Part shown: positions 1 through 64,000 of the stretch, in pieces | Layout: each line of letters opens with the position of its first letter | Numbering within the stretch: the first letter of the stretch is position 1 | Assembly (NCBI GenBank): GCA_030040965.1 | Contig: JASHOT010000280.1 | Location: forward strand, 9,420-73,419 | Source: Candidatus Sulfotelmatobacter sp. | GTDB taxonomy: Bacteria > Acidobacteriota > Terriglobia > Terriglobales > Acidobacteriaceae | Direction of reading: 5' to 3' | DNA length: 64,000 nucleotides | Translations under genes and position numbers: made by a program | The notes under the pieces: model-generated | The model's input: the letters and a program-made list of their open reading frames with translations, nothing else | What the model was told of the DNA's origin: nothing | The model's database searches: none

Positions 1-333
1 AGCAACAGTTTGTTTGTGGCTTATCTTTCCAGCGAGCGACGCCGGCGGGGATACGAATTGGACTTGCTTTACGAGATCAACCGCAAACAACTGGGCCGCG
101 TCCGGGTTGCAGTGACGGTGCAGGGAATCGATGACGTTTCGCCGCTTGCCGACTATTGTCTGTCGCTGGATTGCGCGGCCGATTTTCCGGACCTGTACCG
201 TCCGGTGCTCGATGTGATGTTCGGCCAGTTAGTGGGATTGTTTGCCTCGATGCGGCATGGCCTCAAGCCGGACCAGCCCAGCCCGAATGGCGCCATCACA
301 CGAGTGGTTCAGCCAATCAAGCTGTATTCCTAG
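1..333 (+). CDS. SIS-domain sugar isomerase-like protein, C-terminal fragment (5' end outside window)
   Basis: Reading frame is open from base 1 to the stop at 331-333. The C-terminal sequence (...LKPDQPSPNGAITRVVQ...) resembles AgaS/GlmS-type SIS isomerase C-termini. Recognised from memory only. Confidence 0.5.
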   Translation, partial: SNSLFVAYLSSERRRRGYELDLLYEINRKQLGRVRVAVTVQGIDDVSPLADYCLSLDCAADFPDLYRPVLDVMFGQLVGLFASMRHGLKPDQPSPNGAITRVVQPIKLYS

Positions 334-381
334 ATCGCGTCAATCGGCTCGATTTCAGTTGGCCTGTGGAATCGAGCTGCC

Positions 382-1497
382 TTAAGCCGTAGTCAGCGCA
401 GGTGTATCAGGTTCGTAGGGACAGAACGGATCAGTCCCCAAAGCATCGCCTGTATGAGCAAAGGCACGGGCTCGCGATCCCCCGCAAATATGGCTGTATT
501 CGCAGGCTCCACATTTTCCGTGAAATGTATCCGGCGAGTGCAGCGAGCGGAAAATCTGCGAGTCGCGATAGATTTCCACCAGAGAGTTCACGCGCACATT
601 GCCGCAGCGCAGCGGCAAAAATCCCGAAGGATAAATGTCGCCAAGATTCGAAACGAAGACGATGCCGTGCCCGTCGCGAATCTGGAATCCCTTATAGACC
701 GAGGTGGTTTTCATCTCAGCTGTGGCCATGTGCAACTTGCGCATCTCTTCAATCGCGATTCGGCGGTAGGAAGGCGCTTCGGTTGTTTTGATCGCGAACG
801 GGGCGCGCGGAGTGAGATCGAACACCCACCGCATGATGCGTTCTCCCTCTTCTGGAGAAACTTCGTTCAATGCCTTGCCCCGGCCGACGGAAATCAGCAT
901 GAACAGGCTCCAGCGCATCACCGGGAAGCTGGTGCGCAGCAATTCATAAATTGCGGGCAGATCGTCGGCAGTTTCCGCGGCCACGAGCGTGTTGACCTGG
1001 ATGGGAAGGCCGAGGCGCCCGCAATGGCGTGCGGCTTCCATGGTGCGGTCAAACGTTCCGGGAACGGCGCGGATATTGTCATGCTTCTCCGCGCAGGAGC
1101 CGTCGAGGCTCAGCCCGAGGCTTTGAATTCCATGCGCCTTCAGTTTGGTGATGGCGTCGTTGGTGAGCTCGGGCGTGGCGCTGGGAGTGATTGAAACTTC
1201 CAGGCCCAGATTGTTGCCGTAATCGATCAGCTCGTAAATATCTTTGCGGCTTAGAGGATCGCCACCGGTAAGGATCAGATGAGGCAGGGGGTCGCCGAAA
1301 TCGACCAGTTGGCGCAGGAACGTCTTGCTCTGCTCGGTATTCAATTCGAGCGGATGCGGCATGGGCATCGCCTCGGCGCGGCAGTGTTTGCAGGCGAGAC
1401 CGCAAGCCTGCGTCATCTCCCAGTAAACCAGCATCGGATTCTTGGAAAAATCGTGAGCCGGATGGCCCATCTTCGGAGTAGTGCCCGCGACTACCAT
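382..1497 (-). CDS. radical SAM / SPASM-domain enzyme of unknown substrate (AhbD/NirJ/PqqE-like; resembles the TIGR04053-type family)
   Basis: CGLACKHC (CxxxCxxC) motif near the N-terminus. C-terminal Cys-rich auxiliary-cluster region (CGACEYSHICGGSRARA...FCPY). SD AAAGGGGAA lies 6 nt before the ATG. Confidence 0.85.
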   Translation of the reverse strand: MVVAGTTPKMGHPAHDFSKNPMLVYWEMTQACGLACKHCRAEAMPMPHPLELNTEQSKTFLRQLVDFGDPLPHLILTGGDPLSRKDIYELIDYGNNLGLEVSITPSATPELTNDAITKLKAHGIQSLGLSLDGSCAEKHDNIRAVPGTFDRTMEAARHCGRLGLPIQVNTLVAAETADDLPAIYELLRTSFPVMRWSLFMLISVGRGKALNEVSPEEGERIMRWVFDLTPRAPFAIKTTEAPSYRRIAIEEMRKLHMATAEMKTTSVYKGFQIRDGHGIVFVSNLGDIYPSGFLPLRCGNVRVNSLVEIYRDSQIFRSLHSPDTFHGKCGACEYSHICGGSRARAFAHTGDALGTDPFCPYEPDTPALTTA

Positions 1498-1576
1498 GAC
1501 GTTCCCCTTTCGGCGTAAGACTATGGAAAAACACCCACAAGCAAGATTTAGAGTACGTTCGCTAGTAGAAAAAGGC

Positions 1577-1592
1577 TGTGATTGGGATCACA
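1577..1592. promoter_or_regulatory. perfect palindrome TGTGATTGGGATCACA (TGTGA-N6-TCACA / TGT-N10-ACA class), 85 nt upstream of the rSAM start codon
   Basis: Read directly from the sequence. Belongs to a family with 8 members in this window. Confidence 0.5.
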
Positions 1593-1883
1593 GGGATGGG
1601 TGACGAGAAGGAACTGGCTTCAAAGTGGCAAGGTTTCGAAGTTTCAAAGGGAAACGGAGGCATGCCGAAAAGCCTTGAAACCTTGAAACTTTGAATCGTT
1701 GAAGCCTTAAACACAAATGCCCGGGTCTGGGGGTGAGCACCTAGACCCGGGCTGGCTGTTCCTCTGTTGGCAATGGAGGGGAACCGGCAACCCGAGCGTG
1801 CCGGCGAGCAGATCACTCACCCTCATTTATGCCGCGCCCTCCTCTTTGGGGAGTACGCGGAGTCCTCTGGGAACAGCGATGCC

Positions 1884-1973
1884 TTAGCGAGTCGCCCAGG
1901 ACAGATTGGGTATCATCACAAATAGAGCCACCGCGATCATAGCGATGGCGATTGCCAGCTTCACAATCTTCAT
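1884..1973 (-). CDS. 29-aa hydrophobic small protein (MKIVKLAIAIAMIAVALFVMIPNLSWATR)
   Basis: ATG preceded by GAAAGGAAAC 6 nt upstream, the same SD flavour as two confident genes here. GC-rich third positions and a single TM-like helix. Below the ORF-track size cutoff. Confidence 0.35.
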   Translation of the reverse strand: MKIVKLAIAIAMIAVALFVMIPNLSWATR

Positions 1974-2104
1974 GAGTGCGTTTCCTTTCAAACCTGCCGT
2001 CTCGGCCTCGCTGCGCGGAAGCTATGGAATCTCGCAGACGGTTACCGAGACTCGATAAGAATTTATTAACGTCTTGCAGTTTCTACGTTCCGAGCCGAAT
2101 GGTC

Positions 2105-2120
2105 AGTGATTACAATCACG
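2105..2120. promoter_or_regulatory. imperfect palindrome AGTGATTACAATCACG (GTGAT-N4-ATCAC core), ~190 bp upstream of the hemA sigma54-like promoter
   Basis: Read directly. Shares TACAATCACG with the site at 3829-3844. Confidence 0.4.
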
Positions 2121-2299
2121 CCCGGAAGTGATCGTGATATCTGGCTAAGTTATTGGGAAAACGGCAGATAGCGTCAAAAAACTCTCGTCCCGCGTGATAT
2201 ACCGCAGTCCTTTCCGGGTTGGGTTGGCACGCGATTTCTGTGCCAGCCTGTAACTCACTGAAATGGCACATGCTACTGTCCATCCGGAATTTCACCGGT

Positions 2300-2316
2300 T
2301 TGGAGACGGGCGTGCG
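2300..2316 (+). promoter_or_regulatory. sigma-54-type -24/-12 promoter candidate TTGG-AGACGGG-CGTGCG upstream of hemA
   Basis: GG-N10-GC spacing is exact. Same TTGG-N7-CGTGC motif as three other sites. The GC lies 54 nt before the hemA ATG at 2369. Confidence 0.5.
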
Positions 2317-2368
2317 ATTTAGAAGGGTGCAACCTGCGTCTGAGGTGTCATCTTTGGAACCCACTCTC

Positions 2369-3721
2369 ATGGTAATCGGCCTGAACCACTCGACGGCCTC
2401 GTTGCCCATGAGGGAGCGATTCTGGATCGGGGAAAACGCACGTTACCAGGTTCTGCGCCAACTCAAGAGCGCCGAGGGAATTGAAGAACTCGTCGTTCTT
2501 TGCACGCGCTGCCGCACCGAATTTCTGATATGGGCGAGCGATCCGACCCTCGCCGCCAATTCTCTCCTCCGATTTCTTGGCGCCCAGCACGGACTGAAGT
2601 TGACAGAGTGGCAGCACTTTTACCGCCGGCTCGATGATTCGGCTATCTCCCACATTTTTCGCGTTGCCTCAGGGCTGGATTCGCTGGCGTTGGGCGAACC
2701 GCAAATGGTTTCGTACCTCAAGTCCGCCTGGGAGCAAGCGCAAACAGTGGGGGCTGCGGGACGCTTTCTGAACGCCCTCATCGAAAAAGCTCTGCAGGTT
2801 TCGACCCGCGTACAGCAGGAAACCGCGGTTGGGAAATTGGCCGCTTCGATTCCCGCTGTGGCTCTGGATCTGGCCAGTCAGGTTTTCGGATCTCTGGAAG
2901 GACGGAAAGTGTTACTGCTCGGCACGGGAAGAATGAACGAGCTTTCCGCCCGCGCCTTGGCTCAGAGAGGCGCTGGATCGCTGGTCGTCATCGATCAGTC
3001 CTCCAGCCGGGCGCAGGAGATGGCGGAAAAGCTGGGCGGCACCGTAGCCCCGTTATCGGAGCGCTGGAGTTGCATGTTGCGCGCCGACATCGTCATCAGC
3101 GCCACCGGCTGTCCGCACGCGGTGCTGACCCGCGAAGAGGCCGAGCGGATTGCGCAGGAGAGGAACCGCGTGCCGCTGGTGATTCTGGACATCGCGATCC
3201 CGCGTGACGTGGATCCGGATGTGCATCGAGTGGATGGAATCGTTCTCTACGATCTTGATGGCCTGGAGCGTGCCGCGCGAGTGAATACCACCGAGCGTGC
3301 TGGCATCGCGTCTGAAGCGGAGAAAATCGTCTCCGAAGAAGCTCAGGCATTTCGCAGCCAGCTTCAGAGCCAGCCCGTGCTCCCAACCAGCGTTGCGCTG
3401 CGTCGCAGGCTGAACGAGATTTGCCGGCAAGAACTGGAGTCCTTCATTGAGGAGCGGGGGCCGTTTACTCGGGAGCAGGATCAATCACTTCATGCTGTAG
3501 CTGCCCAGCTCATACAGAAGATTGCCAACTCTTTGGCTCGGGAACTCAAAGAACTTCCAGAAAGGGCAGAGCAGGAGCGCATGACGGCGGCCGTTACGCG
3601 CCTGTTTCATCTCGATTCGTTGAAAGCGGATTCGGCGCCAAGGGCGCTTGCCGGCACCAGATCGGAAAAGAAGGAAAGGAGAGAAGGTGGCGAAGAACGC
3701 GCAGTCGCCATCAATTTCTAA
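2369..3721 (+). CDS. hemA: glutamyl-tRNA reductase
   Basis: MVIGLNHSTASLPMRERF... is a typical HemA N-terminus. An NAD(P)-binding GTGRM segment and a C-terminal dimerisation helix are present. The track ORF begins at 2219, but M51 (2369) matches family N-termini and lies downstream of the predicted promoter. Confidence 0.9.
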   Translation: MVIGLNHSTASLPMRERFWIGENARYQVLRQLKSAEGIEELVVLCTRCRTEFLIWASDPTLAANSLLRFLGAQHGLKLTEWQHFYRRLDDSAISHIFRVASGLDSLALGEPQMVSYLKSAWEQAQTVGAAGRFLNALIEKALQVSTRVQQETAVGKLAASIPAVALDLASQVFGSLEGRKVLLLGTGRMNELSARALAQRGAGSLVVIDQSSSRAQEMAEKLGGTVAPLSERWSCMLRADIVISATGCPHAVLTREEAERIAQERNRVPLVILDIAIPRDVDPDVHRVDGIVLYDLDGLERAARVNTTERAGIASEAEKIVSEEAQAFRSQLQSQPVLPTSVALRRRLNEICRQELESFIEERGPFTREQDQSLHAVAAQLIQKIANSLARELKELPERAEQERMTAAVTRLFHLDSLKADSAPRALAGTRSEKKERREGGEERAVAINF

Positions 3722-3770
3722 CTCATTCCATTCGTGATTGGCGCTTTTCATAATTCCTCATACCAGCGCC

Positions 3771-3803
3771 AAAGGGCTTCCCCAGAAGGGAAGCCCTTTT
3801 TCT
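3771..3803 (+). terminator. rho-independent terminator after hemA
   Basis: AAAGGGCTTCCC-loop-GGGAAGCCCTTT hairpin followed by TTTTCTT. Confidence 0.7.
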
Positions 3804-3828
3804 TGGGATTCGAACGTCGCATTGTGTT

Positions 3829-3844
3829 TGGTGAGTACAATCAC
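3829..3844. promoter_or_regulatory. weak palindrome family member TGGTGAGTACAATCAC(G)
   Basis: GTGAG-TACA-ATCAC. Shares TACAATCACG with the 2105-2120 site. Lies 273 nt upstream of the lipoprotein gene. Confidence 0.3.
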
Positions 3845-4116
3845 GTTTCAGACGCTACTGGACTGTGCGAGAGGTTTGACAATTATCGACAAAATTCATA
3901 ATCGGTTTACAAAAATCGGACTACGATAAAGCTGCTGCAGGTTGTGTCGGATTGACTAGCTGCTAATGGAACGAAGGGGAGTGGGCCGATCATCGCTTCA
4001 AGCGATTGCTCCAAGCGAAATTGCTTCAAGCGATGGGTTCAGCGCAACTAGTCCGACCTCATGGTTGGACACGACAATTCACGGTTTCGTAATCGGCCGC
4101 TTGCTCGGAGGAAGTT

Positions 4117-5754
4117 ATGAAACTGTCCGCTTCGTCTTCCTGTTCCCACTTTTTGTCCTATTTATCTCTTGTAAGTCTGCTCGCTTTCGCGCTGGCCACC
4201 ATTGGGTGCGGTTCGGGTGGAGGTGCAAAGACTCCTCCACCTCCGCAATTCAGCGGAAATACCAACGTGACGGTCGTGGCATCGAGTACGGCCAACGACC
4301 AACTCTCGCAGTTCGACCTTCAGATACAGACGTTGACCTTGACTGGCCAGTCAGGAAACACGGTCAATGTCTTGTCAGGGAGTTGGGAGACGGAATTCAT
4401 GCATGTCAACGGATTGGTCCAGCCAATTGCTACCGTGAGCATTCCACAAGGAATCTATACGGCCGCTACTGCGGTGATCGGGGGCGCAAGCTTTACGTGC
4501 GAAACCGTAATGCCGGCTGACTCGGACACGCCCGGCAACCTTGACGAGAGCACCTATGCCTACGGTTACACTCCGAATTCCCAGGTCGCCGTGAATCTTC
4601 CATCGCCAGTCACGATCACGGGAGACAGCATGGGATTGGTGGTGAATCTGCAGGTTTCACAGTCGGCGAGTTTTCCCAGCACCTGTTATCCGCCTAACGG
4701 GGGGATCGCCAGTTTTTCGATTACTCCAACGTTCAATCTAACTCCGGCTACGTTTACCACGCAGGCGACAAGCCCCGCCAACGGCAAGGTCACCGAACTC
4801 GAGGGGCAGGTGAGCGCGTTGGCGTCGGCGGGAAGTGGGTTTACTTTGGCCGTGAGCGGACCGGATTACACATTCGACCAGACCCTGACCGTGGCCGCAA
4901 ACGGCAATACCGTCTATCAGGGACTCAGCAACCTTTCCGCGCTGCAGGTGGGCACATTCGTCGATATGGATGGAGCTCTTCAAGCGGATGGTTCTGTACT
5001 TGCCACGCGAATCGCAAGCTACGATCAGAGTGCCCTCAATGTCATGATCGGCCCGCTGCTGCAACTGGCGGCTTCAGCGCCGGATTTCTACAGTTTTCCA
5101 TCCGAGCAGCAAGGCCAAACGTATTCCCAACCGTTGGGTTCACAAGGCTTGGGGATTTATTCGTACTCGGATACCACTTCGTTTCAGATTTCCGGCCAAA
5201 TGAGCAATGTAAACAGTCTGCCCTTTGCGGCGAGCTTCACTAGCGGCAATATGGTCACGGGGCAGAATGTGGCTGTTTTTTCGGGACCGATCACCGCCTA
5301 CTATGGGGGCGAGTACAACGCCGCGACAACTATTGCCCTGATGCCGCAAACAATCGATGCCACCCTTGTAGGTTCTGCTACAAGCGGCAGCTTTACCGAT
5401 TACACCGTTTCGCTTGCATCTTATGACCTGTTTCCGACGCTGGCTGTGCAACCGGGGCAGACCACGGTGCTCAGCAAACCGGGCGAGGTCGAAGTCTACA
5501 TTGACAACAACACGCAAATGCTCAATACGCAGTCGCTGACGTCGGGTGGAACGTTCCGTTTCTACGGGCTGGTTTTCAACGATAATGGAACGCTGCGCAT
5601 GGATTGCGCCCAGGTGAATGACGGTGTGGCGTTCACGCCGCCTTCCAGTTCGAATAGCCAGAGACTCGCGCGGCCTGGCGATGTGCAAACGGTTCGTCGT
5701 CCCGGAGTCGCGGGGTTGCAGCCGACATTCAGAACATTCACGCGGCCCGAGTAG
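4117..5754 (+). CDS. secreted lipoprotein, DUF4382-like N-terminal domain plus DUF5666-like repeats (function unknown)
   Basis: Signal peptide with lipobox LATIGC followed by GSGGG. SD GGAGGA 5 nt upstream. Paralog of 5790-7397. Domain names are from memory of family patterns. Confidence 0.8.
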   Translation: MKLSASSSCSHFLSYLSLVSLLAFALATIGCGSGGGAKTPPPPQFSGNTNVTVVASSTANDQLSQFDLQIQTLTLTGQSGNTVNVLSGSWETEFMHVNGLVQPIATVSIPQGIYTAATAVIGGASFTCETVMPADSDTPGNLDESTYAYGYTPNSQVAVNLPSPVTITGDSMGLVVNLQVSQSASFPSTCYPPNGGIASFSITPTFNLTPATFTTQATSPANGKVTELEGQVSALASAGSGFTLAVSGPDYTFDQTLTVAANGNTVYQGLSNLSALQVGTFVDMDGALQADGSVLATRIASYDQSALNVMIGPLLQLAASAPDFYSFPSEQQGQTYSQPLGSQGLGIYSYSDTTSFQISGQMSNVNSLPFAASFTSGNMVTGQNVAVFSGPITAYYGGEYNAATTIALMPQTIDATLVGSATSGSFTDYTVSLASYDLFPTLAVQPGQTTVLSKPGEVEVYIDNNTQMLNTQSLTSGGTFRFYGLVFNDNGTLRMDCAQVNDGVAFTPPSSSNSQRLARPGDVQTVRRPGVAGLQPTFRTFTRPE

Positions 5755-5789
5755 ATTCAGGCAGAGGTTCGGCGGAGGACGGAGGAATT

Positions 5790-7397
5790 ATGAGTTCCCT
5801 ACGATTTGTCCCGCGTATGTTTTCGTCCGAAAAGTTTGTTCTTACGCTGCTGGTCACTGTTTGGTCTGGACTAACCACTAACTGCGGCTCGGGTGGAAGC
5901 ACATCGAAAACTGCACCTTTATCTGGAAGCACGCAGGTGATGGTCGTGCTGACGAGCACGGCCAACGATCAGTTGTCGGAATTCGACCTCGGTTTTCAAA
6001 GCCTCGCGTTGACGAGCCAGTCGGGCAAAACGGTTACTCTGCAATCATTGCCTACCTCAGGACCGCCGTTGGACGCCGAGTTCATGCACCTGAACGGTAT
6101 GGCTCAGCCACTGCTGAGCGTGACGGTTCCGCAGGACATCTATACAAGCGCAACGGTCACGCTGGGCGGGGGTGCCTTTGTGTGCATCGCCCTTGGTCAG
6201 ATCGATGGGGAACAGACCCTAAGCTCGGCCTATTACACCCTCTACCCACCCACGGCGACCGTGAACTTCCCATCGCCTCTTACTGTGACGGGTACGAATA
6301 TGGCTCTGTCGCTGGACCTGTTAGTATCGCAGTCCGCCACAATAGGCGACTGCGTGAACGTCGACGGATTCACTGGTTTTTCGATGGCACCGACCTTCAG
6401 TCTTACACCGTTCACTTTGGCCGCCTCACCGACGAATTCGGCGAATGGCAAAGTGTTGGGGATCGATGGAGAGATCACAGCGGTCGGTTCCAGCGGCACC
6501 AGCTTAACGTTGTCGCTGCCCAACTACGTGCCTTCGGTGACAGGGCTGCCAGTTTCTGTTCAGTCCAACAGCAACACCGTGTATCAGGGAATTAGCGGCT
6601 TTTCCGCGCTGGCAGCAGGCACGTTCGTCAATATGGATGGTGCGATCCAGTCCGATGGTTCTCTCGTGGCGACGCGGATTGCGGTGGAAGATCCTTCTGC
6701 CGTAGATGTATTCCGCGGTCCGCTGATGCAGGTGGCAGCTTCGGTGCCTTCATTCTTCATGCATGCTCGCGAGATGCAGGGCGCTGGCATGCCCGGGTTC
6801 GGAAGCGGCGAAAATATGGCGTTCTACTACAGCGGTTCAGCTTTTCAGATCTCCCAACAGCTATCGAATCTGGGCAATCTGCCGTTTGTACCAAGTTTCA
6901 ACGCTTCAAACATGGTGCCCGGACAGGAGATATATGTCTCTGCACCCTCCATCCCGGAAGGCGGCGGCTATCTCACGGGGAGCACAGTCACGCTCATGCC
7001 ACAAACAGTTGATGGCACGGTCGCCGCGTCCTCAAGCGCCGGCAACTTTACGATTTACACAATCTCGCTTGCGTCCTATGACCTGTTTCCTATGCTGGCG
7101 GTGCAGCCCGGGCAAACCACGGTTGAGAATGATCCGAGCCAAATCGAGGTTTATGTCGACAGCAATACGCAAATGATCAACACGCAGTCGCTTTCTTCGG
7201 GAGGCACGTTCCGCTTCTATGGGCTGGTTTTCAACGATAACGGCACGCTGCGCATGGATTGCGCGGAGGTGAATGACGGCGTGGCTTTCACCGCTCCGTC
7301 GAGTTCAGGAGGTCAGAAAGTCGGGACCATCCAGATAGAACGCCGGCCGGGCGCGACCGGCGTGCAGCAGGTGGTAACCACTGTGACCACTCACTGA
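5790..7397 (+). CDS. secreted lipoprotein, paralog of 4117-5754
   Basis: Lipobox LTTNC followed by GSGGS. Colinear similarity with the upstream gene. Near-identical C-terminal ~90 aa (TFRFYGLVFNDNGTLRMDCA.VNDGVAF). Confidence 0.8.
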   Translation: MSSLRFVPRMFSSEKFVLTLLVTVWSGLTTNCGSGGSTSKTAPLSGSTQVMVVLTSTANDQLSEFDLGFQSLALTSQSGKTVTLQSLPTSGPPLDAEFMHLNGMAQPLLSVTVPQDIYTSATVTLGGGAFVCIALGQIDGEQTLSSAYYTLYPPTATVNFPSPLTVTGTNMALSLDLLVSQSATIGDCVNVDGFTGFSMAPTFSLTPFTLAASPTNSANGKVLGIDGEITAVGSSGTSLTLSLPNYVPSVTGLPVSVQSNSNTVYQGISGFSALAAGTFVNMDGAIQSDGSLVATRIAVEDPSAVDVFRGPLMQVAASVPSFFMHAREMQGAGMPGFGSGENMAFYYSGSAFQISQQLSNLGNLPFVPSFNASNMVPGQEIYVSAPSIPEGGGYLTGSTVTLMPQTVDGTVAASSSAGNFTIYTISLASYDLFPMLAVQPGQTTVENDPSQIEVYVDSNTQMINTQSLSSGGTFRFYGLVFNDNGTLRMDCAEVNDGVAFTAPSSSGGQKVGTIQIERRPGATGVQQVVTTVTTH

Positions 7398-8878
7398 GTG
7401 GATGAATTTTCGGAAGGAACTGGTTCCGAGTTCTCCTCTTCGCCCGCGGGGACGAGTTCAAACTTTTTCAGTTTGTAGCGCAGTGCGTCGCGGCTGATGT
7501 CGAGCAGACGCGCGGCGTGAGTTTGATTGCCCCTCGCCTGTCGCATGGCCAGTTCGACCATGGCGCGCTCAACCTCTTCGAGCGAGGTTCCTTCCTCCGG
7601 GATGTAAAGCCGCGGCAGCACGCGTCCGTTGGAAAGTTGTTTGCCCCCTCCGTCGGCGGAAGCGCTGCTGTGCTCAAAGGCGGTCAAGCCGCTGCGGCCC
7701 GATTCGCCCACCGCAAACGGAAGATACACCGGGCGCAGAATCGATTCTTCTTCCAGAATCATGGCGCGCTCAATCGAGTTCTTCAGCTCACGGACATTCC
7801 CTGGCCAGTTGTGCGCCAGCAGCAGCCGCCGTGTCTCGGGGCTGATGCCGCGAATCGACTTCTTGAACTTGCGGTTGTACCAGGTAACAAAGAAATCGAC
7901 GAGCGGGAGAATGTCTTCCGGCCGCTCGCGCAGCGGCGGAATGAAGATGGCGATAATCGCGAGCCTGTAATAAAGATCCTGGCGGAAGTGGCCTTCACGC
8001 ACGGCTTTTTCCAGGTCGCGATTTGACGCGGCCACCACGCGCACATCCACCTGCAGATCCCGCACTCCACCGACCCGCCGGATCACCTGATCCTCGAGCA
8101 CACGCAGCAACTTCGCCTGTAACAGCGGCGAAAGCTCACCAATCTCGTCGAGGAACAGTGTGCCGCCATGCGCGGTTTCGAACAGGCCTTTCTTCATGGC
8201 CTTGGCGTCGGTGAATGCGCCTTTCTCGTGGCCAAAAAGTTCGGCCTCCATCAGCGTTTCAGGAATCGCCGAGCAGTTGATGGCTACGAACGGGCCGTTC
8301 TGTCGCGAGCTGTCGTAGTGGATATTTTTCGCGATAAGGTCTTTGCCGGTGCCGCTCTCCCCCTGAATCAGAATCGTGGTTGCCTCGCTGGCCGCCACCT
8401 TCTGCACGAAGCTCATCAGTTCGATCGTTTTCGGCGCGACGGCAACTACATCGTGATAACCCGTGCTGCGCCGGACCTCGCCCCGCAGCGACTGCACTTC
8501 CGTGCGCAGCCGGCTGGCTTCAAGCGCGTTCTGGATGGTGACGTGAAGTTCCTCGAAGTCGAGCGGCTTGCCGACAAAATCGTAGGCGCCGAGTTTTAGC
8601 GCGGTTTTGACGTCATCCAGCTGCGGATCGGCGGTGATCATGATGACCGCTGGGGCGTCAGGATTCTTCTTGACCTGCTCGAGCACCTGAATGCCGTTGA
8701 TGTCGGGCATGCGCACATCGAGCAGAATGAGGTCGGGCGATTCGCTTTGGGCGAGCCGAAGACCGGGCTCACCCGAAGGCGCCTCGACAATCTGGTATCC
8801 CCATTCCTCACACTTCTGCCGCAGGGACCAGCGCACCAGGCGCTCGTCATCGACAATCAGGATTTTCTCCGCAGCCAT
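7391..8878 (-). CDS. sigma-54-dependent response regulator (NtrC-family enhancer-binding protein)
   Basis: Receiver domain (ILIVDDE..., LILLDVRMPD). AAA+ sigma54-interaction domain (GESGTGK, GAFTDA). C-terminal Fis-type HTH (GNQTHAARLLDISRDALRYKLKKF). Confidence 0.9.
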   Translation of the reverse strand: MAAEKILIVDDERLVRWSLRQKCEEWGYQIVEAPSGEPGLRLAQSESPDLILLDVRMPDINGIQVLEQVKKNPDAPAVIMITADPQLDDVKTALKLGAYDFVGKPLDFEELHVTIQNALEASRLRTEVQSLRGEVRRSTGYHDVVAVAPKTIELMSFVQKVAASEATTILIQGESGTGKDLIAKNIHYDSSRQNGPFVAINCSAIPETLMEAELFGHEKGAFTDAKAMKKGLFETAHGGTLFLDEIGELSPLLQAKLLRVLEDQVIRRVGGVRDLQVDVRVVAASNRDLEKAVREGHFRQDLYYRLAIIAIFIPPLRERPEDILPLVDFFVTWYNRKFKKSIRGISPETRRLLLAHNWPGNVRELKNSIERAMILEEESILRPVYLPFAVGESGRSGLTAFEHSSASADGGGKQLSNGRVLPRLYIPEEGTSLEEVERAMVELAMRQARGNQTHAARLLDISRDALRYKLKKFELVPAGEEENSEPVPSENSSTQ

Positions 8879-9032
8879 GCCCTCGATAGCTTACTACGAC
8901 GAGAGGCAAAATGGGGCTCTGCGCGGGCTGGATTGAGGGTGTCTCTATTTGGAATGGGTTTCCAGCGGTCCCGTACGAGATATAGGTTTCTCGAAAAGGA
9001 CTTTCGAAGAATGTCGGACGATTTTTTGATCG

Positions 9033-10298
9033 TTAGGCGGCTCCGGTCGCGGCACGCTCGAGGGGCAGAACTACTGAAAAAGTGCTTCCCTTACCGATTG
9101 CGCTAGTCACATCGATACGACCTTGATGTTCTTCCACGATGCGTCGGGCAAGAGATAATCCCAGTCCGGTTCCATCGCCCTTGGTCGTGTAAAAGGGACG
9201 AAAAATGTTGGGCAGCGAACTGGGCGAGATGCCGCGCCCGTTGTCTTCGATTTCGACAACGGCGGTCATTCCTTGCTGCTTGACCGTAACTTCGATCTTG
9301 CCGTTCGCGTCGATCGCCTGCAGAGCATTGAGCAACAGGTTCAGCAGGACCTGATGAATCTGATCGCTGTCGTGCTCGATTTCTGGAAGGGAACTGTCCT
9401 TGTGCAGGATGATGTTGACCGATTTTGCCAGCGCTTGCTGACGTCCCAGCATGACCGCGTGTTCGACGGTGGTGTTCAGATCGCTTTTACGCACGGCGGG
9501 AGGATGTGGCCGCGCCGTCTGCAACAGATCACTCACAATATGATTGATCCGTGCGATCTCCTGTCGAACATCTTTCACGACCGCGCGCGCGGGACTGGTA
9601 GGGGGCAGATCGCGCCCTATGATTTCAATCACGCCTGCGATTCCTGCGAGCGGATTACGGATTTCATGAGCCAGGCCGGTCGCCAGTTCGCCGAGAGTGG
9701 CGAGGTGTTCAGCACGTGACATCTGGGTGCGGTGCAGCCGCTCGATTTCTTCGCGGCTTTCGCGCAACTGTTCGACCATCTGATTGAAGTTGCGGCCGAG
9801 ATCTCCGATTTCGTCATTGCGGCGCGAAAAACTCACCGATGCCGTCAGATCGCCCGCGCCCACACGCGAAATCTTCTGTTGCAGCTCGACCATCGGACGC
9901 TGCACTGTGTACGTGAGAACGACCAGCAAAGCCCCGCAGATGGCAACTGCACCCGCACCCGCGACCAACAACACGATATGCCGCTCCGGATCGCGCCAGG
10001 AAAGCGTCGCCAGAAGAAAAAGCAGAAGGCCGCCCAGCAGCACGCAGGCAATCGGGACCAGCGCTTTGATTTCCCAGTTTATGCCGAACCACGATAGTTC
10101 GGGATTCTCCATTTTTGGAGCGCCAATGTCTGCCATTGCCGTTCCCGTCGCGCTGGCGTACCCGGTGCTGAACGATCTCCGGCGGGTGGGAATGATGGAC
10201 TCTACGTCATCCGATTCGGGTTGTGGCGCGGGGCTCGTCATTTCCTTGTTTATCTCGTACCTGGCCGTGTTGTCTTCGACCGTCTCAGGCATAAGCAT
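9033..10298 (-). CDS. sensor histidine kinase with HAMP domain and almost no periplasmic loop (intramembrane-sensing type)
   Basis: Two TM helices separated by ~6 residues (RDPERH). HAMP domain, H-box LAHEIRNPL, and HATPase boxes DNGRGI and GTGLGLS. The start overlaps the ccsA stop by 14 nt. Confidence 0.85.
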
Positions 10299-11718
10299 GC
10301 AATCCGGGGAGCAGGTACGTCACTCCGAAGAAGGTAAACATCACAACTGCGAAGCCTCCCACGGCAAAGTAGGCGGCGACGCGGCCTCTCATGCCACGCG
10401 TAATGCGCATGTGCAGATAGGCCGCGTACACCAGCCAGGTAATCGCCGCCCACGTCTCTTTGGGGTCCCAGTTCCAGTAGGAACCCCAGGCCCGATTGGC
10501 CCAGTAGGCGCCGGCGGCAATCATCAGGGTGAGCAGAGGGAAGGCAATGCAGATGGTTTTATAGGTGATGCGGTCCAGGTCGTCAGAGCCGGGCAGAAGC
10601 CGCTCCAAGTCCTGGCGCCGCCATAACAGCAACAGATAAAGCAGGTTGGCAAAGATTCCTCCGACCAGCGCCGAGAGAATGAATGGGCTCGCCGCCAGGC
10701 TGGTAGCGAAGAGGCCATCGGCATCGAGCGAAGGATAACGCCCGTCGCGCGCCCGCAGCACGAAAAACACCAGCGCGAGCGATTGCAGCAGGATGCTGAT
10801 GAACACGGCGCGATTCGCAGTTGCGATCAGGCCGTCGTTCTTCTTCGCCAACGCGAAAATGTAGAGCGCCAGGGGCGCGGCAACAGCGGCGAGAACCAGA
10901 ACCATCAGCCAGCCGAGATCGGGAATCGTCACGAACAGCCGCACTCCCCGCGAAAGAAAGACTTCCTGCTTGTTATCCGCGTCCCAGGCCACAACGTTCA
11001 GTCCGCCCCAGCGTTCGAAGCGAGTCAGTATCGCGGCATAAACTCCCACCGTAAAAATGCTGGTCGCGGCGAGGAAGGTCTCGGTCTTCATTTTGTCCTG
11101 GATAAGAAACATCATGGCAAGCGCGAAGCTCAGCGCGCAGGCCGCATAGGCGAGCATGGCCAGTGTGACGTGCACGTGCAGCCATGTAGATTGCAGCGCC
11201 GGGACGAGCGGCCGAACGTCGCTGCGCAGAAGCTGCATCAGCACCACTCCGACAATGGCGACGGGCATGGTGACCGTGCCGATAACTTTTACGCCGTAGC
11301 GTTTCTCGGCGATCAAGGTGAGCGCGGCCAGCGTCCATACAAAACTCAGCAGCATTTCATAGAGGCTGGCAAAGGGCGGATGTCCCGCCTCGTACCAGCG
11401 ATGCGCAACCGCGCCGGTATTGGCAATCAGCCCAGCCCAGGTCGAAAGCGAAGCAAACTTGATGTACGACTCGGTCCCGGTGACGCCGAATCCGAGATAT
11501 AGAGCTCCAGCGCCCGCGTAGAACACCAGAGCCGCGTAGAGCAGGTTGGCCTCACTGGCCAGATTTCCGTTTTTCACCACATTCAGGAACGCGATGAACA
11601 GTAGGAACGCGATGCTCAATCCCACCCCCACGACCAGCGTGGTGCCGTTTGCAGCTTCTGCGCGTCCTCTTGCGATCTCTGCTCTTGCCATATCCACAGT
11701 CCTCCGTTGCCGGCTCAT
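10285..11718 (-). CDS. ccsA: cytochrome c biogenesis System II haem-handling protein CcsA/ResC
   Basis: Polytopic membrane protein with the tryptophan-rich [14 protein letters not shown] motif. Sits directly after resB. Confidence 0.85.
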
Positions 11719-11733
11719 CTTCCGGCGCGTGCG

Positions 11734-13185
11734 TTATCCTCGGATCGCCGCGGCTTTTGGTTCTTCAGCCGCTTCCGCCGATTTGGACTTCAGATCCTTC
11801 TGAATCTGCGCCACGACATCTTTAAACTTCTGCTCGAATGCGTCGCGGTTGCGGTTGGCCGTTCCTCCAACCCAGAGCATGGAGTGGCCGCGCGCGTCGA
11901 TGACCGGAACGACCCACAACCTCACGTGCGAGACGTAGAACACGAAGGTCAGGCCGATGGCCATCAGCACCACTCCGGCCCATACCGACCACTGTCCCGG
12001 CTCATGCGAAACCTGCAAGCCGGTGAACAGCCCCGTCTTCAGGTCTTTGGGCTGAAAAATGTAGGGGGAAGCTGCATTTTCCGCAAAGCCCTGAATCTCC
12101 GGAAGCCAGACATTGACTGCTTTGTTCGCCTTCTTTGAAGTCACGATCATGTGAACCGCGGGATTCACCACATCGTTGCTGCGCGCGTAGATGTGGCCAT
12201 CCTGGACGACGAAGTCGGGAATGAACTCAGTCAGTTCCACGGTTGTGTCGGAATCAAGCGGAACCGGCTGATTCAAAGAGAGCGCGATTTCCTGCGCCTT
12301 GCCGGTCTTTTCATCGATGGGTGTAACATCGAGCGTCAATTTGTCGAGCTTCCCGGTCTGACCGAAGCTGGACTGGTAGAAGCGGACACCGTGATAACTG
12401 AGAGGATCGTTTACGACGATTTCTTTGCGCGAAACTTCGCGCCCGTTCTCCACCACGGCCAGCTTCGACCACCATTTCTTGGGAGAACCGTCGGCGTAGG
12501 TTTCCTCCCCGGTGCCGTCGCAGCGGATGGAGAAGGGAATTGTTTTGGTGGTACCGGTCTTGATTTCGATCTGGTTGCTCGACGTTCCCGGAGTCAGCAT
12601 CAGAAACCCGCGCCAACCGTAGAGCGCGTCGACGATTCCGCCGAGGAAAATCAGGAGCAGGCTGGCATGCACGATGTAAACCGCCATCTCGGAAATTCGG
12701 TGGCGCTCGGAGAACAGCGAAAAACTGTCGGTGCGGACGATCCGCTCGGAATGAAAGCCCACATGCTTGAGAGCCCGCTCGGCGGCGCTCAATCCTTGCT
12801 CTTCGTCATCGATCCTGATCTGCGCCTGTGTCGGCAAGGCACGGCGGAAGATGTCGTCGGGACTCTTATAAGGCCGCGCGAAATAACGCCAGGCGTTGGG
12901 GAAGCGCTCGACCGAAGCCGCGATGATGCACAGGCTTACCAACACCAGGAGCGCGACAAACCAGCGCGCGTGGAACACGTCGGTCAGTCCGGTTACGTCC
13001 AGAAAGCGCAGCATAGCCGGAGAGTAAGCCCGCTGCATGTCGTCGGGATCGATCATTGGGCGCTGCAGAATCACCGTGCCCGCAGCGGAAAAGATGACGC
13101 ACAAGATAATGAGAATCACGCCGGTCTTGATCGAACTCAGCGTCCGCCACAGTTTTCGTGGTGCAGTTTTCATTGACAGGGCCAT
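11734..13185 (-). CDS. resB: cytochrome c biogenesis System II protein ResB/Ccs1
   Basis: N-terminal TM helices, a large extracytoplasmic domain and a C-terminal TM. Adjacent to ccsA. SD GAGGAAG before the ATG at 13185. Confidence 0.8.
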   Translation of the reverse strand: MALSMKTAPRKLWRTLSSIKTGVILIILCVIFSAAGTVILQRPMIDPDDMQRAYSPAMLRFLDVTGLTDVFHARWFVALLVLVSLCIIAASVERFPNAWRYFARPYKSPDDIFRRALPTQAQIRIDDEEQGLSAAERALKHVGFHSERIVRTDSFSLFSERHRISEMAVYIVHASLLLIFLGGIVDALYGWRGFLMLTPGTSSNQIEIKTGTTKTIPFSIRCDGTGEETYADGSPKKWWSKLAVVENGREVSRKEIVVNDPLSYHGVRFYQSSFGQTGKLDKLTLDVTPIDEKTGKAQEIALSLNQPVPLDSDTTVELTEFIPDFVVQDGHIYARSNDVVNPAVHMIVTSKKANKAVNVWLPEIQGFAENAASPYIFQPKDLKTGLFTGLQVSHEPGQWSVWAGVVLMAIGLTFVFYVSHVRLWVVPVIDARGHSMLWVGGTANRNRDAFEQKFKDVVAQIQKDLKSKSAEAAEEPKAAAIRG

Positions 13186-13226
13186 TGGTCTTCCTCGTTC
13201 CCGCGCTCTTCGTCCGATGGGACGAT

Positions 13227-13243
13227 TGCACGTGCCCCGCCAA
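13227..13243 (-). promoter_or_regulatory. sigma-54-type promoter candidate TTGG-CGGGGCA-CGTGCA upstream of resB-ccsA-HK-EBP
   Basis: Exact GG-N10-GC spacing on the minus strand. The GC lies 43 nt before the resB ATG. Motif shared with 2300, 31963 and 32915. Confidence 0.55.
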
Positions 13244-13351
13244 CTCGGGCTGAATCATTAACATCCGCTGAATCAATGTCTTGAAGATTGTTTCTGCAAG
13301 GAAGAGCGAGTTGGAATGAGCCAATACACTCATTCCCGCCGGAATTCATGT

Positions 13352-13420
13352 TGTGATTTCACCCACTGCAAGTCCTGTGATTTCAATCACAAATCCGGGA
13401 ATGAGCTGTGTTATTTCACC
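13352..13420. promoter_or_regulatory. operator/UAS array: perfect 16-mer TGTGATTTCAATCACA (13376-13391) flanked by two half-site-like copies (TGTGATTTCAC at 13352, TGTGTTATTTCAC at 13407)
   Basis: Read directly. Located in the divergent resB / cytochrome operon control region. The same 16-mer occurs at 33140 and as its reverse complement at 28099. Confidence 0.6.
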
Positions 13421-13592
13421 AGTTCGATTGCGGGAGAAGGCCCATTCGTACTACGCCACTGGGTACTGTGGAAATCGGCATCAGTCGGTGATGAGTTTCT
13501 CATCTGCTTTGTTTGCAGTTATTTGCGGAAATTCCACAGACTGAGGGATTTGGCCACAGGTAAGGGCACGCGCATGCACATGCAGAAGTGGC

Positions 13593-15116
13593 ATGTTCCG
13601 CGAGATCTCAAATCGCAGCCTTCCCAAAGTAACCGGCGAAAGCGCCCTCCCCCGATTTCTGAAACTCGCGGCTGTTCTGTTCCTTGCGGTCACGCCGGCG
13701 CTGGCCAAGACACATCCGGTGCCCCTCGATAAGAATGTCGACTCCGCCAAGTGCGTGGAATGCCATGAAGACAGGACCAAAGGCAAGGCGGTCCACTCCG
13801 CCATTGCCATGGGATGTCTGAGCTGCCACGAAGTGCGCGTGACCCGCGACGTAACTCGGGTCAAGCTGAAGACCACGACGACCCAAGCCCTTTGTCTGAG
13901 CTGCCATGATGATAAGAAAGTCCAGGCGGGGCAGACGATGCATCCGCCGGCGGTTCGCGATTGCATCAAGTGCCATGATCCGCACGAGTCCGATAATCCC
14001 AACCAGCTGCTGAGGGCGATTTCCGGTACAACGCGGGACGACAATCTTTGCCTGTCATGCCACAACGTTGGGGTGAACGTGCCGAAAGATGGCAGCCGGC
14101 ACGCCGCGCTCGATATGGGATGCGACAGCTGCCACGTCACCCACAAGAACGGCGAGCGGGGAAAGATCGAGTTTGAAGCGCACTTAAAGAAAGCAGTTCC
14201 CGACCTGTGCGTCGATTGCCACGACGTAAAAGATGCCGCCCTGCAGAAGACGCATGCCGGACAGCCCTTCGATAAGGCGAACTGCCTGCAATGCCACAAT
14301 CCACACGAGTCGGCGAAGCCCAAGTTGATGCAGACTTTCCTGCACAACCCCTTCGAAAACAAGATGTGCGACACCTGCCATCAGCCGGCGAAGGACGGCA
14401 AGGTGGTTCTGACCAGCTCCGACAGCAAGGCGCTGTGCGTGACCTGCCACGACGATCAGGCAAAGAAAATCGACACGGCAAAGGTGCAGCATCCAGGCGC
14501 GCAGGGTGATTGCGTGACCTGCCACAACCCGCACGCGGGAAAGTCGCCGGGCTTCCTGCAGCCCGATCCGGTGCAGGCGTGCCTGGCCTGCCACAGCGAC
14601 CAAGCCGATCAGATGAAGAAGGCGCACCTGCATCAGCCGGCGTTCCAGCAGGGATGCGCGACCTGTCACGAGCCGCATGGTGGGGAAAATGACCACCTGC
14701 TGCGGGCGGCCAATGTCAACAAGCTCTGTCTCGAGTGCCACGGGCCGGATGCGAATCCGCAGAAGGTCGAGAGCGAGCATCTGGTCACGATCTTCAACGG
14801 CGGCGTGAAGCTCCCGGAGGACTACTTCCGCAAAGTGATCCAGCTGCCCATTCAATACGGCCATGGTCACCCGGTCGATCGGCATCCGGTCTCCGACATC
14901 ATGGATCCGAAAGACCAGAGCAAAGTTCTAAAGCCCATCAACTGCCTGACCTGCCATCAGCCGCACTCGGGAGCGAATGCGGGAATGCTGGCGAAGGATC
15001 AGCCAAACAACATGGCGTTCTGCATGACCTGTCATGCCGACCTGAATTCAGGTGGGCAGCCGGCGCAGAACGCGCAGCCGACAGCACCGAAGGCGCAAGG
15101 CGGGACCACAAAATGA
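13593..15116 (+). CDS. 16-haem c-type cytochrome (periplasmic, c7/c3-like repeats)
   Basis: 16 CXXCH motifs counted in 507 aa, many as CxxCH.PH. N-terminal hydrophobic signal segment LKLAAVLFLAVTPALA. Confidence 0.9.
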   Translation: MFREISNRSLPKVTGESALPRFLKLAAVLFLAVTPALAKTHPVPLDKNVDSAKCVECHEDRTKGKAVHSAIAMGCLSCHEVRVTRDVTRVKLKTTTTQALCLSCHDDKKVQAGQTMHPPAVRDCIKCHDPHESDNPNQLLRAISGTTRDDNLCLSCHNVGVNVPKDGSRHAALDMGCDSCHVTHKNGERGKIEFEAHLKKAVPDLCVDCHDVKDAALQKTHAGQPFDKANCLQCHNPHESAKPKLMQTFLHNPFENKMCDTCHQPAKDGKVVLTSSDSKALCVTCHDDQAKKIDTAKVQHPGAQGDCVTCHNPHAGKSPGFLQPDPVQACLACHSDQADQMKKAHLHQPAFQQGCATCHEPHGGENDHLLRAANVNKLCLECHGPDANPQKVESEHLVTIFNGGVKLPEDYFRKVIQLPIQYGHGHPVDRHPVSDIMDPKDQSKVLKPINCLTCHQPHSGANAGMLAKDQPNNMAFCMTCHADLNSGGQPAQNAQPTAPKAQGGTTK

Positions 15117-16372
15117 CATCCAGAAATCGCAAACAAGTTGGAATGGCGGCGATGCTGGGCGTACTGCTCTCGTTAGGCCTGGCCGCTCCGCTCCATGCCG
15201 ACAAGAAAAAGAAAGACGACCCGAACGCGGCGGCAAAGAAGACGGTGCTCGAGGAAATCGACTATTCGAAGCTGGTGTGGCCCAATCCACCGGCTCCGAC
15301 GCGGGTGAAGTATCTGAATTATTTCTGCTGCGACAAGTACGTGGCCGCCGCGCCCAAGCAGAAGTCTTCGTGGATGGATCGCATGGCCGGCGCCGACAGC
15401 GCGCAGCAGAAGCAGCTGGATAAGCCGCTGTTCGCGCTGTGGACGCCGTACGGCATCGCGGTCGACTCGAAGGGAACGGTCTACGCCGCCGACGGCAAGG
15501 TGGGCGCGATCTTCATGTTCAACACCGAGACCAAGGAGCTGACGATGATCAAGAACGGGGTGCAGGCGCACTTCGGCGACATCATCGGGCTGGCCATCGA
15601 CGATGCCGACCGGCTCTTCGTCTCCGACACCAAGTTTCACCGCATTCTGGTGCTCGATAAGGACCACAAGGTGGAAGGCGCGATCAGCGAGGGAAATCTG
15701 GTCGATCCGGCCGGAATGGCCATCGACAACGAAAACCGCTTCCTCTACGTGGCCGATGCCGGACGCGACCAGGTCATGGTTTACGACGCCGACAAGCTCA
15801 ACCTGCTGCGCACCATCGGCACGGCCGGCAAGAAGCACACGCTGACCGAAGCCGGGCAGTTCTCGGCGCCGACCAACGTGGCGCTCGACGCCGACAACAA
15901 CCTGTACGTCACCGACATGTTCAATAACCGCGTCGAGGTCTTCGACGCCGACGGGAACTTCATCCGGGCATGGGGAAAATCGGGCGACCGGCCGGGATAC
16001 TTCACTCGGCCGAAGGGAATCGCCATTGACGCTGACGGTCACGTCTGGGTTGCCGACGGCCAGCTCGACATACTGCAGGTTTACACGCAGGACGGGCAAT
16101 TTCTGATGTGGATGGGCGGGCACGGCTTGTTCCCAGGACAGTTCCGGGCGCTGGCCGGGCTCTATATCGACAAGAACAACCGGATTTTCACCTCCGAGCA
16201 GTATCCCGGGCGGGTGCAGATGTTCCGCTACTTCACCGATGACGAGGCGAGGGCGCAGATCAAGCAACGCCAGGCGGAGGTTGACAAGAAGAGATCGGAG
16301 GGGCCTAAAGCGGCAGCCGCGGACACTGCGGCCACTTCGTCCCCTGCGAGTTCTGCGGCAAAACCGCAATAG
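15113..16372 (+). CDS. NHL-repeat six-bladed beta-propeller protein (secreted)
   Basis: ATGA overlap with the upstream stop. Signal peptide MAAMLGVLLSLGLAAPLHA. Repeated blades such as LYVTDMFNNRVEVFD and VWVADGQLDILQVY. The track ORF start at 14735 is a spurious 5' extension. Confidence 0.85.
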   Translation: MTSRNRKQVGMAAMLGVLLSLGLAAPLHADKKKKDDPNAAAKKTVLEEIDYSKLVWPNPPAPTRVKYLNYFCCDKYVAAAPKQKSSWMDRMAGADSAQQKQLDKPLFALWTPYGIAVDSKGTVYAADGKVGAIFMFNTETKELTMIKNGVQAHFGDIIGLAIDDADRLFVSDTKFHRILVLDKDHKVEGAISEGNLVDPAGMAIDNENRFLYVADAGRDQVMVYDADKLNLLRTIGTAGKKHTLTEAGQFSAPTNVALDADNNLYVTDMFNNRVEVFDADGNFIRAWGKSGDRPGYFTRPKGIAIDADGHVWVADGQLDILQVYTQDGQFLMWMGGHGLFPGQFRALAGLYIDKNNRIFTSEQYPGRVQMFRYFTDDEARAQIKQRQAEVDKKRSEGPKAAAADTAATSSPASSAAKPQ

Positions 16373-16401
16373 GGTTTGGCTGTTCCGCGGATAGCCAAAC
16401 C
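16373..16401 (+). other. intra-operon stem-loop GGTTTGGCT-N11-AGCCAAACC with no U-tract
   Basis: 9-bp perfect stem immediately after the NHL gene stop, in the only sizeable gap (122 nt) of the operon. Confidence 0.3.
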
Positions 16402-16494
16402 GGGGCTGGTGCAAGCCGGCTCCGGGCTGCAAGCGCAGTAATAGAAGTAGCGGTGGAAGTAACAGCTGTTACAAAACAGGAGGTTTCATACGGT

Positions 16495-17517
16495 ATGAAA
16501 AAGCTACTCTTTGTAATGTTCGTGGTTATGCTCGCGGTCGGAATGGCTGCGGCGCAAAGTTACACAGCTGGCGGCGGCACGGGATTGTACGGTATTGATA
16601 TCCTGGGCGCCCACCAGAATGGCGGACGTGGTTGCGCTGGCTGCCATGCTCCGCACAGCGGCGCAGCGGGCGGCGGCGGCAACGCGGCCACCAACGCGGC
16701 TGCATTCAACGATCCTCTCTCCGGCAGCGCGGCGCTGTTCGGACAAGATGTAACTCCTCTGTTGGGATACACCATCACCCTGGGGAACGGCTATGTTGAG
16801 ACGCTGCCTGGCGAAGCGACCGCTTACACCACGCAGACCGCCGAACTGGAAGGCATCACCATGTGCCTGGCTTGCCATGACGGCGTGGTTGCGAAGGGCC
16901 AGATGATGAACGGCCAATCGTGGGAGCAGAGAATGGGTCTGCTGCCTTCGACCGTGTACGGAACCCGTCCCATCCCGACGCTGCTCGGCAACGATAGCGG
17001 CGACGGCAACACCAGCGGATACGGCAACGATCACCCGGTGGGCGTGCAGGCCACTTTGGCTGCCGTGGGTGCGTGGAGCAACAACGCCACGACCAGCCCG
17101 TTGACCATCACGATCAACGCCAACGGCGCGATCAGCAACATCGTTCCCAACAACGCTGCGTATGTGGCGTTCAATGCCAACTACGGCTATCCGGCCATCG
17201 CCGGCAGCCGCTGGGGTTGGGGCGTTTCTGTTCCCGCTGGAGCAACCAGTGGCGGACAGGCGTTCCTGACCTGCACCACCTGCCACAACCAGCATGCGAT
17301 GTATGTCTACACTGCCCCGGCCGGCAAGCAGACCGGCGCTTCGATCGCGGGCGGCGGATATTATCCGACGTACTTCTTCATCAACTCGCCCTATAACCCG
17401 GGCGCGGGCAACACCAACCCGAACGTGGCGGTTTCGACGACGCAGTTCTGCCGTCAGTGCCACGTGACGGAGTCAAACGAGTACGCCGGCATCACCACGG
17501 TCACCACGCAGTACTAA
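16495..17517 (+). CDS. tetrahaem c-type cytochrome, Gly/Ala/Thr/Asn-rich and loop-dominated (340 aa)
   Basis: 4 CXXCH motifs (CAGCH, CLACH, CTTCH, CRQCH). AGGAGG lies 11 nt before the ATG at 16495. Signal peptide MKKLLFVMFVVMLAVGMAAAQ. Confidence 0.85.
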   Translation: MKKLLFVMFVVMLAVGMAAAQSYTAGGGTGLYGIDILGAHQNGGRGCAGCHAPHSGAAGGGGNAATNAAAFNDPLSGSAALFGQDVTPLLGYTITLGNGYVETLPGEATAYTTQTAELEGITMCLACHDGVVAKGQMMNGQSWEQRMGLLPSTVYGTRPIPTLLGNDSGDGNTSGYGNDHPVGVQATLAAVGAWSNNATTSPLTITINANGAISNIVPNNAAYVAFNANYGYPAIAGSRWGWGVSVPAGATSGGQAFLTCTTCHNQHAMYVYTAPAGKQTGASIAGGGYYPTYFFINSPYNPGAGNTNPNVAVSTTQFCRQCHVTESNEYAGITTVTTQY

Positions 17518-17583
17518 CCGTTGAAATGGGGGAGGGAGATGGTCTCTCCCCCGTTTTTCCAGAGCTCGATTGAAGGAATCGCA

Positions 17584-18672
17584 ATGAAATGCCAAGTGGG
17601 GTGGGTGATGACGGGGATAAAGGCAGCGACGAGATTAGGAATGACGATGGGAGTGGTGCTCGGCCTGGCGCTTTGTGGGAGCGCGCAGGTGGTGGCCTCG
17701 CATGCTCCAACGCTGGCTGCGCCCGCGGCGGGCAATACGGCGGCGGCGACGCCGGTCACAGTGACTGCGCCCTCGAGCGGGCAACCGGTGGTGAAGGTGA
17801 ATGGAGCAGTCCTGACCGATCGCGACCTGCTGCGCGAAGAAGAGACGATTTTCCCTTACGCGAACATTCATAACGGCTCGATGCCGAAGGCGATGGAGCC
17901 GGAGATGCGCAAGGGCGCGATGGAAATGATCATCTTCGAAGAGTTGCTCTACCAGGAGGCGCTGCGCGAGAAGCGGACGGTGCCGGCCGAGCAGTTGCAG
18001 CGGGCGGAAGTGGAGTTTCGCAAGCAGTTTGCCACCGATGAGGAATTCAAGCAGGTATTGCAGAACGAAGTGCACGGTTCGAAGCAGCTGATGCGGGAGA
18101 AGATTCGCCGCTCGCTGCTGATCGACGAGATGCTGAAGACGGAAGTGCGCGACAAGGCGAAGGTGAGCGAGGCGGGGGCGCGGGCGTATTACGGCGCGAA
18201 TCCGAAGAAGTTCGAGCACAAGGAGATGTTCGCGATCCAGACGATTTCGATCATTCCGCCGCAGAATGCGAATCCCGACGTGGTCGAGGAAGCGCGCAAG
18301 AAGGCGCAGAACGCGTTGAAACAGGCGAAGGCGACCAAGAGTTATCAGGAGTTCGGCCTGCTGGCGGAAAAGATCTCGGACGATGACTGGCACGTGAACA
18401 TGGGCGACCGCAAGGCGGTGGAACGGGAAACGCTGCCTCCGCAGATTGTCGCCGCGGCGCTGGTTATGAAGCCGGGGCAGGTGAGCGATCTGATTCAGTT
18501 GGGGCCGGCGTACACGCTGTTCCGGCTGAACAAGCACATTCCGGCGGGCGCGGCGCCGTTTGAGGAAGTGAAAGCGAAGCTGATTACGGATCTGGAAAAG
18601 GAAAGAACCGAACAGCTTCGTTCGGCGCTCGACAAGAAACTGAGAAAGACGGCCAAGATTGAGGTTCTGTGA
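17584..18672 (+). CDS. SurA/PpiD-like periplasmic chaperone with parvulin-type peptidyl-prolyl isomerase domain
   Basis: Signal-like N-terminus. SurA-N-like helical region followed by a parvulin-like segment (...FAIQTISI...MGDRKAV...GQVSDLIQLGPAYTLFRL). The start was chosen at the ATG with GAAGGA upstream. 17521 and 17608 are alternatives. Confidence 0.75.
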   Translation: MKCQVGWVMTGIKAATRLGMTMGVVLGLALCGSAQVVASHAPTLAAPAAGNTAAATPVTVTAPSSGQPVVKVNGAVLTDRDLLREEETIFPYANIHNGSMPKAMEPEMRKGAMEMIIFEELLYQEALREKRTVPAEQLQRAEVEFRKQFATDEEFKQVLQNEVHGSKQLMREKIRRSLLIDEMLKTEVRDKAKVSEAGARAYYGANPKKFEHKEMFAIQTISIIPPQNANPDVVEEARKKAQNALKQAKATKSYQEFGLLAEKISDDDWHVNMGDRKAVERETLPPQIVAAALVMKPGQVSDLIQLGPAYTLFRLNKHIPAGAAPFEEVKAKLITDLEKERTEQLRSALDKKLRKTAKIEVL

Positions 18673-18761
18673 AGCGGGCAGCCAATGGCGCATGGAGATT
18701 GATGTGGAAGTTGCGCCAGGGCATGGGGGAAGAAATCAGGTGGGGCATGCCGCGGGAATGG

Positions 18762-20606
18762 ATGAAACTTCGGAGCGCGTGCAGATGGCTCGCCGGCGTG
18801 TTGCTGGCAGCGTTGCCGGCCGCGGCGCAGATGCAGGTCGGGCTGGCGACGATGAACCTGAGCGGCAACGTCGGCTATACCTACGACGGGGGCATGGATC
18901 AAGGAGCTTCGAGCCATGGCATGGGATTTACGGGCAACGGAACTCTGACCGGGAATTACTACAACCCCAATTTTCTGAACTTCAACGTCCAGCCTTTCTA
19001 TAACCGCTCGCAGTCAGACTCGTTGTTTGGCACGCTGACCAACGCGTCGGGAGTTTCGTCGAATGTGAACCTGTTCGGCGGCACGCACTTTCCCGCAACC
19101 GTTTCCTTTGGCCGGGTGTTCAACGCGACCTCGGCGTTCGGCGTGCCCGGCTCCGATATCGGACTGGCACAGCACGGGAATACGCAGACGGTTGGCTTCG
19201 GCTGGAGCGCGTTGATACCGAACTGGCCGACGCTCACGGTGAATTACGGGATCAACGGCACCTCGAACGAGATTCTGGGCGAAGAAGGAAACGACACGGA
19301 AAAAGATCACACGCTCAACATGCTCTCGACGTATAAGCTGGACGGCTTCCGCATGACCGGCCAGTTCACGCACCGCAATACCGATGCGTCGTTTGACGAG
19401 GTGGTGGAAGACGGCGAAGGCCCGGTGACGACGCTGAGTTCGAGTAACACTTTCGGCGCGACGGTGACGCATTCGCTGCCTCTTTCCGGAGGGTTCGGGG
19501 TGAGCTGGACGCATCTAGGCTATAGCTACAACTATGACGATTCAGACTCGGCCAGCAACTCGGGCGGGGCGAGTACGGTGAATGCGAATGCGTCGGTCCA
19601 TCCCACACCGAAGCTCGCCATATCGGGAAATTCGAGCTACAACGACAGCCTGTTGGGAAGCATTCCGCAACCTCTGCTGAACAGCGGAGCGCCGCTGAAT
19701 TTGACCAGCCTGGGCAGCTTCCAGTCGGTATTTGTGGGCGGCGACGTGTTCTATCAACTGCTCAAGAATCTTGGCGTTCATGCCGATGTAGACCATGAGA
19801 ACCAGATGTTTCTGGGCAAAAGTTATTCGGCGACGCAATTCGGAGGCAGCGTCAACTTCCTTTTTGATCATTCCATTCTGAAGGGGTTGTCGTTCTCGGT
19901 GGGCGCGGTCGATACGGCACAGCAGGAGAGCAATACCGGACTGGGGTTCGTGGGCACGGTGAACTACAACCGCAAGTTCTACGGATGGGATGTGGGCGCG
20001 AACTTCAGCTATTCACAGAATGTGCAGACTGTGCTGCTGCTGTATACCACGTCGTCGTACAGCTACCTGGGAAACGTGAGACATCGCATCGGCGAGAGCA
20101 CATACTTCATGGCGGGATACAGCGGGGCGCACAGCGGGCTGACGGCAAATTCGGGTACCACGAGCAGCGCCGAACGGTTCTATACGACTTTCTTGCATCG
20201 CGGCAACAGCTTCAACGCCTTTTACACGCAATCCGATGGACTGGCGGTGCTGACGGCAAGTGGGCTGGTGCCGGTCTCGACGACTCTACCGACGCAGGTG
20301 CTGGAGTCCAGTGCGCTGACCTCGTATTCGTCGAAGGGATGGGGATTTAATATTGGCCTGACCCCGATCAAGCGGTTGACCATCAGCGGCGGATTCGCGA
20401 AGTCGAACGGCGATACGATCGCTCCTTTATTAACGACCTATAACAACAACGAACTGATCAACGCAGTCATGCAGTACCGGTTAAGAAAGATATACCTCAA
20501 TGGCGGATATACGCGACTGCAGCAGAGTTTAGGTGTGCCGGGCTCGTCGCCGATTATGGTAACGTCGTACTACATCGGGTTCTCCAGATGGTTCAACTTC
20601 TTCTGA
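18762..20606 (+). CDS. predicted large outer-membrane beta-barrel (porin-like, ~614 aa)
   Basis: Signal peptide MKLRSACRWLAGVLLAALPAAAQ. Long run of short alternating hydrophobic/polar strands rich in G/S/T/N/Y. C-terminus ...YYIGFSRWFNFF (terminal aromatic). An alternative GTG start at 18669 overlaps the PPIase stop. Confidence 0.7.
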   Translation: MKLRSACRWLAGVLLAALPAAAQMQVGLATMNLSGNVGYTYDGGMDQGASSHGMGFTGNGTLTGNYYNPNFLNFNVQPFYNRSQSDSLFGTLTNASGVSSNVNLFGGTHFPATVSFGRVFNATSAFGVPGSDIGLAQHGNTQTVGFGWSALIPNWPTLTVNYGINGTSNEILGEEGNDTEKDHTLNMLSTYKLDGFRMTGQFTHRNTDASFDEVVEDGEGPVTTLSSSNTFGATVTHSLPLSGGFGVSWTHLGYSYNYDDSDSASNSGGASTVNANASVHPTPKLAISGNSSYNDSLLGSIPQPLLNSGAPLNLTSLGSFQSVFVGGDVFYQLLKNLGVHADVDHENQMFLGKSYSATQFGGSVNFLFDHSILKGLSFSVGAVDTAQQESNTGLGFVGTVNYNRKFYGWDVGANFSYSQNVQTVLLLYTTSSYSYLGNVRHRIGESTYFMAGYSGAHSGLTANSGTTSSAERFYTTFLHRGNSFNAFYTQSDGLAVLTASGLVPVSTTLPTQVLESSALTSYSSKGWGFNIGLTPIKRLTISGGFAKSNGDTIAPLLTTYNNNELINAVMQYRLRKIYLNGGYTRLQQSLGVPGSSPIMVTSYYIGFSRWFNFF

Positions 20607-21760
20607 GGATCGCAGCCGGAAGGAAGTTCCTGCGTTTCGGGGCCGCTCTCACAGGGATGGTGCTGCTTCTGGCGGCTGCGGGATGGGCCGCGGGCGGGGG
20701 CAAGGCAAGCAGGGACAAAGAAAAAGCGGCCGAGCCGGCGCCTCCGGATTTGCTGCTCGAGGGCGGCCGCAAATTGCACTACGAGCGCAGCTTCAGCTCC
20801 GAAAAAGAAGTGGAAGGCAAGCGCGGATTTTTCACCAAGCTGGTGGATGTGGTTGCGGGTGAGCCGGACCATCCGCATCTGGTGCGGCCCTACAGTATTG
20901 CCGTGGATTCGAAGGGACGAGCCATCGTTGCCGATCCGGGCGCGAACGGGATCCACATCTTCGACTTCGAAAATCACAAGTACAAGTTCATCGAGCGGCG
21001 GGACAAGTCGAAAGACAAGGACCCGATGCGCACGCCGCAGTGCGTCGCCGTCGATGCGCAGGACAATATTTATGTCACCGATTCGGTGGCAGGCAAAGTT
21101 TTCGTCTTCGATCCCAGCGGAAAATTCAAGCGCGCGCTGGGCAGCCTGAAAGGCGGCGAAGGATATTTCAAGCGGCCTACCGGCATTGCCGTGGATTCGA
21201 CTGCGCAGAAGATATACATCAGCGACACGCTGCGCGACAAAATCTTTGTGCTCGATATGGATGGCCGGGTGCTGACGAGCATCGGCAAGCGGGGCGGAGG
21301 CGACGGGGAATTCAATCTTCCGACGGAACTGCTGGTGCACGACCAGAATCTGTACGTGGTTGATGCCATGAATTTCCGGGTGCAGTATCTGGACCGCGGC
21401 GGCGCCTATCAGACCGAGATTGGCCGCATCGGGGATACCAGCGGCACGATGTTCCGGCCGAAAGGGATTGCGATCGATTCCGAAGACCACTTGTACGTGG
21501 TGGATGGGCTGTGGGGTATTGTTCAGGTTTTCGATCAGCAGGGAAGGTTGCTCTATTACTTCGGCAGCCGCGGAACGGCGAGCGGTGAATTTCAGTTGCC
21601 CACCGGATTGTTTATCGATCACGACGACCACGTCTACGTGGTCGATTCGTTCAACCGGCGCGTGCAGGTATTCAAATATTACGGCTTACCGAAGCAGGCG
21701 CTGTCGCAACCATCGGGGCCGGCGCAGCAGCCGAGGGAAGAACAAGGATCGGGACGATGA
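20588..21760 (+). CDS. NHL-repeat six-bladed beta-propeller protein, second copy
   Basis: Overlaps the upstream gene by 19 nt. N-terminal membrane/signal segment. Blades include IYVTDSVAGKVFVFD, IYISDTLRDKIFVLD, LYVVDAMNFRVQYLD and VYVVDSFNRRVQVFKY. Confidence 0.85.
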   Translation: MVQLLLRIAAGRKFLRFGAALTGMVLLLAAAGWAAGGGKASRDKEKAAEPAPPDLLLEGGRKLHYERSFSSEKEVEGKRGFFTKLVDVVAGEPDHPHLVRPYSIAVDSKGRAIVADPGANGIHIFDFENHKYKFIERRDKSKDKDPMRTPQCVAVDAQDNIYVTDSVAGKVFVFDPSGKFKRALGSLKGGEGYFKRPTGIAVDSTAQKIYISDTLRDKIFVLDMDGRVLTSIGKRGGGDGEFNLPTELLVHDQNLYVVDAMNFRVQYLDRGGAYQTEIGRIGDTSGTMFRPKGIAIDSEDHLYVVDGLWGIVQVFDQQGRLLYYFGSRGTASGEFQLPTGLFIDHDDHVYVVDSFNRRVQVFKYYGLPKQALSQPSGPAQQPREEQGSGR

Positions 21761-23682
21761 AGCGACGGACTCCAGCCACGGTGCTGTTGCTGCTCGGCCT
21801 GATCGCGCATCCGGCGAGCGGCCAGACACAGCCAGCGGGCGACGTCCTCGGCTCGCACAACCTCTCCCTCAGCGGAACATCCCCAATCAAAGGCCGGCTT
21901 GATCCCTGCCTCTATTGCCATGTGCCGCACTCCGGCGTGCAGAATTCGAATGCGGCGCTGTGGAGTCAGACGCTCTCGACCCAAACCTATACCACGTATT
22001 CGAGCACAACACTGCACAATACGTCGCAGCAGCCAACGCTGGGAGGACCGAGCAGCCTGTGCCTGAGCTGTCACGATGGCACGGTGGCTGTAGGGCAGAC
22101 GCAGCCTTACGGGCAGGTCCCGATGAGCGGCAGCATGTACCCAGCCGACGTGTTTGGAACGAATCTGCAGGGATCACATCCGTTCAGCTTGAAGCTGCCG
22201 CTGGTGGACGCGGCGGATCTTGTGCCTTCGCTGGTGTTGAATGGAACGACAGCCGATCCCCTGCATGCGGTGCAGCTAATCAACGGTGACGTGGAGTGCA
22301 CCAGCTGCCACACACCGCACAACCAGGCGATCGACACGATATCGAAGAATTTTCTGGTGCGCGACAGTTCGAGTGGGCAACTTTGCCTGGCCTGCCACGA
22401 TCCGAATCCGCGGACGGTCAACGGACAAAGCAATGACCTGGCGCAGTGGTCGGGCAGCATCCATTCAACGGCGGGAAATGCGATTGCCAACAATCCCTTG
22501 CTGGGCAGCTACACAACCGTGGCGCAGAACGCGTGCCTGTCGTGCCACATGCCGCATAATTCGGCGTCGCCGATGCGACTGCTGCGCGAGCCGGTGCCGC
22601 CCATGCCCAACATGGATGTCTCGACGCAGAACTGCATCACCTGCCACAACGGCAACTCCAATATTTCGCCGGCGATTACCAATGTCTATGCGGAGTTTGC
22701 CAAGATCTCCCATCCGTTTCCTGCAGGCGTGAACCAGCATGATGCGGGCGAGCCGGCGCTGCTGAACAATAATCGTCACGCAACGTGCGTGGACTGCCAT
22801 AATCCGCACGCTGCCTTGCAGGTGACTTCGTTTTCGGCGACGCTACCACCGCTGATCCGGCCGTCGCAAGCCGGTGTGGTCGGGATCAGCGCCACCGATG
22901 GTGTGAGCGTCCTTACTCCGGCAGTGAATCAATATGAGAACTGCTTGCGCTGCCATGGCATGAGCACCGGCAAACAAACTCCGGCGATCTTTGGATACCT
23001 GCCGACCCGCATCGTCAATGCTGCCGATCCGTTGAATCTGTTGCCGCAGATGAATTCCACGGCAAGCTCGAGCCACCCGGTACTGCATCCTAGCTCGAGC
23101 GCCTTGCCGCAGCCGAGCCTGCTGGCGTTCATGCTGCAACTGGATGGGAAGACGCAAGGGCGGGCGATGGGCACGCAAATCTATTGCAGCGACTGCCACA
23201 ACAGCGACGACAATCGCGAGTTCGGCGGCACCGGCCCCAACGGGCCGCACGGATCGAAGTGGCTGCATCTGCTCGAGCGCCGCTACGAATTCAGCGAGGC
23301 TCCCGGACCGGGACAACGCATTACCAATCTCTATCCCAATCCGGATGTCAGCATCAACGGCCCCTACGCCATGTGCGGGAAATGCCACGACCTGCAGAAC
23401 CAGATTCTCGCAAATACAAGCTGGGCACGGCATTCCAGCCACATCAACGCGGGATTCTCCTGCTCGACCTGCCACACTCCGCATGGCATCGGAGCGAGCA
23501 GCGGAAATCTCACCGGCGAGCGGCTTATCAATTTTGATTCGAAAGTCGTTGCGCCCAACGGCGGCATGCCGGTCTCCTATAATCGCGGCGCCAACACCTG
23601 CGCGCTGGTTTGCCACGAGACCGTGCACTATCCCAATGGCACGGTTACGCCGCTGACGGTAAAGGGGCCGGGGAAACGGTAA
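21757..23682 (+). CDS. multihaem c-type cytochrome with 11 CXXCH plus one CX3CH (CALVCH)
   Basis: ATGA overlap with the upstream stop. Signal peptide MKRRTPATVLLLLGLIAHPASG. Motifs counted by eye, several as CxxCH.PH. Confidence 0.9.
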   Translation: MKRRTPATVLLLLGLIAHPASGQTQPAGDVLGSHNLSLSGTSPIKGRLDPCLYCHVPHSGVQNSNAALWSQTLSTQTYTTYSSTTLHNTSQQPTLGGPSSLCLSCHDGTVAVGQTQPYGQVPMSGSMYPADVFGTNLQGSHPFSLKLPLVDAADLVPSLVLNGTTADPLHAVQLINGDVECTSCHTPHNQAIDTISKNFLVRDSSSGQLCLACHDPNPRTVNGQSNDLAQWSGSIHSTAGNAIANNPLLGSYTTVAQNACLSCHMPHNSASPMRLLREPVPPMPNMDVSTQNCITCHNGNSNISPAITNVYAEFAKISHPFPAGVNQHDAGEPALLNNNRHATCVDCHNPHAALQVTSFSATLPPLIRPSQAGVVGISATDGVSVLTPAVNQYENCLRCHGMSTGKQTPAIFGYLPTRIVNAADPLNLLPQMNSTASSSHPVLHPSSSALPQPSLLAFMLQLDGKTQGRAMGTQIYCSDCHNSDDNREFGGTGPNGPHGSKWLHLLERRYEFSEAPGPGQRITNLYPNPDVSINGPYAMCGKCHDLQNQILANTSWARHSSHINAGFSCSTCHTPHGIGASSGNLTGERLINFDSKVVAPNGGMPVSYNRGANTCALVCHETVHYPNGTVTPLTVKGPGKR

Positions 23683-23878
23683 GAACTGCGACGGCTCGGG
23701 AACATCCGGAAAGCATGCCCGTCCGCGACTGGACGGAAGCGGCTCTTAGGACAGGGAGGGTTCTCAATCGTTTGCGAGTTCACGTCAGGCAATTACCAAA
23801 TGGACCCGGCGCGGCCTCCGGGCCGCACCGCTGCGCTTTACGAACTTGCACCAAAAAGCCAATCTACCCTACTGTAGC

Positions 23879-24106
23879 CTACTCAGTAAAATAGCCCTCC
23901 GACCAATTGTCCACTCCTATGAGATACCTGACAATCTCAAATCCTTCAGGGTAGTCCTTGAATCCCGGTCTTTCCGCAATACGCCCTTGTGCAGACCTTG
24001 CGTCACTTTCAGATGAGTAAACACCAATAAGCTTTTCGTTGTTCTCACTCGCGCCCGTAGGATGGAGAGTGCCACAAGAGATAGACCGCATTCATTAATC
24101 TTTACT
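23879..24106 (-). pseudogene. small conserved-looking protein split by a frameshift
   Basis: Frame 1 gives MNAVYLLWHSPSYGRE-stop. The 70-aa track ORF in the adjacent frame continues ...ASENNEKLIGVYSSESDARSAQGRIAERPGFKDYPEGF.... Together they read as one ~75-aa protein. The join is near a GGG run at ~24058-24062. Confidence 0.4.
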
Positions 24107-24341
24107 CCTTTCTCGCCTGTTATTGTCCACGCCCGCTTACCTGGCTGGCGGATGGCGTCGACTCCAAACAGAAGGAATGGTATTGCCTAAGCAGGTCACA
24201 GCAAGATAAATGTTACCTTCCCGGTCGAAAGTGGTGACCAAAGGCTTTGATCCGCTCGAGGATACTTGGAACCGCGTCAATCGGTCGGGTGCCATTCTGC
24301 CTCGGGCCTAAAGTTCATCGGCACTCCTCTAATGCTGGCGC

Positions 24342-27300
24342 CTATTGCACCGTCAGCGTCGCCGTGGTGATGGCTACCGGACTCGGCTGGGCTGCCGTCG
24401 TTCCCTGTATCTGGATGTTGTAGGTCACGGGATTCTGCTGATGTGACGAACTGCTGCTTCCCCCGCAACCGACGAGAGCAAACAGAGCCAGGGAGGCTAG
24501 GGCGAGCGACAGCCAACGCTTGCGATTGCGGCGCGCACGGCCAATCAGAAGAATTCCAGCAAGCGGACTGAAGGCGAGAGAAATCTGAGTAGCCAGGAGC
24601 GTTGTGTGGCCATTCTTCAGGGGCTGTTTGTTGAGCGAAGCGGAGTCCGACGGCACCGTGACCGTCAGCGTGAACGATACGGCGCTGCTGCCAGGCGTAA
24701 TGGTCGCAGGTGAGAAGGTGCAAGTCGAGCCTGTGGGAATAGAGCTCTGCAAACACGAAAGCGTGATGGGCTGGTGCGGGTTGCCGGTGTTGGCGTTGAG
24801 AGAAAGCGAGAAGTTGGCTGTGCCTCCCGGGGAGATCGTCTGCGGAGCCGGTTGGCCGGCCGAAGGAGCGGTAACGATTGCGATCGGGTAAGACCCGGAA
24901 ACCGTGGAGTCGGCCTGCGAAACGGCGGTGATCAGAACCAGCGCCGGCGAAGGAACGGAACTCGGCGCCGTGTAGTTACCGTTCGTGTCGATCGTGCCGA
25001 TGGTCGAGTTGCCGCCGGCGATCGTGTTCACTTCCCAATTCACGGCGGTGTTCGTTTCTCCGGTCACGGCAGCGGTAAAGCTCTGGGTGCTGGAGGTATA
25101 GACCTCGGTCACGCCCGCTGGGGTTGTGCTCACACTGATGGCCCCAGCGTCGCTGGCCGCGAGAGTGACCGCTGCAGAGGCTGATGTCGTGCCATTCGCG
25201 TCCGAGATCGCGGTTACCGTTATCGCAGACGAAGGCGCGGTGGCCGGGGCTGTGTACAGACCGGAGGCGAGAATGGTTCCGACAGTTGAGTTGCCGCCGG
25301 TGACTCCGTTCACTTGCCAGGTGACGTTCGTGTTGTTGGCACCGGTGACCGTGGCGAGATATTGCTGCGTACCGCCGACGGCAAGGGTCGTCGACGATGG
25401 CACGACGGACATCACCACTGTGGATGTGAGCTGGCGGATGCGCGAATTCTGGCTATCGGCGACGAACAGATTTCCCGCGCTCACGGCAACGGCTTCAGGT
25501 CCGTTAAGCTGCGCCGAGGTTGCCGGTCCTCCGTCGCCCGAAAAGGCGGCTGTGCCGGTGCCCGCGATGGTCTCGATCGTGGCGTCGATGGCGACGACTT
25601 CGCGGATGGCGGAGTTGTCAGTATCGGCGATAAACATGTTGCCCAGCGAGTCGACCAGCACGCCAAAGGGAGTATTCAGCAGCGCAGAGGTGGGCGCGCC
25701 GTTATCGCCCGCATAGCCGTCCTGCCCGAGAGTTCCGGCGACGGTGAGGATGTCGCCCGCGGGAATTGTGGTTCCGGCGATCGTGATCGATTGAGTTGTG
25801 GAATTCACCACGCGAATTGCCGAGTTCTGAGAATCGGCGATGAAAATGTCGTCGGAGGAGTCGAGAGAAATGCCGGTAGGAAAGTTGAGAGATGCGGCAT
25901 TAGCGGGGCCATTGTCGCCGCAGCCGCTGCTCGGGTCGTCGCATGCTGTGGGGGGAAGTCCGGCCACGGTGTTGATGGTTCCGGGCAGAACAGTGACTAA
26001 TCCGATGACGAGGTTTTGCGTGCCATTGTTCACCACGCGTATGGCGGAGTTGCCGGTATCGGCGATGAAGATGTTGCCGGCGGCATCGACGGCGACAGCT
26101 TGTGGATTGTCGAGCTGCGCGCTGGTGGGCGCAAGACCGTCGCCGGCATACCCGGCAGAGCCGAGTGTTCCGACGATCGTGTTAATGATTCCTGCCGGTG
26201 TGACTTGACGGATGACCGAATTTTCCGCGGTAACCCCGGTATCGGCAATGTAGATGTTTCCGAGGCTATCGACGAAAACGCCGTAGGGAAAATTCAGCTG
26301 GGCACTGATGGCCGCGCCGCCATCGCCGCAGCCGCCTGGGGCGGGAACAGCGCAGGTACTGCCGTTTCCTGCGACGGTTTGAATGTCTCCGGGCTGGATG
26401 GTCACGTTACCGATGGTGACCGCTTGTGAGCCTGGGTTGTAGACACGGATGACGGAGTTGACGGTATCAGAGATGTAGACGTTTCCGCCAGCATCAACCA
26501 AAACGCCGCCGGGGAAGGCGAGTTCGGCGCTAGTGGCGGGCCCGCCGTCGCCGGAGTAGGCAAGCGTGTTATTGCCGACTACGGTCTGGATCGTTGTGCC
26601 TGTGACTTCGCGGATCACATAATTGTCGCTGTCGGCGACGAAAATGTCGCCGGAGCTGTCGAGGAAAACTCCTGCGGGATAATTCATCAGGGCGCTGGTC
26701 CCTGGTCCGGATGAGGGGGTATAGCCGAATTGCCCGAGCGTTCCGGCAACGGTCGTGATGGTGCCGCTTGAGCTGACCTCGCGGATGGCATAGTTAAAGG
26801 TGTCGGCGATGTAAACGTTATCCGAGCTATCCACGTAAAGGCCGACTGGCAGACAGAGGAAGGCGCTGGTGGCAGATCCGTTGTCGCCGGTAAACTGGCA
26901 TGCCGAGCCCGTCAGGGAGTTGTAGTAAGTGCCGGCGACGATTTCAATTTCGCCGGACGGAATAGTGATTCCGGCGATTGTGACCGACGCTGTCCCTGGA
27001 TTCACAACGCGGATCACTGAGTTCAGCGTGTCGGAGATGAAGATATTTCCAGCTGCGTCGAGATAGACGCGTTCCGGTTCGTTGAAAATTGCGTCGAGTG
27101 CGGGGCAGCCGTCTCCCAAAGCATCCGTTTGCGCTGCGCAGCCGGTTCCACCGCCGGCAACAGTCCCGATAATGCCGGTATTGTTCGTGACCAGACGGAT
27201 GCCATTGTTGTCGGTGTCGGCGATGAAGATGTCGTCAGAGGAATCGACGTACAGGCCGAATGGTTCATTCAACTGTGCGCTCGTTGCCGGACCGCCATCG

Positions 27301-27797
27301 CCGGTGTAGCCAGGTCCAGCAGCGAAATTGCCCGCGACGGTAGCAATGTTTCCCGGCGCGATAGAAACCCCAGCAATTGTGATTGTAGAGGTGCCCATGT
27401 TGACGGCGCGGATCACGGAATTATAGGTATCTGCAATGAACACGTTGCCCGCGGGATCCAAAGCAATGGCCTGCGGTCCTCCCAGGCCAAATGAGGCGCC
27501 GGTGGCACGGCCACCATCGCCGGAGTAGCCGGGCGTGCCATTGCCCGCCACGATGGTGAGAGTGCCGGAGGTAGAAATTTTGAAGACATCGCCGGACCAG
27601 GAGTCGGCGATGTAGATATTACCAGCGCTGTCGAGAACGACGCTTTGTGTGGTTCCGATGCTGGCCATAAGCTCGGGAAGGTTATTGGGCCCGCCGCCGG
27701 CGATAGTGTTGATCGAATATTGGGCCCATGAGAATTGCGCGGCGCAGAGGGTGAGGGCGAGTCCGAGAACGCAAGAAAGGAAATTCCGTGGACGCAT
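24342..27797 (-). CDS. 1151-aa secreted protein: twelve NHL-type blades (two propellers) plus three Ig-like domains and an unusual C-terminal hydrophobic/basic/lipobox-like tail
   Basis: Twelve repeats of D..GN.[FY]I[AS]D..N..IR. Signal peptide MRPRNFLSCVLGLALTLCAAQFSWAQ. SD AAAGGGGAA before the ATG at 27797. The track ORF start at 27899 is an extension. Confidence 0.85.
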   Translation of the reverse strand: MRPRNFLSCVLGLALTLCAAQFSWAQYSINTIAGGGPNNLPELMASIGTTQSVVLDSAGNIYIADSWSGDVFKISTSGTLTIVAGNGTPGYSGDGGRATGASFGLGGPQAIALDPAGNVFIADTYNSVIRAVNMGTSTITIAGVSIAPGNIATVAGNFAAGPGYTGDGGPATSAQLNEPFGLYVDSSDDIFIADTDNNGIRLVTNNTGIIGTVAGGGTGCAAQTDALGDGCPALDAIFNEPERVYLDAAGNIFISDTLNSVIRVVNPGTASVTIAGITIPSGEIEIVAGTYYNSLTGSACQFTGDNGSATSAFLCLPVGLYVDSSDNVYIADTFNYAIREVSSSGTITTVAGTLGQFGYTPSSGPGTSALMNYPAGVFLDSSGDIFVADSDNYVIREVTGTTIQTVVGNNTLAYSGDGGPATSAELAFPGGVLVDAGGNVYISDTVNSVIRVYNPGSQAVTIGNVTIQPGDIQTVAGNGSTCAVPAPGGCGDGGAAISAQLNFPYGVFVDSLGNIYIADTGVTAENSVIRQVTPAGIINTIVGTLGSAGYAGDGLAPTSAQLDNPQAVAVDAAGNIFIADTGNSAIRVVNNGTQNLVIGLVTVLPGTINTVAGLPPTACDDPSSGCGDNGPANAASLNFPTGISLDSSDDIFIADSQNSAIRVVNSTTQSITIAGTTIPAGDILTVAGTLGQDGYAGDNGAPTSALLNTPFGVLVDSLGNMFIADTDNSAIREVVAIDATIETIAGTGTAAFSGDGGPATSAQLNGPEAVAVSAGNLFVADSQNSRIRQLTSTVVMSVVPSSTTLAVGGTQQYLATVTGANNTNVTWQVNGVTGGNSTVGTILASGLYTAPATAPSSAITVTAISDANGTTSASAAVTLAASDAGAISVSTTPAGVTEVYTSSTQSFTAAVTGETNTAVNWEVNTIAGGNSTIGTIDTNGNYTAPSSVPSPALVLITAVSQADSTVSGSYPIAIVTAPSAGQPAPQTISPGGTANFSLSLNANTGNPHQPITLSCLQSSIPTGSTCTFSPATITPGSSAVSFTLTVTVPSDSASLNKQPLKNGHTTLLATQISLAFSPLAGILLIGRARRNRKRWLSLALASLALFALVGCGGSSSSSHQQNPVTYNIQIQGTTAAQPSPVAITTATLTVQ

Positions 27798-28098
27798 GTT
27801 ATTTCCCCTTTCGGACGACGCGGTACGATCCTGAAAGCCGCGGTATGTCACTGGCGGCGCCGGCCGCGATCGAAACGGGCGATATAGCGGCGACTGCAAG
27901 CAGGAGATTGAAAGTGCGCGTCTTTCTCAAGTTCAAAGCACCCCAGTTCATAGGCGGCCGTCCTTTGAGGTTCGTTCTATTCCCAGGGGAGTTTCATTCC
28001 GGGGAAGTCGTAGAACCCGTGCAGAGATATCGAACCCGTCTTTTATCCCAAAGTAGGGTGCTCGGGCAAACTGTGCAGCCATTCATGTCACAGGCGGA

Positions 28099-28114
28099 TG
28101 TGATTGAAATCACA
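28099..28114. promoter_or_regulatory. perfect palindrome TGTGATTGAAATCACA (reverse complement of the 13376 and 33140 16-mers)
   Basis: Read directly. Lies between the divergent giant NHL gene and the membrane-protein gene, 107 nt before 28221. Confidence 0.55.
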
Positions 28115-28220
28115 GCGCTGGTCGCGCGCAGCTTTCCAGGCGCGTAAAGCCTTCTCTCACAACGGGATGGTCCGCGCAGTATGAGCGTAGGAGGATTGAT
28201 TTAATCGGCTACAATGTCGC

Positions 28221-29741
28221 GTGCCTTCAACGTCCCAAATGCAGGATTCTACCTCGCTCGCGGGGCGGTATTCGCCGAAATCAGCACTGCTGCGGGTTGT
28301 GGCGTTGGCCGTGCTGTTCTCTGCAGCGGCGGTTTATGAAGCGGCGAGTCTTTCTGCGTTTTCCGCGCCGCAGCTCTGGCTCCATCTGCGCACCGGCTTG
28401 TGGATGTTGCAAAATCATGCGCTTCCGCGCACCGGGCTGTTCTCGCAGTATTCCAACCTTTCCTGGCACGATCCCAGCTGGCTCTTTGATCTCCTGCTCG
28501 GTGGGGCCTATCGTCTGCTGGGCCTGCGAGCGATCGCGATCCTGCTGATGCTGCTGAAGGTCGCTCTCGCTGTCGTTACTTTTCTTCTGGCGCGGGCCAT
28601 GCGGGTAAGTTGGTGGGCAGCGGTAGCTCTCTCAGCACTCGCGCAGTATGCCATTGCCCATCTGCAGCCGGTTCCTTCCGTTGTTTCAATTCTTTTCTTT
28701 GCGCTGGAGTTTAGACTGCTCATTCGCTCGCGGGCGACAGGTTCAACCCGAGACTTGTTCTGGCTGCCGCCGTTATTTCTTCTTTGGGCCAACGGGGACA
28801 ATCAATTCGGCGTGGGATTGATTCTGCTTGGACTGTTCCTCATCTCTTTGCTGATCGAGCAAGCGCTGAGAATGCGGCACCCGGTATGGATCAGTCCGGG
28901 CATCGTGCCTGTCAACCCTGCGAGGGTCGGCGCCGTGACCGTGCTTTCTCTGCTGGCAACATTCGTGACTCCGTACGGATTTCATCTCTTGCCCGAGGGA
29001 TTCAAGGCACTTTACAGCGATGTCGGCTTCGAACATTTCTCGGAAATGAGCGCCATTGCCTTCCGCACTCCGCAGGAATATGTGTTGATGCTGATGGTCA
29101 TGATTGCATTCCTCACGCTGGGCCGTCGGCGCTCGCTGGCGCTGTTCGAATTGATGATTTTGCTCGCAGGAACGGCCCTTGCTTTCCGCATTGAACGCGA
29201 TAGCTGGATCGCGGTTCTTGCGGCGATTGCGATCATTCCCTCTGCTTTCACAGAGAGCGACTGTGCTGCCGAATCTCTTCAACGCAGCCTACGCGGCGGG
29301 ATTGCCGCGACAGCAGTCATCGTCTTGATTGCGCCGCTGTTCGTTCCGCGGTCGGATGTGTTGATGGCCAGGATCGCGCGAAATTTTCCCGTGGCGGCGT
29401 GCAATTACATACGAGAGCATCATCTGCCGCCGCCACTTTTCAACGCATATTCATGGGGAAGTTTTCTGACGTGGTATCTGCCGGAGTATCCGGTAGATGT
29501 CGACAGCCGCGTGGAGTTATACGGAAGCGACCGGCCGAGCAAGTATTTTGACGTAATCGGCGGTAAGGAGCGACTGGAATCGTATCCCGATGTGTCGCGG
29601 GCTGGCACGCTATTGCTGGAACGAGAGTCGGCGATGGCAAAGGCACTCACGACCTTGCCCGCGTTGAGCGCGCGCTATCGGCTGGTGTACAGCGACGATC
29701 TGGCAGACGTATTCGTTCCTGTAGAGCCGCCTCTCCAGTGA
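28221..29741 (+). CDS. polytopic membrane protein with C-terminal extracytoplasmic domain (putative GT-C-fold glycosyltransferase, function unknown)
   Basis: Many hydrophobic helices. Paralog of 29763-31304, with shared motifs (W.HL..G...., LF.LW.N..QF..GL, S[FY].WG.FL..Y.PEYPV..D.R..LYG). GTG start at 28221 or ATG at 28239. Confidence 0.65.
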   Translation: MPSTSQMQDSTSLAGRYSPKSALLRVVALAVLFSAAAVYEAASLSAFSAPQLWLHLRTGLWMLQNHALPRTGLFSQYSNLSWHDPSWLFDLLLGGAYRLLGLRAIAILLMLLKVALAVVTFLLARAMRVSWWAAVALSALAQYAIAHLQPVPSVVSILFFALEFRLLIRSRATGSTRDLFWLPPLFLLWANGDNQFGVGLILLGLFLISLLIEQALRMRHPVWISPGIVPVNPARVGAVTVLSLLATFVTPYGFHLLPEGFKALYSDVGFEHFSEMSAIAFRTPQEYVLMLMVMIAFLTLGRRRSLALFELMILLAGTALAFRIERDSWIAVLAAIAIIPSAFTESDCAAESLQRSLRGGIAATAVIVLIAPLFVPRSDVLMARIARNFPVAACNYIREHHLPPPLFNAYSWGSFLTWYLPEYPVDVDSRVELYGSDRPSKYFDVIGGKERLESYPDVSRAGTLLLERESAMAKALTTLPALSARYRLVYSDDLADVFVPVEPPLQ

Positions 29742-29762
29742 AAGTTTATTTCCGCTTGGCAG

Positions 29763-31304
29763 TTACCAGTTGCGGGCGAGAACCAGCGCGATCTCGTCGC
29801 GATAGATGACGCGAAAGCGGCGGTCGGTCAAAAGCATCTGCGCAATCGGTAATTTGCGCTTGAGCAGGACGACTCCAGCCTCATTGAGAATGGGGTCGGT
29901 GAGATACGATGGCTCGGCTTCCTGCGTGGCATGGTAGCGCTGATCCATGGCATCGCCGTAGAGATCGGTGCGGCCGTCCATCGACACCGGATACTCGGGC
30001 ATGTAGAAGATCAGGAAGCCGCCCCAGTCAAAGCTGTTGTAGAGCGGTCCTCCCACTGGATTGCGTCGCAGAAAATTTACGGCGTCCACCGGATATTCGC
30101 CGCTGATCGCGTGGTCAAGGCCGCGCTGATTGAAATCGGTGTTGCGAAGCGTCAGCAGTAAAAGGAAGATGCTGGCAACAACCGCGGTCGCCCATCCTGA
30201 AAGTCGAATCGATGGCGTCTCGCGTTCTGTGGAAGGGAAGTCAGCAATAATCGCAGCCGCGGTGACACAGATGAACCAGGTGTCGCGCCAGGTGCGAAAG
30301 GCGAAGACACTGGCAAAGATGAGCAACGCCAGTTTGAAGGGATCGAGTTTCTTCTTCCATCCCAGAGCGAAATATGCCGTCACCGCCAGCAGCAACTCAA
30401 TCCATTGATGAAAGAAGGCAAAGCTCAAGGCCTGCAATTCGCGGATCATCGAGTACATGACCTTCGATCTGGAGATGACGATCGCGTGCTGGTACAAGTG
30501 AAATGAGTAAGGGCTCGCACAGCCTGCAACAACACAGCAAGCGAGAACGATGAAGGGCTCCATCACGGGAACCGACGAAGGCTGCAGATAATCTGGATAG
30601 ACGCGCGACGAAATCGCGAGCCGCTTCAGAAGATTCATGCCAGCAAAAAGTCCGATGACGGCCAGCCCATAGACGAATTGAATGTGAACGTTTGCCCAGA
30701 TGAGAAAGACGAGAGGCAGCCAATAAAGCGGTCTCGCTTGGCCCGTGTGTTGTGCCTCGAAGAGTTGCGTCAACAAAATGGTGTACAAGATCACGGTGAA
30801 AAAGACCGGCCGCGGCGCGATGTTAAATAGAAATCCGAGATAGGCGACGATCGAAAGCGCCCACGCGACCCAGAATCGCCCTGAGATTCGATAAAGCATG
30901 CGAAAGACAGCCATTGCGACGGCGATCGTGAGCGCGGTGCCAAAAAGGCCCAGGCCCATGAAACTCCACCAATCGTAGGCAGGAGAGAGCAGAACTTCGT
31001 AGCCCCAGCTGTAGGCCATCCACGAATGATCGGCGGCGGTGCGGGAAAAGATTCCGTTGTGCGGGAAGGCGCGGTGCTGGACGATCCAGTCGCCCACACT
31101 GAGATGCCACCAGATATCAGGATCGAGCACGGAAAGCTTGGTGAGAAAGCATTCGCTTCCCACGCCAAGAATAAGGAGGACGATTGCGAAGATGCGCAGA
31201 GCGCGCAATCGGAACAGATCGAGGATCTCCTGCGCGGCGCTCATCGGTCGCCGAGCCTCAGGCCGGTCGGGGGCGGGTACGGTGGATGGGTGCATTGCGG
31301 ACAT
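29763..31304 (-). CDS. polytopic membrane protein, paralog of 28221-29741 (putative GT-C-fold glycosyltransferase)
   Basis: Colinear similarity to the convergent neighbour. ATG at 31304 chosen (MSAMHPS...). The track start at 31319 is a TTG. Confidence 0.65.
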   Translation of the reverse strand: MSAMHPSTVPAPDRPEARRPMSAAQEILDLFRLRALRIFAIVLLILGVGSECFLTKLSVLDPDIWWHLSVGDWIVQHRAFPHNGIFSRTAADHSWMAYSWGYEVLLSPAYDWWSFMGLGLFGTALTIAVAMAVFRMLYRISGRFWVAWALSIVAYLGFLFNIAPRPVFFTVILYTILLTQLFEAQHTGQARPLYWLPLVFLIWANVHIQFVYGLAVIGLFAGMNLLKRLAISSRVYPDYLQPSSVPVMEPFIVLACCVVAGCASPYSFHLYQHAIVISRSKVMYSMIRELQALSFAFFHQWIELLLAVTAYFALGWKKKLDPFKLALLIFASVFAFRTWRDTWFICVTAAAIIADFPSTERETPSIRLSGWATAVVASIFLLLLTLRNTDFNQRGLDHAISGEYPVDAVNFLRRNPVGGPLYNSFDWGGFLIFYMPEYPVSMDGRTDLYGDAMDQRYHATQEAEPSYLTDPILNEAGVVLLKRKLPIAQMLLTDRRFRVIYRDEIALVLARNW

Positions 31305-31320
31305 GAGTTTCAGCCACAAC

Positions 31321-31938
31321 TCACTTGAATGCGAACGACGACAGGATCAGCCGAAGCGATTGTCGCGCATTCTCCGCCTCGGAATCCGGCGGAAGCGAAG
31401 ACATCGGAGTCCCGGATTCATCGCTCAACGAGACTGCGATCCGCAGTTCGTAACAATGCTCTTTCTGAAACGACCTGTACAAATATAAGCTCTGCAAGTG
31501 CCCGGCAACTGTTTTTTTGACGGCAGCATAGCGAAAGATGAGCCCATTGATAGTAATGGATGAAGGCTGGACTTGATCTCCGTGCTCGCGGCTGAAGCGG
31601 TCGGAGTAAGCCAGGCACTCCGCCTCGGCGTTTGAACCGCGACCGGCATCCACAGAAAATCCCGCAGCTTCGAATCTAGTGTTTTCGACATCGTCGAACG
31701 GATAGATTACGCAAACCAGAGCAGTGGCGAAATCGCAGACAGGAATTGCGAGATGCCGGCCCTGCGTAGCCTTCAAGATACGGTCGCCGACCAGAAGTTG
31801 GTAATTCTCAGGATAAATAAACTGAAATGCATCGTCGGGACTGTTGAAGGTTTCGAGGGACGGTGGTTCTTGCGCGACTGCCATGGAAGAAACAAAACAC
31901 AGCACGAAACCGATGAAAGCGATATTGAGCAGCTTCAT
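31321..31938 (-). CDS. secreted protein of unknown function (205 aa)
   Basis: Signal peptide MKLLNIAFIGFVLCFVSSMAVAQ. Its stop is 16 nt before the start of the downstream membrane-protein gene. Confidence 0.6.
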   Translation of the reverse strand: MKLLNIAFIGFVLCFVSSMAVAQEPPSLETFNSPDDAFQFIYPENYQLLVGDRILKATQGRHLAIPVCDFATALVCVIYPFDDVENTRFEAAGFSVDAGRGSNAEAECLAYSDRFSREHGDQVQPSSITINGLIFRYAAVKKTVAGHLQSLYLYRSFQKEHCYELRIAVSLSDESGTPMSSLPPDSEAENARQSLRLILSSFAFK

Positions 31939-31962
31939 AATAAGACCATCGAAGCTGATCCG

Positions 31963-31979
31963 TGCACGCGGTCTTCCAA
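31963..31979 (-). promoter_or_regulatory. sigma-54-type promoter candidate TTGG-AAGACCG-CGTGCA
   Basis: Exact GG-N10-GC spacing on the minus strand. The GC lies 26 nt before the ATG at 31938. Confidence 0.5.
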
Positions 31980-32090
31980 ATGTTTAGGGTGTTCTCATGG
32001 GCAGGAGCATTGAATCCGTTAAAGCGTTGCAGCGAGAGAATGTGGGTTCGATAGTTGAGGACCTCAAGCAAGGGAGAAATCGCTCCTGTC

Positions 32091-32106
32091 AGTGAGCGAT
32101 TTCACG
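32091..32106. promoter_or_regulatory. imperfect palindrome AGTGAGCGATTTCACG (GTGA-N6-TCAC)
   Basis: Read directly. Lies ~120 bp upstream of the 31963-31979 promoter candidate. Confidence 0.35.
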
Positions 32107-32217
32107 CACGCGAAAGGGAGTATTTTCGAAGCGTTTACGCGCTCAATGCAACGTTAACGCCGATCGCAGACAATTGTTCTGTTTAGGTTGGACCGTTTTC
32201 CGGATAGCCCGCGTGGC

Positions 32218-32883
32218 TTACATGGCGGGCTTATCAGTTTTCGTCCCAGGAGCGATGCTGAGGTGGCGCTTCGCCTGCGCCATCATCTGTTCAACTTCGG
32301 GCCGTTTCGGACTCTTGGGTTCGAGTTTCAGATAAGCTTCCCAGGCGGCGATAGCCGCCTTCGGATCGGCTTTTCCCTTCCACTCAAAATAGCCGAGATT
32401 GAAGAGTACTTTCGAGTTTTTCGGATCGATCTTGTGGGCGCGGTTCAGGGTGGCAATGCCTTTATCAAGGTCGCCCAACTTCACATAGATGAAGGCCAGT
32501 TCGTTTAATGCATCCGGCTGCGGCTTGACCGATGCCGCTTCCTCCAGATATTGCTGAGCGCTCTGAAATTGCTGAGCGGACAGGTACGAGTGGCCAATTT
32601 GCGCTAAAAGATCGGCATCTTTCGGATTTTTCTGCAACTGTTCAAGCAAAGGAGCAACCTGCTTATCCGCCATGCGCTTGAGATCGGCGGCGCTGGGCAT
32701 GGGATGCGGAGGGTTGCCCGGCGCCGGAGCTGGCGCGACTGCCGACGTGGTGGCTCCTGCGCTAGCCGTTGCCGGTGCATGCAGCAGATAGCCGGCGGCT
32801 ATGCCTAGCATGAGGCAGATCACACCCATGGTGAAGGTTTGTGTGTTATTCCAGGTCTTTAAGCTTTGATCGCTGGTTTCCAT
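32218..32883 (-). CDS. membrane-anchored TPR protein (CcmI/CycH/NrfG-like periplasmic TPR module)
   Basis: N-terminal TM (FTMGVICLMLGIAAGYLL), Ala/Pro linker and TPR repeats. C-terminal ...AIAAWEAYLKLEPKSP...PGTKTDKPAM. Paralog of 33221-33922. Confidence 0.7.
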   Translation of the reverse strand: METSDQSLKTWNNTQTFTMGVICLMLGIAAGYLLHAPATASAGATTSAVAPAPAPGNPPHPMPSAADLKRMADKQVAPLLEQLQKNPKDADLLAQIGHSYLSAQQFQSAQQYLEEAASVKPQPDALNELAFIYVKLGDLDKGIATLNRAHKIDPKNSKVLFNLGYFEWKGKADPKAAIAAWEAYLKLEPKSPKRPEVEQMMAQAKRHLSIAPGTKTDKPAM

Positions 32884-32914
32884 TTTGCGTCGTTCCTAAG
32901 TTCAAGTACGTTGG

Positions 32915-32931
32915 TGCACGCCGAGTGCCAA
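32915..32931 (-). promoter_or_regulatory. sigma-54-type promoter candidate TTGGCAC-TCGG-CGTGCA (best -24 match in the window)
   Basis: TGGCAC is a perfect -24 element. GG-N10-GC spacing is exact. The GC lies 33 nt before the TPR gene ATG at 32883. Confidence 0.6.
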
Positions 32932-33139
32932 ACTGAGTCAGTACTGAGTTGGGAAAAACCCATTGTTTATAGCTATTTGGAGCCAAGTGCGTACCTCGGG
33001 CTGCCGCGCTTGATCCCCGCGCGAATTAGAGACCATTGGCGCGGGGCATATGACCCAGGCAGCATTCCCTCCAACTGCCTCGTTTTTGCAAAACTAAGCA
33101 AGTGCGAAACAGCTGCCGAGTGCCAGACGCACCTTTCGA

Positions 33140-33155
33140 TGTGATTTCAATCACA
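33140..33155. promoter_or_regulatory. perfect palindrome TGTGATTTCAATCACA between the divergent TPR genes
   Basis: Identical to the 13376-13391 16-mer. 66 nt before the 33221 ATG and ~218 bp upstream of the 32915 promoter candidate. Confidence 0.6.
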
Positions 33156-33220
33156 ACCTCGCGACCAGCGATCAGGGCACAATCCCTGCAAACGTAGGGG
33201 ATTTCAACGAGGAGAATCAT

Positions 33221-33922
33221 ATGACGGATATAAAGGGTTCTGAGTCCGGGAAATGGACCAGCACACAGGCCTATGCGCTGTCGGTAATCTGCCTGCTGGT
33301 GGGCGTAGCAGTCGGGTATCTCGTGCGCGGCTCGGCTCCATCGCAAACCGAGGCGGCGAACGTTCCACAATCACGGTCGAACGGCATGGCAGCACCCGGA
33401 GCAGCACGTTCCAATGGCGCAGTTCAACAACCGACGCCGGAACAGTTGCGGCAGATGGCCGACTCGCAGGCCGCGCCGCTGCTGGCTCAACTCAAGAACG
33501 AGCCCAACAATGCAGAATTATTTTATAAGATCGGGAATTTATATTACGACGCACAACAATATCCCGACGCGGTGAAGTATTACCAGGAATCGTTGAAGAT
33601 CGATCCCAAGGCCACAGACGTTCGCACAGATCTTGGCACTGCATATCACTTGATGGGCCAGCCCGATCAGGCAATCCAGGAATACGACCAGGTGTTGAAG
33701 ATCAATGGCAAGCATGCCAACGCTCTGTTCAACGAAGGCATGGTGAAGTGGCAGGACAAGATGGACATCAACGGGGCCGTTGCCTCGTGGAAGCGGCTGC
33801 TCGAAACTAATCCCAACTATCCGCAGCGGGACCGGGTTGAGCATTTGATTGCGCAGGCGCAACAACACTTGACGATGAGCCCGGGAACGAAAACTGATAA
33901 GCCGGCGGCGATTGCGCAATAA
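33221..33922 (+). CDS. membrane-anchored TPR protein, paralog of 32218-32883
   Basis: Same architecture as its paralog. TM segment YALSVICLLVGVAVGYLV. C-terminal ...AVASWKRLLETNPNYP...PGTKTDKPAAIAQ. Confidence 0.7.
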   Translation: MTDIKGSESGKWTSTQAYALSVICLLVGVAVGYLVRGSAPSQTEAANVPQSRSNGMAAPGAARSNGAVQQPTPEQLRQMADSQAAPLLAQLKNEPNNAELFYKIGNLYYDAQQYPDAVKYYQESLKIDPKATDVRTDLGTAYHLMGQPDQAIQEYDQVLKINGKHANALFNEGMVKWQDKMDINGAVASWKRLLETNPNYPQRDRVEHLIAQAQQHLTMSPGTKTDKPAAIAQ

Positions 33923-33959
33923 GGCTGCCGATTGTTTGCTCATAAGCTGGAAGTCCAAC

Positions 33960-35639
33960 ATGGAGACGGAAGTCCAACTGGAGAAAAATGAGGCCGCGGC
34001 GATCGGGCGTCCGCACCGGACGATGCTGGCTGCGGCAGCGATTCTTGTTCCTCTAGTTCTCATGGTAATTCTTGAGGTGGGATTGAGAATCGCAGGCGTG
34101 GGTTATAACACGGACCTGCTGGTTCCTTGCACCCTGCAGGGAGCACCAGCCAACTGCTACAACCTGTTCTTTGCGGCTCCGTTTTTCCCCGCCGGGATGG
34201 TGCAGACCCCTCGCTTGTACTCGATCCCGGCGACCAAGCCATCGGGAACCTATCGCATTTTTGTGCTGGGAGAATCTGCGGCCATGGGCGATCCCGATTC
34301 CGCCTACGGATTCAGCCGCTATCTGGAGATGATGCTGCGCACTGGCTACCCGTCGATGAAGTTTGAGGTCGTGAATACGGGCAGCGTGGCCATCGACTCG
34401 CACGTGCTGCTGCCGATTGCGAAAGGGCTGGCTGGCCAGCGTCCGGATCTGTTCATCATTTATTCCGGGAATAACGAAGTGGTGGGGCCTTACGGTCCAG
34501 GCACCGTGCTCACGGCATCGGCGATGAGCATGCCAGTCGTGCGGGGCAGCATTTTTTATCACTCCACGCGCATCGGCCAGATGATCACTCGTCTCGGCAC
34601 GCAGAAAAAAGAATGGCGCGGCATGGAGATGTTTCTCGACAAGCAGGTGCCTGCAAGTTCTCCCTGGATGAAATATGTCTACGCAAACTTCGCTGAAAAC
34701 CTTCATGAAACGATCGAGGTTGCGCGGAGCGCGGGCGCGAAGGTCATCGTTTCGACCATTGCGACGAATCTGAAAGATTGCGCGCCGTTCGCGTCTCAGC
34801 ATCGGGAGGGATTGAAGCCGGACGAGTTGCGATCCTGGACCGCGCTGGTCGAGCAAGGCGAAGCCTTGGAGGTCAACTCGCCGGCCGAGGCTCTGAAGGC
34901 GTACTTCGCCGCCGCAAAAATTGATGATGACTACGCTGAGCTCGAATTTCGGATTGGACGCGCCCTATGGAGCAGCGGAGATGCAAGGTCGGCCAGGGAG
35001 CACTTTGTGCGGGCGCGCGATCTCGATACGCTTCGTTTTCGCGCCGACAGCCGGATCAACGAAATCAATCGCGCAGCCGTAACTTCGCTTCGCGATGGCG
35101 TCGCCCTCGTTGACGCGGAGAATATCTTGTCGGATGCGAGTCCCGATGGGATTATCAACTCCGATTACGTGTACGAGCACGTGCATCTGACGCCGGAAGG
35201 CAATTATCTTCTGGCCCGAGCGATGTTCCTGCAGATAGCCAAAAATCTTCCAACCCGGGGCAACGCTCCTGCAGGATCGGATGTTCTCTCCGAGACCGAT
35301 TGCGAGCGACTGCTCGCTCTGACGCGCTTTGATCGCGCACGCCTCGCAGCTGACATGCTCGATCGGCTGCAAAAGCCTCCCTTCACTACGCAGCTGAATC
35401 ACTCCGAACAACTCTTTCGCATGGCAGCCAAAGCACAAGCAACCGGCGAAACTCCCAACGAAACGCTTGCACAGTATCAATGGGCGATCGCGAAAAGCCC
35501 GGAAGACCGCATGCTGCGTCTGCGAGTGGGAATGTTTCTCTATCCCTACAATCGTGCGGCGGCGGCCGAGCAGTTGGGGATGGCGCAACCCTGGGATGGA
35601 TATCCGGTTTTCCTGCCGGATGGAACCCAGGTTCGCTGA
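33960..35639 (+). CDS. membrane-anchored SGNH/GDSL-fold protein with C-terminal helical-repeat region (DltD/AlgJ-role candidate)
   Basis: N-terminal TM. SGNH-like blocks: FVLGESAAMGD (block I), IIYSGNNEV (block III), YEHVHLTPEGN (block V, D/E-x-x-H). Confidence 0.65.
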   Translation: METEVQLEKNEAAAIGRPHRTMLAAAAILVPLVLMVILEVGLRIAGVGYNTDLLVPCTLQGAPANCYNLFFAAPFFPAGMVQTPRLYSIPATKPSGTYRIFVLGESAAMGDPDSAYGFSRYLEMMLRTGYPSMKFEVVNTGSVAIDSHVLLPIAKGLAGQRPDLFIIYSGNNEVVGPYGPGTVLTASAMSMPVVRGSIFYHSTRIGQMITRLGTQKKEWRGMEMFLDKQVPASSPWMKYVYANFAENLHETIEVARSAGAKVIVSTIATNLKDCAPFASQHREGLKPDELRSWTALVEQGEALEVNSPAEALKAYFAAAKIDDDYAELEFRIGRALWSSGDARSAREHFVRARDLDTLRFRADSRINEINRAAVTSLRDGVALVDAENILSDASPDGIINSDYVYEHVHLTPEGNYLLARAMFLQIAKNLPTRGNAPAGSDVLSETDCERLLALTRFDRARLAADMLDRLQKPPFTTQLNHSEQLFRMAAKAQATGETPNETLAQYQWAIAKSPEDRMLRLRVGMFLYPYNRAAAAEQLGMAQPWDGYPVFLPDGTQVR

Positions 35640-35675
35640 CCAGTTCTCGCCGACCCAGGTTTCGCTAGCTGTTCC

Positions 35676-37166
35676 CTAAAACTGCCGATACATGAACTGG
35701 CTGGCGCTGGCTTGTTGCCCATGTGTAACCAGGAAGACGAAAAACAGCACCAAAACATAGAGCGAAGGGACCCAGAACCACCGCCAGCGGGCGAGTGCAG
35801 CGAGCGGTCCGGAAAGTGATCGCCTGTCTGGCGCCTGTGTGCTTGCGGTGTGCTGGTCCAGTACGTCGGCGAGTGCGACGACCAGCGTGTATCCGCCCGC
35901 TAATGACGCGATCAGAACGTACAGGCTTGAGCTCAGCAGATGGGAAAAATAACTTGCAGGCGCAACGATCGCGGAAAGCATATGCATCGCCTGCTGCCAG
36001 GAGTTTGCGCGAAAGAAGATCCACCCCAGGCTGATGAGCGAGGCAGTGACGATCCACGACAAAAGGGACCAGAGCCTTTCTGGCGGTTGCCAATCGACTT
36101 TGCGCTCCCACTGCTGCAACTGCCGATGCGCAACCAGCAGCACGCCATGATATGCGCCCCAAATCACGAATAGCAGCGTAGCTCTGTGCCATAGTCCAAA
36201 CGCGACCATGGACAGACCGAGTATCAGATTTCGCCACCAGACTTCGCGCCGCGCCGTGGCAAGCGGAAAGAAAAAATAATCGCGAATCCAGAAGGAGAGC
36301 GACATGTGCCAGCGCGTCCAAAAAGCGGAAAGTGTTGTTGAGGCAAAGGGCCGCTCGAAATTTTCCGGAAGCGCGAAGCCGAGCACCTTGGCCGCGCCGA
36401 TGGCAATGTGCGTGTAGCCGGCGAAATCGAAAAACAACTGGAGTCCGTAACCAAAGGCGAGACACCAGACATCGAGAGCCGTCCACTGATCTGCGTGATC
36501 GAACCCGCCTATGACCCCATCACCGGAGAGAATTCCCTGGCCCAGCAATTTGGCCAACTGCAACATCAGCACGCCGATGGCAATTCGTCGCAACCCTTGC
36601 GCAATGTCACTCATGGTGGTCGTCTGCTGCGAGCGAAATTGCGGCAACATCTCGGGCAAGCGACAAATCGGCCCGGAGATGGTCACAGGAAAAAAAGACA
36701 GGAACAAAGCAAATTCGATGAAAGTGGGGTCCAGCTCTTCTCCGCGATAAACATCGAACAAGTAACTCATCGCCTGGAAGGTCCAGAAAGAAATCCCAAG
36801 CGGTAGAGCCATGCCCGCGATGCCATGCAGGGAATCGAATCCGGTGCGGGCGGCGAGGTCAGGAAGGTATTTGAAAACGCCTAACAGCGCCAGATTAAAT
36901 ATGAGTCCAATCGACAGCGGCGCCCAGCGGGGATTCCGCTGCAGCCATTTTCCCATCAAGAAATTGACCAGAATTGAACTAAACAGGACGGCGGTGAACC
37001 ACGGTGCCCATGTGAGATAGAGTGAGATGCTGGCGGCGAGAAGAACGCTTTGGCGGGTTGTTCGCGAACGACTGCTCGCCAACACGAGCAGGCAGACGAA
37101 AAAAAAGAAAACGTAGCAGCCGCCCCGAAACAAGACATCCGAGTGTTCCAAGTCAGTTCCTCCCAT
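35676..37166 (-). CDS. MBOAT-family membrane O-acyltransferase (AlgI/DltB-like)
   Basis: Polytopic membrane protein. FWTRWHMSLSFWIRDYFFFPL contains the conserved MBOAT His region. Start overlaps the upstream gene stop by 14 nt. Confidence 0.85.
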   Translation of the reverse strand: MGGTDLEHSDVLFRGGCYVFFFFVCLLVLASSRSRTTRQSVLLAASISLYLTWAPWFTAVLFSSILVNFLMGKWLQRNPRWAPLSIGLIFNLALLGVFKYLPDLAARTGFDSLHGIAGMALPLGISFWTFQAMSYLFDVYRGEELDPTFIEFALFLSFFPVTISGPICRLPEMLPQFRSQQTTTMSDIAQGLRRIAIGVLMLQLAKLLGQGILSGDGVIGGFDHADQWTALDVWCLAFGYGLQLFFDFAGYTHIAIGAAKVLGFALPENFERPFASTTLSAFWTRWHMSLSFWIRDYFFFPLATARREVWWRNLILGLSMVAFGLWHRATLLFVIWGAYHGVLLVAHRQLQQWERKVDWQPPERLWSLLSWIVTASLISLGWIFFRANSWQQAMHMLSAIVAPASYFSHLLSSSLYVLIASLAGGYTLVVALADVLDQHTASTQAPDRRSLSGPLAALARWRWFWVPSLYVLVLFFVFLVTHGQQASASQFMYRQF

Positions 37167-38844
37167 TCTTTCGTTGAGTTATCTGCTGTCGAAGCTGCAA
37201 TGCCGCCGCATTCTCAGGATCAAGCGCCAAAGCCTGTGAAACTGATCTTTCTGCGGCAGCAAAGTCGCCCAATTGCAGCCAAGCCTCGGAACATTCGTTC
37301 AGGCAGAGCAACGCCATTTCGCGATTGGCGGTGAATCGGAGAGCCAGCTGATATTCGCGAATCGCATCGCGAAACTGGCCTTTACCGAAATAGATATGTG
37401 CAATATTGTAATGACAGTATTCTGTCCGAGGCTGAATTGCGCAGGACTCCTGATAGTGCTCCAAGGCCTCATCCACGCGGCCGGCTGAGAAAAGGGCGTT
37501 TCCGTAAAGTTGCTCGAGCCACATGTCGGGACGTCCCCATGCGTTTCTCGCTTGAGCGAACAAAGTGACGGGATCCTTCCAGCAACTGAGATAGCGGGTC
37601 GTCGAGAGACTCAACACAACGATTACGACTATGCCGGCAAGCGGTAAGAACCTGCGCATCGCAGGCAAAGTGTCGATAAGACTCGCCAGGCCCCACACCA
37701 TCATGATGAAAATTCCGATGGCGGGAATATACATATAGCGGTCTGCCATTCCCTGAAAGCCCACCTGCACGATGCCAATCACGGGAATCGATGCGATCAG
37801 AAAGAAGAACCATCCTGTCAGCAAGTATCCACTGCGGCTCAACCCTACCGCCAGAGCCGTGATCGCAATGAGGATTGCAGTCGAGGCGATGGCGTCGCCC
37901 AGTGCTGGAGAAAGTTGCAGGGGATAGTAGGCTGCGAGTTTCACGGGCCAGAATATCTTGCCAATGTAGGCCACGCATGAGATCGCGGCATTTTGCATGC
38001 GCGTCGAAATTGGCAGCAAAGACAGCGCCATGACGGAGCCGCCAGAATTTTGGGCGCGTTCCGTGAGCACGGAACTGGCTGCGCTGAGCGACAACAAAGG
38101 CAGCTTTTCGAACGCCAGTTTTGACCATCGTCGCAAGAAGGGAAGCTCTTCCTCACGATGCAGCGGCCAGAAATCAAATAGCAGCAACGAGAGCGGCAAA
38201 GTCACGGCCATCGGCTTGGCCATAAGGGCCAGCACGAAAGCGAAAACAAGGACTAGATACCTCGGCCAGCGCCGGTTGCGCAGATACCATCCGTACACAG
38301 CTACAGCGAGAAAAGAAAAGAATGCGCTGAGCAGGCTCTTTCGCTGTGCGATCCAGGCGACGGTCTCGACATTGAGCGGATGAACCGCGAACAGAAAGGC
38401 GACGAAAAAACTCCGCCCTGCAGCGCCCGTTGCACGCTGCAGAATCCAGAACAAGAGAAAGACATTAGCCGCGTGAAGCAACACATTCTCATAATGAGGC
38501 GGAAACGGACTCAGTCCAAACAACTGGCAATCCGTCATGTGCGAAATCCAGGTCAGCGGATGCCAGTTTGACTGCTCAAAACTCGTCAGCGCCCAGCGAA
38601 CATTGGCGATCGTCAAGCCGGAGGCGACATGGGGATTATCGGTGACGTAGGCGTCGTCATCCCATAGCCTTAGAAATCCATGATGGCGAACTGGAAGATA
38701 AAGCAGCAAAACCCATACTGCCAGCACCAGGCCGAGCAGCATTGGCCGTTTGCATAACTTGTCCAAGGATGCCGCGAACCGCATGAATGATTGCTCCGGA
38801 TATTGCGGAACAAGAGAGTATAAATGGCGCATCAAGGGCCGCAT
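37153..38844 (-). CDS. TMTC/PMT-like GT-C glycosyltransferase with C-terminal TPR repeats
   Basis: N-terminal polytopic domain with LWDDDAYVTDNPHV (DD motif in the first loop, as in protein O-mannosyltransferase-like enzymes). C-terminal TPR repeats (YGNALFSAGRVDEALEHYQESCAIQP...). Confidence 0.7.
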   Translation of the reverse strand: MRPLMRHLYSLVPQYPEQSFMRFAASLDKLCKRPMLLGLVLAVWVLLLYLPVRHHGFLRLWDDDAYVTDNPHVASGLTIANVRWALTSFEQSNWHPLTWISHMTDCQLFGLSPFPPHYENVLLHAANVFLLFWILQRATGAAGRSFFVAFLFAVHPLNVETVAWIAQRKSLLSAFFSFLAVAVYGWYLRNRRWPRYLVLVFAFVLALMAKPMAVTLPLSLLLFDFWPLHREEELPFLRRWSKLAFEKLPLLSLSAASSVLTERAQNSGGSVMALSLLPISTRMQNAAISCVAYIGKIFWPVKLAAYYPLQLSPALGDAIASTAILIAITALAVGLSRSGYLLTGWFFFLIASIPVIGIVQVGFQGMADRYMYIPAIGIFIMMVWGLASLIDTLPAMRRFLPLAGIVVIVVLSLSTTRYLSCWKDPVTLFAQARNAWGRPDMWLEQLYGNALFSAGRVDEALEHYQESCAIQPRTEYCHYNIAHIYFGKGQFRDAIREYQLALRFTANREMALLCLNECSEAWLQLGDFAAAERSVSQALALDPENAAALQLRQQITQRKNGRN

Positions 38845-38885
38845 GTCGGCAGTTGTAGTAACAAAGCCGTCGTCTACAATGGCGT

Positions 38886-40598
38886 GTGTTTCGATTCTCC
38901 AATCTGGTGGAAGCTCTGGACGCTGCGCCTGCCGAGCGGCCGTTCATTACATTCTGGATCGACGAAGACCAGCGCGAGACGGTGACGTTCGGGGAATTTC
39001 GCCAGCGCACGTTCTCGGAAGCGGAAGAACTACGACAGCACGGCTTAAAGACCGGTGACCGTGTGGTAATCATCATGCCGCAATCGATTTCGGCGATGGT
39101 GACGTTTGCCGCAGCGATGAGAACTGGTGCGGTGCCGGCATTTCTCGCATATCCCAATTTCAAGGTCGAGTCGGCGAAATATCGGTGGGGACTGGCTGGG
39201 GTCACGGCAAATCTCAGCGCCAAGGCCATTGTGATCGACGCGGAATTTCCTGACGAATTCCTCGGTTGCATCTCGCTCGGTGATCCAAGCAAACTGATTC
39301 GCGCGCAGGATCACGCGAAGTCGCCGCAGTCGCATGGACAATTCAAGAATGCGGAGATTCGGTCCGAGAATCTTGCATTTATTCAGCACTCTGCCGGTAC
39401 CACGGGACTGCAAAAAGGCGTAGCGCTCAGTCACGGCGCGGTGCTGCGCCAGATCGAATACCTGTCGCAATCGTTGCGTATCGACGGCAGCTCCGACCGC
39501 ATTTATAGCTGGCTGCCGCTCTATCACGATATGGGATTAATCGCGTGCTTCATGCTACCCATCGTCTGCCACGTTCCGCTGGTCATGCAGTCTCCCCTGG
39601 AGTGGGTGATGCATCCCGATTCGACGTTGCAGATTATCAGCGAATACAAATGCACGCTGGCGTGGATGCCAAATTTTGCATTTCAATTTATCCCACGGCG
39701 TACGCCGAACGGCCGATGGGCAGAGTACGATCTTTCCTCCCTTCGCCTGCTGATCAATTGTTCCGAGCCGGTCCGGACCACGAGCATGAGTGAGTTTCAA
39801 AAGGCATTCTCCGTTTCCAGTGCGGTGCTGCAGTCCTCTTACGCAATGGCGGAGAATGTTTTCGCGGTTACGCAATCTGACAACGAGCGCGGCCCGGCGA
39901 CTCTGTGGGCCGACGGAGTGCAATTTCGCAATGCTCATCGCATTGTTCCGGTTTGCAAGGCAACTGCCGGCGCTGTCGCGTTTATGTCATCGGGGCGGCT
40001 TCTGCCGAATCAAAAAGTGCGGATCATCTCCGAGTCCGGTACGACGTTCGACAGCGACTTTGTCGGCGAAATAGTGATTCAAAGCGATTGCCTGTTCGAC
40101 GGCTACTACAATCGTCCGGACTTGACGGAACAAGCGATCGTTGATGGCTGGTATCACACGGGCGATCTCGGGTTCTATCACGATGGCGAACTTTATGTCG
40201 TCGGCCGGAAGAAGGATCTGCTGATTATCGGCGGCGAGAATATATATCCGCAGGACATCGAAGAAATTGTTGGCGGCCATGCCTCGGTCCACGATGGGCG
40301 CGTCATTGCGATGGGGCTGTACAATCCGAATCTTGGGACGGAGGAAATTGTGGTGGTCGCTGAATTGGTGGACGAGGAAGAACTCGCCAACTCCGTTGCA
40401 CTCGAAGGCGAGATTCGCGGCGCAGTGGTTTCCGGACTGGGCGTTGCGGTGAAGAAGATCTTTTTGAAACCGCCAAAGTGGATTGTGAAAAGCACCGCCG
40501 GAAAAGCCGCGCGTGCGGCCACCCGAGAAAAGCTGCTGCGTGAGCATCCGGAGTTGAACGCGCATGCGGACTTGGATCAGGAGAACACATCGAAATGA
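38886..40598 (+). CDS. adenylate-forming ligase (acyl/aminoacyl-AMP ligase loading a carrier protein; FAAL/DltA-like)
   Basis: AMP-binding core motifs SAGTTGLQKG, GWYHTGDLG and GRKKDLLIIGGENIYPQDIE. GTG start. The stop overlaps the carrier-protein ATG. Confidence 0.85.
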   Translation: MFRFSNLVEALDAAPAERPFITFWIDEDQRETVTFGEFRQRTFSEAEELRQHGLKTGDRVVIIMPQSISAMVTFAAAMRTGAVPAFLAYPNFKVESAKYRWGLAGVTANLSAKAIVIDAEFPDEFLGCISLGDPSKLIRAQDHAKSPQSHGQFKNAEIRSENLAFIQHSAGTTGLQKGVALSHGAVLRQIEYLSQSLRIDGSSDRIYSWLPLYHDMGLIACFMLPIVCHVPLVMQSPLEWVMHPDSTLQIISEYKCTLAWMPNFAFQFIPRRTPNGRWAEYDLSSLRLLINCSEPVRTTSMSEFQKAFSVSSAVLQSSYAMAENVFAVTQSDNERGPATLWADGVQFRNAHRIVPVCKATAGAVAFMSSGRLLPNQKVRIISESGTTFDSDFVGEIVIQSDCLFDGYYNRPDLTEQAIVDGWYHTGDLGFYHDGELYVVGRKKDLLIIGGENIYPQDIEEIVGGHASVHDGRVIAMGLYNPNLGTEEIVVVAELVDEEELANSVALEGEIRGAVVSGLGVAVKKIFLKPPKWIVKSTAGKAARAATREKLLREHPELNAHADLDQENTSK

Positions 40599-40843
40599 CC
40601 GCAGACGAGCAGCAGATGGTTGAGCACATAGTCGAGTTGATTCGCAAACCTGGAGTGACGATCAATGAAAACACGCCGCTCGTCTCTTCCGGTCTCATCG
40701 ACTCTATGGAGTTGGTTGATCTTCTGCTAAGACTTGAGGATATTACGCACCGCCGCATTCCGGCGGGCAAGGTGCAGCCCAAAGATATGGACACGGTCGC
40801 TAAAATGTTCGCCACTGCCGAGCGAGTCGGGAAGCCGCGCTAG
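40595..40843 (+). CDS. acyl/peptidyl carrier protein (DltC-like)
   Basis: 82 aa. GLIDSMELVDLLLRLE contains the phosphopantetheine Ser motif. ATGA coupling to the ligase gene. Confidence 0.8.
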   Translation: MTADEQQMVEHIVELIRKPGVTINENTPLVSSGLIDSMELVDLLLRLEDITHRRIPAGKVQPKDMDTVAKMFATAERVGKPR

Positions 40844-40998
40844 CAAGGATTTACCATCCCGAAGCAGCTCTCGTTGCGACGGTGACATGTATTGCCTCGG
40901 TCGCGGTTAGCCTTATAATGAGCGACGCGTGCCCGGGGCTGAGCACTCCGCAGTCGCGCTACGTTTTGCACCCAACGATCGCCTATGAGTCTGGGCTT

Positions 40999-42198
40999 AT
41001 GAGCCAAACTCTGCGAGCTGTATCCGCCGACCTTGAGGACGTTGCCGCCGCCGTGCCGGAAGTCTCGGTCGTGCTGCCCTGCCTGAATGAACGCGAGACG
41101 GTCGGCATTTGCGTGGCCAAGGCTGTTACCGCACTGCGCGACGCGGGGATTCAAGGCGAAGTCATTGTCGCCGATAACGGATCGACCGACGGCTCCGTGG
41201 AGCTTGCGCAGGCTGCCGGCGCCAGAGTGGTTCCTGTCGCGCAGCGTGGATATGGAAATGCGTTGCGGGGCGGGATTCAGGCTGCATGCGGCACTTATGT
41301 TCTGATGGCGGACTCCGATGACAGCTATGATTTCGGACATATTCCGCGGTTTGTGGAACAGCTGAGAAATGGCTCCGAGCTTGTGATGGGCAACCGCTTT
41401 CGCGGCGGCATTCAGAAGGGAGCCATGCCTCTTCTGCACCGCTATCTGGGGAATCCCGTGCTGACCGCGGTCGGACGCCTTTTCTTTGGCTCGCCTTCGC
41501 GTGATTTTCACTGCGGCATTCGCGCCTTCCGGAAAGACAGCTACGAGCGCATGGGCATTCGCTCGACCGGTATGGAGTTCGCCAGCGAGATCGTCGTCAA
41601 GGCCAGCTTGTTACAGATGAAGGTGAGTGAAGTTCCAACCACTCTTTCGCCCGATGGCCGTAGCCACCCGCCGCATTTGCGCACCTGGCACGATGGATGG
41701 CGCCATTTGCGCTTTCTCCTGATGTACAGTCCGCGATGGCTGTTTTTGTATCCCGGCATCACATCCATCTTGGTCGGGCTCGCGGCCTGTGTTTGGCTCA
41801 TGCCCGGGCCGCGCCGGGTCGGCAGCATCGTTTTCGATGTCCACACGCTCGACTACGGTTTCGCATCAATTCTCGTGGGATTTCAGCTGCTGGCTTTCGC
41901 CGTGTTCACAAAAGTCTTCGCCATTACCGAAGGACTTCTGCCCGAGGATCCACGGCTGAACCGCTGGTTCAAACACGTCACGCTGGAAACGGGGCTGGTT
42001 ATCGGCGCATTGTTCGTGATCCTCGGACTTTCCGGTTCCATCTTCGCGCTCTCCAGTTGGGCGCGGACCAGCTTCGGTCCGATTACTTCCGAAAATATTC
42101 TTCGCATCGTCATGCTTTCGGTTTTTTCGTTGACTCTCGGGCCGCAAATTATCTTCAGCAGCTTCTTTCTCAGTATTCTCGGCTTGCGCCGCCGTTGA
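40999..42198 (+). CDS. family-2 glycosyltransferase with C-terminal TM helices (polyprenyl-phosphate sugar synthase-like)
   Basis: VSVVLPCLNE, ADNGSTDGS and a DSDDSY (DxD) motif. Four C-terminal hydrophobic helices. Start set at MSQTLRAV. Confidence 0.8.
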   Translation: MSQTLRAVSADLEDVAAAVPEVSVVLPCLNERETVGICVAKAVTALRDAGIQGEVIVADNGSTDGSVELAQAAGARVVPVAQRGYGNALRGGIQAACGTYVLMADSDDSYDFGHIPRFVEQLRNGSELVMGNRFRGGIQKGAMPLLHRYLGNPVLTAVGRLFFGSPSRDFHCGIRAFRKDSYERMGIRSTGMEFASEIVVKASLLQMKVSEVPTTLSPDGRSHPPHLRTWHDGWRHLRFLLMYSPRWLFLYPGITSILVGLAACVWLMPGPRRVGSIVFDVHTLDYGFASILVGFQLLAFAVFTKVFAITEGLLPEDPRLNRWFKHVTLETGLVIGALFVILGLSGSIFALSSWARTSFGPITSENILRIVMLSVFSLTLGPQIIFSSFFLSILGLRRR

Positions 42199-42200
42199 CC

Positions 42201-42896
42201 ATGTCCCCAGCCGAATTCGATTCCTTCGCGAAAAGTTACGAACAGGACCTGGCCAAATCGCTGGCAGTCACCGGCGAGACGCGCGAATTCTACGCGCAAC
42301 AGCGAATCGATTGGACGGCGGAGTGTTTATCCCGACTGAAACATCGCGTGCGGCGAATTCTGGATTATGGCTGCGGCGATGGCGCGAACGTGCCCATGCT
42401 CGCTTCAAAGTTCGAGGCAGAGCAGGTCATCGGAGTGGATGTTTCCAGCGCTTCGATCGCTGTAGCCCGGCAGTCCCACGCCTCGCCGGCATGTTCTTTT
42501 TTTTGCCTCGAGGAATTTGCGCCGAAGGGCGAGCTGGATCTCGTGTTCACGAATGGAGTTTTCCATCACATTCCCCTAAGCGAGCGGCGCGCTTGCCTGC
42601 TGGCGATTCGGCAATCTTTGCGGCCGGGAGCGGTTTTCGCATTCTGGGAAAATAATCCGTGGAATCCGGGCACTCGCTATGTCATGTCGCAATGCGCTTT
42701 TGATGAAAACGCAATTACCATTAACCCACCGAAGGCGCGCAGAATTCTCTCGGAAGCCGGGTTCAAAATTGTGAGAACAGATTCACTTTTCTATTTCCCT
42801 CGCCAACTCGGTTTTCTGCGTCCGATGGAGCGCTGGCTTCGAGGGTTACCTTTGGGAGGGCAATACCTGGTACTGTGCCAGAATTCTCCAGAGTAA
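42201..42896 (+). CDS. class I SAM-dependent methyltransferase
   Basis: ILDYGCGDG motif I. The ATG is 3 nt after the GT2 stop. The track ORF start at 41697 is an out-of-gene extension overlapping the GT2. Confidence 0.8.
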   Translation: MSPAEFDSFAKSYEQDLAKSLAVTGETREFYAQQRIDWTAECLSRLKHRVRRILDYGCGDGANVPMLASKFEAEQVIGVDVSSASIAVARQSHASPACSFFCLEEFAPKGELDLVFTNGVFHHIPLSERRACLLAIRQSLRPGAVFAFWENNPWNPGTRYVMSQCAFDENAITINPPKARRILSEAGFKIVRTDSLFYFPRQLGFLRPMERWLRGLPLGGQYLVLCQNSPE

Positions 42897-42913
42897 GTGC
42901 GGGGGTGAAGAGG

Positions 42914-43514
42914 CTATGGTTTGACAGGCTGCGCGCTACAGCTCGTCGTTGCTTGACTCATCGCGTACTGGCAACGCCAGCGGAAGCCATTGGGATCGTG
43001 CAGACCGTAACCCCACACGCGAAAGAAGAGCATGCCGCCTTCGACTTGTGAAGCCTCGACAAAAACGTGATCGTTTGCGCGCAGATGTTCTCGCAATTCG
43101 ACGGGAAGTTGTCCAATCAGCTGCGATTTATCGAGAAGAATCGCTAAGGCGGCGTGATCGCGCGAAAAAACCAGTGTCCGCGATGTTCTCTTGCCGACAT
43201 ACTGCGTAACTAATAAGAACTCGTTTTCGCTCCACGCCACGGCTGCCTCGCCCATGTAATCGCACAACTTCCGCGAATGATGAGTTGTCAGGTCGATAAG
43301 CCAGAGAGAGTGAAATGTCCCGACAAAATCGGAGTCGGATGCTTCGCGGTCGGAGCTCCGGACAGCAAATCGGCGATCCGGAGCAATCAGTTCGCCCGCC
43401 TTTGCCAAATACGACAAATTGCGCAATGACCGGCGCTGCGTTTTGAAGCACGGCCACAGCAAGCAGTGCAAGCTTGAGGCACGAAGGGCGCATGCTGAGA
43501 TGCATGATTCCCAT
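42914..43514 (-). pseudogene. secreted protein of unknown function, apparently frameshifted near its signal peptide
   Basis: The signal peptide MRPSCLKLALLAVAVLQNAAPVIAQ is in one frame (43514 downward). The 185-aa body is in the +1 frame (42914-43471). The join is around 43400-43440. Confidence 0.45.
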
Positions 43515-43539
43515 TTCAGCCGATGCGCCCCAAATTGGT

Positions 43540-43555
43540 TGTGACTTGCCTCACA
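43540..43555. promoter_or_regulatory. perfect TGTGA-N6-TCACA palindrome TGTGACTTGCCTCACA
   Basis: Read directly. Lies 26 nt upstream of the 43514 start. Confidence 0.45.
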
Positions 43556-43588
43556 AAGCGGATTACTTCGGTGTTCTTTCCGGTTACC

Positions 43589-44045
43589 TTATCGCTGTTC
43601 CCGGATCACTGCCGAGTCCAGGTGGTTGACCACAGAAGCGCTGGCAGCAGCTTCTTCCAGCATTTGGCTGTGCTCCCATTCCGTCAGCATCATCATGGCT
43701 TTGATATGGAAGTGAGACTCTTTTTGGGCATCGTCGATGCGAATCAGCATCTCGTTTTTCTGCAGCTTGAACTTTGTTTCCTCCGCTAGCGGAAGAAGCT
43801 GATCTGAGGTCTTCCCACTAGCTAATTACGTAGACGACTTTGTCGGACAGCAGAACGTATTCCGGGCATTGGCCGCCGGAGTCGAATTTGGCGCCGCCCG
43901 ACATCGCCACCATGAATCCATGATCAGCCGGCATGCAATCCGTCATCCGCATGCGCACAATCGTTCCCAGGTCATTTCTGTTGGTTTGCGCGGTAAGAAC
44001 AGCAGAGCTGCAACACAACACCATCAGCACGAATACGCGTTTCAT
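43589..44045 (-). pseudogene. small secreted protein interrupted by a 1-nt frameshift
   Basis: The 75-aa ORF (MKRVFVLMVLCCSSAVLTAQ...DKVVYVIS-stop) continues in the adjacent frame as ...ASGKTSDQLLPLAEETKFKLQKNEMLIRIDDAQKE...REQR-stop. The join is at about 43818-43825. Confidence 0.45.
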
Positions 44046-44054
44046 AGTCTCCTA

Positions 44055-44988
44055 TCAGTGGCTGTCAGCGGAATCGAAATATCCGGCACGGCAGCGGAAG
44101 TTCAGGTTGAGGTTGTGGGTGGGTAGAATTCGAACTGCGTGGAATCCGAGACTGGGGTAAGGAAGCTTGTATGTCACCTCGTAACTGGAGCGAAAATCCT
44201 GGAGCACGCTGCCGAAAACGGCGTTGGCGCCATCCCGAAGGCGAAACGAATGGCCTCCGGTGAGCAATGCGAGCTTTTCGAGGAAGACCGCGCCCGAGGA
44301 ATTTGCGGCGGGCATGAGATTGACGGTATAGACCTGAACATCGCTGGCGACGAGGGTCTCAATGGCATCATCGGCGGAGACCCTGCTGATCGTATCCTGA
44401 CCGTCTGAGAAAAGGATCACAACTCTTCTGGTGCGACTGTCGCCAGCCTCGCGCAACACCGCCGCAGATGCAGAGAGGCTGTCATACAGCGGAGTGGAAC
44501 CCCCTGGGGCAATCGATGCAAAGGAACTCTCCGTCTGCGAGCTACTACAGTTGTTTTTGCAGATCACCGTGGGTTGCGTGGCTTGAAACGTGAGTAGCGA
44601 AAGACTCTCGTGCAGGCAGGCCGGAGGTTCGTGAGATGATTTCGAAAGTCGCGCGAATTTCCTGCTGGAAGCGGGTAGAAACCGAACTGCTGGCGTCCAC
44701 CAGGATGGCCATGTCCAAACGTGTATAGTCGGCACGTCTAAAGCTGCGGAAGTTCCTGACGATGAAATCTTTGTCGACCACCGCGAAATCAGTGGCTTGC
44801 AGGTCGGCGATAGCATGCTGATTCTGGTCGGTGGCGGAGAAGGTAAGCTGAACTTCGGAAACCTGCGAACGATAAATCGGGGCAGCATAATCGGGCGCTG
44901 GCTTGCCTCCAGGCACGCCAAAGGCCGGCAGGCCAAACAGAAGAGTCAGAAACGCCCAGGTCCGGGGGAAGGCGAAGGATCGCGCCAC
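44055..44988 (-). pseudogene. VWA-domain protein (acidobacterial VWFA-related type), frameshifted
   Basis: Frame A carries the signal peptide plus the MIDAS DxSxS motif (DMAILVDASSSV). Frame B carries ...GGSTPLYDSL...VVILFSDGQDT.... The frames switch near 44625-44640. Confidence 0.6.
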
Positions 44989-45083
44989 TCAGGCTATATC
45001 GGCAACGGAAGGGAAACTTTAGAGCATAGGCCTTCGTTTCTTCGTTACCCGCGATATCAATCTGCGCTCGCCAACCCATTAGT

Positions 45084-45100
45084 TGGCAGTTGAGTTGCCA
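45084..45100. promoter_or_regulatory. palindromic sigma-54-like element TTGGCAG-TTGAG-TTGCCA (GG-N10-GC on both strands)
   Basis: Plus strand reads TGGCAG-N5-TTGCC. Minus strand reads TGGCAA-N5-CTGCC, whose predicted TSS is ~87 nt before the VWA start at 44988. Confidence 0.3.
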
Positions 45101-45215
45101 CGTTTGCGCCGGAGAAAGTCGCGAGCACGCAGCGGGATTAACTAAGAGAGTTCTTACCTGGCTCGCCGTGTGGGAACCGACGTGCCTCTCATCAGGCGAA
45201 GCGCCACTGCGCAAA

Positions 45216-47024
45216 TTAAGTAATGCTCACTTCGGTATAGGTTCCATGCACCTGCCGCAGCGCTTCGCAGATTTCCCCAACTGTTGCATAAGCGCGGACA
45301 GCTTCAATGATGCGTGGCATCGTGTTGGCGGGCGAAATCTTGCCGTTCGACTCTGCTTTCGGTTCCTGTGCCGCGGCTTTTTTCAGCGCATCAAGCGTGC
45401 GGCGTACGTCATCGTTTGAACGGCGGGCACGTAGCGCCTTCAGCTTTGCCGACTGCTGACGTGCGACGGCTTCGTCGATGTAGAGAATCTGTGGCGGTTC
45501 TTCCTCGATCGCAAACTCGTTCACGCCGACGATAATTTTTTCTTTCGCTTCAACTGCACGCTGATATAGATACGCCGCTTCAGCAATTTCCTTCTGCGGA
45601 TACCCACGCTCGATGGCCTTCACCATACCGCCCATCGCATCCATTTTGCTGAAATAATCGAAGGTGCCCGATTCCATCTGCAGGGTTTGATTTTCCACGA
45701 AGTATGATCCGCCCAAGGGATCGACGGTCTGCGTTGCGCCCGATTCATAGGCGATAATCTGCTGCGTACGCAGCGCAATGCGGGCCGCTTCCTCGGTGGG
45801 CAGGGCAAGTGCTTCGTCATAAGAATCGGTGTGCAGCGACTGCGTGCCGCCGAGCACGGCCGCCAGTGCCTGCAGCGCGACACGCGCGATGTTGTTCATC
45901 GGCTGTTGTGCGGGCAGGGACACTCCTGCCGTCTGGGTATGGAAGCGCATCAGCCAGGTTCGCTGGTTCTTCGCGCCGAAGCGGGTCTTCATAACTTGCC
46001 CCCAAACCTTTCGGGCAGCGCGGTACTTCGCGATCTCCTCGAAGAAATCATTATGGGCGTTGAAGAAAAAGCTGAGCCGTGGACCAAATTCGTCTATGTC
46101 GAGCCCGCGACGCCGAGCCCATTCGACATATTCGACGCCGTCATACAACGTGAACGCCAGCTCCTGCAGCGCGGTCGAACCTGCTTCGCGAATGTGATAT
46201 CCGCTGATCGAAATGGTGTTGAATCGCGGCGTGAATTTCGATCCAAATTCGAAGGTGTCGACCACCAGCCGCATCGAGGGAGCCGGGGGATAGATATATT
46301 CCTTCTGCGCGATGTATTCCTTGAGAATGTCATTTTGAATCGTGCCGGAAATCTTCTTCCAGTCCGCGCCCTGCTGTTCCGCAACCACCAGATACATGGC
46401 CCACAACACAGACGCCGGCGAGTTGATGGTCATCGATACCGTCGTTTTCTCGAGATCGATGCCGCCGAAAAGAATTTCCATATCCTCGAGCGAATCGATC
46501 GCGACGCCGCACTTGCCGACCTCGCCTTCGCTCGCAGGATGATCGGAGTCGTAACCCATCAATGTGGGCAAATCGAACGCCACAGAAAGCCCGCTGCCGC
46601 CATGCTCGAGAAGATATTTATAACGGCGATTTGTTTCTTCCGGTGAAGCAAATCCGGAAAACTGGCGCATGGTGAAAAGCTTGCCGCGATATCCGGTGGC
46701 GTGAATGCCGCGCGTGAAGGGCGCCTGCCCGGGATAGCCGAGATAATTCTCTTCGGTCCAGTCCGCTGGCAGATCGGCTTGCGTGTAGAGTCGTCGAATC
46801 GGAACGCCGGAAATTGTTGTGAAACGTGCCTGGCCGTGCTCATCGAGATTTATCCCGCTGGGTGCGCCGATCGGCCGCTCGGGATTTTTTTCCAGCGTAG
46901 GCGCAAGGGTTTTTTCAGCCCACTTCTTTTCCGCTTCCGTCGGACGACGATTTTCGAAAACGTCAGCGATCGGACTCTCGGCAACTCGCGGTGTCTTGGA
47001 AACTGTTGGCGGCTTTTTCTCCAT
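45216..47024 (-). CDS. methylmalonyl-CoA-mutase-family acyl-CoA mutase, large catalytic subunit without fused B12-binding domain
   Basis: [23 protein letters not shown] and a colinear MCM barrel. Ends ...[22 protein letters not shown], as split-type large subunits do. Start set at MEKKPP (47024). Confidence 0.85.
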
Positions 47025-47229
47025 GCGAACCCCGGTTCTGATTCGATGATAGGGAAGCGCGGGCGCGGGAGCAAGGTCACAGCCGGCTCTCAAAACGACC
47101 GGTCGGTCTGAGTCAGGTGACACCCAGCTGCCATGAATCGCTACCCTCCCACCGTCCGTGAGGGCGAATATTTGTCCTCCGATGGTATGCTGTAAGGCGT
47201 TTTTTGCAGGCCGACGCGATTCCACTGCA

Positions 47230-48407
47230 ATGAAAAAAGTCTCGCCGCTTCGGTTTTGCTTCTAGCTTCTCTTGCGACCGTCAACTGCGGAAGCGGAGGC
47301 GGAGGGAGCACCCAGTCCGAGCAGACGACTCAACCGAATTCTCCGCCCGGCGTTAGCTACTCTATGGTGACCTTACCGTCGGGTGGCTATCATTCGGGCT
47401 CGCTGGCGATTGCCGATTTTAATGGCGACGGAAAACCCGACATAGCCGTGTCGAATTTTTATTCGGGTACGATTTCAGTTTTTCTGAATCAAGGTGGTGG
47501 GCAGTTTTCGTCCCCGGTGGTGACCACGTTGCAGATCCCCAATACCGCGGGCGGGATCGCGGTCGGCGATTTCAACCAGGACGGCCGGCCGGATCTGATT
47601 GTGGCTACGGTTGCGGGAGACCAGGTAGATCTTGTGCTTCTCGGAAATGGCGATGGGACATTTACCCAGGTCGCCCCCATTCCAAACTCCTTTGGCTTTT
47701 CAAAAGGTCTGGTTGCGGATTTTAACGGCGACAAGCACCTGGATTTCGTGGGATGCAGCAACGGCAACATCAGCATCGCGCTCGGGAATGGCGACGGTAC
47801 GTTCCAGCCAGTGAGCTATCTTCCTGCCGGGCCGTCTCCAAACTCATACTTCGGATGTGCGGCGGCAGATTTCAACGGCGATGGAAAACTCGACGTGTTG
47901 GGAGCGGATTTTACAAATGATCCCGACCTGATTTTTTATGCAGGGAACGGAGATGGCACGTTCCAGGGTGGGCTTGTAATTGCCTCGGGCAATGACGAAC
48001 CGACTTCGATATCGACGGCTGACTTTGGCACCGGCACGATGGACATCCTAGTGGGCTTTGAATCGGGAGCGGCGTCCTATCTGTCGGGCAATGGCGATGG
48101 CGGGTTCAGTGGGTCCAGCGGCTTCGCATCTGGCTCCAGCAACAATTTGGGCGCAACGGTTTTGGCCGTAGATCTTAACAACGACGACAAGATCGATGCC
48201 GTGGCTAGCAGTTACTCCGTCGGCACCTTGCAACTCGTGCTCAACTCAAGCGGCAGTGGCTTCCAAGCCTCCACGTCCTACAATTACGGGCTGGCCGCAG
48301 GCTTAGCGGATGTGGCTACCGGGGATTTCAACGGAGACGGGTTGCCTGATGTTGTTGTTGTGAACAGCCAAACCAACCAGGTTACCGTGCTCCTTTCGCA
48401 GAAATAA
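47230..48407 (+). CDS. FG-GAP/VCBS-repeat lipoprotein; the ATG is out of frame with the body through an A6 tract
   Basis: Repeats of DFNGDGK.D. With A7 instead of A6 after the ATG, the N-terminus reads [26 protein letters not shown] (ideal lipobox). The track ORF begins at TTG 47256. Confidence 0.7.
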
Positions 48408-48423
48408 TCCCATCAGGTCCGGC

Positions 48424-48543
48424 TTATCTCCCTGCCTTCGCACATTTCCACGATACGTAGCCGGCATGGTAGAGAAGCGCAGCCCTGCGCGGCCATCGAG
48501 AAATCCAAGGCTGGTGAGAATAGTTGCAGATAAAGGTTGGCAG
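48424..48543 (-). pseudogene. remnant of a GT2 gene 3' end (duplicate of 49725-49865)
   Basis: Translates to ...LPTFICNYSHQPWISRWPRRAALLYHAGYVSWKCAKAGR. The intact gene reads LLTFIYNYFIRLGFLDGREGLLLHMYHAGYVSWKYAKAWE. Nucleotide similarity is visible over ~120 bp. Confidence 0.55.
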
Positions 48544-48554
48544 CGAGCGCCTAG

Positions 48555-49682
48555 TTAATTGCCATCCACAAGCCGGAATCGTATGGCTCGAGTCAACTCC
48601 GGCGACCACAGGGCGAGATGTTGCCGGAGATCGCGATGATTGATTTCATCGGCGGCTACATTGTAACGAGCCAACAGCTCGCGCGGATCAAGCATGCAGT
48701 CGATCAGCACCTTGCGGCCGTAGCGTTTTTCGACGATGACCGCCATCTTATAGCCCACGGTGTACCAAGGACCTTGCTCTCCGAAAAATGTGTATCCTTT
48801 TTCGTCGATTTTGTCCTTGCTCGCCAAAGTTCCATTGATCACATCCAGAAAAAACTCCTGCAGCGATGCGAGGTCTTGATTGAAATTTGCCATGTCGTGC
48901 TTCCAGCGCGCCTGATCCTGGGAGGAACTCGTCGCCTGCGGATCGACATCCGGACCACCGGCCGCCGCCAGCATAGCGAAGCCTTCGCCGAAAGCGCCCA
49001 TCCAGTCGACTGCAGGCTTCACGTTCGTCGGCAAGTCTTTTTGCCGCTCCTCCGCGAGCGGCCCTACGCTGGAGAAGCCAATGTGATGCAACTCATGCGC
49101 CACAGTGTTCTCAAAATTTGCTGCGGACTCCTCGGGATCGAGATAGAGGAAGATCGTCGGATCCGTTTGAGTATCGAATACAAAACTGTTCGTCTTGGGC
49201 TTGATGACCGGAAAAACTTTGGCTTTGATGACGGCGTGTTCTGGCAGGTAGCTGAGATCCCGGCGCGCGGAAGCGATCAGATCTTTTTGCTTCCATGCAT
49301 CGAGCGTTTGACGCAGCGCAGAATTCTTTGACAACAATTCAGGAGAAAGCACAAATTTCTTAAAATCGTCGTCGGTGAAGTCGCGGTGCATGCTGGCTTC
49401 GCGCTTTTTCAGGCGAACGTAAGGTTCGGTGGCAAAAAGATTCTGCCAATCGGCATCTGTGATGGCGGTTCCAGCAGAACGCTTGTCGAGAATCGCGAGT
49501 ACCGCCTCGGCTTCGCTCGTATCGAGGCGTAGCGCGATGCGGCTGGCATTGTCGGATGGCACTTGTGCATCGAGCGAAGCCAGCGACGATAGGAGCGCGA
49601 ATGAGATAGCGATGACAAAGCGGGATATGGACACAAACCCTCCTGCAAGCTTGGACGACGCAAGGTGTCTAGAGGTGAGCAC
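48555..49682 (-). CDS. secreted putative zinc metalloprotease (HExxH; DUF5700-like)
   Basis: Signal-like N-terminus ISRFVIAISFALLSSLASLDAQ. HELHH motif. Alternative GTG start at 49634 behind AGGAGG. Confidence 0.65.
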   Translation of the reverse strand: MLTSRHLASSKLAGGFVSISRFVIAISFALLSSLASLDAQVPSDNASRIALRLDTSEAEAVLAILDKRSAGTAITDADWQNLFATEPYVRLKKREASMHRDFTDDDFKKFVLSPELLSKNSALRQTLDAWKQKDLIASARRDLSYLPEHAVIKAKVFPVIKPKTNSFVFDTQTDPTIFLYLDPEESAANFENTVAHELHHIGFSSVGPLAEERQKDLPTNVKPAVDWMGAFGEGFAMLAAAGGPDVDPQATSSSQDQARWKHDMANFNQDLASLQEFFLDVINGTLASKDKIDEKGYTFFGEQGPWYTVGYKMAVIVEKRYGRKVLIDCMLDPRELLARYNVAADEINHRDLRQHLALWSPELTRAIRFRLVDGN

Positions 49683-49724
49683 ACAGAGTTACACGGCAGT
49701 TGAAGCCGTTTCCGATGACGAACA

Positions 49725-50498
49725 TCACGAATCCCGCTTGCGGCTCATCTCCCACGCCTTCGCGTATTTCCACGATACGTATCCGGCATGGTACATGTGC
49801 AGGAGCAATCCCTCGCGGCCATCGAGAAATCCGAGGCGAATGAAATAGTTATAGATAAATGTTAAAAGTGGCCGAAAAACGATGTCGGACAAGCTAAAAG
49901 TCGTGTGCCCTTTGCCCACGGCCAACTTCGCGCCAAGAGACGAATAGCGATTCATGTGGCCGAGATACAGCGTGAGATTGGGATATGTGTAATGCACAAT
50001 CGCGTTTTCAAACTGCTTTGTCGTCTGGGGGATGTCGGGCTTCAGGTCGCAACGATCATGCGGATCGTGCCCGGCCACAAATCCCTGGCCGCGACGAAAC
50101 AATCGCAGCTTGGGATCGGGATAAAAGCCGCCATGCTTCATCCACCGGCCGAGGAACAAGTTCTTGCGCGGCAGCCAATAGCCGCTCGCAGCGTTGGGGT
50201 CGGCAATGGCCGCACGTATCTCCTGGGCCAGCCCCGGGCTGATCTCCTCGTCGGCATCGAGCAGCAGCGTCCAATCCTTCGTACATAAATCGAGGGCGTA
50301 TTGCTTTTGCGCGACGTATCCGCGCCAGGGCTCAACGATTACACGCGCTTTGTACTCTCGCGCGATTTCGCAGGTGCGATCTTTAGAGCCGGAATCGACC
50401 AGCACAATTTCATCAGCCCAACTCACGCTCGCGAGAGTGCGGCTGATATTTGCTTCCTCGTCCATCGCTACAATGGCCACGGAAAGTGTCATAACCAT
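49725..50498 (-). CDS. family-2 glycosyltransferase (LPS-core/WaaE-like)
   Basis: VAIVAMDEE..., VDSGSKDRT and LDADE motifs. The ATG overlaps the upstream gene stop (ATGA). Confidence 0.8.
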   Translation of the reverse strand: MVMTLSVAIVAMDEEANISRTLASVSWADEIVLVDSGSKDRTCEIAREYKARVIVEPWRGYVAQKQYALDLCTKDWTLLLDADEEISPGLAQEIRAAIADPNAASGYWLPRKNLFLGRWMKHGGFYPDPKLRLFRRGQGFVAGHDPHDRCDLKPDIPQTTKQFENAIVHYTYPNLTLYLGHMNRYSSLGAKLAVGKGHTTFSLSDIVFRPLLTFIYNYFIRLGFLDGREGLLLHMYHAGYVSWKYAKAWEMSRKRDS

Positions 50499-51811
50499 CA
50501 GTCGGATGTTCCGAGTTGCGAGTCGCGAATTCTAATTCTCATCTCCGAAAACACAAACATGATCAGCACCAGCAACTCCGGCTCCATCGGGTGTCGATAG
50601 CGCGCGTGCGGGAACACGAAATAATAAACGGCCGGATACGCAATAATCAGCCACGCGAAAAGCGATGCCCCGGGCCGCTTCTGCCGTAATGCCCGAACCA
50701 ATCCCCAGATCGCCAGCACCGACGTGGCGAGAAATGCCGAACTGCGAAAGTCGATCCAGCCGACGCTGCTGGTCGGGCGCGGTACTCCATTCCAGAAGTA
50801 AAAGAAGCGCTTCATGCTGATTACGGCGAGACGCCCGGGATTCGCACGAATCCAGTCGAACGCGCTGCGTTTGCACTCGGCCGCATAGGCGAGTTCTCCC
50901 ATGTGCTGAAATTTCCCGAGTTCAATCTTATTCAGATTCGGCTGCAGGTAAGGCATTAGCATGCCATCCGCGTAAGGCCCGTTGCCCAGGCGAAACTGCA
51001 AGCCAAAATCATCGCGGATGAAAACGAAGTGTCCAAAGACTTCATAATTGCGAATCAACCACGGCGCCAGAACTGCAAAAAACGTAACCGATGACAGAAT
51101 CACGCCGGCCAGCGACGCAAGCCCGTTGCGATATCGTTGACGCCAGATCCACAAACCGCAGACGGGAAGAAACATCAACATGGTCGGATTGGCCAGCGCA
51201 CCCACGCCGTACAAGGCACCGAATAGTATCCAGCCGCTGAGGCCCGGCCAATCGACCAATTCGAGAGCGAGAAGAAACGTACACGCAAGCACCAGGGGAG
51301 TGAAAGTCGTATCCCAAATCCAATGGATCGACCAATACCACACATAGGGATTCAATGCCCAACCGTATGACGACCACAATGCGACCCGCTCACCGAAAGT
51401 CCTGTGGGCAATCCAGAAAATCGGGATCGTGGTCAAAGCAGCAAGCAAGCTGTTGACCGCGAGAAGTACCCAGGCCGATGTCAGGCTGTAAATTCCGAAT
51501 ATTTTGAAAACGCCGCCAATCAGGTACGGATACAGCGGAGGCTCCCAGGCCGAAGGCCCCGTGTTGCCTTCGTACGGGCTGCTGAATCCTTGCCCTTCGG
51601 CAATCGAGCGTCCGATGCGTCCCATCTCGAAGCCAAAGCCGAAGTGATCGTCTCCCGTCCGCATCCGATATTGATGGAAGATGCCGATCGCCCCCAATTG
51701 CAGCACGAAAGACAGAGGCAAAAGCCAGAGAAAAGATTTCGGCAGGGAAGGTCGCGCAACTCTCGCCATTGCGCGATAGTTTAACAGGCAAAACGCAACG
51801 TGGCTCTCCAC
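50498..51811 (-). CDS. GT-C-fold membrane glycosyltransferase (ArnT/PMT-like)
   Basis: Polytopic membrane protein whose N-terminal loop carries DDHFGFGFEMGRIGRSIAEGQGF.... Typical ArnT-like topology. GTG at 51811 or ATG at 51769. Confidence 0.65.
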   Translation of the reverse strand: MESHVAFCLLNYRAMARVARPSLPKSFLWLLPLSFVLQLGAIGIFHQYRMRTGDDHFGFGFEMGRIGRSIAEGQGFSSPYEGNTGPSAWEPPLYPYLIGGVFKIFGIYSLTSAWVLLAVNSLLAALTTIPIFWIAHRTFGERVALWSSYGWALNPYVWYWSIHWIWDTTFTPLVLACTFLLALELVDWPGLSGWILFGALYGVGALANPTMLMFLPVCGLWIWRQRYRNGLASLAGVILSSVTFFAVLAPWLIRNYEVFGHFVFIRDDFGLQFRLGNGPYADGMLMPYLQPNLNKIELGKFQHMGELAYAAECKRSAFDWIRANPGRLAVISMKRFFYFWNGVPRPTSSVGWIDFRSSAFLATSVLAIWGLVRALRQKRPGASLFAWLIIAYPAVYYFVFPHARYRHPMEPELLVLIMFVFSEMRIRIRDSQLGTSD

Positions 51812-51845
51812 CTAGCTGAATGTCCTCGGAATCGATCGATTGGGA

Positions 51846-53942
51846 TTACATCTGACCACCTTGTGCAGACGGCGATCCGGTGCTCGACGGCTCGACGGGA
51901 GCGACATCCTGTCGTGGCACGACATAGGGTACATTGGGCAGGCGTTTGACCTCGCCGCGAGTGGCGTCGGCAACATCGATTCCGGCATGGTCGAGCAACA
52001 AACCGGTGGCGCGGTCAAGTTCAATGCGCGATTTCTCGTAGGCTGCCTTGGCAGAGACCAGATTCGATTCGCCCGTGGTGAGCGTAGCGGCATCCTGCAG
52101 AATCGTAACCTGCGTGGTGAGTCCGACTTTCAACTTTTGTTGATCGGCATTTAAAGTTTGACGCGCGAAGTCGACGGCAGCCTGCGCGGCTTCAACGGCA
52201 GCGCGATTCTGCCGGACGTCGAATTGCGCATTCCGCACTTCGATGCGCACCTGATTTTCCAGTTGCTGTAGTCGTACCTGGGCCTGGCGATATTCCAAAT
52301 CAGCGCGCACCTGATTGGCCTGGGCCGCACGATTGCGCAAGGGAATTGTCAGCGAGACCCCCAAGCCCTTGTCGGGAGCTGTGGAGTTGACGAGCTGATT
52401 CAGCGTTGCTCCATAGCCGACCGAATAGGCATGCTGAAAAGGCGGCGGCGCAGTCGATTGCGTAAAGCAGTAGGTTGCAGTGCTGGGGCAGTTCGGGAGC
52501 AAAGAATTCACATCCCCACCCACCCCCGATCCGCCGTAGTACGCAAACGCCTGCAGCGACGGCAAGAGATCGTTGCGCACCGCCTTGGCGCTCAGATCGC
52601 GCGAGTTGAGATCGATACGCGATTCCACCAGCTCGGCACGATGATTGAGCGCCTGACTGATAAGATCCTGAATGGGAATCACCGGTTCTTGCTCCGGCAG
52701 CTGCATCGTAGAGGTGGGAATTACGTCGGCTTCCGCGAGAATCGGGTCTTCGATGCTGCGACTCACTGCGTTCTTCATCAGCAGCTGCTCCAGTTGCAGA
52801 TTGTTCTGAGACAGAATCAGATTCTGCTGATCGGTTGCGACCGTGCTCTGCGCGCTCACGACCTGAATCGGCGGAGCCGTTCCTACCTGGGCCTGACGTT
52901 TCGCGTCGTCGAGAGCTTTCTGTGCGTAGGCGAGAGCCTCCTGCTGCACTCTGACGTTTTCGTATGCATATACCAGATCCCAATACATGTCCTCAATCTG
53001 ATCGACGGTGGTGATTACCTGCAGTCGGAACGCAACGTCAGTGATTTCACGGTTATTCTTTGCGATGCGAATAAACCGCAAGTTGGGCAGCGACCCAAAG
53101 CCTTGCAACAGATTCTGCGTCAGGCGGAACTGAAAGGCGGAATTGATCAGCGGGGTAATTTCTGAGGTCGGCAGGTTTGAGGTGACATGGTTGTTGTTAA
53201 ACGCCGCGGTCAACGATGTGCCCCATTCAAATCCCTGGGTATAGGCGAAGTTTGCGGTGTAGGTGTTCGTGCTCGCGACGGGCACAGGACTGAACAGGCT
53301 CGTCGATTCCGTCTGGTTCCTATCCAACTGCAGCGTGCTGGTGATCTGCGGATCGAATGCAGTGATCGGCGCGCCGATGCCCAGCGTTGAACTGACCAAG
53401 CCATTCGTGCCCGTACCGATGCCGCTTGCGGCGACCGTGGTGCCTCCAGTGCCGGAGCCGACGGTGCCGCCAAGTCCGCCCACGCCGCCGCCGGGCGTAT
53501 TCTGCACGATCCCGGCATTGACGCCGAGAATGCTGGCGCCCGATTTCGCTCGCAGAAGGTCGGTCGCCGCGATGTTCAGATTGTAGCGGGCAAGATCAAT
53601 ATCGAGATTGTTCTCGAGCGCCAGCGCGATTGCGTCGTCAATAGAGAGATAGATTTTTCCGTCATGCATCAACGAATCGATACGCGACGAGTTGCCCAGG
53701 TTGGGTGGAGGGACTTCCTGGGCGGAATAAGGCCGGAGAATGTGCGGAAAGGCCGGCCGTGGAACGGAATAATCTTGAAAAGTGGCGCCGCGTTGTGCCG
53801 GCTGTGGCGCCGGCGGAGGCACAGACTGTGCCGTTGAAGCCGGCTGCTGTGCTTCAACAAGAATGGGAGTGGTCAAAATCAGAGCGGCGAACGCGACAAC
53901 TTGCGCAAGACGCTCGGCAGAACGCAAACGCGGCAAAAGCAT
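51846..53942 (-). CDS. TolC-family outer-membrane channel protein, long form (698 aa) with Gly-rich insertion
   Basis: Signal peptide. LSIDDAIALALENNLDIDLARYN is a typical OEP N-terminus, and a two-fold OEP repeat is present. Insertion NTPGGGVGGLGGTVGSGTGGTT.... Confidence 0.8.
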   Translation of the reverse strand: MLLPRLRSAERLAQVVAFAALILTTPILVEAQQPASTAQSVPPPAPQPAQRGATFQDYSVPRPAFPHILRPYSAQEVPPPNLGNSSRIDSLMHDGKIYLSIDDAIALALENNLDIDLARYNLNIAATDLLRAKSGASILGVNAGIVQNTPGGGVGGLGGTVGSGTGGTTVAASGIGTGTNGLVSSTLGIGAPITAFDPQITSTLQLDRNQTESTSLFSPVPVASTNTYTANFAYTQGFEWGTSLTAAFNNNHVTSNLPTSEITPLINSAFQFRLTQNLLQGFGSLPNLRFIRIAKNNREITDVAFRLQVITTVDQIEDMYWDLVYAYENVRVQQEALAYAQKALDDAKRQAQVGTAPPIQVVSAQSTVATDQQNLILSQNNLQLEQLLMKNAVSRSIEDPILAEADVIPTSTMQLPEQEPVIPIQDLISQALNHRAELVESRIDLNSRDLSAKAVRNDLLPSLQAFAYYGGSGVGGDVNSLLPNCPSTATYCFTQSTAPPPFQHAYSVGYGATLNQLVNSTAPDKGLGVSLTIPLRNRAAQANQVRADLEYRQAQVRLQQLENQVRIEVRNAQFDVRQNRAAVEAAQAAVDFARQTLNADQQKLKVGLTTQVTILQDAATLTTGESNLVSAKAAYEKSRIELDRATGLLLDHAGIDVADATRGEVKRLPNVPYVVPRQDVAPVEPSSTGSPSAQGGQM

Positions 53943-54153
53943 GATTGTTCTCCTGATTGAAGGACGATGCTGCTCATTTTTTGACGGCCGGACTGCTCAA
54001 CGGTTTCTGTATTACGCTGCCCAATGCCAACAAAGGAATCTTCCATCTTAGCGAGAGAAGTTTCACGAAAGCCGGGAGGGATTGTAAAGAATTGTTGAGA
54101 CGGCACACCGAGGTAAGGGCATGGCCCGTTCGCAAGATTCTCCCAAAAGAATT

Positions 54154-54177
54154 GGCGCGGCGTTGTTAGCCCGCGCC
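54154..54177 (-). terminator. hairpin GGCGCGG-N10-CCGCGCC flanked by T/A runs, after the upstream TolC gene
   Basis: On the minus strand the stem is followed by AATTCTTTTGGG. Located 58 nt after the 54235 stop. Confidence 0.45.
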
Positions 54178-54234
54178 TTTTCGAGTACAGAGTCTCGACA
54201 TGCAGCGATAGTGCGACTGCCTGTATGCCCGTCG

Positions 54235-56319
54235 TTATTGTTGCGGCGGCGTAGTGGCCGATGGCAGCTCTTTGCGGGGCGCGACGTAGGGAACGTTCGG
54301 CATCCGCGTGACCTGGCCGCGGGCGGCATCGTCAATGCTGATGTTCTCGTGATCAAGCAGCGTCCCAATAGCGCGATCCAGTTCGATGCGCGATTTTTCA
54401 TAGGCAGCCATGGCCGACAGCAAGGTTGATTCTGCCGTGGCCAGCGCGCTGCGCGTCTGCAAAACCGCTGTCGTCGTCGATGTGCCGAACTGATATTTCT
54501 TCTGCTCGGCATCGAGCGACTGTTTCGCATAGTCCACCGCAGCCTGCGCCGATGCGACGCTGGCGCGATTTTGCTCTACACCAAACTGGGCATTGCGCAC
54601 TTCAATGCTGACGCGGTTCTCCGTCTGCTGCAGCGCCATTTGCAACTGGCGGTATTCAAGTTCGGAGCGGATTTGCGCTGCCTGCGCGGCGCGATTGCGG
54701 ATGGGAATATTCAAGTTCAGGCCGATGCCTTTATCGGGGTTCGTCGAGTTTACCATCTGATTCAGGGTGCTTCCGATGGGAGTGGTCGGAAAGCTGAAGT
54801 CCAGACCGCTCGGACCTCCGGTTGGGCTGGCGCACCCAAACTCGTCCTGTAGCTGGGTAGGGGGATTAGCGCACACCCCAAGGGGATTCTGGGTGCCGCC
54901 GACTCCTGCTCCACCGTAGTAGGCAAATAAGTTTAGGGTCGGAAGCAGTGCGCTGCGAACGGACTTATTGCTCTCCTCCTGACTATTCAGCTGAATACGT
55001 TGCTCGACCAGTTCGGCCCGGTGGCGCAGAGCGTCGTTTACCAGGTCTTCCGTGGGCTGAATCTGCTCGTTTTCCGGGAGTTCCATGGTTGAAGTGGGCA
55101 CCACTTCGGCGGTCGCCAGAATCGGATCGTGCAGTGTGCGGCTCAGCGCATTCTTCATCAATAGCTGCTGCAACTGAAGGTTTGTCTTGGCTACGGTCAG
55201 AGCCTGTTGGTCCGCAGCGACCGTGCTCTGCGCCCGTACGGCTTCAATCGGGGCCAGACTGCCAATTTCCACCTGCTTCTTTGTATCCGAAAGTGTTCGG
55301 TCGGAAAAAGCCAACGACTCTTCTTTCACGCGTTGATTTTCGTATGCGTAGACCAGATCCCAGTACATGTTTTCGATCTGATCGACGGTTGTCGTGACCT
55401 GCAGGCGGAACGCCACATCCGAAAGTTCGCGATTGTTTTTCGCAATACGGATGAAGCGAGTATTGGCGGGCAATCCGAACCCTTGCAGGATGGGTTGGGT
55501 CAACTGAAACTTGAAGTTCGAGTTCAGTGCTGGGCTTACCGCGGAGAAAAAACTGTTGGTAGTTTGCCGTTGGTTATTGAAGCCAACAGAAATGTCCGTG
55601 CCCCAATGAAAAGCCTGGGTGTAAGTAAAACTCACTGTGCCGGTGTTCTGAACCAGGTGCTCAGCAGGCGGGACCCCTTGAAAGATGCTGACTGCCGTCT
55701 CGGAAAGATGATCTTCCTGCAGGGTTCCGGTAATTACCGGGTCAAAGCTGGTGATCTGCGGCCCCAGACCCAACGTCGACTGCACCAATCCCGCGGCGCC
55801 TGCGCCTGCGCCACCAGCGCCCAACGAGGTGCCTCCAGTTCCCGAACCAACCTCAGATCCCAGACCGCCCACGCCACCACCGGGAGTGTTCTGCACGATG
55901 CCGGTATTAACACCGAGCGTGGTCGCGCCCGACTTTGCGCGCAGCACATCCGTATCGGCGATGTTCAGGTTGTAGCGCGCGATTGCAATATCAAGATTGT
56001 TTTCGAGCGCGAGCGCGATGGCGTCGTTCAGCGACAGATAAATCTTGCCGTCATGCATGAGCGAGTCGATGCGCGCTGTGTTCGCCAGATTCGGTGCAGC
56101 CACATGCCGCGGGGTGTACGGTCCAACCGGATTCGGGAAGTGGGAAACCGGCTGAGCGTAGTTGATCACCGGCAGCGGCTTCTGCTGCGATTGCGGGAGG
56201 GGCGCAGAGGGCGCCTCCTGTCCCCAGCACACCATCCCCCAGCACACCATGGCGCAGATCGCAACAACAATGGTACTGCCCAGTTTTCGGCTGTTACCAA
56301 AAAAACGTGCAAATGGCAT
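54235..56319 (-). CDS. TolC-family outer-membrane channel protein, paralog (694 aa)
   Basis: Colinear with 51846-53942, including the Gly-rich insertion. The signal peptide contains a duplicated MVCWG. Confidence 0.8.
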   Translation of the reverse strand: MPFARFFGNSRKLGSTIVVAICAMVCWGMVCWGQEAPSAPLPQSQQKPLPVINYAQPVSHFPNPVGPYTPRHVAAPNLANTARIDSLMHDGKIYLSLNDAIALALENNLDIAIARYNLNIADTDVLRAKSGATTLGVNTGIVQNTPGGGVGGLGSEVGSGTGGTSLGAGGAGAGAAGLVQSTLGLGPQITSFDPVITGTLQEDHLSETAVSIFQGVPPAEHLVQNTGTVSFTYTQAFHWGTDISVGFNNQRQTTNSFFSAVSPALNSNFKFQLTQPILQGFGLPANTRFIRIAKNNRELSDVAFRLQVTTTVDQIENMYWDLVYAYENQRVKEESLAFSDRTLSDTKKQVEIGSLAPIEAVRAQSTVAADQQALTVAKTNLQLQQLLMKNALSRTLHDPILATAEVVPTSTMELPENEQIQPTEDLVNDALRHRAELVEQRIQLNSQEESNKSVRSALLPTLNLFAYYGGAGVGGTQNPLGVCANPPTQLQDEFGCASPTGGPSGLDFSFPTTPIGSTLNQMVNSTNPDKGIGLNLNIPIRNRAAQAAQIRSELEYRQLQMALQQTENRVSIEVRNAQFGVEQNRASVASAQAAVDYAKQSLDAEQKKYQFGTSTTTAVLQTRSALATAESTLLSAMAAYEKSRIELDRAIGTLLDHENISIDDAARGQVTRMPNVPYVAPRKELPSATTPPQQ

Positions 56320-56722
56320 CTACTCTTCTCCCATCGTTCATCAGTGCTAAAAATGAAGAACCTGCAACTAGATCCCTGGGTTACGTTAGACAGGCAAGCT
56401 CGACAAGCGACGACACGCGAACAAACCATGTCCTCAGTGGTTCAATACGCAAACTGCACCGGGAAGGTTCCGGGGAAATCCGACTCGATGACTACTTGAT
56501 CTCCCATTCGTAACGCAGCTTTGATCCATTTTGAGTGTGAGACTTTTCAGTATATCTGACCGCGAACCAGCCCTTCGCGCCCTCGCCGTTAAACTGGTAC
56601 AGTTGCGCGAAGCACTAACTTTTTCATACGAAACAACTTGGAGTTTCTCGATTGGATGAGCATAGCCTAGCCCAGGACTCGAAAGTTCGTGCTCTAATCC
56701 TGATCTGATTGCCCATCGCCAT

Positions 56723-57475
56723 ATGCGCAATCTCAAACTGATTCTTGCATACGACGGCGCCGAGTTTTCGGGCTGGCAAGTGCAGCCCGATGCCGCTACG
56801 GTGCAGGGCACACTTGCCTCAGCCATTGGACGAATTACCGGCGAAAAGGTCTTGCCGCAAGGTTCAGGACGAACCGACGCAGGAGTGCATGCGCTGGCTC
56901 AAGTTGTGACTTTTGTCACGGAGTCGTCGGTCTCCACCGAAAATTTTGTCAAGGCGTTGAATGACATTTTGCCCGCATCCGTGCGCGTGCTGGAAGCGGC
57001 TGAAGCACCGCCGGAATTTCACGCACGCCATTGCGCGCGCGCCAAAACTTACCGTTATCGCATTTACCGCGATGCGATTTGCCCACCCTTTCTCGCGCGC
57101 TACGTCTGGCACTATCCTTACCGGTTGGATGAAAACGCGATGGCGCATGCCGCTGGCTTCGTAATCGGTGAGCACGACTTTACCTCTTTCGCCGCGGTTG
57201 ATCCTGAACGCGGACGCGAGCGCGAGCCGGTTTCAAATGTGAGGGAAATTCTCTCGTCGTCGTGGCTGCGAGACGGGGAGGAGTTGATTTATACGGTTCG
57301 AGGAACGGGATTTTTGCACCACATGGTCCGAAACCTCGTCGGTACCTTCATTCTTGTCGGCAAAGGAACAATGCAGGTTGACGATGTACCTCGCATCCTC
57401 ATGGCCCAAAGCCGCGCGGCCGCCGGGCCCACCGCACCGGCGACCGGTCTGTGCTTAGTAAGCGTCGAATACTAA
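56723..57475 (+). CDS. truA: tRNA pseudouridine(38-40) synthase
   Basis: GSGRTDAGVHA catalytic-Asp motif and TruA-like length and order. Confidence 0.9.
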   Translation: MRNLKLILAYDGAEFSGWQVQPDAATVQGTLASAIGRITGEKVLPQGSGRTDAGVHALAQVVTFVTESSVSTENFVKALNDILPASVRVLEAAEAPPEFHARHCARAKTYRYRIYRDAICPPFLARYVWHYPYRLDENAMAHAAGFVIGEHDFTSFAAVDPERGREREPVSNVREILSSSWLRDGEELIYTVRGTGFLHHMVRNLVGTFILVGKGTMQVDDVPRILMAQSRAAAGPTAPATGLCLVSVEY

Positions 57476-57563
57476 TGTCCGGACAAAAGAAATACTCCAT
57501 TTTGTGATGACGGTGGATCTCGACCGCGCTCTCAGGCAGCAATTCCACGGCTAAGATTCGCTT

Positions 57564-59168
57564 TTGCTATCCTTGCGCGTGCGGCAAATTCATTGGAGCG
57601 CGTGGCTGTTCGTGGTCCTTTCTGCGATTCTGCAGGTGCTCATCTTTCCCCTTCCGGGCGTTTATGTTCTTTCCTGGATAGCCTTAACACCCCTGATTTT
57701 GGCTCTGCTGCGGGCGCGCCCAGCTGGCGAACTCGAGGTCGATGGCGCGGTGCGGTTGCGGCCGACGTCTGCGTGGCAGGGATTTTTGCTCGGCTGTGTG
57801 TGCGGGATTTTGTGGTACGCGGGAACGTGTTACTGGATATTTGACACGATGCGGCTGTATGGCGGGCTGAGCGCGGGCATGGCTGTGCTGGCGCTGTTTC
57901 TTTTCTGCTGCTATCTCGGACTGTATCACGGCGTGTTTGGATTGCTGGTGAGTTTGCTGGCGAGATCGCGAGATTATCGGTGGGCGCTTGTGACGGCTCC
58001 GTTGTTGTGGGTTGCGGTGGAACTGGCGCGCACACGCATCACGGGATTTCCGTGGAATTTGCTGGGCACCGCCCAAGTGGATAATTTTGCACTCTGCCGC
58101 ATTGCAAGCTGGACGGGCGTCTACGGGATTTCGTTTGAGATTGTGCTGGTGAACGTCGCGCTGGCCGCGGCGTTTCTGGTCCCGAAAGAAAAACGCGGCG
58201 CGATGCTGGCAGCAGCATTGGCGGCCGCAGCCGTACTACAGGCGGGGAGATTGGTCGAGGCTCCGGCCGCGAAGGGAGATCGTGCCGCGCTGCTGGTGCA
58301 GCAGAATATTCCAGTGGCGGCGAACTGGGATGCGAATAACTTTCAGCAAACTTTGAAAGAGCTGTTGGATTTGAGCATGAAGAGTGTATCGGCGCAGAAA
58401 GTGGATTTAATCGTGTGGCCGGAATCGCCGGCCCCGTTTTTCACGAACGATGCGCGCTTTCGAGATGCGATCAGCAAGATGGCGCGGCAGACCAACGCAT
58501 GGATTGTCGTGGGAGCGATTGGCGCTACCGGCTCGGAAGCAGCCCTAAACGTGAAGGAGTACAATTCCGCCGCATTGATCAGCCCCAATGGCGATTGGAC
58601 CGGGCGCTACGACAAGGTGCATCTGGTGCCGTTTGGAGAATATTTGCCGTTCCCCAGCCTGTTTGGGTTTGCGGGCGGGCTGACGAAAGAAGTTGGTGAG
58701 TTCGGGCGGGGCGCTTCGCGCAGGCCGCTGGACGCGGGCGGGAGGAAGCTCGGAGTTTTCATCTGCTACGAATCGGTTTTTCCCGATGAAGTAAGGCAGT
58801 TTGCCGACAACGGTGCGCAGGTCTTTGTCAACATTTCCAATGACGGGTGGTACGGCGACAGCGGTGCATACGCGCAGCATTTGAACCAGACGCGCATGCG
58901 TGCGATCGAGAATAATCGCTGGCTGCTGAACGCGACCGATACGGGAGTGACGGCGTCGATCGATCCCGCGGGGAGACTGGTGGCGAAAGCTCCACGCAAG
59001 ATGAGAACGGCGCTGCTGGCGCCATACGGGCTCACTTCGGTAACGACCTTCTACACGCGGCACGGCGACTGGTTCGCGTATGCGTGTGCGATAATTTCTT
59101 TGGGCGCGCTGGTGGCGCGCTTCGTATTTCCTGAAAATCCCAAATCAAAACAAGTGGAAGAAAGCTGA
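57564..59168 (+). CDS. lnt: apolipoprotein N-acyltransferase
   Basis: N-terminal polytopic domain plus a CN-hydrolase domain with VWPESP (Glu) and VFICYES (Cys). Confidence 0.9.
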   Translation: MLSLRVRQIHWSAWLFVVLSAILQVLIFPLPGVYVLSWIALTPLILALLRARPAGELEVDGAVRLRPTSAWQGFLLGCVCGILWYAGTCYWIFDTMRLYGGLSAGMAVLALFLFCCYLGLYHGVFGLLVSLLARSRDYRWALVTAPLLWVAVELARTRITGFPWNLLGTAQVDNFALCRIASWTGVYGISFEIVLVNVALAAAFLVPKEKRGAMLAAALAAAAVLQAGRLVEAPAAKGDRAALLVQQNIPVAANWDANNFQQTLKELLDLSMKSVSAQKVDLIVWPESPAPFFTNDARFRDAISKMARQTNAWIVVGAIGATGSEAALNVKEYNSAALISPNGDWTGRYDKVHLVPFGEYLPFPSLFGFAGGLTKEVGEFGRGASRRPLDAGGRKLGVFICYESVFPDEVRQFADNGAQVFVNISNDGWYGDSGAYAQHLNQTRMRAIENNRWLLNATDTGVTASIDPAGRLVAKAPRKMRTALLAPYGLTSVTTFYTRHGDWFAYACAIISLGALVARFVFPENPKSKQVEES

Positions 59169-59174
59169 AACTTC

Positions 59175-60279
<1,105 letters not shown>

Positions 60280-60287
60280 CTGAAGAC

Positions 60288-60923
60288 ATGGCGAAAAATC
60301 TTCAACCACAGAGGACGCAGAGGGCACAGACACATGTAAAGCTGGGTCCGCGATTTTTTCGCGCGTTGGCGTTTGCGGCGGAGAAGCACAAAGGACAGAC
60401 GCGGAAGGCTTCGTCGATTCCATATCTTGCGCACCTGATGGGAGTTGCGTCGCTGGTACTGGAAGCTGGTGGCGATGAGGATCTGGCGATCGCCGCTTTG
60501 CTGCACGATGTCGTCGAGGACTGCGGCGGTAAGCCAATGCTTAGAGAGGTTCAACGACGATTTGGGGCACGCGTGGCCAAGATGGTGGACGGGTGCACCG
60601 ACGCCTATGGCGAGCCCAAGCCGCCATGGCGCGCACGAAAGGAGAATTACATTCGTCACCTGAAAGAGGCGGATGGGGATACGCGACTGGTTTCCGCTGC
60701 GGATAAACTGAATAATGTGCGGTCGATTCTGAGCGACTACCGTGAAATCGGCGAAGTGATTTGGTCGCGCTTCAACGGCGGGCGCGAAGGAACACTGTGG
60801 TACTACCGGACGCTGCGAGATGAATTTCTGCGGAGCAAGCCCAACCGCATTACGCGCGATCTGGAATTAGCAGTTTGTGATTTGGAGTCATTGACGGAAA
60901 AGCTGCGAGCGATTGAGCAGTGA
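60288..60923 (+). CDS. HD-domain phosphohydrolase (RelA/SpoT-type hydrolase-like, small alarmone hydrolase candidate)
   Basis: FAAEKHKGQTRK...PYLAHLMGVA...ALLHDVVED matches the HD-domain signature of (p)ppGpp hydrolase domains. Confidence 0.7.
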   Translation: MAKNLQPQRTQRAQTHVKLGPRFFRALAFAAEKHKGQTRKASSIPYLAHLMGVASLVLEAGGDEDLAIAALLHDVVEDCGGKPMLREVQRRFGARVAKMVDGCTDAYGEPKPPWRARKENYIRHLKEADGDTRLVSAADKLNNVRSILSDYREIGEVIWSRFNGGREGTLWYYRTLRDEFLRSKPNRITRDLELAVCDLESLTEKLRAIEQ

Positions 60924-62236
60924 GTGGCGAGCAAACGTCGTTCGCACGCTCACAACTCATGGCTCATAACCTAATTATGGCACGCATGATCGATCAAATC
61001 CGGGCTTCGAAGCTGCCTTCGGGCATGATGCAGTTTGCCGCTCGCGGTGCTCTCCAGGTGCCGTCAGCGGAAAATATTGAAATTCTGGTTCATCTCGCAG
61101 TGCACAACAAGGTTTTTGGCGAACTGGCGCGGATGACGCTGGCGGGGTGGGACGAGAAGGCATCGCGGGCGGCGGCGGCCGATCCCCAGACTCCGCCGGA
61201 AGTGCTGAATTACATGATTTCGCCCGATAACCTCCGTCCGGCGCTGCTCCCAGAACTGCTGGAGAATCCATCGCTGCCTCAGGAGCAGATTGTGAAGCTC
61301 GCAGTTTTAGCGGGGCGAGAGACGATTGAGGCGCTGCTGAAGAGCACGCGAGTGCGCTCGCTGAAGACAGTGCTGGAAACGCTGAAAACGAATCCATATC
61401 TGAAAAAAGAGGAAGCGGAGGAGATCAAGCAAGCGTTCGCTCGTGGGGTAAGGCCCGCGCCGCCGGTTGGCGATGCGCTAGCACAGAAGGGTGCTCTGCC
61501 CGGTGCAGCGGAAGGGACAGCGAGCTCGGCCACAGATGTCTCGGTCGAACATGCGGCCGAACACGTCGAGGAAATTGCAGATCCTGAAGGCGACGAGTCG
61601 GTTTCGGTGTATATGACGGAAAACGCGACCGAGATCGCCGCGGAAGGGGAAAAGAAATTCCAGGCGATTGGCGGGATGATCGAGTTGGGATCGGAGTCAA
61701 CGGAAGCCGAGGCGCCGCTGACGGTTGAGCAAAAATCTGCAGTTGCCACGCCGGCAGTTAGCAGTGCAGCGGTTGCGGCGGCGAAAAAACATTCTGCAAA
61801 ACCGGAGCGGATGAATACGCTGCAAAAGATTAATTCGCTCGACGTAAAGGGACGCATTCAGCTGGCGTTGAAGGGAAACAAAGAAGAGCGCTCGATCCTG
61901 ATCCGTGATGGAACCAAGGTGGTTGCGCTGGCGGTGCTGGAAGCACCGAAACTTTCTGATGGAGAAGTAGAGAAGTTTGCCAGCCAGAAAAATGTACTAG
62001 AGGCGGTGTTGCGGCAGATTCCGCTGAAGCGGCGCTTCATGAAGAATTACATTGTGGTGCGCAATCTGGTGGCGAATCCGCGCACACCGCTCGATTTGGG
62101 CTTGGGCCTGATGAAAAATTTGCTGGCGCAGGATTTGAAGAATCTTTCGGCGAATAAGGAAGTTTCGGAAACAATTCGCAAATTGGCGCTCAAGATGTTC
62201 AAGCAGAAGACGGAAGAGGCGAACAAGAAGAAGTAG
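60920..62236 (+). CDS. hypothetical helical-repeat protein with acidic low-complexity centre
   Basis: GTGA overlap with the HD gene. Repeats such as LLPELLENPSLP and NLVANPRTPLDL suggest LRV/HEAT-like repeats. No family recognised. Confidence 0.55.
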   Translation: MSGEQTSFARSQLMAHNLIMARMIDQIRASKLPSGMMQFAARGALQVPSAENIEILVHLAVHNKVFGELARMTLAGWDEKASRAAAADPQTPPEVLNYMISPDNLRPALLPELLENPSLPQEQIVKLAVLAGRETIEALLKSTRVRSLKTVLETLKTNPYLKKEEAEEIKQAFARGVRPAPPVGDALAQKGALPGAAEGTASSATDVSVEHAAEHVEEIADPEGDESVSVYMTENATEIAAEGEKKFQAIGGMIELGSESTEAEAPLTVEQKSAVATPAVSSAAVAAAKKHSAKPERMNTLQKINSLDVKGRIQLALKGNKEERSILIRDGTKVVALAVLEAPKLSDGEVEKFASQKNVLEAVLRQIPLKRRFMKNYIVVRNLVANPRTPLDLGLGLMKNLLAQDLKNLSANKEVSETIRKLALKMFKQKTEEANKKK

Positions 62237-62247
62237 TGCGGCAATCC

Positions 62248-62676
62248 ATGGCGTCCCTGGCGCAACCCGATCCCATTGGCGATTTATTGAAGCGAGCGAA
62301 GACGATTGCTGTGGTCGGGCTGTCTTGCAATCCGTTGCGGGCGAGCTACGGTGTTTCGGCGTATATGCAGCAGCAGGGGTATCGGATTATTCCAGTCAAT
62401 CCGGAGATTAAGGAATGCCTGGGCGAGAAGGCATATGCGTCGCTGCTCGATATTCCTGAGCAAGATGTGCCGGGGAAGATCGATATTGTGAACATCTTTC
62501 GGCGACCGGAATTCGTTGAGGAAGTCGTCGAAGAGGCGATTCAGCTGAAAGTGCCGGCGATCTGGATGCAGGAAGAAGTGATTCACCAGCAGGCAGCAGA
62601 AAAAGCGCGCCGGGCGGGCATTTTCGTAGTAATGGACCGGTGCATTCTGAAGGAACATTGCGCCCGCTTCCGATGA
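62248..62676 (+). CDS. CoA-binding domain protein (YccU/YneT-like)
   Basis: KTIAVVGLSCNPLRASYGV...GYRIIPVNP is a Rossmann-like CoA-binding motif. A GTG at 62236 is an alternative start. Confidence 0.75.
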   Translation: MASLAQPDPIGDLLKRAKTIAVVGLSCNPLRASYGVSAYMQQQGYRIIPVNPEIKECLGEKAYASLLDIPEQDVPGKIDIVNIFRRPEFVEEVVEEAIQLKVPAIWMQEEVIHQQAAEKARRAGIFVVMDRCILKEHCARFR

Positions 62677-62735
62677 CCGGACAATAAAATGACCAACCCA
62701 TGAAATTGTGATACGTTGGCGGCGAAGGAGAAACT

Positions 62736-63854
62736 GTGAGTTCTGATCCTGTTCTGCCGCCGGGCGAGCCAGTTGCAACCTCCTCCACTTCCGAGACGAG
62801 TGAGCCTTTCCAAACGAGCGCAGGGCAGGTTTTGCGGCCTGAGGTCGCTCGGACTCCCAAGCCGTCAACTCTAAAAAAAATCTTTTGGGGCCGAGAAGGA
62901 CTGCGCGCGGGCTGGAGTGCGCTGATCTTCATTGTGATATTTGCCGCACTGCTGGCCACGCCCATTCTGATCATGCTGAAGTTCGTGCATTCCGCCCACC
63001 GCGCGCAAGACATGCAGGTCATCCCACTGAAGCTGGGATACCTGAACGAAGGCCTGTCGGTGTTCGCGGTTCTGCTGGCGACCTGGATCATGGCAAAGAT
63101 CGAGCGGCGCGGGCGCAATTACGGTTATGGCGGCGCCAACAAGTTCAGGCATTTTCTGCGCGGCCTAACGTCAGGCCTGGCGATGATCACGGTGCTGGTG
63201 TTCATTCTTTGGAAGAGCGGTCTGCTGGTGATTGAGGGCCGCTTGATCTTTGGTGGCGATGTCGCTCGATACGGTGGGTTGTGGCTCGGGGGGTTCTGCC
63301 TGGCGGGCGTGTTTGAAGAATCGTTGATGCGCGGGTTTCTTCTGTATACATTGACGCGGGGATTCAGCACGATTTATCAGCGGGCGTTCAAGACACAGCA
63401 CAGCGCGGCGCTGGGATTCTGGACGGCAGCCACGATTCTCTCCATCATCTTTTTTCTCGGCCACACCAGCAATCCGGGAGAATCTCCAGTCGGGTTGCTC
63501 GGTGTGTTTTTAGCGGGAATGTTTTTCTGTTACAGCATATGGCGCAGCGGAGCGATCTGGTGGGCCATCGGGATGCACGCGGCGTGGGATTGGGGACAAT
63601 CGTTTTTGTTTGGTGTAGCCGATAGCGGCCTGATGGCCGAGCATCACCTGCTGGCCACGCATCCACAGGGCACGGCCTTGCTCAGCGGCGGGACGACAGG
63701 ACCGGAGGGCAGCATTTTGGCTCTGGCAGTGCTAGCAGTGGGGACACTCTTGATTCGCTTCACTTTGCCGAAGGGTCAGTACTACGAGGCTCTGCCGCAG
63801 GCGAACCTGCCGGAGACGCACCCGGTGGCGACGACTGCAAGCGTTTCCGCTTGA
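62736..63854 (+). CDS. CPBP-family intramembrane glutamic endopeptidase (CAAX protease-like)
   Basis: FEESLMRGF (EExxxR), FFLGHTSN (FxxxH) and HAAWD motifs. AAGGAG lies 5 nt before the GTG. Confidence 0.8.
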   Translation: MSSDPVLPPGEPVATSSTSETSEPFQTSAGQVLRPEVARTPKPSTLKKIFWGREGLRAGWSALIFIVIFAALLATPILIMLKFVHSAHRAQDMQVIPLKLGYLNEGLSVFAVLLATWIMAKIERRGRNYGYGGANKFRHFLRGLTSGLAMITVLVFILWKSGLLVIEGRLIFGGDVARYGGLWLGGFCLAGVFEESLMRGFLLYTLTRGFSTIYQRAFKTQHSAALGFWTAATILSIIFFLGHTSNPGESPVGLLGVFLAGMFFCYSIWRSGAIWWAIGMHAAWDWGQSFLFGVADSGLMAEHHLLATHPQGTALLSGGTTGPEGSILALAVLAVGTLLIRFTLPKGQYYEALPQANLPETHPVATTASVSA

Positions 63855-64000
63855 TTTCTTCCAACCGCTCACGAATGCGCTTTTCGATGCCTTCATTGGT
63901 CGGCTGGTAGTAGACGCGCCCGCGCAGATTCTCCGGCAGGCACTCCATGTTGGCGACTTTTCCTTCCACGTCATGGGCGTATTGATAGCCCTTCCCGTAG
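63760..64000 (-). CDS. rarA: replication-associated recombination protein A (MgsA/RarA), C-terminal fragment (5' end outside window)
   Basis: ...YQYAHDVEGKVANMECLPENLRGRVYYQPTNEGIEKRIRERLEEI resembles the conserved RarA C-terminus. The frame is open to the window end. Confidence 0.6.
   Translation of the reverse strand, partial: YGKGYQYAHDVEGKVANMECLPENLRGRVYYQPTNEGIEKRIRERLEEIKRKRLQSSPPGASPAGSPAAEPRSTDPSAK

What the first reader, a model, noticed from the sequence alone, without database searches (positions are those of the whole stretch)
1577..43555. Recurrent 16-bp palindrome TGTGAT-N4-ATCACA: three identical copies plus five variants, all intergenic
Seen in the sequence:
- TGTGATTTCAATCACA at 13376 and 33140.
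- Its reverse complement TGTGATTGAAATCACA at 28099.
- TGTGATTGGGATCACA at 1577.
- TGTGACTTGCCTCACA at 43540.
- Weaker variants: AGTGATTACAATCACG at 2105, GGTGAGTACAATCACG at 3829 and AGTGAGCGATTTCACG at 32091.
- The flanks differ, so this is not a repeat element.
- The copies at 2105, 13376, 32091 and 33140 lie 120-220 bp upstream of the four sigma-54-like promoters.

Established knowledge: the motif fits both the CRP-family consensus TGTGA-N6-TCACA and the NifA-type enhancer TGT-N10-ACA.

Inference: these are either the upstream activating sequences of the locally encoded sigma-54 activator or operators of a CRP/FNR-family redox regulator. The genes served are haem synthesis, cytochrome maturation, the cytochrome operon, the rSAM enzyme and the TPR chaperone-like proteins. 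That set points to a respiratory/redox regulon.
Basis: partly seen in the sequence, partly recalled or inferred. Interest (0 to 1): 0.7.

Follow-up and report, generated by a model that had tools for sequence, protein, structure and literature searches.

The report
Binding sites of an FNR-like regulator
The repeated 16-base palindrome is real and is most likely the docking site of a CRP/FNR-type gene regulator that soil and peat Acidobacteria use to switch on haem-, cytochrome- and anaerobic-metabolism genes; this is a familiar kind of switch, newly seen in a poorly studied phylum.

Summary
TGTGAT-N4-ATCACA occurs four times exactly, and five times as TGTGA-N6-TCACA, against about 0 expected. 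All copies lie in the 9.6% of the window that is non-coding.

The window comes from a Terriglobia (Acidobacteriota) genome. In 160 related loci (2.5 Mb) I found 148 boxes with at most one mismatch, at the same promoters as in the window.

About two thirds of the boxes lie 21-22 nt upstream of a conserved -10-like hexamer. That places the box centre near -41.5. A second box often lies exactly 22 bp further upstream. These promoters have no -24/-12 element.

In a sister clade a 240-aa CRP/FNR-family protein is encoded next to the rSAM/hemA genes. It carries tandem boxes in its own promoter. Its recognition helix, SRETVTR, aligns with E. coli CRP's SRETVGR. It lacks CRP's cAMP-binding residues and has an invariant N-terminal CxxC-x8-C motif.

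The genuine sigma-54 promoters (hemA, resB, cytA, TPR) carry a different palindrome, GnGnnATATnnCnC. Only box 13376 sits inside such an enhancer.

The regulator gene of the window's own clade was not found. I rate this a new member of a known kind, of moderate interest.

The parts
1577..1592 (.). Perfect box TGTGATTGGGATCACA; proximal (about -41.5) site of the promoter of the rSAM/SPASM gene (382-1497, minus strand)
   Evidence: a box lies 72-99 bp before the rSAM start in 13 of 14 close-group species (164 bp in L031). It is followed by GCCTTTT and, 21 nt on, by a conserved TAnnCT. No GG-N10-GC element is present.
1550..1555 (-). -10-like hexamer TACTCT of the rSAM promoter
   Evidence: it lies 21 nt from the box edge and is conserved as TAACCT, TACTCT or TAATCT.
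382..1497 (-). Target gene: radical SAM/SPASM protein (TIGR04053 family, related to haem b synthase AhbD)
   Evidence: Pfam. TIGR04053 scores 470.6 bits against a cut-off of 395; AhbD scores 309 bits, below its cut-off.
2105..2120 (.). Box variant AGTGATTACAATCACG; class-II-like site for the promoter that diverges from hemA and drives a 29-aa ORF (a small cytochrome c in other genomes)
   Evidence: conserved as GTGAT-N4-(A/G)TCAC in 23 close-group species. The flank running away from hemA has GAAACT at 21 nt (AGAAACTGCA conserved).
2078..2083 (-). -10-like hexamer GAAACT of the divergent promoter
1884..1973 (-). 29-aa hydrophobic ORF (MKIVKLAIAIAMIAVALFVMIPNLSWATR), the likely target of box 2105
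   Evidence: Read from the sequence. Called as a 29-aa gene in L001 and L008. In L002 and L005 a 110-aa cytochrome c occupies this place.
13376..13391 (.). Perfect box TGTGATTTCAATCACA in the resB|cytA intergenic region, between two divergent sigma-54 promoters; its role there is unresolved
   Evidence: conserved about 179 bp before the ResB start in close-group species, mostly as the exact 16-mer. No -10-like hexamer lies at 21-22 nt on either side.
13352..13367 (.). Weaker box TGTGATTTCACCCACT, 24 bp from the main box (contains the GGTGAAATCACA element)
28099..28114 (.). Perfect box TGTGATTGAAATCACA; distal (about -63.5) member of a tandem pair in the promoter of the 1185-aa NHL-repeat protein (24342-27899, minus strand)
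   Evidence: a box is conserved here in 6 metagenome loci. A proximal half-box TGTGAC lies at a 22-bp offset, followed after 21 nt by a conserved TACTTT (28050-28055 on the minus strand).
33140..33155 (.). Perfect box TGTGATTTCAATCACA; class-II-like site for the TPR(+)/GDSL operon (33221 onward)
   Evidence: conserved in about 35 metagenome loci, mostly as the exact 16-mer, 59-89 bp before the TPR start. It is followed at 21-22 nt by GACAAT, GAGAAT or CACAAT.
33178..33183 (+). -10-like hexamer CACAAT of the TPR(+) promoter
   Evidence: The overlapping sigma-54-like reading at 33175-33190 is not conserved.
43540..43555 (.). Box TGTGACTTGCCTCACA, 69 bp before a 185-aa ORF of unknown function (42914-43471, minus strand)
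   Evidence: TGAAAT lies 21 nt from the box edge (43513-43518). Conservation was not tested.
3830..3845 (.). Weak variant GGTGAGTACAATCACG between hemA and the DUF5666 genes; assignment uncertain
   Evidence: A GG-N10-GC element lies at 3982-3997. Conservation was not tested.
32091..32106 (.). Weak variant AGTGAGCGATTTCACG (reverse complement CGTGAAATCGCTCACT), about 147 bp upstream of a sigma-54-like promoter; resembles the second motif more than the box
13227..13242 (-). Sigma-54 promoter of the resB-ccsA-HK-EBP operon (TGGCGGGGCACGTGCA)
   Evidence: GG-N10-GC is kept in 54 of 56 species (typically TGGCGCGGAACGTGCA), with an IHF-like site upstream.
13563..13578 (+). Sigma-54-like promoter of the multihaem cytochrome/NHL operon (AGGGCACGCGCATGCA)
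   Evidence: conserved as AAGGCGAnnnTCGTGCA.
2300..2316 (+). Sigma-54 promoter of hemA (TTGGAGACGGGCGTGCG)
   Evidence: TTTGGCAnnnnnnTTGC or GTGC in all clades.
32915..32930 (-). Sigma-54 promoter of TPR(-) (TGGCACTCGGCGTGCA)
   Evidence: TGGCAY-N5-CGTGCW, flagged in 20 of the 22 sequences shown (window included).
2192..2206 (+). Second motif (GnG-nn-ATAT-nn-CnC), hemA copy GCGTGATATACCGCA; candidate enhancer site of the local sigma-54 activator, and not part of the box family
   Evidence: G.G..ATAT.CC.CA is nearly invariant in 36 species, 150-193 bp (mostly about 170 bp) before the hemA ATG.
13317..13332 (-). Second motif, resB copy TGAGTGTATTGGCTCA
33041..33056 (-). Second motif, TPR(-) copy GGGTCATATGCCCCGC
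7391..8878 (-). NtrC-family response regulator (sigma-54 activator), last gene of the resB operon; not the protein that best explains the box

Best explanation
The palindrome TGTGAT-N4-ATCACA is the operator of a dimeric CRP/FNR-superfamily transcription factor that is conserved in Terriglobia (Acidobacteriota).

The factor reads the TGTGA half-site with a CRP-type recognition helix (S-R-E-T-V-T-R). At most targets it binds with its centre about 41.5 bp upstream of the transcription start of a sigma-70-type promoter that has a -10 element but no usable -35. A second dimer often binds exactly 22 bp further upstream. From there it most likely recruits RNA polymerase, which is class II/III activation (inferred).

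Targets in the window:
- an AhbD-like radical SAM/SPASM gene
- a small ORF divergent from hemA
- a large NHL-repeat protein
- a TPR/GDSL operon
- a 185-aa ORF

Targets in relatives:
- a small cytochrome c
- 2-oxoacid:ferredoxin oxidoreductase genes
- the regulator's own gene

One box lies in the enhancer shared by the sigma-54 promoters of resB-ccsA-HK-EBP and the multihaem cytochrome operon. There it probably modulates activation that depends on the sigma-54 activator (speculative).

The factor lacks CRP's cAMP-binding residues and has invariant cysteines, including an N-terminal CxxC-x8-C. Its signal is therefore more likely oxygen or redox state than cAMP (inferred).
For: **Shown**
1. Non-randomness and placement. 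The window has 5 boxes against 0.02 expected, all intergenic. The genome loci have 32 perfect and 63 one-mismatch boxes in 1.57 Mb, where my own arithmetic expects about 0.1 and 3.4. The metagenome loci have 42 and 11 in 0.97 Mb. Only 39 of 148 boxes fall inside greedy ORFs that cover 85% of the DNA.
2. Conservation at the same promoters, with the central 4 bases free to vary.
3. Geometry. A -10-like nAnnnT hexamer starts 21 or 22 nt from the box edge in 99 of 155 boxes, against about 7% at other offsets. This is seen independently at the rSAM promoters of two paralogous rSAM genes, the regulator's own promoter, the promoter divergent from hemA, TPR(+), the NHL protein and an oxidoreductase operon. 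None of these has a conserved GG-N10-GC.
4. A second box lies at exactly 22 bp in 29 cases, and at almost no other distance.
5. A 240-aa protein with cNMP_binding and HTH_Crp_2 domains is encoded directly upstream of the rSAM/hemA genes in 24 or more species. It has tandem boxes 75-100 bp before its start.
6. Its best solved relative is E. coli CAP. SRETVTR aligns on SRETVGR, so R180, E181 and R185 are kept. The helix is SRETVTR in 141 of 145 homologues and SRETVSR in 4.

**From the literature**
R, E and R at helix positions 1, 2 and 6 go with TGTGA-N6-TCACA in CRP and in Desulfovibrio HcpR1 (PMC5701242).

**Inferred**
Activation rather than repression, and the nature of the signal.
Against: - No CRP/FNR gene lies in the window or in about 1.6 Mb of loci from the window's own clade. 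The link to this particular protein rests on a sister clade whose EBP is 79-83% identical.
- No transcription start sites are known, so the -41.5 position is inferred from conserved hexamers.
- The related sequences are not independent samples.
- Box 13376 does not fit the class II geometry. It sits where an enhancer for a sigma-54 activator would sit.
- In the sister clade the element nearest resB reads TGTGATATGGCTCACA. The box and the second motif therefore overlap in sequence space.
- A box overlapping the -35 region could equally be a repressor operator.
Confidence: 0.75

Rival explanations
1. The boxes are the upstream activating sequences (enhancer sites) of the locally encoded NtrC-family sigma-54 activator (7391-8878). 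It would bind them as dimers and loop onto -24/-12 promoters.
For: - Box 13376 lies about 167 and about 206 bp upstream of two divergent, conserved sigma-54 promoters, with IHF-like sites between.
- Boxes 2105, 33140 and 32091 are 147-244 bp upstream of sigma-54 promoters.
- The activator is encoded in the resB operon, so it would be autoregulated.
- TGT-N10-ACA fits the NifA-type pattern (own knowledge).
Against: - The rSAM, regulator, TPR(+), NHL and oxidoreductase promoters have boxes but no -24/-12 element. There the box is only about 30 bp from the -10 region, too close for looping.
- hemA keeps its sigma-54 promoter, IHF-like site and GCGTGATATGCCGCA element in clades with no box upstream.
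- Boxes 2105 and 33140 have their own divergent sigma-70-type client promoters.
- All the sigma-54 promoters share a different palindrome, which is the better enhancer candidate.
Confidence: 0.08
2. The boxes are bound by a CRP/FNR-type (or other) factor that acts mainly as a repressor. By occupying the -35 region it would keep haem, cytochrome and anaerobic genes off until a signal releases it.
For: The boxes span roughly -49 to -34 of the inferred promoters, which is equally compatible with blocking RNA polymerase. Autoregulatory sites are common for repressors.
Against: - The inferred promoters lack a recognisable -35 hexamer (CAGCCT at rSAM), as is typical of activator-dependent class II promoters (own knowledge).
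- The strict 21-22 nt phasing to the -10 and the 22-bp tandem spacing are what activation by contact with RNA polymerase requires. A repressor would tolerate looser placement.
Confidence: 0.12
3. The copies are chance matches, or remnants of a short mobile or repeat element, with no regulatory role.
For: Three copies share an identical 16-mer.
Against: - Zero copies are expected by chance.
- The flanks are unrelated.
- The boxes stay at orthologous promoters across more than 100 species while the spacer varies.
- They are strongly depleted from coding DNA.
Confidence: 0.01

Closest known systems
E. coli cAMP receptor protein (CRP/CAP) and its site TGTGA-N6-TCACA
   Same: - Same 16-bp core, including the preferred T and A at positions 6 and 11.
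- Same recognition-helix residues R-E-x-x-x-R, aligned directly to CAP.
- Same inferred class II position near -41.5.
- CAP is the best-matching solved structure (E 4e-16).
   Different: - The cAMP-contacting residues are missing: E72 is deleted, R82 is Y and S83 is E in the alignment.
- The protein scores 84 bits against the 266-bit cut-off of the NCBIfam CRP model.
- It has an extra N-terminal CxxC-x8-C.
- The flanks of the box are not A/T-conserved.
- The regulon covers haem, cytochromes and anaerobic enzymes, not carbon catabolism.
FNR / Anr / FnrL / FixK oxygen-responsive regulators
   Same: - Same superfamily fold.
- An N-terminal cysteine motif plus conserved internal cysteines.
- Class II promoters and autoregulation.
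- Control of haem-synthesis radical SAM enzymes (hemN in proteobacteria, own knowledge), cytochromes and oxygen-sensitive oxidoreductases.
   Different: - The DNA site is TGTGA-N6-TCACA, not TTGAT-N4-ATCAA.
- The helix is R-E-T-V-T-R, not the E-x-x-S-R type.
- The cysteine spacing is CxxC-x8-C, not C-x2-C-x5-C.
- The protein scores 43.5 bits against the 228-bit cut-off of the Fnr model.
- Fe-S binding is untested.
HcpR1 of Desulfovibrio desulfuricans (a CRP/FNR member that binds TGTGA-N6-TCACA)
   Same: It is a non-CRP member of the family with R, E and R at helix positions 1, 2 and 6. It binds a perfect TGTGA-N6-TCACA, is autoregulated, and is linked to anaerobic respiration genes (PMC5701242).
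   Different: The phylum and the regulon differ (nitrosative stress and nap genes). No orthology has been shown. HcpR proteins sense NO through haem, whereas here the sensor is unknown.
Sigma-54 promoters that also depend on CRP (for example the enterobacterial prpBCDE promoter; own knowledge)
   Same: Box 13376 places a CRP-type site upstream of -24/-12 promoters that also have IHF-like sites and a probable activator enhancer.
   Different: No function has been tested here. The box lies between two divergent sigma-54 promoters and among the putative activator sites. Its position is not kept in the sister clades.

Membership tests
Operator of a CRP/FNR-superfamily transcription factor | 16-bp inverted repeat with 5-bp half-sites separated by 6 bp (TGTGA-N6-TCACA type), enriched in non-coding DNA | tested here: met
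Operator of a CRP/FNR-superfamily transcription factor | A cognate protein with a cNMP-binding-like barrel and a Crp-type HTH is encoded in the genome | tested here: inconclusive
   The protein is found in 24 or more sister-clade species next to the target genes. It is not in the window or in about 1.6 Mb of own-clade loci. The rest of the genome could not be fetched.
Operator of a CRP/FNR-superfamily transcription factor | The recognition helix matches the half-site (R-E-x-x-x-R for TGTGA) | tested here: met
   SRETVTR aligns to CAP's SRETVGR. It occurs in 141 of 145 homologues. The rule is taken from PMC5701242.
Operator of a CRP/FNR-superfamily transcription factor | Site centred near -41.5 (class II) or at helical-turn positions upstream of a sigma-70-type promoter | tested here: met
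   The -10-like hexamer lies 21-22 nt from the box edge in 99 of 155 boxes, at seven different promoter types. True transcription starts were not available.
Operator of a CRP/FNR-superfamily transcription factor | Sites in the regulator's own promoter (autoregulation) | tested here: met
   Tandem boxes lie before the regulator gene in 24 species.
cAMP receptor protein in the strict sense | cAMP-binding residues (E72, R82, S83 of E. coli CRP) | tested here: not met
   Alignment: E72 falls in a gap, R82 aligns with Y and S83 with E.
cAMP receptor protein in the strict sense | Reaches the NCBIfam CRP equivalog cut-off | tested here: not met
   84.1 bits against 266.
FNR ([4Fe-4S] oxygen sensor) | Four cluster-ligating cysteines (N-terminal C-x2-C-x5-C plus one internal) | tested here: inconclusive
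   C13-x2-C16-x8-C25 plus C64 and C133 are invariant in 145 homologues. The spacing differs from FNR. Cluster binding cannot be tested with these tools.
FNR ([4Fe-4S] oxygen sensor) | FNR box TTGAT-N4-ATCAA with an E-x-x-S-R recognition helix; reaches the Fnr model cut-off | tested here: not met
   The box is TGTGAT-N4-ATCACA, the helix is RETVTR, and the score is 43.5 bits against 228.
Enhancer (UAS) of an NtrC-family sigma-54 activator | Lies about 80-250 bp upstream of a -24/-12 promoter | tested here: met
   True for 13376 (two promoters), 2105, 33140 and 32091.
Enhancer (UAS) of an NtrC-family sigma-54 activator | Every site is partnered with a -24/-12 promoter | tested here: not met
   The rSAM, regulator, TPR(+), NHL and oxidoreductase promoters have boxes without GG-N10-GC.
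Enhancer (UAS) of an NtrC-family sigma-54 activator | The site is retained wherever the dependent sigma-54 promoter is retained | tested here: not met
   Sister-clade hemA promoters keep the sigma-54 promoter, the IHF-like site and GCGTGATATSCCGCA, but have no box within 330 bp.

The most novel reading that the evidence does not exclude
The regulator may be a previously undescribed sensor subtype of the CRP/FNR superfamily, combining a CRP-type DNA helix, no cAMP site and an invariant CxxC-x8-C plus two further cysteines.

Besides acting at class II promoters, it may be wired into sigma-54 enhancers. At resB|cytA its box sits among the binding sites of a two-component sigma-54 activator. Haem synthesis, cytochrome c maturation and a multihaem cytochrome/NHL operon would then need two inputs: an oxygen or redox signal through the FNR-like factor, and a second signal through the kinase and activator.
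Probability: 0.3. Interest if true: 0.55.

Novelty: new member of a known kind. Interest (0 to 1): 0.36.

Why it matters
Terriglobia are among the most abundant bacteria in acidic soils and peat, and almost nothing is known about how they regulate genes. This work gives three things:
- a concrete operator
- a candidate regulator
- a first regulon, comprising an AhbD-like anaerobic haem enzyme, small cytochromes, ferredoxin oxidoreductases, and TPR and NHL proteins next to multihaem cytochromes

The set points to a switch to low-oxygen life. All of it can be tested with EMSA or DAP-seq. It can also be used at once to interpret peat metatranscriptomes. Finally, it separates this regulon from a neighbouring sigma-54/two-component circuit that drives hemA and cytochrome c maturation.

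Tried and rejected
- **Geobacter-like origin.** I first assumed this because of the multihaem cytochromes and sigma-54 elements. The homologues are Acidobacteriota MAGs.
- **Rfam and tRNA scans of the window.** Nothing found, so the motif is not part of a known RNA element.
- **A sigma-54 promoter at 33175-33190 for TPR(+).** Rejected: the GC of the -12 element is not conserved, whereas GAnAAT at 21-22 nt is.
- **The conserved TGGGCCTTCTCCCGCA at 13429-13444 as a sigma-54 promoter.** Rejected: the GC is not conserved.
- **Box 2105 as hemA's own regulator.** Rejected in favour of the divergent promoter.
- **The second motif as a -10 element.** Rejected: it lacks the conserved A at position 2 and is palindromic.
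- **Locating the regulator gene in the window's own clade.** Not achieved. A tblastn search of all fetched loci and the window found none. An exact look-up of the window's EBP returned only an 11.8-kb Logan contig.
- **A PDB search with the N-terminal half of the regulator.** It gave no FNR alignment that could place the cysteines.
- **Genes inserted between the kinase and the activator in some loci.** They turned out to be Lnt and glycyl-tRNA synthetase, not regulators.
- **Literature searches.** No paper was found on this motif or regulator in Acidobacteria.

Full report
**1. The observation**

The pattern TGTGATNNNNATCACA matches exactly at 1577, 13376, 28099 and 33140, where dinucleotide-preserving shuffles give none. 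The looser TGTGA-N6-TCACA adds 43540, giving 5 matches against 0.02 expected. Allowing two mismatches gives 9 against 1.76 expected.

The quoted sequences are right, except that GGTGAGTACAATCACG begins at 3830 rather than 3829. The flanks of the copies are unrelated.

I built a gene map from long ORFs and Pfam. It is 90.4% coding, and every box lies in the remaining 9.6%. Rfam and tRNA scans found nothing in the window.

**2. Where the window comes from**

The genes around the boxes are:
- a radical SAM/SPASM enzyme
- hemA
- two DUF5666 proteins
- an operon of resB, ccsA, a histidine kinase and an NtrC-type sigma-54 activator
- a divergent operon of multihaem cytochromes, NHL-repeat proteins and a PPIase
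- a 1185-aa NHL protein
- two TPR proteins, and others

The activator's closest homologues (86-92% identity) come from soil and peat metagenomes. NCBI labels several of those assemblies Candidatus Solibacter or Candidatus Sulfotelmatobacter.

A scan of one genome per species returned 80 loci, nearly all labelled as Terriglobia or Acidobacteriaceae assemblies. They form two sets: a close group (87-91% identical activator) and sister clades (79-83%). Gene order around the activator is conserved.

**3. The box is conserved at the same promoters**

The 80 genome loci (1.57 Mb) contain 32 perfect and 63 one-mismatch boxes. By my own arithmetic about 0.1 and 3.4 would be expected. They recur in two places: in the cytA|resB intergenic region about 179 bp before ResB, and 72-99 bp before the rSAM gene in the close group.

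Eighty metagenome loci anchored on the GDSL gene at 33912 (0.97 Mb) hold 42 perfect and 11 one-mismatch boxes. Nearly all lie before the TPR(+) gene, and six lie between the large NHL gene and its neighbour.

The central four bases vary between species while the two hexamers do not. TGAA/TTCA is the commonest spacer, in 26 of 140 distinct boxes, which accounts for the three identical copies. There is no flank conservation. Only 39 of 148 boxes fall inside greedily chosen ORFs that cover 85% of the DNA.

**4. Geometry points to a class II activator site at sigma-70-type promoters**

Before the rSAM gene the box is followed by GCCTTTT and, exactly 21 nt from its edge, by a conserved TAnnCT. There is no GG-N10-GC element. 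In the sister clades the gene in this position is an AhbD-like rSAM only 28-37% identical to the window's. Its promoter has the same layout, with two boxes 22 bp apart and TATnnT 21 nt after the proximal one.

The same layout appears at:
- the TPR(+) promoter, with GACAAT, GAGAAT or CACAAT at 21-22 nt
- the promoter that diverges from hemA, with GAAACT at 21 nt, which drives a 29-aa ORF here and a small cytochrome c elsewhere
- the large NHL gene, where 28099 is the distal box of a tandem pair followed by TACTTT
- probably the 185-aa ORF at 43471

Over all 155 boxes, a hexamer of the form nAnnnT starts 21 or 22 nt from the box edge in 99 cases, against about 7% at other offsets. When a second box is present it lies exactly 22 bp away in 29 cases, and at almost no other distance. 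These sequences are related, so the counts are not independent. The pattern does, however, recur at seven different promoter types.

**5. A matching regulator**

In the sister clades a 240-aa gene lies directly upstream of the rSAM and hemA genes. Pfam finds cNMP_binding, HTH_Crp_2 and Crp domains in it. It is present at 80-94% identity in 24 or more loci.

In one 4.7-Mb contig it diverges from a pyruvate:ferredoxin oxidoreductase gene. A nearby 2-oxoacid:ferredoxin oxidoreductase operon also has tandem boxes, with CATAAT at 22 nt.

Its own promoter carries tandem boxes 22 bp apart, followed at 21 nt by GACACT or GAAACT.

Its best solved relative is E. coli CAP. In that alignment SRETVTR lies on CAP's SRETVGR, so R180, E181 and R185 are kept. 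CAP's E72, R82 and S83, which hold cAMP, are a gap, Y and E. The helix is SRETVTR in 141 of 145 homologues.

A published rule links R, E and R at helix positions 1, 2 and 6 with TGTGA-N6-TCACA in CRP and in Desulfovibrio HcpR1 (PMC5701242).

The protein is well below the NCBIfam cut-offs for CRP, Fnr, FnrL, FixK and NtcA. Cysteines C13, C16, C25, C64 and C133 are invariant. The N-terminal CxxC-x8-C recalls FNR's cluster motif but has a different spacing. Whether it binds an Fe-S cluster is inference only.

**6. The sigma-54 circuit is real but uses another motif**

The following sigma-54 promoters are conserved:
- resB: GG-N10-GC kept in 54 of 56 species, typically TGGCGCGGAACGTGCA
- cytA: AAGGCGAnnnTCGTGCA
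- hemA: TTTGGCAnnnnnnTTGC in all clades
- TPR(-): TGGCAY-N5-CGTGCW

Each has an IHF-like site and, about 100-130 bp upstream, a palindrome of the form GnG-nn-ATAT-nn-CnC. At hemA this reads GCGTGATATGCCGCA, is nearly invariant in 36 species, and lies 150-193 bp (mostly about 170 bp) from the ATG. In several species its GTG is GCC or GCG, which a CRP-type helix should not accept. I therefore take it as a separate motif and as the likelier enhancer of the local activator (inference).

Sister-clade hemA promoters keep all of these elements but have no box.

Box 13376 is the exception. It has no -10-like hexamer at the right distance. It lies between GGTGAAAT-type elements, about 167 and about 206 bp from the two sigma-54 starts. 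In the sister clade the perfect box there is missing, and the element nearer resB reads TGTGATATGGCTCACA. Its role as co-activator, gate or repressor of activator-dependent transcription is open.

**7. Likely biology**

The window's rSAM protein belongs to TIGR04053 and is related to haem b synthase AhbD. The sister-clade rSAM scores 488 bits on the AhbD model, just under its cut-off of 500. The other targets are ferredoxin oxidoreductases, small cytochromes, and proteins next to multihaem cytochromes.

Together the targets resemble the low-oxygen regulons of FNR, Anr and FnrL, which control hemN and cytochrome genes in proteobacteria (own knowledge). I infer an oxygen- or redox-responsive activator. 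The sign of regulation and the signal are not shown.

**8. Limits**

- The regulator gene of the window's own clade was not found. The tools could not reach other contigs of that genome.
- No transcription starts or binding data exist.
- I found no paper describing this motif or regulator in Acidobacteria. That search covers open-access literature only.

**9. Verdict**

The CRP/FNR reading is supported and the sigma-54 enhancer reading is not, except possibly at 13376. This is a new member of a well-known kind of system. Its interest is moderate, because it gives a first testable regulon for an abundant but little-studied phylum.

Noticed in passing
window 2192-2206, 13317-13332 (minus strand), 33041-33056 (minus strand); L009-L088 hemA upstream regions: A second conserved palindrome, GnG-nn-ATAT-nn-CnC (GCGTGATATGCCGCA at hemA), lies about 100-130 bp upstream of each conserved sigma-54 promoter, with an IHF-like TTGAAAACAA between them. 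It is nearly invariant in 36 species, 150-193 bp (mostly about 170 bp) before the hemA ATG. It is probably the enhancer of the local two-component sigma-54 activator.
   Followed up: partly
window 2300-2316 (+), 13227-13242 (-), 13563-13578 (+), 32915-32930 (-), 31963-31978 (-): hemA, the resB-ccsA-kinase-activator operon, the multihaem cytochrome/NHL operon and a TPR gene all have conserved -24/-12 promoters. Haem synthesis and cytochrome c maturation therefore appear to be sigma-54-dependent in these Acidobacteria.
   Followed up: partly
window 1884-1973 (minus strand): A 29-aa hydrophobic ORF (MKIVKLAIAIAMIAVALFVMIPNLSWATR) occupies the position where related genomes encode a 110-aa cytochrome c divergent from hemA. 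It is also called as a gene in L001 and L008.
   Followed up: partly
window 1600-1890 (minus strand); tandem repeat 1673-1712: Downstream of the small ORF there are two strong hairpins (CCCGGGTCT...AGACCCGGG, and a long stem built from CCTTGAAA repeats). The fold z-score is -4.2. Similar GGTTTCAAGG repeats occur in L033. Their function is unknown; they may be terminators or a repeat element.
   Followed up: partly
window 13593-23682: An operon of three multihaem cytochromes (the first has 16 CXXCH motifs), two NHL-repeat propeller proteins, a SurA-like PPIase and a 645-aa protein with no family match. It may be an outer-membrane electron conduit. Its gene order is conserved across Terriglobia.
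   Followed up: no
window 59244 (prfB, 59338-60279): The release factor 2 gene shows the classic programmed +1 frameshift site CTT TGA C, preceded by GGGAG. This is a known feature.
   Followed up: partly
L089 9688-10000 and 3379-3679: In a 4.7-Mb Terriglobia contig the CRP/FNR gene diverges from a pyruvate:ferredoxin oxidoreductase gene. A 2-oxoacid:ferredoxin oxidoreductase operon also carries tandem boxes, which extends the regulon to oxygen-sensitive central metabolism.
   Followed up: partly
L008 1869-4312: In one close relative the activator gene is separated from resB-ccsA-kinase, with two IS110-family transposase genes nearby. This suggests a recent rearrangement of the locus.
   Followed up: no

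Follow-up and report, generated by a model that had tools for sequence, protein, structure and literature searches.

A candidate sigma-54 regulon of hemA, resB-ccsA and envelope-protein genes conserved among uncultured soil Acidobacteria

Enhancer-dependent sigma-54 promoters carry the extended consensus TGGCAC-N5-TTGCW, in which the GG (-24) and the GC (-12) are invariant and exactly 10 nt lie between them. Transcription is expected to start ~12 nt downstream of the GC, and activators bind ~80-200 bp upstream, where an IHF site often separates their sites from the promoter. The classical NtrC-type promoters of this kind (glnAp2, nifH) serve nitrogen, flagellar and stress genes. ResD of Bacillus subtilis belongs to the OmpR family and works with the housekeeping sigma; there, the cytochrome c maturation genes of resABCDE are co-transcribed with ResD-ResE, which controls respiration genes (see reference B99 in PMC2700814). 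For Desulfovibrio (DVU3142 and ohcBAC), comparative genomics placed sigma-54 promoters before multiheme cytochrome operons, with a dedicated activator adjoining (PMC4641369). A Geobacter study gave the RpoN consensus TTGGCACGGTTTTTGCT, and in it hemA, heme and ResB go unmentioned (PMC2725144).

We searched both strands of the 64,000-nt stretch of DNA analysed here (the window) and found four matches to TTGGNNNNNNNCGTGCR (TTGG-N7-CGTGCR), and no more, as the initial annotation had claimed. All of them fall in non-coding DNA, which makes up 11% of the window, each is oriented toward the next gene, and the GG-N10-GC spacing is present in 4/4, so that what had been said of spacing and orientation also holds. 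The predicted promoters and the genes concerned are the following:

2300-2316, plus strand: predicted sigma-54 -24/-12 promoter of hemA (GG 2302-2303, GC 2314-2315, predicted transcription start ~2327)
13227-13243, minus strand: predicted sigma-54 -24/-12 promoter of resB-ccsA-kinase-(activator) (predicted transcription start ~13216)
31963-31979, minus strand: predicted internal sigma-54 -24/-12 promoter of the genes for the secreted 205-aa protein and the 518-aa membrane protein
32915-32931, minus strand: predicted sigma-54 -24/-12 promoter of the TPR gene, probably also of the genes downstream of it
2354-3721, plus strand: hemA, glutamyl-tRNA reductase (Pfam GlutR_N, Shikimate_DH, GlutR_dimer), start revised to TTG 2354
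7391-13185, minus strand: four-gene operon of resB, ccsA, histidine kinase and NtrC-type activator (Pfam)
11734-13185, minus strand: resB (Pfam ResB)
10285-11718, minus strand: ccsA (Pfam CcsA)
9033-10298, minus strand: histidine kinase (Pfam)
7391-8878, minus strand: NtrC-type activator (Response_reg, Sigma54_activat with E=1.5e-67, HTH_8)
29763-32883, minus strand: three consecutive genes for a TPR protein, a secreted 205-aa protein and a 518-aa polytopic membrane protein
32218-32883, minus strand: TPR protein, membrane-anchored
31321-31938, minus strand: secreted 205-aa protein (Sec205), with signal peptide
29763-31319, minus strand: 518-aa polytopic membrane protein

The gene identities first assigned to HemA, ResB, CcsA, the histidine kinase, the activator, the TPR protein and the signal-peptide protein hold up. 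No Pfam, NCBIfam or PDB sequence match was obtained for the protein of 29763-31319, labelled "GT-C", and no family match was found for the secreted 205-aa protein; the TPR-(Sec205)-membrane protein synteny recurs in metagenome loci. A multiheme-cytochrome cluster adjoins the putative regulon genes. For hemA, the identity stands and the ATG 2369 start does not: in relatives the start alternates among TTG, GTG and ATG, and the five preceding codons (start, E-P-T-L) vary at third positions. The start is thus most likely TTG 2354, which places it 37 nt, and not 53, from the end of the motif.

Like glnAp2 and nifH, the predicted promoters have the GG-N10-GC core, a dyad upstream box (here ~-135 to -155 from the predicted transcription start) with an IHF-like site in between, and a response-regulator activator (REC, AAA+ and HTH_8) accompanied by a kinase. 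They differ from that type in their targets, which here are hemA, System II maturation and envelope genes, in a -12 box that is GTGC as often as TTGC, and in the activator loop, which is GAFTDA. With the B. subtilis res operon, the shared features are a kinase and a response regulator encoded behind resB and resC/ccsA, probable autoregulation, and heme/respiration targets. The regulator here is instead NtrC/AtoC-like with a sigma-54 AAA+ domain and not of the OmpR family, the order is resB-ccsA-HK-RR, and resA is absent; the resemblance to Bacillus ResDE is that of a functional analogue, not of a family member. The Desulfovibrio and Geobacter sigma-54 regulons contain the cytochromes themselves, whereas here it is the biosynthesis and maturation machinery (hemA, resB-ccsA). 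The initial annotation considered sigma-54 control of hemA unusual. Our literature search found no published precedent for such control of hemA or resB, but cytochrome genes under sigma-54 are known (PMC4641369, PMC2725144).

The motif count from a single window, taken alone, would not have been convincing. The pattern was defined post hoc, and dinucleotide shuffles of the window gave a mean of 0.62 matches and four or more in 1/100 shuffles, which leaves room for the four motifs being functionless chance matches. A generic and approximate sigma-54 matrix assigned 13.2 bits to the 32915 site, the top rank in the window, and 10.2 and 8.8 bits to the 31963 and 13227 sites (ranks 17 and 55), while the hemA copy, the lowest of the four, was below the listed hits (<8.6 bits). 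Scores of similar size are common inside genes. By this matrix, only the 32915 site stands out, the other three being indistinguishable from the coding background, and it was dropped as evidence for those three; the case was built on the comparison of related loci. A matrix trained on other genomes only ranked the window sites 1 (32915), 2 (13227), 3 (hemA, 2300) and 5 (31963) among ~128,000 positions. Intergenic hits at 45082 and 45169 were rejected as promoters, there being no gene downstream on that strand, and the hit GGGCACAATCCCTGCA at 33175-33190 was rejected as a fifth sigma-54 promoter because its orthologs lack the GC.

The comparison set included 160 related loci of Acidobacteriota (Terriglobales / Ca. 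Sulfotelmatobacter), which gave 78, 31, 13 and 11 non-redundant loci for the resB, hemA, TPR and Sec205 promoter families, respectively; the loci inside each family are phylogenetically related, so these counts are not independent events. Both GG and GC are kept in 77/78 resB loci (median GG-to-ATG distance 42 nt), in 31/31 hemA loci (TTTGGCAC-N5-(T/G)TGC, with the GG 52 nt before the TTG start) and in 13/13 orthologous TPR loci (TTTGGCAT-N5-CGTGC, at a variable distance from the start). In the Sec205 family, TGG(C/T)A-N6-(G/T)TGCA is found 32-39 nt before the start, with the GC in 11/11 and the GG in 8/11, the remaining 3/11 orthologs lacking it. The information content is 1.0-1.5 bits in the promoter columns versus 0.2-0.4 bits in the flanks. 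By the approximate generic matrix, the mean best score at the site is 9.7-12.3 bits across families, compared with 3.0-5.3 bits on the antisense strand and 1.4-3.5 bits in a control window of the same intergenic region, and the loci above the 95th percentile of their own shuffles range, depending on the family, from 67/78 up to 13/13. Judged by these controls, the site scores are not a selection artefact.

Chance would have to explain why the elements are conserved at orthologous positions of as many as 78 divergent loci while their flanks are not, and why each site co-localises with a second conserved box; its probability is close to nil, and the comparison effectively refutes it. The initial sigma-54 reading is instead strongly supported by a -24/-12 element at the orthologous position in nearly all related loci, and the four motifs, which are conserved in dozens of uncultured soil Acidobacteria, are very probably genuine promoters of the sigma-54 type.

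The same element could be recognised by a factor other than sigma-54, either as the target of an ECF-type sigma or as a repressor/activator operator that overlaps a sigma-70-type promoter so far missed. Little is known of housekeeping promoters in Acidobacteria, and the resB orthologs read TGGCGCGGAACGTGCA, with GGAAC inside. The hemA, TPR and Sec205 families, however, lack GGAAC and still have GG-N10-GC and TGGCA(C/T)-N5-(T/G)TGC, and no conservation is seen 16-17 nt downstream, the expected place of an ECF -10. Furthermore, the -15 base is G or T, an alternation tolerated by the sigma-54 -12 box, and the operon carries an activator gene. GGAAC in the resB copies was accordingly rejected as an ECF-sigma element. 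Recognition by a different factor is thus highly improbable.

A second conserved element, a 14-bp dyad box (GnGTGATATnCCnC), is common to all four promoter families and lies 110-130 nt upstream of the -24 element. All window positions were ranked by a matrix of this box derived from other genomes, and the hits ranked 1, 2, 3 and 8 are each 110-130 nt upstream of one of the four promoters. The boxes and the IHF-like sites of the window are:

2191-2207, plus strand: candidate UAS box CGCGTGATATACCGCAG, 110 nt upstream of the hemA GG (rank 2), a conserved block in relatives
13349-13365, minus strand: candidate UAS box TGGGTGAAATCACAACA, 123 nt upstream of the resB GG (rank 3)
13406-13422, minus strand: second, weaker copy of the resB box (rank 5)
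32092-32108, minus strand: candidate UAS box TGCGTGAAATCGCTCAC, 130 nt upstream of the secreted-protein promoter (rank 1)
33041-33057, minus strand: candidate UAS box TGGGTCATATGCCCCGC, 126 nt upstream of the TPR promoter (rank 8)
2251-2263, plus strand: IHF-like site TAACTCACTGAAA, upstream of the hemA -24 element
13271-13283, minus strand: IHF-like site CAAGACATTGATT, between the UAS and the resB -24, the sole exact YAANNNNTTGATW match in the window

The box at 32092-32108 forms an inverted repeat with 32074-32085, and the block GGGTGATATnCCCC is conserved in the TPR orthologs. On the sense strand, between -140 and -70, GTGAWAT occurs in 49/78 resB loci (0.5 expected), 12/31 hemA, 5/13 TPR and 4/11 Sec205 loci, where at most 0.5 are expected. 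A box matrix built from one family places its best hit in the other families at -150 to -60 in 29/31 hemA loci and in 8-11 of the 11-13 TPR and Sec205 loci; the test is weaker with resB as the test set (38-57/78). A dyad box shared by four non-homologous promoter families supports the single regulon that the initial annotation had claimed.

Between the box and the -24 element, an IHF-like site is present in three of the four promoter families. Allowing at most one mismatch, YAANNNNTTGATW is found in 22/78 resB loci against 0.8 expected, in this orientation only, and an aa..cTGAAAAca block is conserved at ~-50 to -35 in the hemA and TPR orthologs. More generally, the IHF consensus is enriched at -75 to -20 in a single orientation. 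Box, IHF-like site and -24/-12 element together are the classical enhancer architecture, with the binding predicted.

The box shares its GTGA half-site with a second, CRP-type palindrome of the same regions, TGTGAT-N4-ATCACA, located -142 to -149 from the resB -24 and -185 to -192 from the hemA -24. Class II CRP/FNR sites (TGTGA-N6-TCACA) are centred ~41.5 nt upstream of the transcription start, ~22 nt before the -10 hexamer. At the TPR gene of 33221, which has no sigma-54 site, GA(C/G)AAT comes exactly 22 nt after the palindrome in 14 orthologous loci, with variable sequence in between, which fits the class II spacing; resB of the related locus L031 has the same palindrome to -10-like geometry (22 nt) and no sigma-54 site. 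On the basis of these two cases, the palindrome was rejected as the primary UAS. At hemA, moreover, it fits the divergent small-ORF promoter, and the Sec205 family lacks it. The palindrome-to-promoter distances show no consistent helical phasing, and the window yielded no CRP/FNR gene.

The initial annotation placed an enhancer-binding protein in one of the four operons, and the product of 7391-8878 does combine REC, sigma-54 AAA+ and HTH_8 domains. Its GAFTDA loop, conserved in 60/60 orthologs, is a variant listed as activation-compatible and found in a Desulfovibrio activator listed as sigma-54-dependent (PMC4641369). RpoN is present in 3/3 Acidobacteria genomes surveyed (PMC3372290); an rpoN gene was found neither in the window nor in the 160 related loci. 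The kinase has two TM helices with a ~8-aa loop between them, then a HAMP domain, and no sensor domain, as in the intramembrane-sensing type. The kinase-to-activator gap is 154 nt in the window, with no terminator-like site on the minus strand, and is larger in many relatives, thus the activator may be driven by its own promoter. The synteny of the operon is conserved, with ResB in 80/80 loci, the kinase in 79/80 and the activator in 63/80. L031 is the sole related locus without kinase/activator after ccsA and the sole one without the resB sigma-54 site.

Sigma-54 promoters need not form one regulon: separate activators could be encoded elsewhere, with the kinase/activator pair controlling something else or its own operon only. 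Acidobacteria encode many NtrC-type activators, the activator-promoter link consists of co-location and one covarying locus, and the box consensus differs somewhat from family to family. Nevertheless, the four non-homologous families have the same box in the same orientation at the same distance, and the conserved synteny of kinase and activator with resB-ccsA also speaks against independent control, which we consider unlikely. The response regulator of 7391-8878 is most likely the cognate activator, and the four motifs are probably enhancer-dependent sigma-54 promoters defining a small regulon in Terriglobales-type Acidobacteriota.

The hemA copy of the window deserves separate attention. It reads TGGAGA where relatives have TGGCAC; its -24 box has lost the CAC, and the site is possibly weak or in decay. 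It could even be a relic, with hemA transcribed here from another promoter and the other three sites functional; its generic score points in this direction, as does the absence from the window of the TPR gene that adjoins hemA in relatives. At the orthologous position, however, 52 nt before the TTG start in the family, GG, GC and spacing are kept, the upstream box and the IHF-like block are intact, and the site ranks third by the lineage-specific matrix, so a complete decay appears rather unlikely. An Rfam scan of the window returned zero RNA families, so no known riboswitch or sRNA occupies the long region upstream of hemA.

Under the regulon reading, RNA polymerase with sigma-54 would form a closed complex on each -24/-12 element, and the NtrC-type activator would bind the dyad box (consensus ~TGnGTGATATnCCnC), with DNA bending at the IHF-like site bringing it to the polymerase. 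ATP hydrolysis by the activator would then open the promoter, and transcription would start ~12 nt after the GC. The response regulator would be phosphorylated by the adjoining two-TM kinase and, as both would be co-transcribed with resB-ccsA, the system would autoregulate. The output would couple HemA, the committed tetrapyrrole step, with System II cytochrome c maturation (ResB/CcsA) and envelope proteins (TPR, secreted and polytopic membrane proteins). As a speculative extension, for which we would claim only a modest chance, the kinase could sense the load or state of the CcsBA heme-export/ligation machinery in the membrane and, via the sigma-54 activator, feed back on hemA and resB-ccsA. 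Such a homeostatic loop would adjust the supply of tetrapyrrole to the demand of cytochrome c maturation in organisms whose extracellular electron-transfer proteins are very rich in heme, and would be an independently arisen sigma-54 counterpart of Bacillus ResDE.

The four sites probably represent a new regulon of a well-known promoter type and no new mechanism; the sigma-54 paradigm being standard, the advance is in the regulon content and not in the principle. If true, this would be the first description found in which sigma-54 and a dedicated two-component system jointly control the committed heme step and System II maturation, and hemA would not necessarily be a housekeeping-sigma gene. 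The hosts are widespread uncultured peat and soil Acidobacteria carrying large multiheme-cytochrome clusters, and the promoter matrix, together with the candidate enhancer box and the candidate activator, could help in annotating respiration-related regulation across hundreds of MAGs.

We searched both strands of the window for the pattern TTGGNNNNNNNCGTGCR and found exactly four matches:

2300-2316, + strand, sigma-54-type site before hemA
13227-13243, - strand, sigma-54-type site before resB
31963-31979, - strand, sigma-54-type site before the gene of a secreted 205-aa protein (Sec205)
32915-32931, - strand, sigma-54-type site before a TPR gene

Every one of them lies within the non-coding 11% of the window and is oriented toward the next gene; this exact search confirms the four-copy, strictly intergenic and gene-directed motif described in the initial annotation. 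Among 100 dinucleotide-preserving shuffles, the mean number of matches was 0.62, and four were reached in 1/100. On an approximate generic sigma-54 matrix, the 32915 site had the top score in the window (13.2 bits), while the 31963 and 13227 sites ranked 17 and 55, most of the competing matches being intragenic. The hemA site scored below the other three because TGGAGA stands where TGGCAC is expected, and the hemA promoter copy of the window may be weak. Since three of the four generic scores were weak and the pattern had been defined after the fact, we tested the sites by comparison with related genomes.

The gene identities proposed from the sequence were correct:

2369-3721, HemA (ATG start as first called)
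7391-8878, activator with REC, sigma-54 AAA+ and HTH_8 domains
9033-10298, kinase with HAMP/HisKA/HATPase domains
10285-11718, CcsA
11734-13185, ResB
31321-31938, 205-aa protein with a signal peptide
32218-32883, TPR protein

Divergently from resB, the region 13593-23682 encodes multiheme cytochromes, NHL propellers, a PpiC isomerase and a predicted outer-membrane protein. The product of 29763-31319, formerly labelled "GT-C", had no match in Pfam, NCBIfam or PDB sequence searches, and the same was true for that of 28221-29741. These two convergent genes (- and + strand, respectively) encode polytopic membrane proteins, 518 and 506 aa long and about 30% identical, whose first loop contains a DPD...WW motif; the GT-C assignment is plausible.

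Searching species-representative genomes with CcsA gave 80 loci (CcsA identity 76-87%), all from Acidobacteriota MAGs (Terriglobales, 'Ca. Sulfotelmatobacter'). Their synteny was strong, with a divergent cytochrome gene and resB-ccsA-kinase-activator, followed in many loci by a TPR gene and hemA. In these relatives, the TPR gene lies directly after hemA, and its product is 33-42% identical to the 32218-32883 TPR protein of the window. The window lacks this gene and has in its place (3722-7397) a 395-nt gap and two DUF5666 paralogs (4117-5754 and 5790-7397), which precede the convergent activator gene. A second search, of metagenomes with the 518-aa membrane protein as query, gave 80 further loci, arranged as GDSL, TPR2 (divergent), TPR, (Sec205) and membrane protein.

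Upstream of resB, virtually all loci carried TGGCGCGGAACGTGCAtt (close relatives) or cTGGCGTGGAACTTGCATTT (distant relatives), with a median GG-to-ATG distance of 42 nt. Upstream of hemA, TTTGGCAC-N5-(T/G)TGC was present in all loci, about 64 nt ahead of the formerly assumed ATG. The TPR orthologs (58-77% identity) all had TTTGGCAT-N5-CGTGC, at a distance from the start ranging from 33 to 137 nt, and most Sec205 orthologs had TGG(C/T)A-N6-(G/T)TGCA at 32-39 nt before the start. Considering non-redundant loci, both GG and GC were retained in 77/78 resB, 31/31 hemA and 13/13 TPR loci, and in the Sec205 family GC was retained in 11/11 and GG in 8/11, although relatedness of the loci within a family means fewer independent events than these counts suggest. 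The information content was 1.0-1.5 bits in the promoter columns against 0.2-0.4 bits in the flanks. The base at -15 is G or T among orthologs, which is the source of the odd CGTGC, rather than TTGC, seen initially. In the resB upstream region of five loci (L008, L011, L016, L018 and L026), two overlapping -24/-12 registers are present (TTGGCGCGGAACGTGCATTGCA), the second being CGGAAC-N5-TTGCA, with a 6-nt offset from the first.

Sites were located as the best matrix match within a search interval, and controls were run for this selection effect. The mean best generic score was 9.7-12.3 bits at the site. The antisense strand over the same interval gave 3.0-5.3 bits, and a separate 100-nt stretch of that intergenic region gave 1.4-3.5 bits. 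The site exceeded the 95th percentile of its own shuffles in 67/78 resB, 27/31 hemA, 13/13 TPR and 10/11 Sec205 loci. Moreover, with a 21-nt lineage matrix built only on the sites of other genomes, the four sites ranked 1, 2, 3 and 5 over both strands of the window, and the lone comparable match (49084) is intragenic. Conserved elements at orthologous positions, variable flanks and low controls thus support the reading of the sites as sigma-54 elements. The proposed promoters and regulon are derived wholly from sequence. Predicted TSSs, 10-14 nt past the GC, would be near 2327, 13216, 31952 and 32904. No rpoN gene was found in the window or in the compared loci; RpoN was present in 3/3 Acidobacteria genomes surveyed (PMC3372290).

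The comparison also bears on the hemA start: the gene identity stands, and the codon pattern of the relatives speaks against ATG 2369. Indeed, the five codons preceding this ATG look coding in relatives (E-P-T-L is conserved and third positions vary), the start codon at the same place is TTG, GTG or ATG among relatives, and GAGG lies about 7 nt upstream of TTG 2354. The true start is most probably TTG 2354, which, given a predicted TSS near 2327, would leave a leader of about 27 nt.

An oriented box upstream of the -24 element is common to all four non-homologous promoter families. This candidate enhancer box (GnGTGATATnCCnC) is an imperfect 14-bp dyad with a consensus of approximately TGnGTGATATnCCnC. 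On the sense strand, between -140 and -70, the heptamer GTGAWAT is present in 49/78 resB, 12/31 hemA, 5/13 TPR and 4/11 Sec205 loci (expected <=0.5). When the box matrix of one family was applied to the others, the best match fell at -150 to -60 in most loci, with a score of 8-13 bits, compared with -3 to 4 for shuffled sequence. Scoring the whole window with a box matrix built without its sequence gave the following candidates:

32092-32108, - strand, box of the Sec205 promoter, rank 1
2191-2207, + strand, box of the hemA promoter, rank 2
13349-13365, - strand, box of the resB promoter, rank 3
13406-13422, - strand, second box of the resB promoter, rank 5, about 180 nt upstream of -24
33041-33057, - strand, box of the TPR promoter, rank 8

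The boxes ranked 1, 2, 3 and 8 share the strand of their promoters and precede the respective -24 element by 110-130 nt. Between box and -24, the resB promoter has an IHF-like element (13271-13283) that is the sole exact YAANNNNTTGATW match in the window; in the resB, hemA and TPR families, matches with up to one mismatch show enrichment and a specific orientation. The predicted layout is the textbook arrangement of UAS, IHF and -24/-12. Close relatives also share a strongly conserved block, ATGAGTGT(T)ATGGCTCAT (13315-13334, - strand), some 85 nt before the -24 element of resB, where distant relatives have a CRP-type TGTGATATGGCTCACA; the block could be a second enhancer site or the site of another regulator.

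That an enhancer-binding protein is encoded in the resB operon was borne out, as all three NtrC-type domains are present. Its sigma-54-contact loop reads GAFTDA in the window and in 60/60 orthologs, a variant that PMC4641369 counts among those allowing activation, its example being an activator listed there as sigma-54-dependent. The kinase has two TM helices about 8 residues apart, followed by HAMP, with no periplasmic sensor domain, and no terminator-like site was found in the kinase-activator gap of the window. Only one related locus, L031 (8430-8545 and 11400-15000), lacks the kinase/activator pair, its ccsA being followed by HMGL-like, DinB and LexA genes, and it is also the only one whose resB is without a sigma-54 element. 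This double absence, although a single case, links the promoter type with the occurrence of the two-component system. Upstream of its resB, L031 has instead a CRP-type palindrome, TGTGACCCTTGTCACA, then 22 nt and TAAAGT. The L031 resB reading frame looks interrupted, perhaps through an assembly error or because this resB is a pseudogene. Recognition of the box by the activator (7391-8878) is a candidate assignment.

A CRP-type palindrome, GTGAT-N4-ATCAC, has five exact matches in the window, all intergenic, and eight at one mismatch against 1.5 expected. In the longer form TGTGAT-N4-ATCACA, they are:

1577-1592, exact palindrome
2105-2120, exact palindrome
13376-13391, exact palindrome
28099-28114, exact palindrome
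33140-33155, exact palindrome
3831-3844, palindrome with 1 mismatch

At the divergent TPR gene 33221, all orthologs have the palindrome, an invariant 22 nt of variable sequence and then GA(C/G)AAT, with no sigma-54 site upstream; judged from sequence, such a layout is that of a class II CRP/FNR-type promoter. The palindrome is also found upstream of an AhbD-like radical SAM gene (382-1497) and of the 28221 gene. A small ORF (1884-1973, - strand) separates hemA from the radical SAM gene and is transcribed away from hemA; its hydrophobic 29-aa product, MKIVKLAIAIAMIAVALFVMIPNLSWATR, is conserved with 63-78% identity across at least 12 related loci. Its transcription probably depends on the palindrome at 2105-2120 together with a conserved GAAACT. 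On the basis of the class II geometry at 33221 and of this fit at hemA, we treated the palindrome as the site of a different regulator. The palindrome seems to mark a second regulon, intermingled with that of sigma-54 and sharing its intergenic regions, and there may be cross-talk between the two systems. No CRP/FNR gene was found in the window.

Among the papers searched, none described sigma-54 dependence of hemA or resB/ccsA, or a sigma-54 regulon in Acidobacteria. For cytochrome operons, sigma-54 control has precedents in Desulfovibrio (DVU3142 and ohc; PMC4641369) and Geobacter (PMC2725144), and in Geobacter ResB/ResC pairs adjoin multiheme cytochrome genes. The closest functional analogue is resABCDE of Bacillus, although the Bacillus regulator belongs to another family. 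In about half of the relatives (L004-L080), the homolog of 18762-20606, a predicted outer-membrane beta-barrel gene of the cytochrome cluster, is preceded by a TTTGGCAAnnnTTGTGCC element of its own, often accompanied by the box; the beta-barrel subtype of the window (63-68% identity class) is preceded by an 89-nt gap with no TTTGGCAAnnnTTGTGCC-type element. This suggests that in other species the regulon extends into the electron-transfer cluster. With targets for which no precedent was found, the four sites would add a new regulon to a class of promoter that is already well understood.

Follow-up and report, generated by a model that had tools for sequence, protein, structure and literature searches.

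A conserved seven-gene multihaem cytochrome operon of Terriglobia, most likely a diverged relative of the Geobacter omcE nanowire cluster

The operon and its genomic setting

Seven open reading frames on the forward strand (g1 to g7) span positions 13593-23682 of the window, the 64,000-nucleotide stretch of DNA analysed here, and form a seven-gene operon of a soil or peat acidobacterium. An earlier note, made from the sequence of this DNA, had described these same-strand genes, with their junctions and their haem-binding motifs. The overlaps that it listed are all present, namely ATGA overlaps at 15113 (g1/g2) and 21757 (g6/g7) and a 19-nt overlap at 20588 (g5/g6), but its statement that the remaining junctions are gaps of 4 nt or less with a single real gap does not hold: g3 and g4 are separated by ~66 nt when g4 starts at ATG 17584, and g4 and g5 by 89 nt with the signal-peptide start of g5 at 18762. 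The haem motifs were counted correctly, with 16 CXXCH in g1, four in g3 and 11 CXXCH plus one CX3CH in g7.

The survey of synteny across relatives that the note had proposed shows that the order g1-g7 is common to ~70 species-level genomes of Terriglobia (Acidobacteriota) and is found again in ~70 of the 80 related loci, with g3 identity as low as 41% and with Ca. Sulfotelmatobacter and SbA1 among the host lineages; because of this recurrence, the clustering of the genes is far beyond chance. The cluster is carried by more than 110 species genomes and is represented by thousands of metagenome proteins. The haem numbers of g1 (16), g3 (4) and g7 (11+1) are kept across orthologues, and the fastest divergence is seen in the putative surface parts g3 and g5 (identity as low as 41% and 34%, respectively).

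Upstream and divergent from the operon, on the reverse strand, lie the genes for the System II cytochrome c maturation proteins ResB/CcsB (11734..13185; Pfam PF05140) and CcsA (10285..11718; PF01578), followed by a sensor histidine kinase of HAMP-HisKA-HATPase architecture (9033..10298; Pfam match, conserved synteny) and a sigma-54-dependent response regulator composed of a receiver domain, an AAA+ sigma-54 activator domain and HTH_8 (7391..8878; Pfam match), which most related loci keep at this upstream position (70-92% identity). The divergent maturation genes and sigma-54 two-component system recognized in the earlier note are thus confirmed. CcsA matches its counterpart from the omcE locus of G. 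sulfurreducens in two segments (55% and 37% identity), and resB-ccsA adjoin omcE clusters in Desulfuromonadia as well. Immediately upstream of g1, a conserved GG-N10-GC element, AGGGCACGCGCATGCA (13563..13578, forward strand), is a candidate sigma-54 (-24/-12) promoter of the operon; this box is located 14-35 nt 5' of the annotated g1 start in ~50 of 59 loci, and its alignment consensus is taAGGcgaNNNtCGTGCA. Downstream, a convergent gene (24342..27899, reverse strand) encodes a 1185-aa NHL/teneurin-like repeat protein (Pfam TEN_NHL/NHL), which adjoins the cluster in at least 15 loci at 57-72% identity and is possibly associated with it.

Periplasmic components, propellers and the barrel

The first gene of the operon (g1, 13593..15116) encodes a signal-peptide-bearing MtrA/DmsE-like cytochrome, in which all 16 CXXCH motifs are kept in 65 of 69 orthologues. 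It matches MtrA in the PDB (6r2q_A, E=3e-17) and the 9-haem cytochrome of the G. sulfurreducens omcE locus (E=3e-23), scoring 175.7 bits against the MtrA/DmsE-family decahaem profile TIGR03508, below the cut-off of 192.2. With 22% charged residues and 29 aa per haem, its composition resembles that of periplasmic cytochromes, and the protein is probably periplasmic. The OmcA/MtrC family profile TIGR03507 does not match g7 and reaches 60 bits with g1, below the cut-off of 209.

Pfam agrees with the earlier assignment of two NHL beta-propellers. One of them, g2 (15113..16372; Pfam NHL/DUF5128), is six-bladed, carries a signal peptide and shares 27.5% identity (E=5e-38) with the propeller from the omcE locus of G. 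sulfurreducens. The other, g6 (20588..21760), is closer to the same protein (36% identity over 311 aa, E=4e-55), and on sequence grounds appears orthologue-like. A lipobox cysteine is absent from the sequences of g2 and g6, whereas the Geobacter propeller has one.

The product of g4 (17584..18672) is a periplasmic prolyl isomerase chaperone with the SurA-N plus parvulin (PPIase) architecture that had been proposed for it (Pfam Rotamase_2, Rotamase and SurA_N_3). A start at TTG 17521 was rejected, because it would place a conserved hairpin and T-run (17528-17560) inside the gene and because the gene caller sets the start of the g4 orthologue 73 nt after g3; the likely start is ATG 17584 or 17608.

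The 614-aa protein encoded by g5 (18762..20606) was noted earlier for its signal peptide and its C-terminal RWFNFF; both are present, and the C-terminus is conserved in orthologues as RWF[ND]FF. Its AF2 model (pLDDT 71.5) comprises a signal helix and 28 strands, which supplies the strand count that the earlier note had asked for, and the top Foldseek match is MtrB (6r2q_B, E=1.3e-7, TMq 0.41), so that g5 is predicted to be a 28-stranded outer-membrane beta-barrel. The resemblance to MtrB is at the fold level only: the g5 sequence has no Pfam (including MtrB_PioB) or NCBIfam match at E<=0.01 and no sequence match in the PDB, and no homology to the barrel of the Geobacter omcE cluster is detectable (hhalign probability 0.8%).

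Two OmcE-family cytochromes

By sequence, g3 and the N-terminal 190 aa of g7 are members of the OmcE family. For g3, a 340-aa tetrahaem cytochrome (16495..17517), this assignment comes from the family profile, which, when built from diverse relatives, matches the OmcE filaments 9yuq (E=3.1e-10) and 7tfs (E=1.1e-3); the single g3 sequence finds no OmcE match in the PDB, and in pairwise comparison the similarity to OmcE is weak (E=0.003), g3 being ~100 aa longer. According to Petersen et al., OmcE proteins are recognized by four CXXCH motifs and four further conserved histidines that complete bis-His ligation, and g3 has both. In the alignment, the four CXXCH and H40, H54, H180 and H267 are invariant among the relatives of g3, the N-terminal domain of g7 and five true OmcE proteins, and so are D129, G130 and P181. 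Mature g3 contains exactly 8 His and has 6.6% charged residues and 80 aa per haem, as compared with 38% and 24 aa per haem in the periplasmic shuttle PpcA. The g3 homologues form more than 2,600 clusters. The AF2 monomer of g3 without haems is poor (pLDDT 55.8), and a Foldseek search with this model gave no matches.

The gene is flanked by two conserved elements. Its structured leader (16373..16494, forward strand; sequence and alignment of 23 loci) contains conserved hairpins, a perfect palindrome GTAACAGCTGTTAC at 16459-16472 and the ribosome-binding site AGGAGG at 16478-16483. Just after g3, a consensus scan identified an intrinsic-terminator-like GC-rich hairpin, GGGGGAGGGAGA...TCTCTCCCCC, followed by a T-run (17528..17560, forward strand), which is kept with compensatory changes in nearly all of the 80 loci and may act as an attenuator. 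Equivalent terminators are located 3' of omcE in all five Geobacter-type loci (5/5). Filament formation by g3 is plausible, and g3 is the candidate for the polymerising, major subunit.

The last gene, g7 (21757..23682), encodes a 12-haem cytochrome in which an OmcE domain (aa 28-215) is followed by an 8-haem extension, the 11+1 haem motifs being kept in 65 of 67 orthologues. The OmcE HMM covers this domain from position 24 to 229 of 230 (89.5 bits), and the N-terminal ~190 aa match 7tfs (E=1e-10) and 9yuq (E=1e-9) in the PDB; g7 is nearer to OmcE in sequence than g3 is. With 10% charged residues, g7 is probably extracellular; in composition, both g3 and g7 look extracellular.

A model of electron export and its alternatives

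Taken together, these features most likely identify the operon as a diverged relative of the Geobacter omcE nanowire cluster that moves respiratory electrons across the outer membrane; a role in extracellular electron transfer is very likely, and the operon perhaps builds a conductive haem filament. On balance, we judge it probable that the cluster is the Terriglobia version of the omcE-type cluster for extracellular cytochrome ("nanowire") biogenesis and electron export. The earlier proposal of a trans-outer-membrane conduit or a cytochrome-filament export module is accordingly supported by the OmcE-family proteins g3 and g7, the MtrA-like g1, the g5 barrel and the g6 propeller. In the corresponding scheme, the neighbouring histidine kinase and sigma-54 activator would act on the -24/-12 promoter upstream of g1; the apo-cytochromes would be exported by Sec and, judging from the families of the adjacent System II proteins, receive haem from ResB/CcsA. 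The g1 protein, an MtrA/DmsE-like 16-haem wire of periplasmic-type composition, would lead electrons across the periplasm as far as the g5 barrel, an MtrB-like fold, or into it, and may dock there. By analogy with OscH, OscD and the propeller of the Geobacter omcE locus, the g4 chaperone and the g2 and g6 propellers may aid folding, export or assembly. The g3 protein, an OmcE-family member encoded between a structured leader of its own and a terminator, would be made in excess, exported and polymerised outside the cell into a bis-His haem chain, with g7 serving as the barrel-filament junction (base or tip) or as a terminal surface reductase. The likely acceptors are insoluble or organic, such as Fe(III) or peat organic matter. 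It counts against this model that, for many tetrahaems resembling OmcE, polymerisation is not known (Petersen et al.). We regard as tentative its stronger form, in which Terriglobia build a new sub-family of insulated tetrahaem nanowires from g3 while g7 nucleates, anchors or caps them, its OmcE domain joining the polymer and its eight extra haems linking the barrel and the g1 wire.

The alternative that survives best, a possible one that we nonetheless consider unlikely, is an Mtr-like conduit with the propellers as scaffolds, which is in essence how Fiorito et al. interpret "EET1", as porin, scaffold and cytochrome. This reading draws on the similarity of g1 to MtrA, on the top fold match of g5 to MtrB, which was also obtained in that preprint (TM-score 0.48; bioRxiv 10.64898/2026.05.27.727921), on the predicted extracellular location of g7, and on the polymerisation of g3 being a prediction from sequence. 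However, such a conduit explains neither the prolyl isomerase nor why an OmcE-family tetrahaem gene should sit exactly where omcE does, flanked by propeller and barrel and equipped with a leader and a terminator of its own, the arrangement of proven nanowire loci. Moreover, g3 differs from the periplasmic shuttle PpcA in both haem spacing and charge, and the g5 sequence does not match the MtrB_PioB family.

It is improbable that the same hardware runs inward, taking up electrons from Fe(II), reduced humics or a syntrophic partner. In principle, multihaem conduits can work in both directions, clusters of NHL propellers with multihaem cytochromes have been linked to electron uptake in Desulfovibrio ferrophilus (PMC5815863), and the host lineages Ca. 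Sulfotelmatobacter and SbA1 have been counted in favour of this direction; yet no sequence feature gives direction, and the closest characterised relatives, OmcE and MtrA, serve the reduction of external acceptors. Weak, sub-threshold matches to NrfH/NrfB, c554 and HAO motifs speak for a strictly periplasmic multihaem enzyme system (e.g. for nitrite, hydroxylamine or sulfite/tetrathionate chemistry) with an unrelated barrel; this reading is hardly credible, since no enzyme family reaches its curated cut-off, the sequences contain no CXXCK or other catalytic-haem motif, and the cytochromes are in tight conserved linkage with a predicted 28-strand barrel and OmcE-family proteins.

Structural proof of cytochrome nanowires exists for only a few Desulfuromonadia and two archaea, and the mechanisms of their export, anchoring, initiation and termination are still to be worked out in the field (Petersen et al.). 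The operon described here places an OmcE-type system in uncultured Terriglobia, which are among the most abundant soil and peat bacteria, and does so in a compact form with separable parts (a subunit gene equipped with a separate leader and terminator, plus chaperone, barrel, both propellers and the OmcE-fused cytochrome) that provide testable candidates for the assembly and anchoring steps unresolved in Geobacter. If g7 nucleates, anchors or caps a g3 filament, it would be a base or tip component, of which none has so far been identified for any cytochrome nanowire, and a g3 nanowire with g7 would offer a direct molecular route for the respiration of peat organic matter. According to the preprint, the excess of CO2 over CH4 in peat could be accounted for by extracellular electron transfer in these lineages.

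Comparison with known systems

The closest known system is the omcE cluster of Geobacter and Desulfuromonas (G. sulfurreducens GSU0613-0619; filaments 7TFS and 9YUQ), and the parts of the operon agree with the published minimal omcE cluster (Petersen et al.). The tetrahaem subunits of the two belong to the OmcE family and have four CXXCH and four distal His in common. In both, an MtrA-like periplasmic cytochrome and an NHL propeller precede the subunit gene, after which come a terminator and a large barrel without a Pfam match; here g5 lies downstream of g3, the proximity of barrel and subunit genes being a requirement of omcE-type clusters. Both also have partner multihaem cytochromes (g1 and g7) and adjoining resB/ccsA, as expected of an omcE cluster, as well as a 36% identical NHL propeller (g6) and fast-evolving surface parts. 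There are differences as well. OmcE clusters have been reported in five phyla, Acidobacteriota not among them (Petersen et al.); g3 is ~100 aa longer owing to three insertions and a C-terminal tail; g5 has 614 aa, in contrast to ~750 aa in the Geobacter barrel, to which it has no detectable homology; and a gene for a prolyl isomerase intervenes. Haem numbers of the partner cytochromes are 16 and 12 instead of 9 and 8, and g7 contains a fused complete OmcE domain that the Geobacter partners lack. Furthermore, no lipobox is seen in g2 and g6, the propellers of omcE clusters being described as lipoproteins, resB/ccsA are divergent rather than co-directional, and a sigma-54 two-component system is attached.

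A May 2026 preprint (Fiorito et al., bioRxiv 10.64898/2026.05.27.727921) named g5-g6-g7 "Acidobacteriota EET1" and read this three-gene core as an Mtr-like conduit. EET1 is the same system, with g5 as the MtrB-like porin, g6 as the NHL scaffold and g7 as the "13-heme OmcE-like MHC"; it is found in Terriglobales/UBA7540, and its transcription in peat has been reported. The text and supplement of the preprint cover only this core and do not mention g1-g3, the isomerase, ResB/CcsA, the terminator or the synteny with Geobacter omcE. The operon, possibly uncharacterised according to the earlier note, has thus been described in part.

The same note drew a parallel to the osc cluster of the OmcS nanowires of G. 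sulfurreducens (Shen et al. 2025, Cell Chem Biol 32:239). The part types that it listed are borne out by a secondary source, which attributes folding to OscH, secretion to OscE/F/G (channel or secretion proteins) and morphology to OscD (PMC13194489); compared by description, these part types and the filament cytochrome match, including the SurA/parvulin isomerase (g4) reported for osc. The subunit here, however, is an OmcE-family tetrahaem rather than the hexahaem OmcS: no six-haem protein is found among g1-g7 and no OmcS among the PDB matches, so the parallel to a Geobacter nanowire cluster is retained with omcE, and not omcS/osc, as the nearest system.

Finally, the operon shares with Shewanella MtrCAB (6R2Q) the arrangement of a periplasmic haem wire, a barrel and a surface cytochrome, g1 being homologous to MtrA and MtrB the best fold match of g5. 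It differs in the number of haems of g1 (16 as opposed to 10, with a score below the DmsE-family cut-off), in the predicted strands of g5 (28 as opposed to 26, with Pfam MtrB_PioB unmatched) and in the absence of an MtrC/OmcA-family member (TIGR03507 not reached), and has OmcE-family proteins, propellers and an isomerase in addition.

Gene content, junctions and conservation of the operon

Seven genes on the forward strand (g1 to g7, 13593-23682) very likely encode an outer-membrane-spanning extracellular electron-transfer module. Their number and haem content, as set out in the earlier note, are confirmed by translation: the CXXCH motif occurs 16 times in g1 (13593-15116), four times in g3 (16495-17517) and 11 times, along with one CX3CH, in g7 (21757-23682), and is absent from g2, g4, g5 and g6. 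Pfam and NCBIfam likewise identify g2 (15113-16372) and g6 (20588-21760) as six-bladed NHL propellers and g4 (ending at 18672) as a SurA-N plus parvulin isomerase, as had been proposed, and return no family match for g5 (18762-20606), the ends of which, a signal peptide and a C-terminal RWFNFF, are as described. The divergently transcribed ResB, CcsA, HAMP histidine kinase and sigma-54 response regulator are also present upstream. Two junctions claimed to be nearly seamless are not. Directly 3' of the g3 stop codon lies a GC-rich hairpin with a T-run (17528-17560), which nearly all related loci preserve through compensatory changes; because TTG 17521 would put this hairpin inside g4, the gene probably starts at ATG 17584 instead. 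The gap between g4 and g5 is 89 nt when the signal-peptide start at 18762 is taken.

In public data, g3 homologues form more than 2,600 clusters at 90% identity, and the top 120 all match over the full length with identities of 64% or more. A one-genome-per-species scan recovered 113 genomes, nearly all of them Terriglobia metagenome-assembled genomes (MAGs) of Ca. Sulfotelmatobacter, Acidoferrales and the peat MAG SbA1, with no isolate among the best 80. The synteny survey suggested in the earlier note, performed by tblastn of all window proteins against related loci, found the order g1 to g7 wherever the flank suffices; most loci also have ResB/CcsA and the kinase and regulator genes upstream. 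Identity drops fastest in g3 (to 41%) and g5 (to 34%) and holds near 63-65% in g1 and g6. Haem numbers do not vary in the great majority of orthologues: 65 of 69 g1 proteins have 16, 78 of 80 g3 proteins have four, and 65 of 67 g7 proteins have 11 plus one. Six cluster-bearing MAGs (loci L012, L015, L017, L025, L047 and L077) are labelled Binatia, Verrucomicrobiia or Dormiibacterota; their housekeeping-type flanking genes are 74-89% identical to acidobacterial counterparts, and the hairpin region of L017 is identical to that of the Acidobacteriaceae locus L018. Mislabelling or faulty binning is thus a more probable source of these labels than cross-phylum transfer. A lone second g3 tetrahaem gene (79% identity; L010, 10001-11020) lies on the same 4.05-Mb contig as the related loci L001/L038, with the same type of terminator hairpin and without the other cluster genes. 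Further contigs carry two g3 paralogues (P0037/P0058; P0013/P0059), a pairing that recalls omcS/omcT.

Several neighbouring genes deserve mention. Convergent to g7 is the gene for a 1185-aa NHL/teneurin-like repeat protein (24342-27899, reverse strand), a possible further member of the system; at least 15 related loci have it at the same position (57-72% identity). Upstream lie glutamyl-tRNA reductase HemA of haem synthesis (2219-3721, about 10 kb from the operon) and, after it, a tandem pair of DUF5666 paralogues, each about 540 aa long (4117-5754 and 5790-7397). Two adjacent, unusually long TolC-like outer-membrane efflux (OEP) proteins of 698 and 694 aa are encoded at 51846-56319 on the reverse strand.

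Candidate regulatory elements

Just upstream of g1, a GG-N10-GC element, AGGGCACGCGCATGCA (13563-13578), is kept 14-35 nt before the gene in about 50 of 59 loci and would fit a sigma-54 promoter on which the neighbouring activator acts. The candidate emerged from cross-locus conservation only and not from the window-wide search with the canonical sigma-54 consensus, which revealed no enrichment (74 matches versus 80 expected). Some 60 nt before it (about 13500-13530) is a second conserved box with the consensus AAC..TGTTGCAATAAnTTACA, and the two boxes look like a sigma-54 promoter and an upstream site. Should the GG-N10-GC box be genuine, g1 may start further downstream than annotated (13593).

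The leader of g3, in the gap between g2 and g3 (16373-16494), contains the conserved hairpins TTTGGCTGTTCCGCGGATAGCCAAA and CCGGGGCTGG..CCGGCTCCGG and, directly before a strong ribosome-binding site, the perfect 14-nt palindrome GTAACAGCTGTTAC, which could serve as an operator or in stabilising or processing the RNA. The most divergent clade (L076, L079 and L080; g3 about 42% identical) has a duplicate of both g1-type promoter-like boxes some 60-130 nt before g3 (locus position 10001); here the subunit gene seems to have acquired a promoter copy for itself. Together, the leader elements, the duplicated boxes and the terminator suggest excess expression of g3 as a major structural subunit.

Filament subunit or Mtr-like conduit

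The best-supported reading is that of an omcE-type nanowire cluster, named for the Geobacter tetrahaem nanowire subunit OmcE, with g3 as the candidate polymerising subunit and g7 as a putative junction or terminal cytochrome. Against the PDB, the single g3 sequence gave nothing significant and a narrow family profile reached E=0.018 at best, and a diverse profile of 36 family representatives was required to reach the OmcE filament structures 9yuq (E=3.1e-10) and 7tfs (E=1.1e-3). In a joint alignment of g3 relatives, the g7 N-terminal domain and five true OmcE proteins, the four CXXCH motifs, H40, H54, H180, H267, D129, G130 and P181 are invariant, exactly the pattern reported by Petersen et al. 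to be conserved in OmcE homologues; three insertions and a C-terminal tail are extra in g3. Mature g3 has exactly eight His and one haem per 80 residues, and only 6.6% of its residues are charged, a composition like that of OmcE and unlike those of PpcA and g1. The AF2 model of g3 is poor (pLDDT 55.8) and yielded no Foldseek matches. The family-conserved C-terminal extension (residues 325-340, 17467-17514; NE..G....T.F/Y, with an aromatic end), which OmcE lacks and which ends in a short strand in the AF2 prediction, could make contact with the barrel or with an adjacent subunit.

In g7, residues 1-215 match 7tfs of G. sulfurreducens (E=1e-10) and 9yuq of D. soudanensis (E=1e-9), and residues 28-215 align to positions 24-229 of 230 of an OmcE HMM based on 120 homologues (89.5 bits). 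Beyond this domain the HMM matches at the motif level only, and an arrangement of three tandem OmcE modules (12 = 3 x 4 haems) was dropped, the full match being confined to the N-terminal domain.

A serious rival is an Mtr-like conduit without a filament. The 16-haem g1 resembles MtrA (E=3e-17) and falls below the DmsE-family cut-off. The AF2 model of g5, from a 44-sequence alignment (pLDDT 71.5), shows 28 beta-strands after a signal helix, and its best Foldseek match is MtrB (E=1.3e-7, TMq 0.41), ahead of SlpA, LptD and TonB-dependent receptors; on the strength of these strands and this ranking, the barrel assignment of the earlier note stands as a prediction. An Nrf/HAO-type enzymatic role is rejected, since there is neither a catalytic motif nor a family at cut-off.

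Comparison with published systems and the Geobacter omcE locus

The system is partly anticipated by a 2026 preprint, in which a porin-NHL-cytochrome core, present in 49 MAGs and transcribed through peat profiles, is given the name 'Acidobacteriota EET1' (Fiorito et al., bioRxiv 2026.05.27.727921). Its parts correspond to g5 (MtrB-like porin), g6 (NHL scaffold) and g7 (13-haem OmcE-like cytochrome); the tetrahaem protein, the isomerase, ResB and the 16-haem protein are unmentioned in its text and supplement. For omcE clusters, Petersen et al. list five phyla, Acidobacteriota not among them, and report adjoining resB/ccsB and operons that encode no tip or stopper candidate.

The omcE locus of G. 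sulfurreducens, compared together with those of four relatives, has the order purHDE, ppcA, resB, ccsA, 9-haem cytochrome, 8-haem cytochrome, NHL propeller, omcE, a Pfam-less barrel of about 750 aa and glycosyltransferases. Its CcsA and ResB are homologous to those found here, its propeller is 36% identical to g6 (E=4e-55) and 27.5% identical to g2, and the 9-haem cytochrome is matched by g1 (E=3e-23). Between the barrels, pairwise blastp and hhalign both detected no homology, and none is claimed. In freshwater Geobacter, omcE clusters are followed by glycosylation islands, and a loose gene set at 32218-51811 is similar to these: it encodes three TPR proteins, two GT2 glycosyltransferases, a PMT_2 (GT39-like) protein mannosyltransferase, an MBOAT acyltransferase and a methyltransferase. 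Ser, Thr, Gly, Asn and Ala make up 54% of g3. The prolyl isomerase g4 is a difference from the Geobacter omcE locus, and the osc cluster reportedly has such an enzyme, OscH (PMC13194489). Unlike g7, the Geobacter partner cytochromes are without a full OmcE domain. In all five Geobacter-type loci a canonical terminator directly follows omcE, mirroring the g3 hairpin, and therefore g3, rather than g7, is the positional equivalent of omcE.
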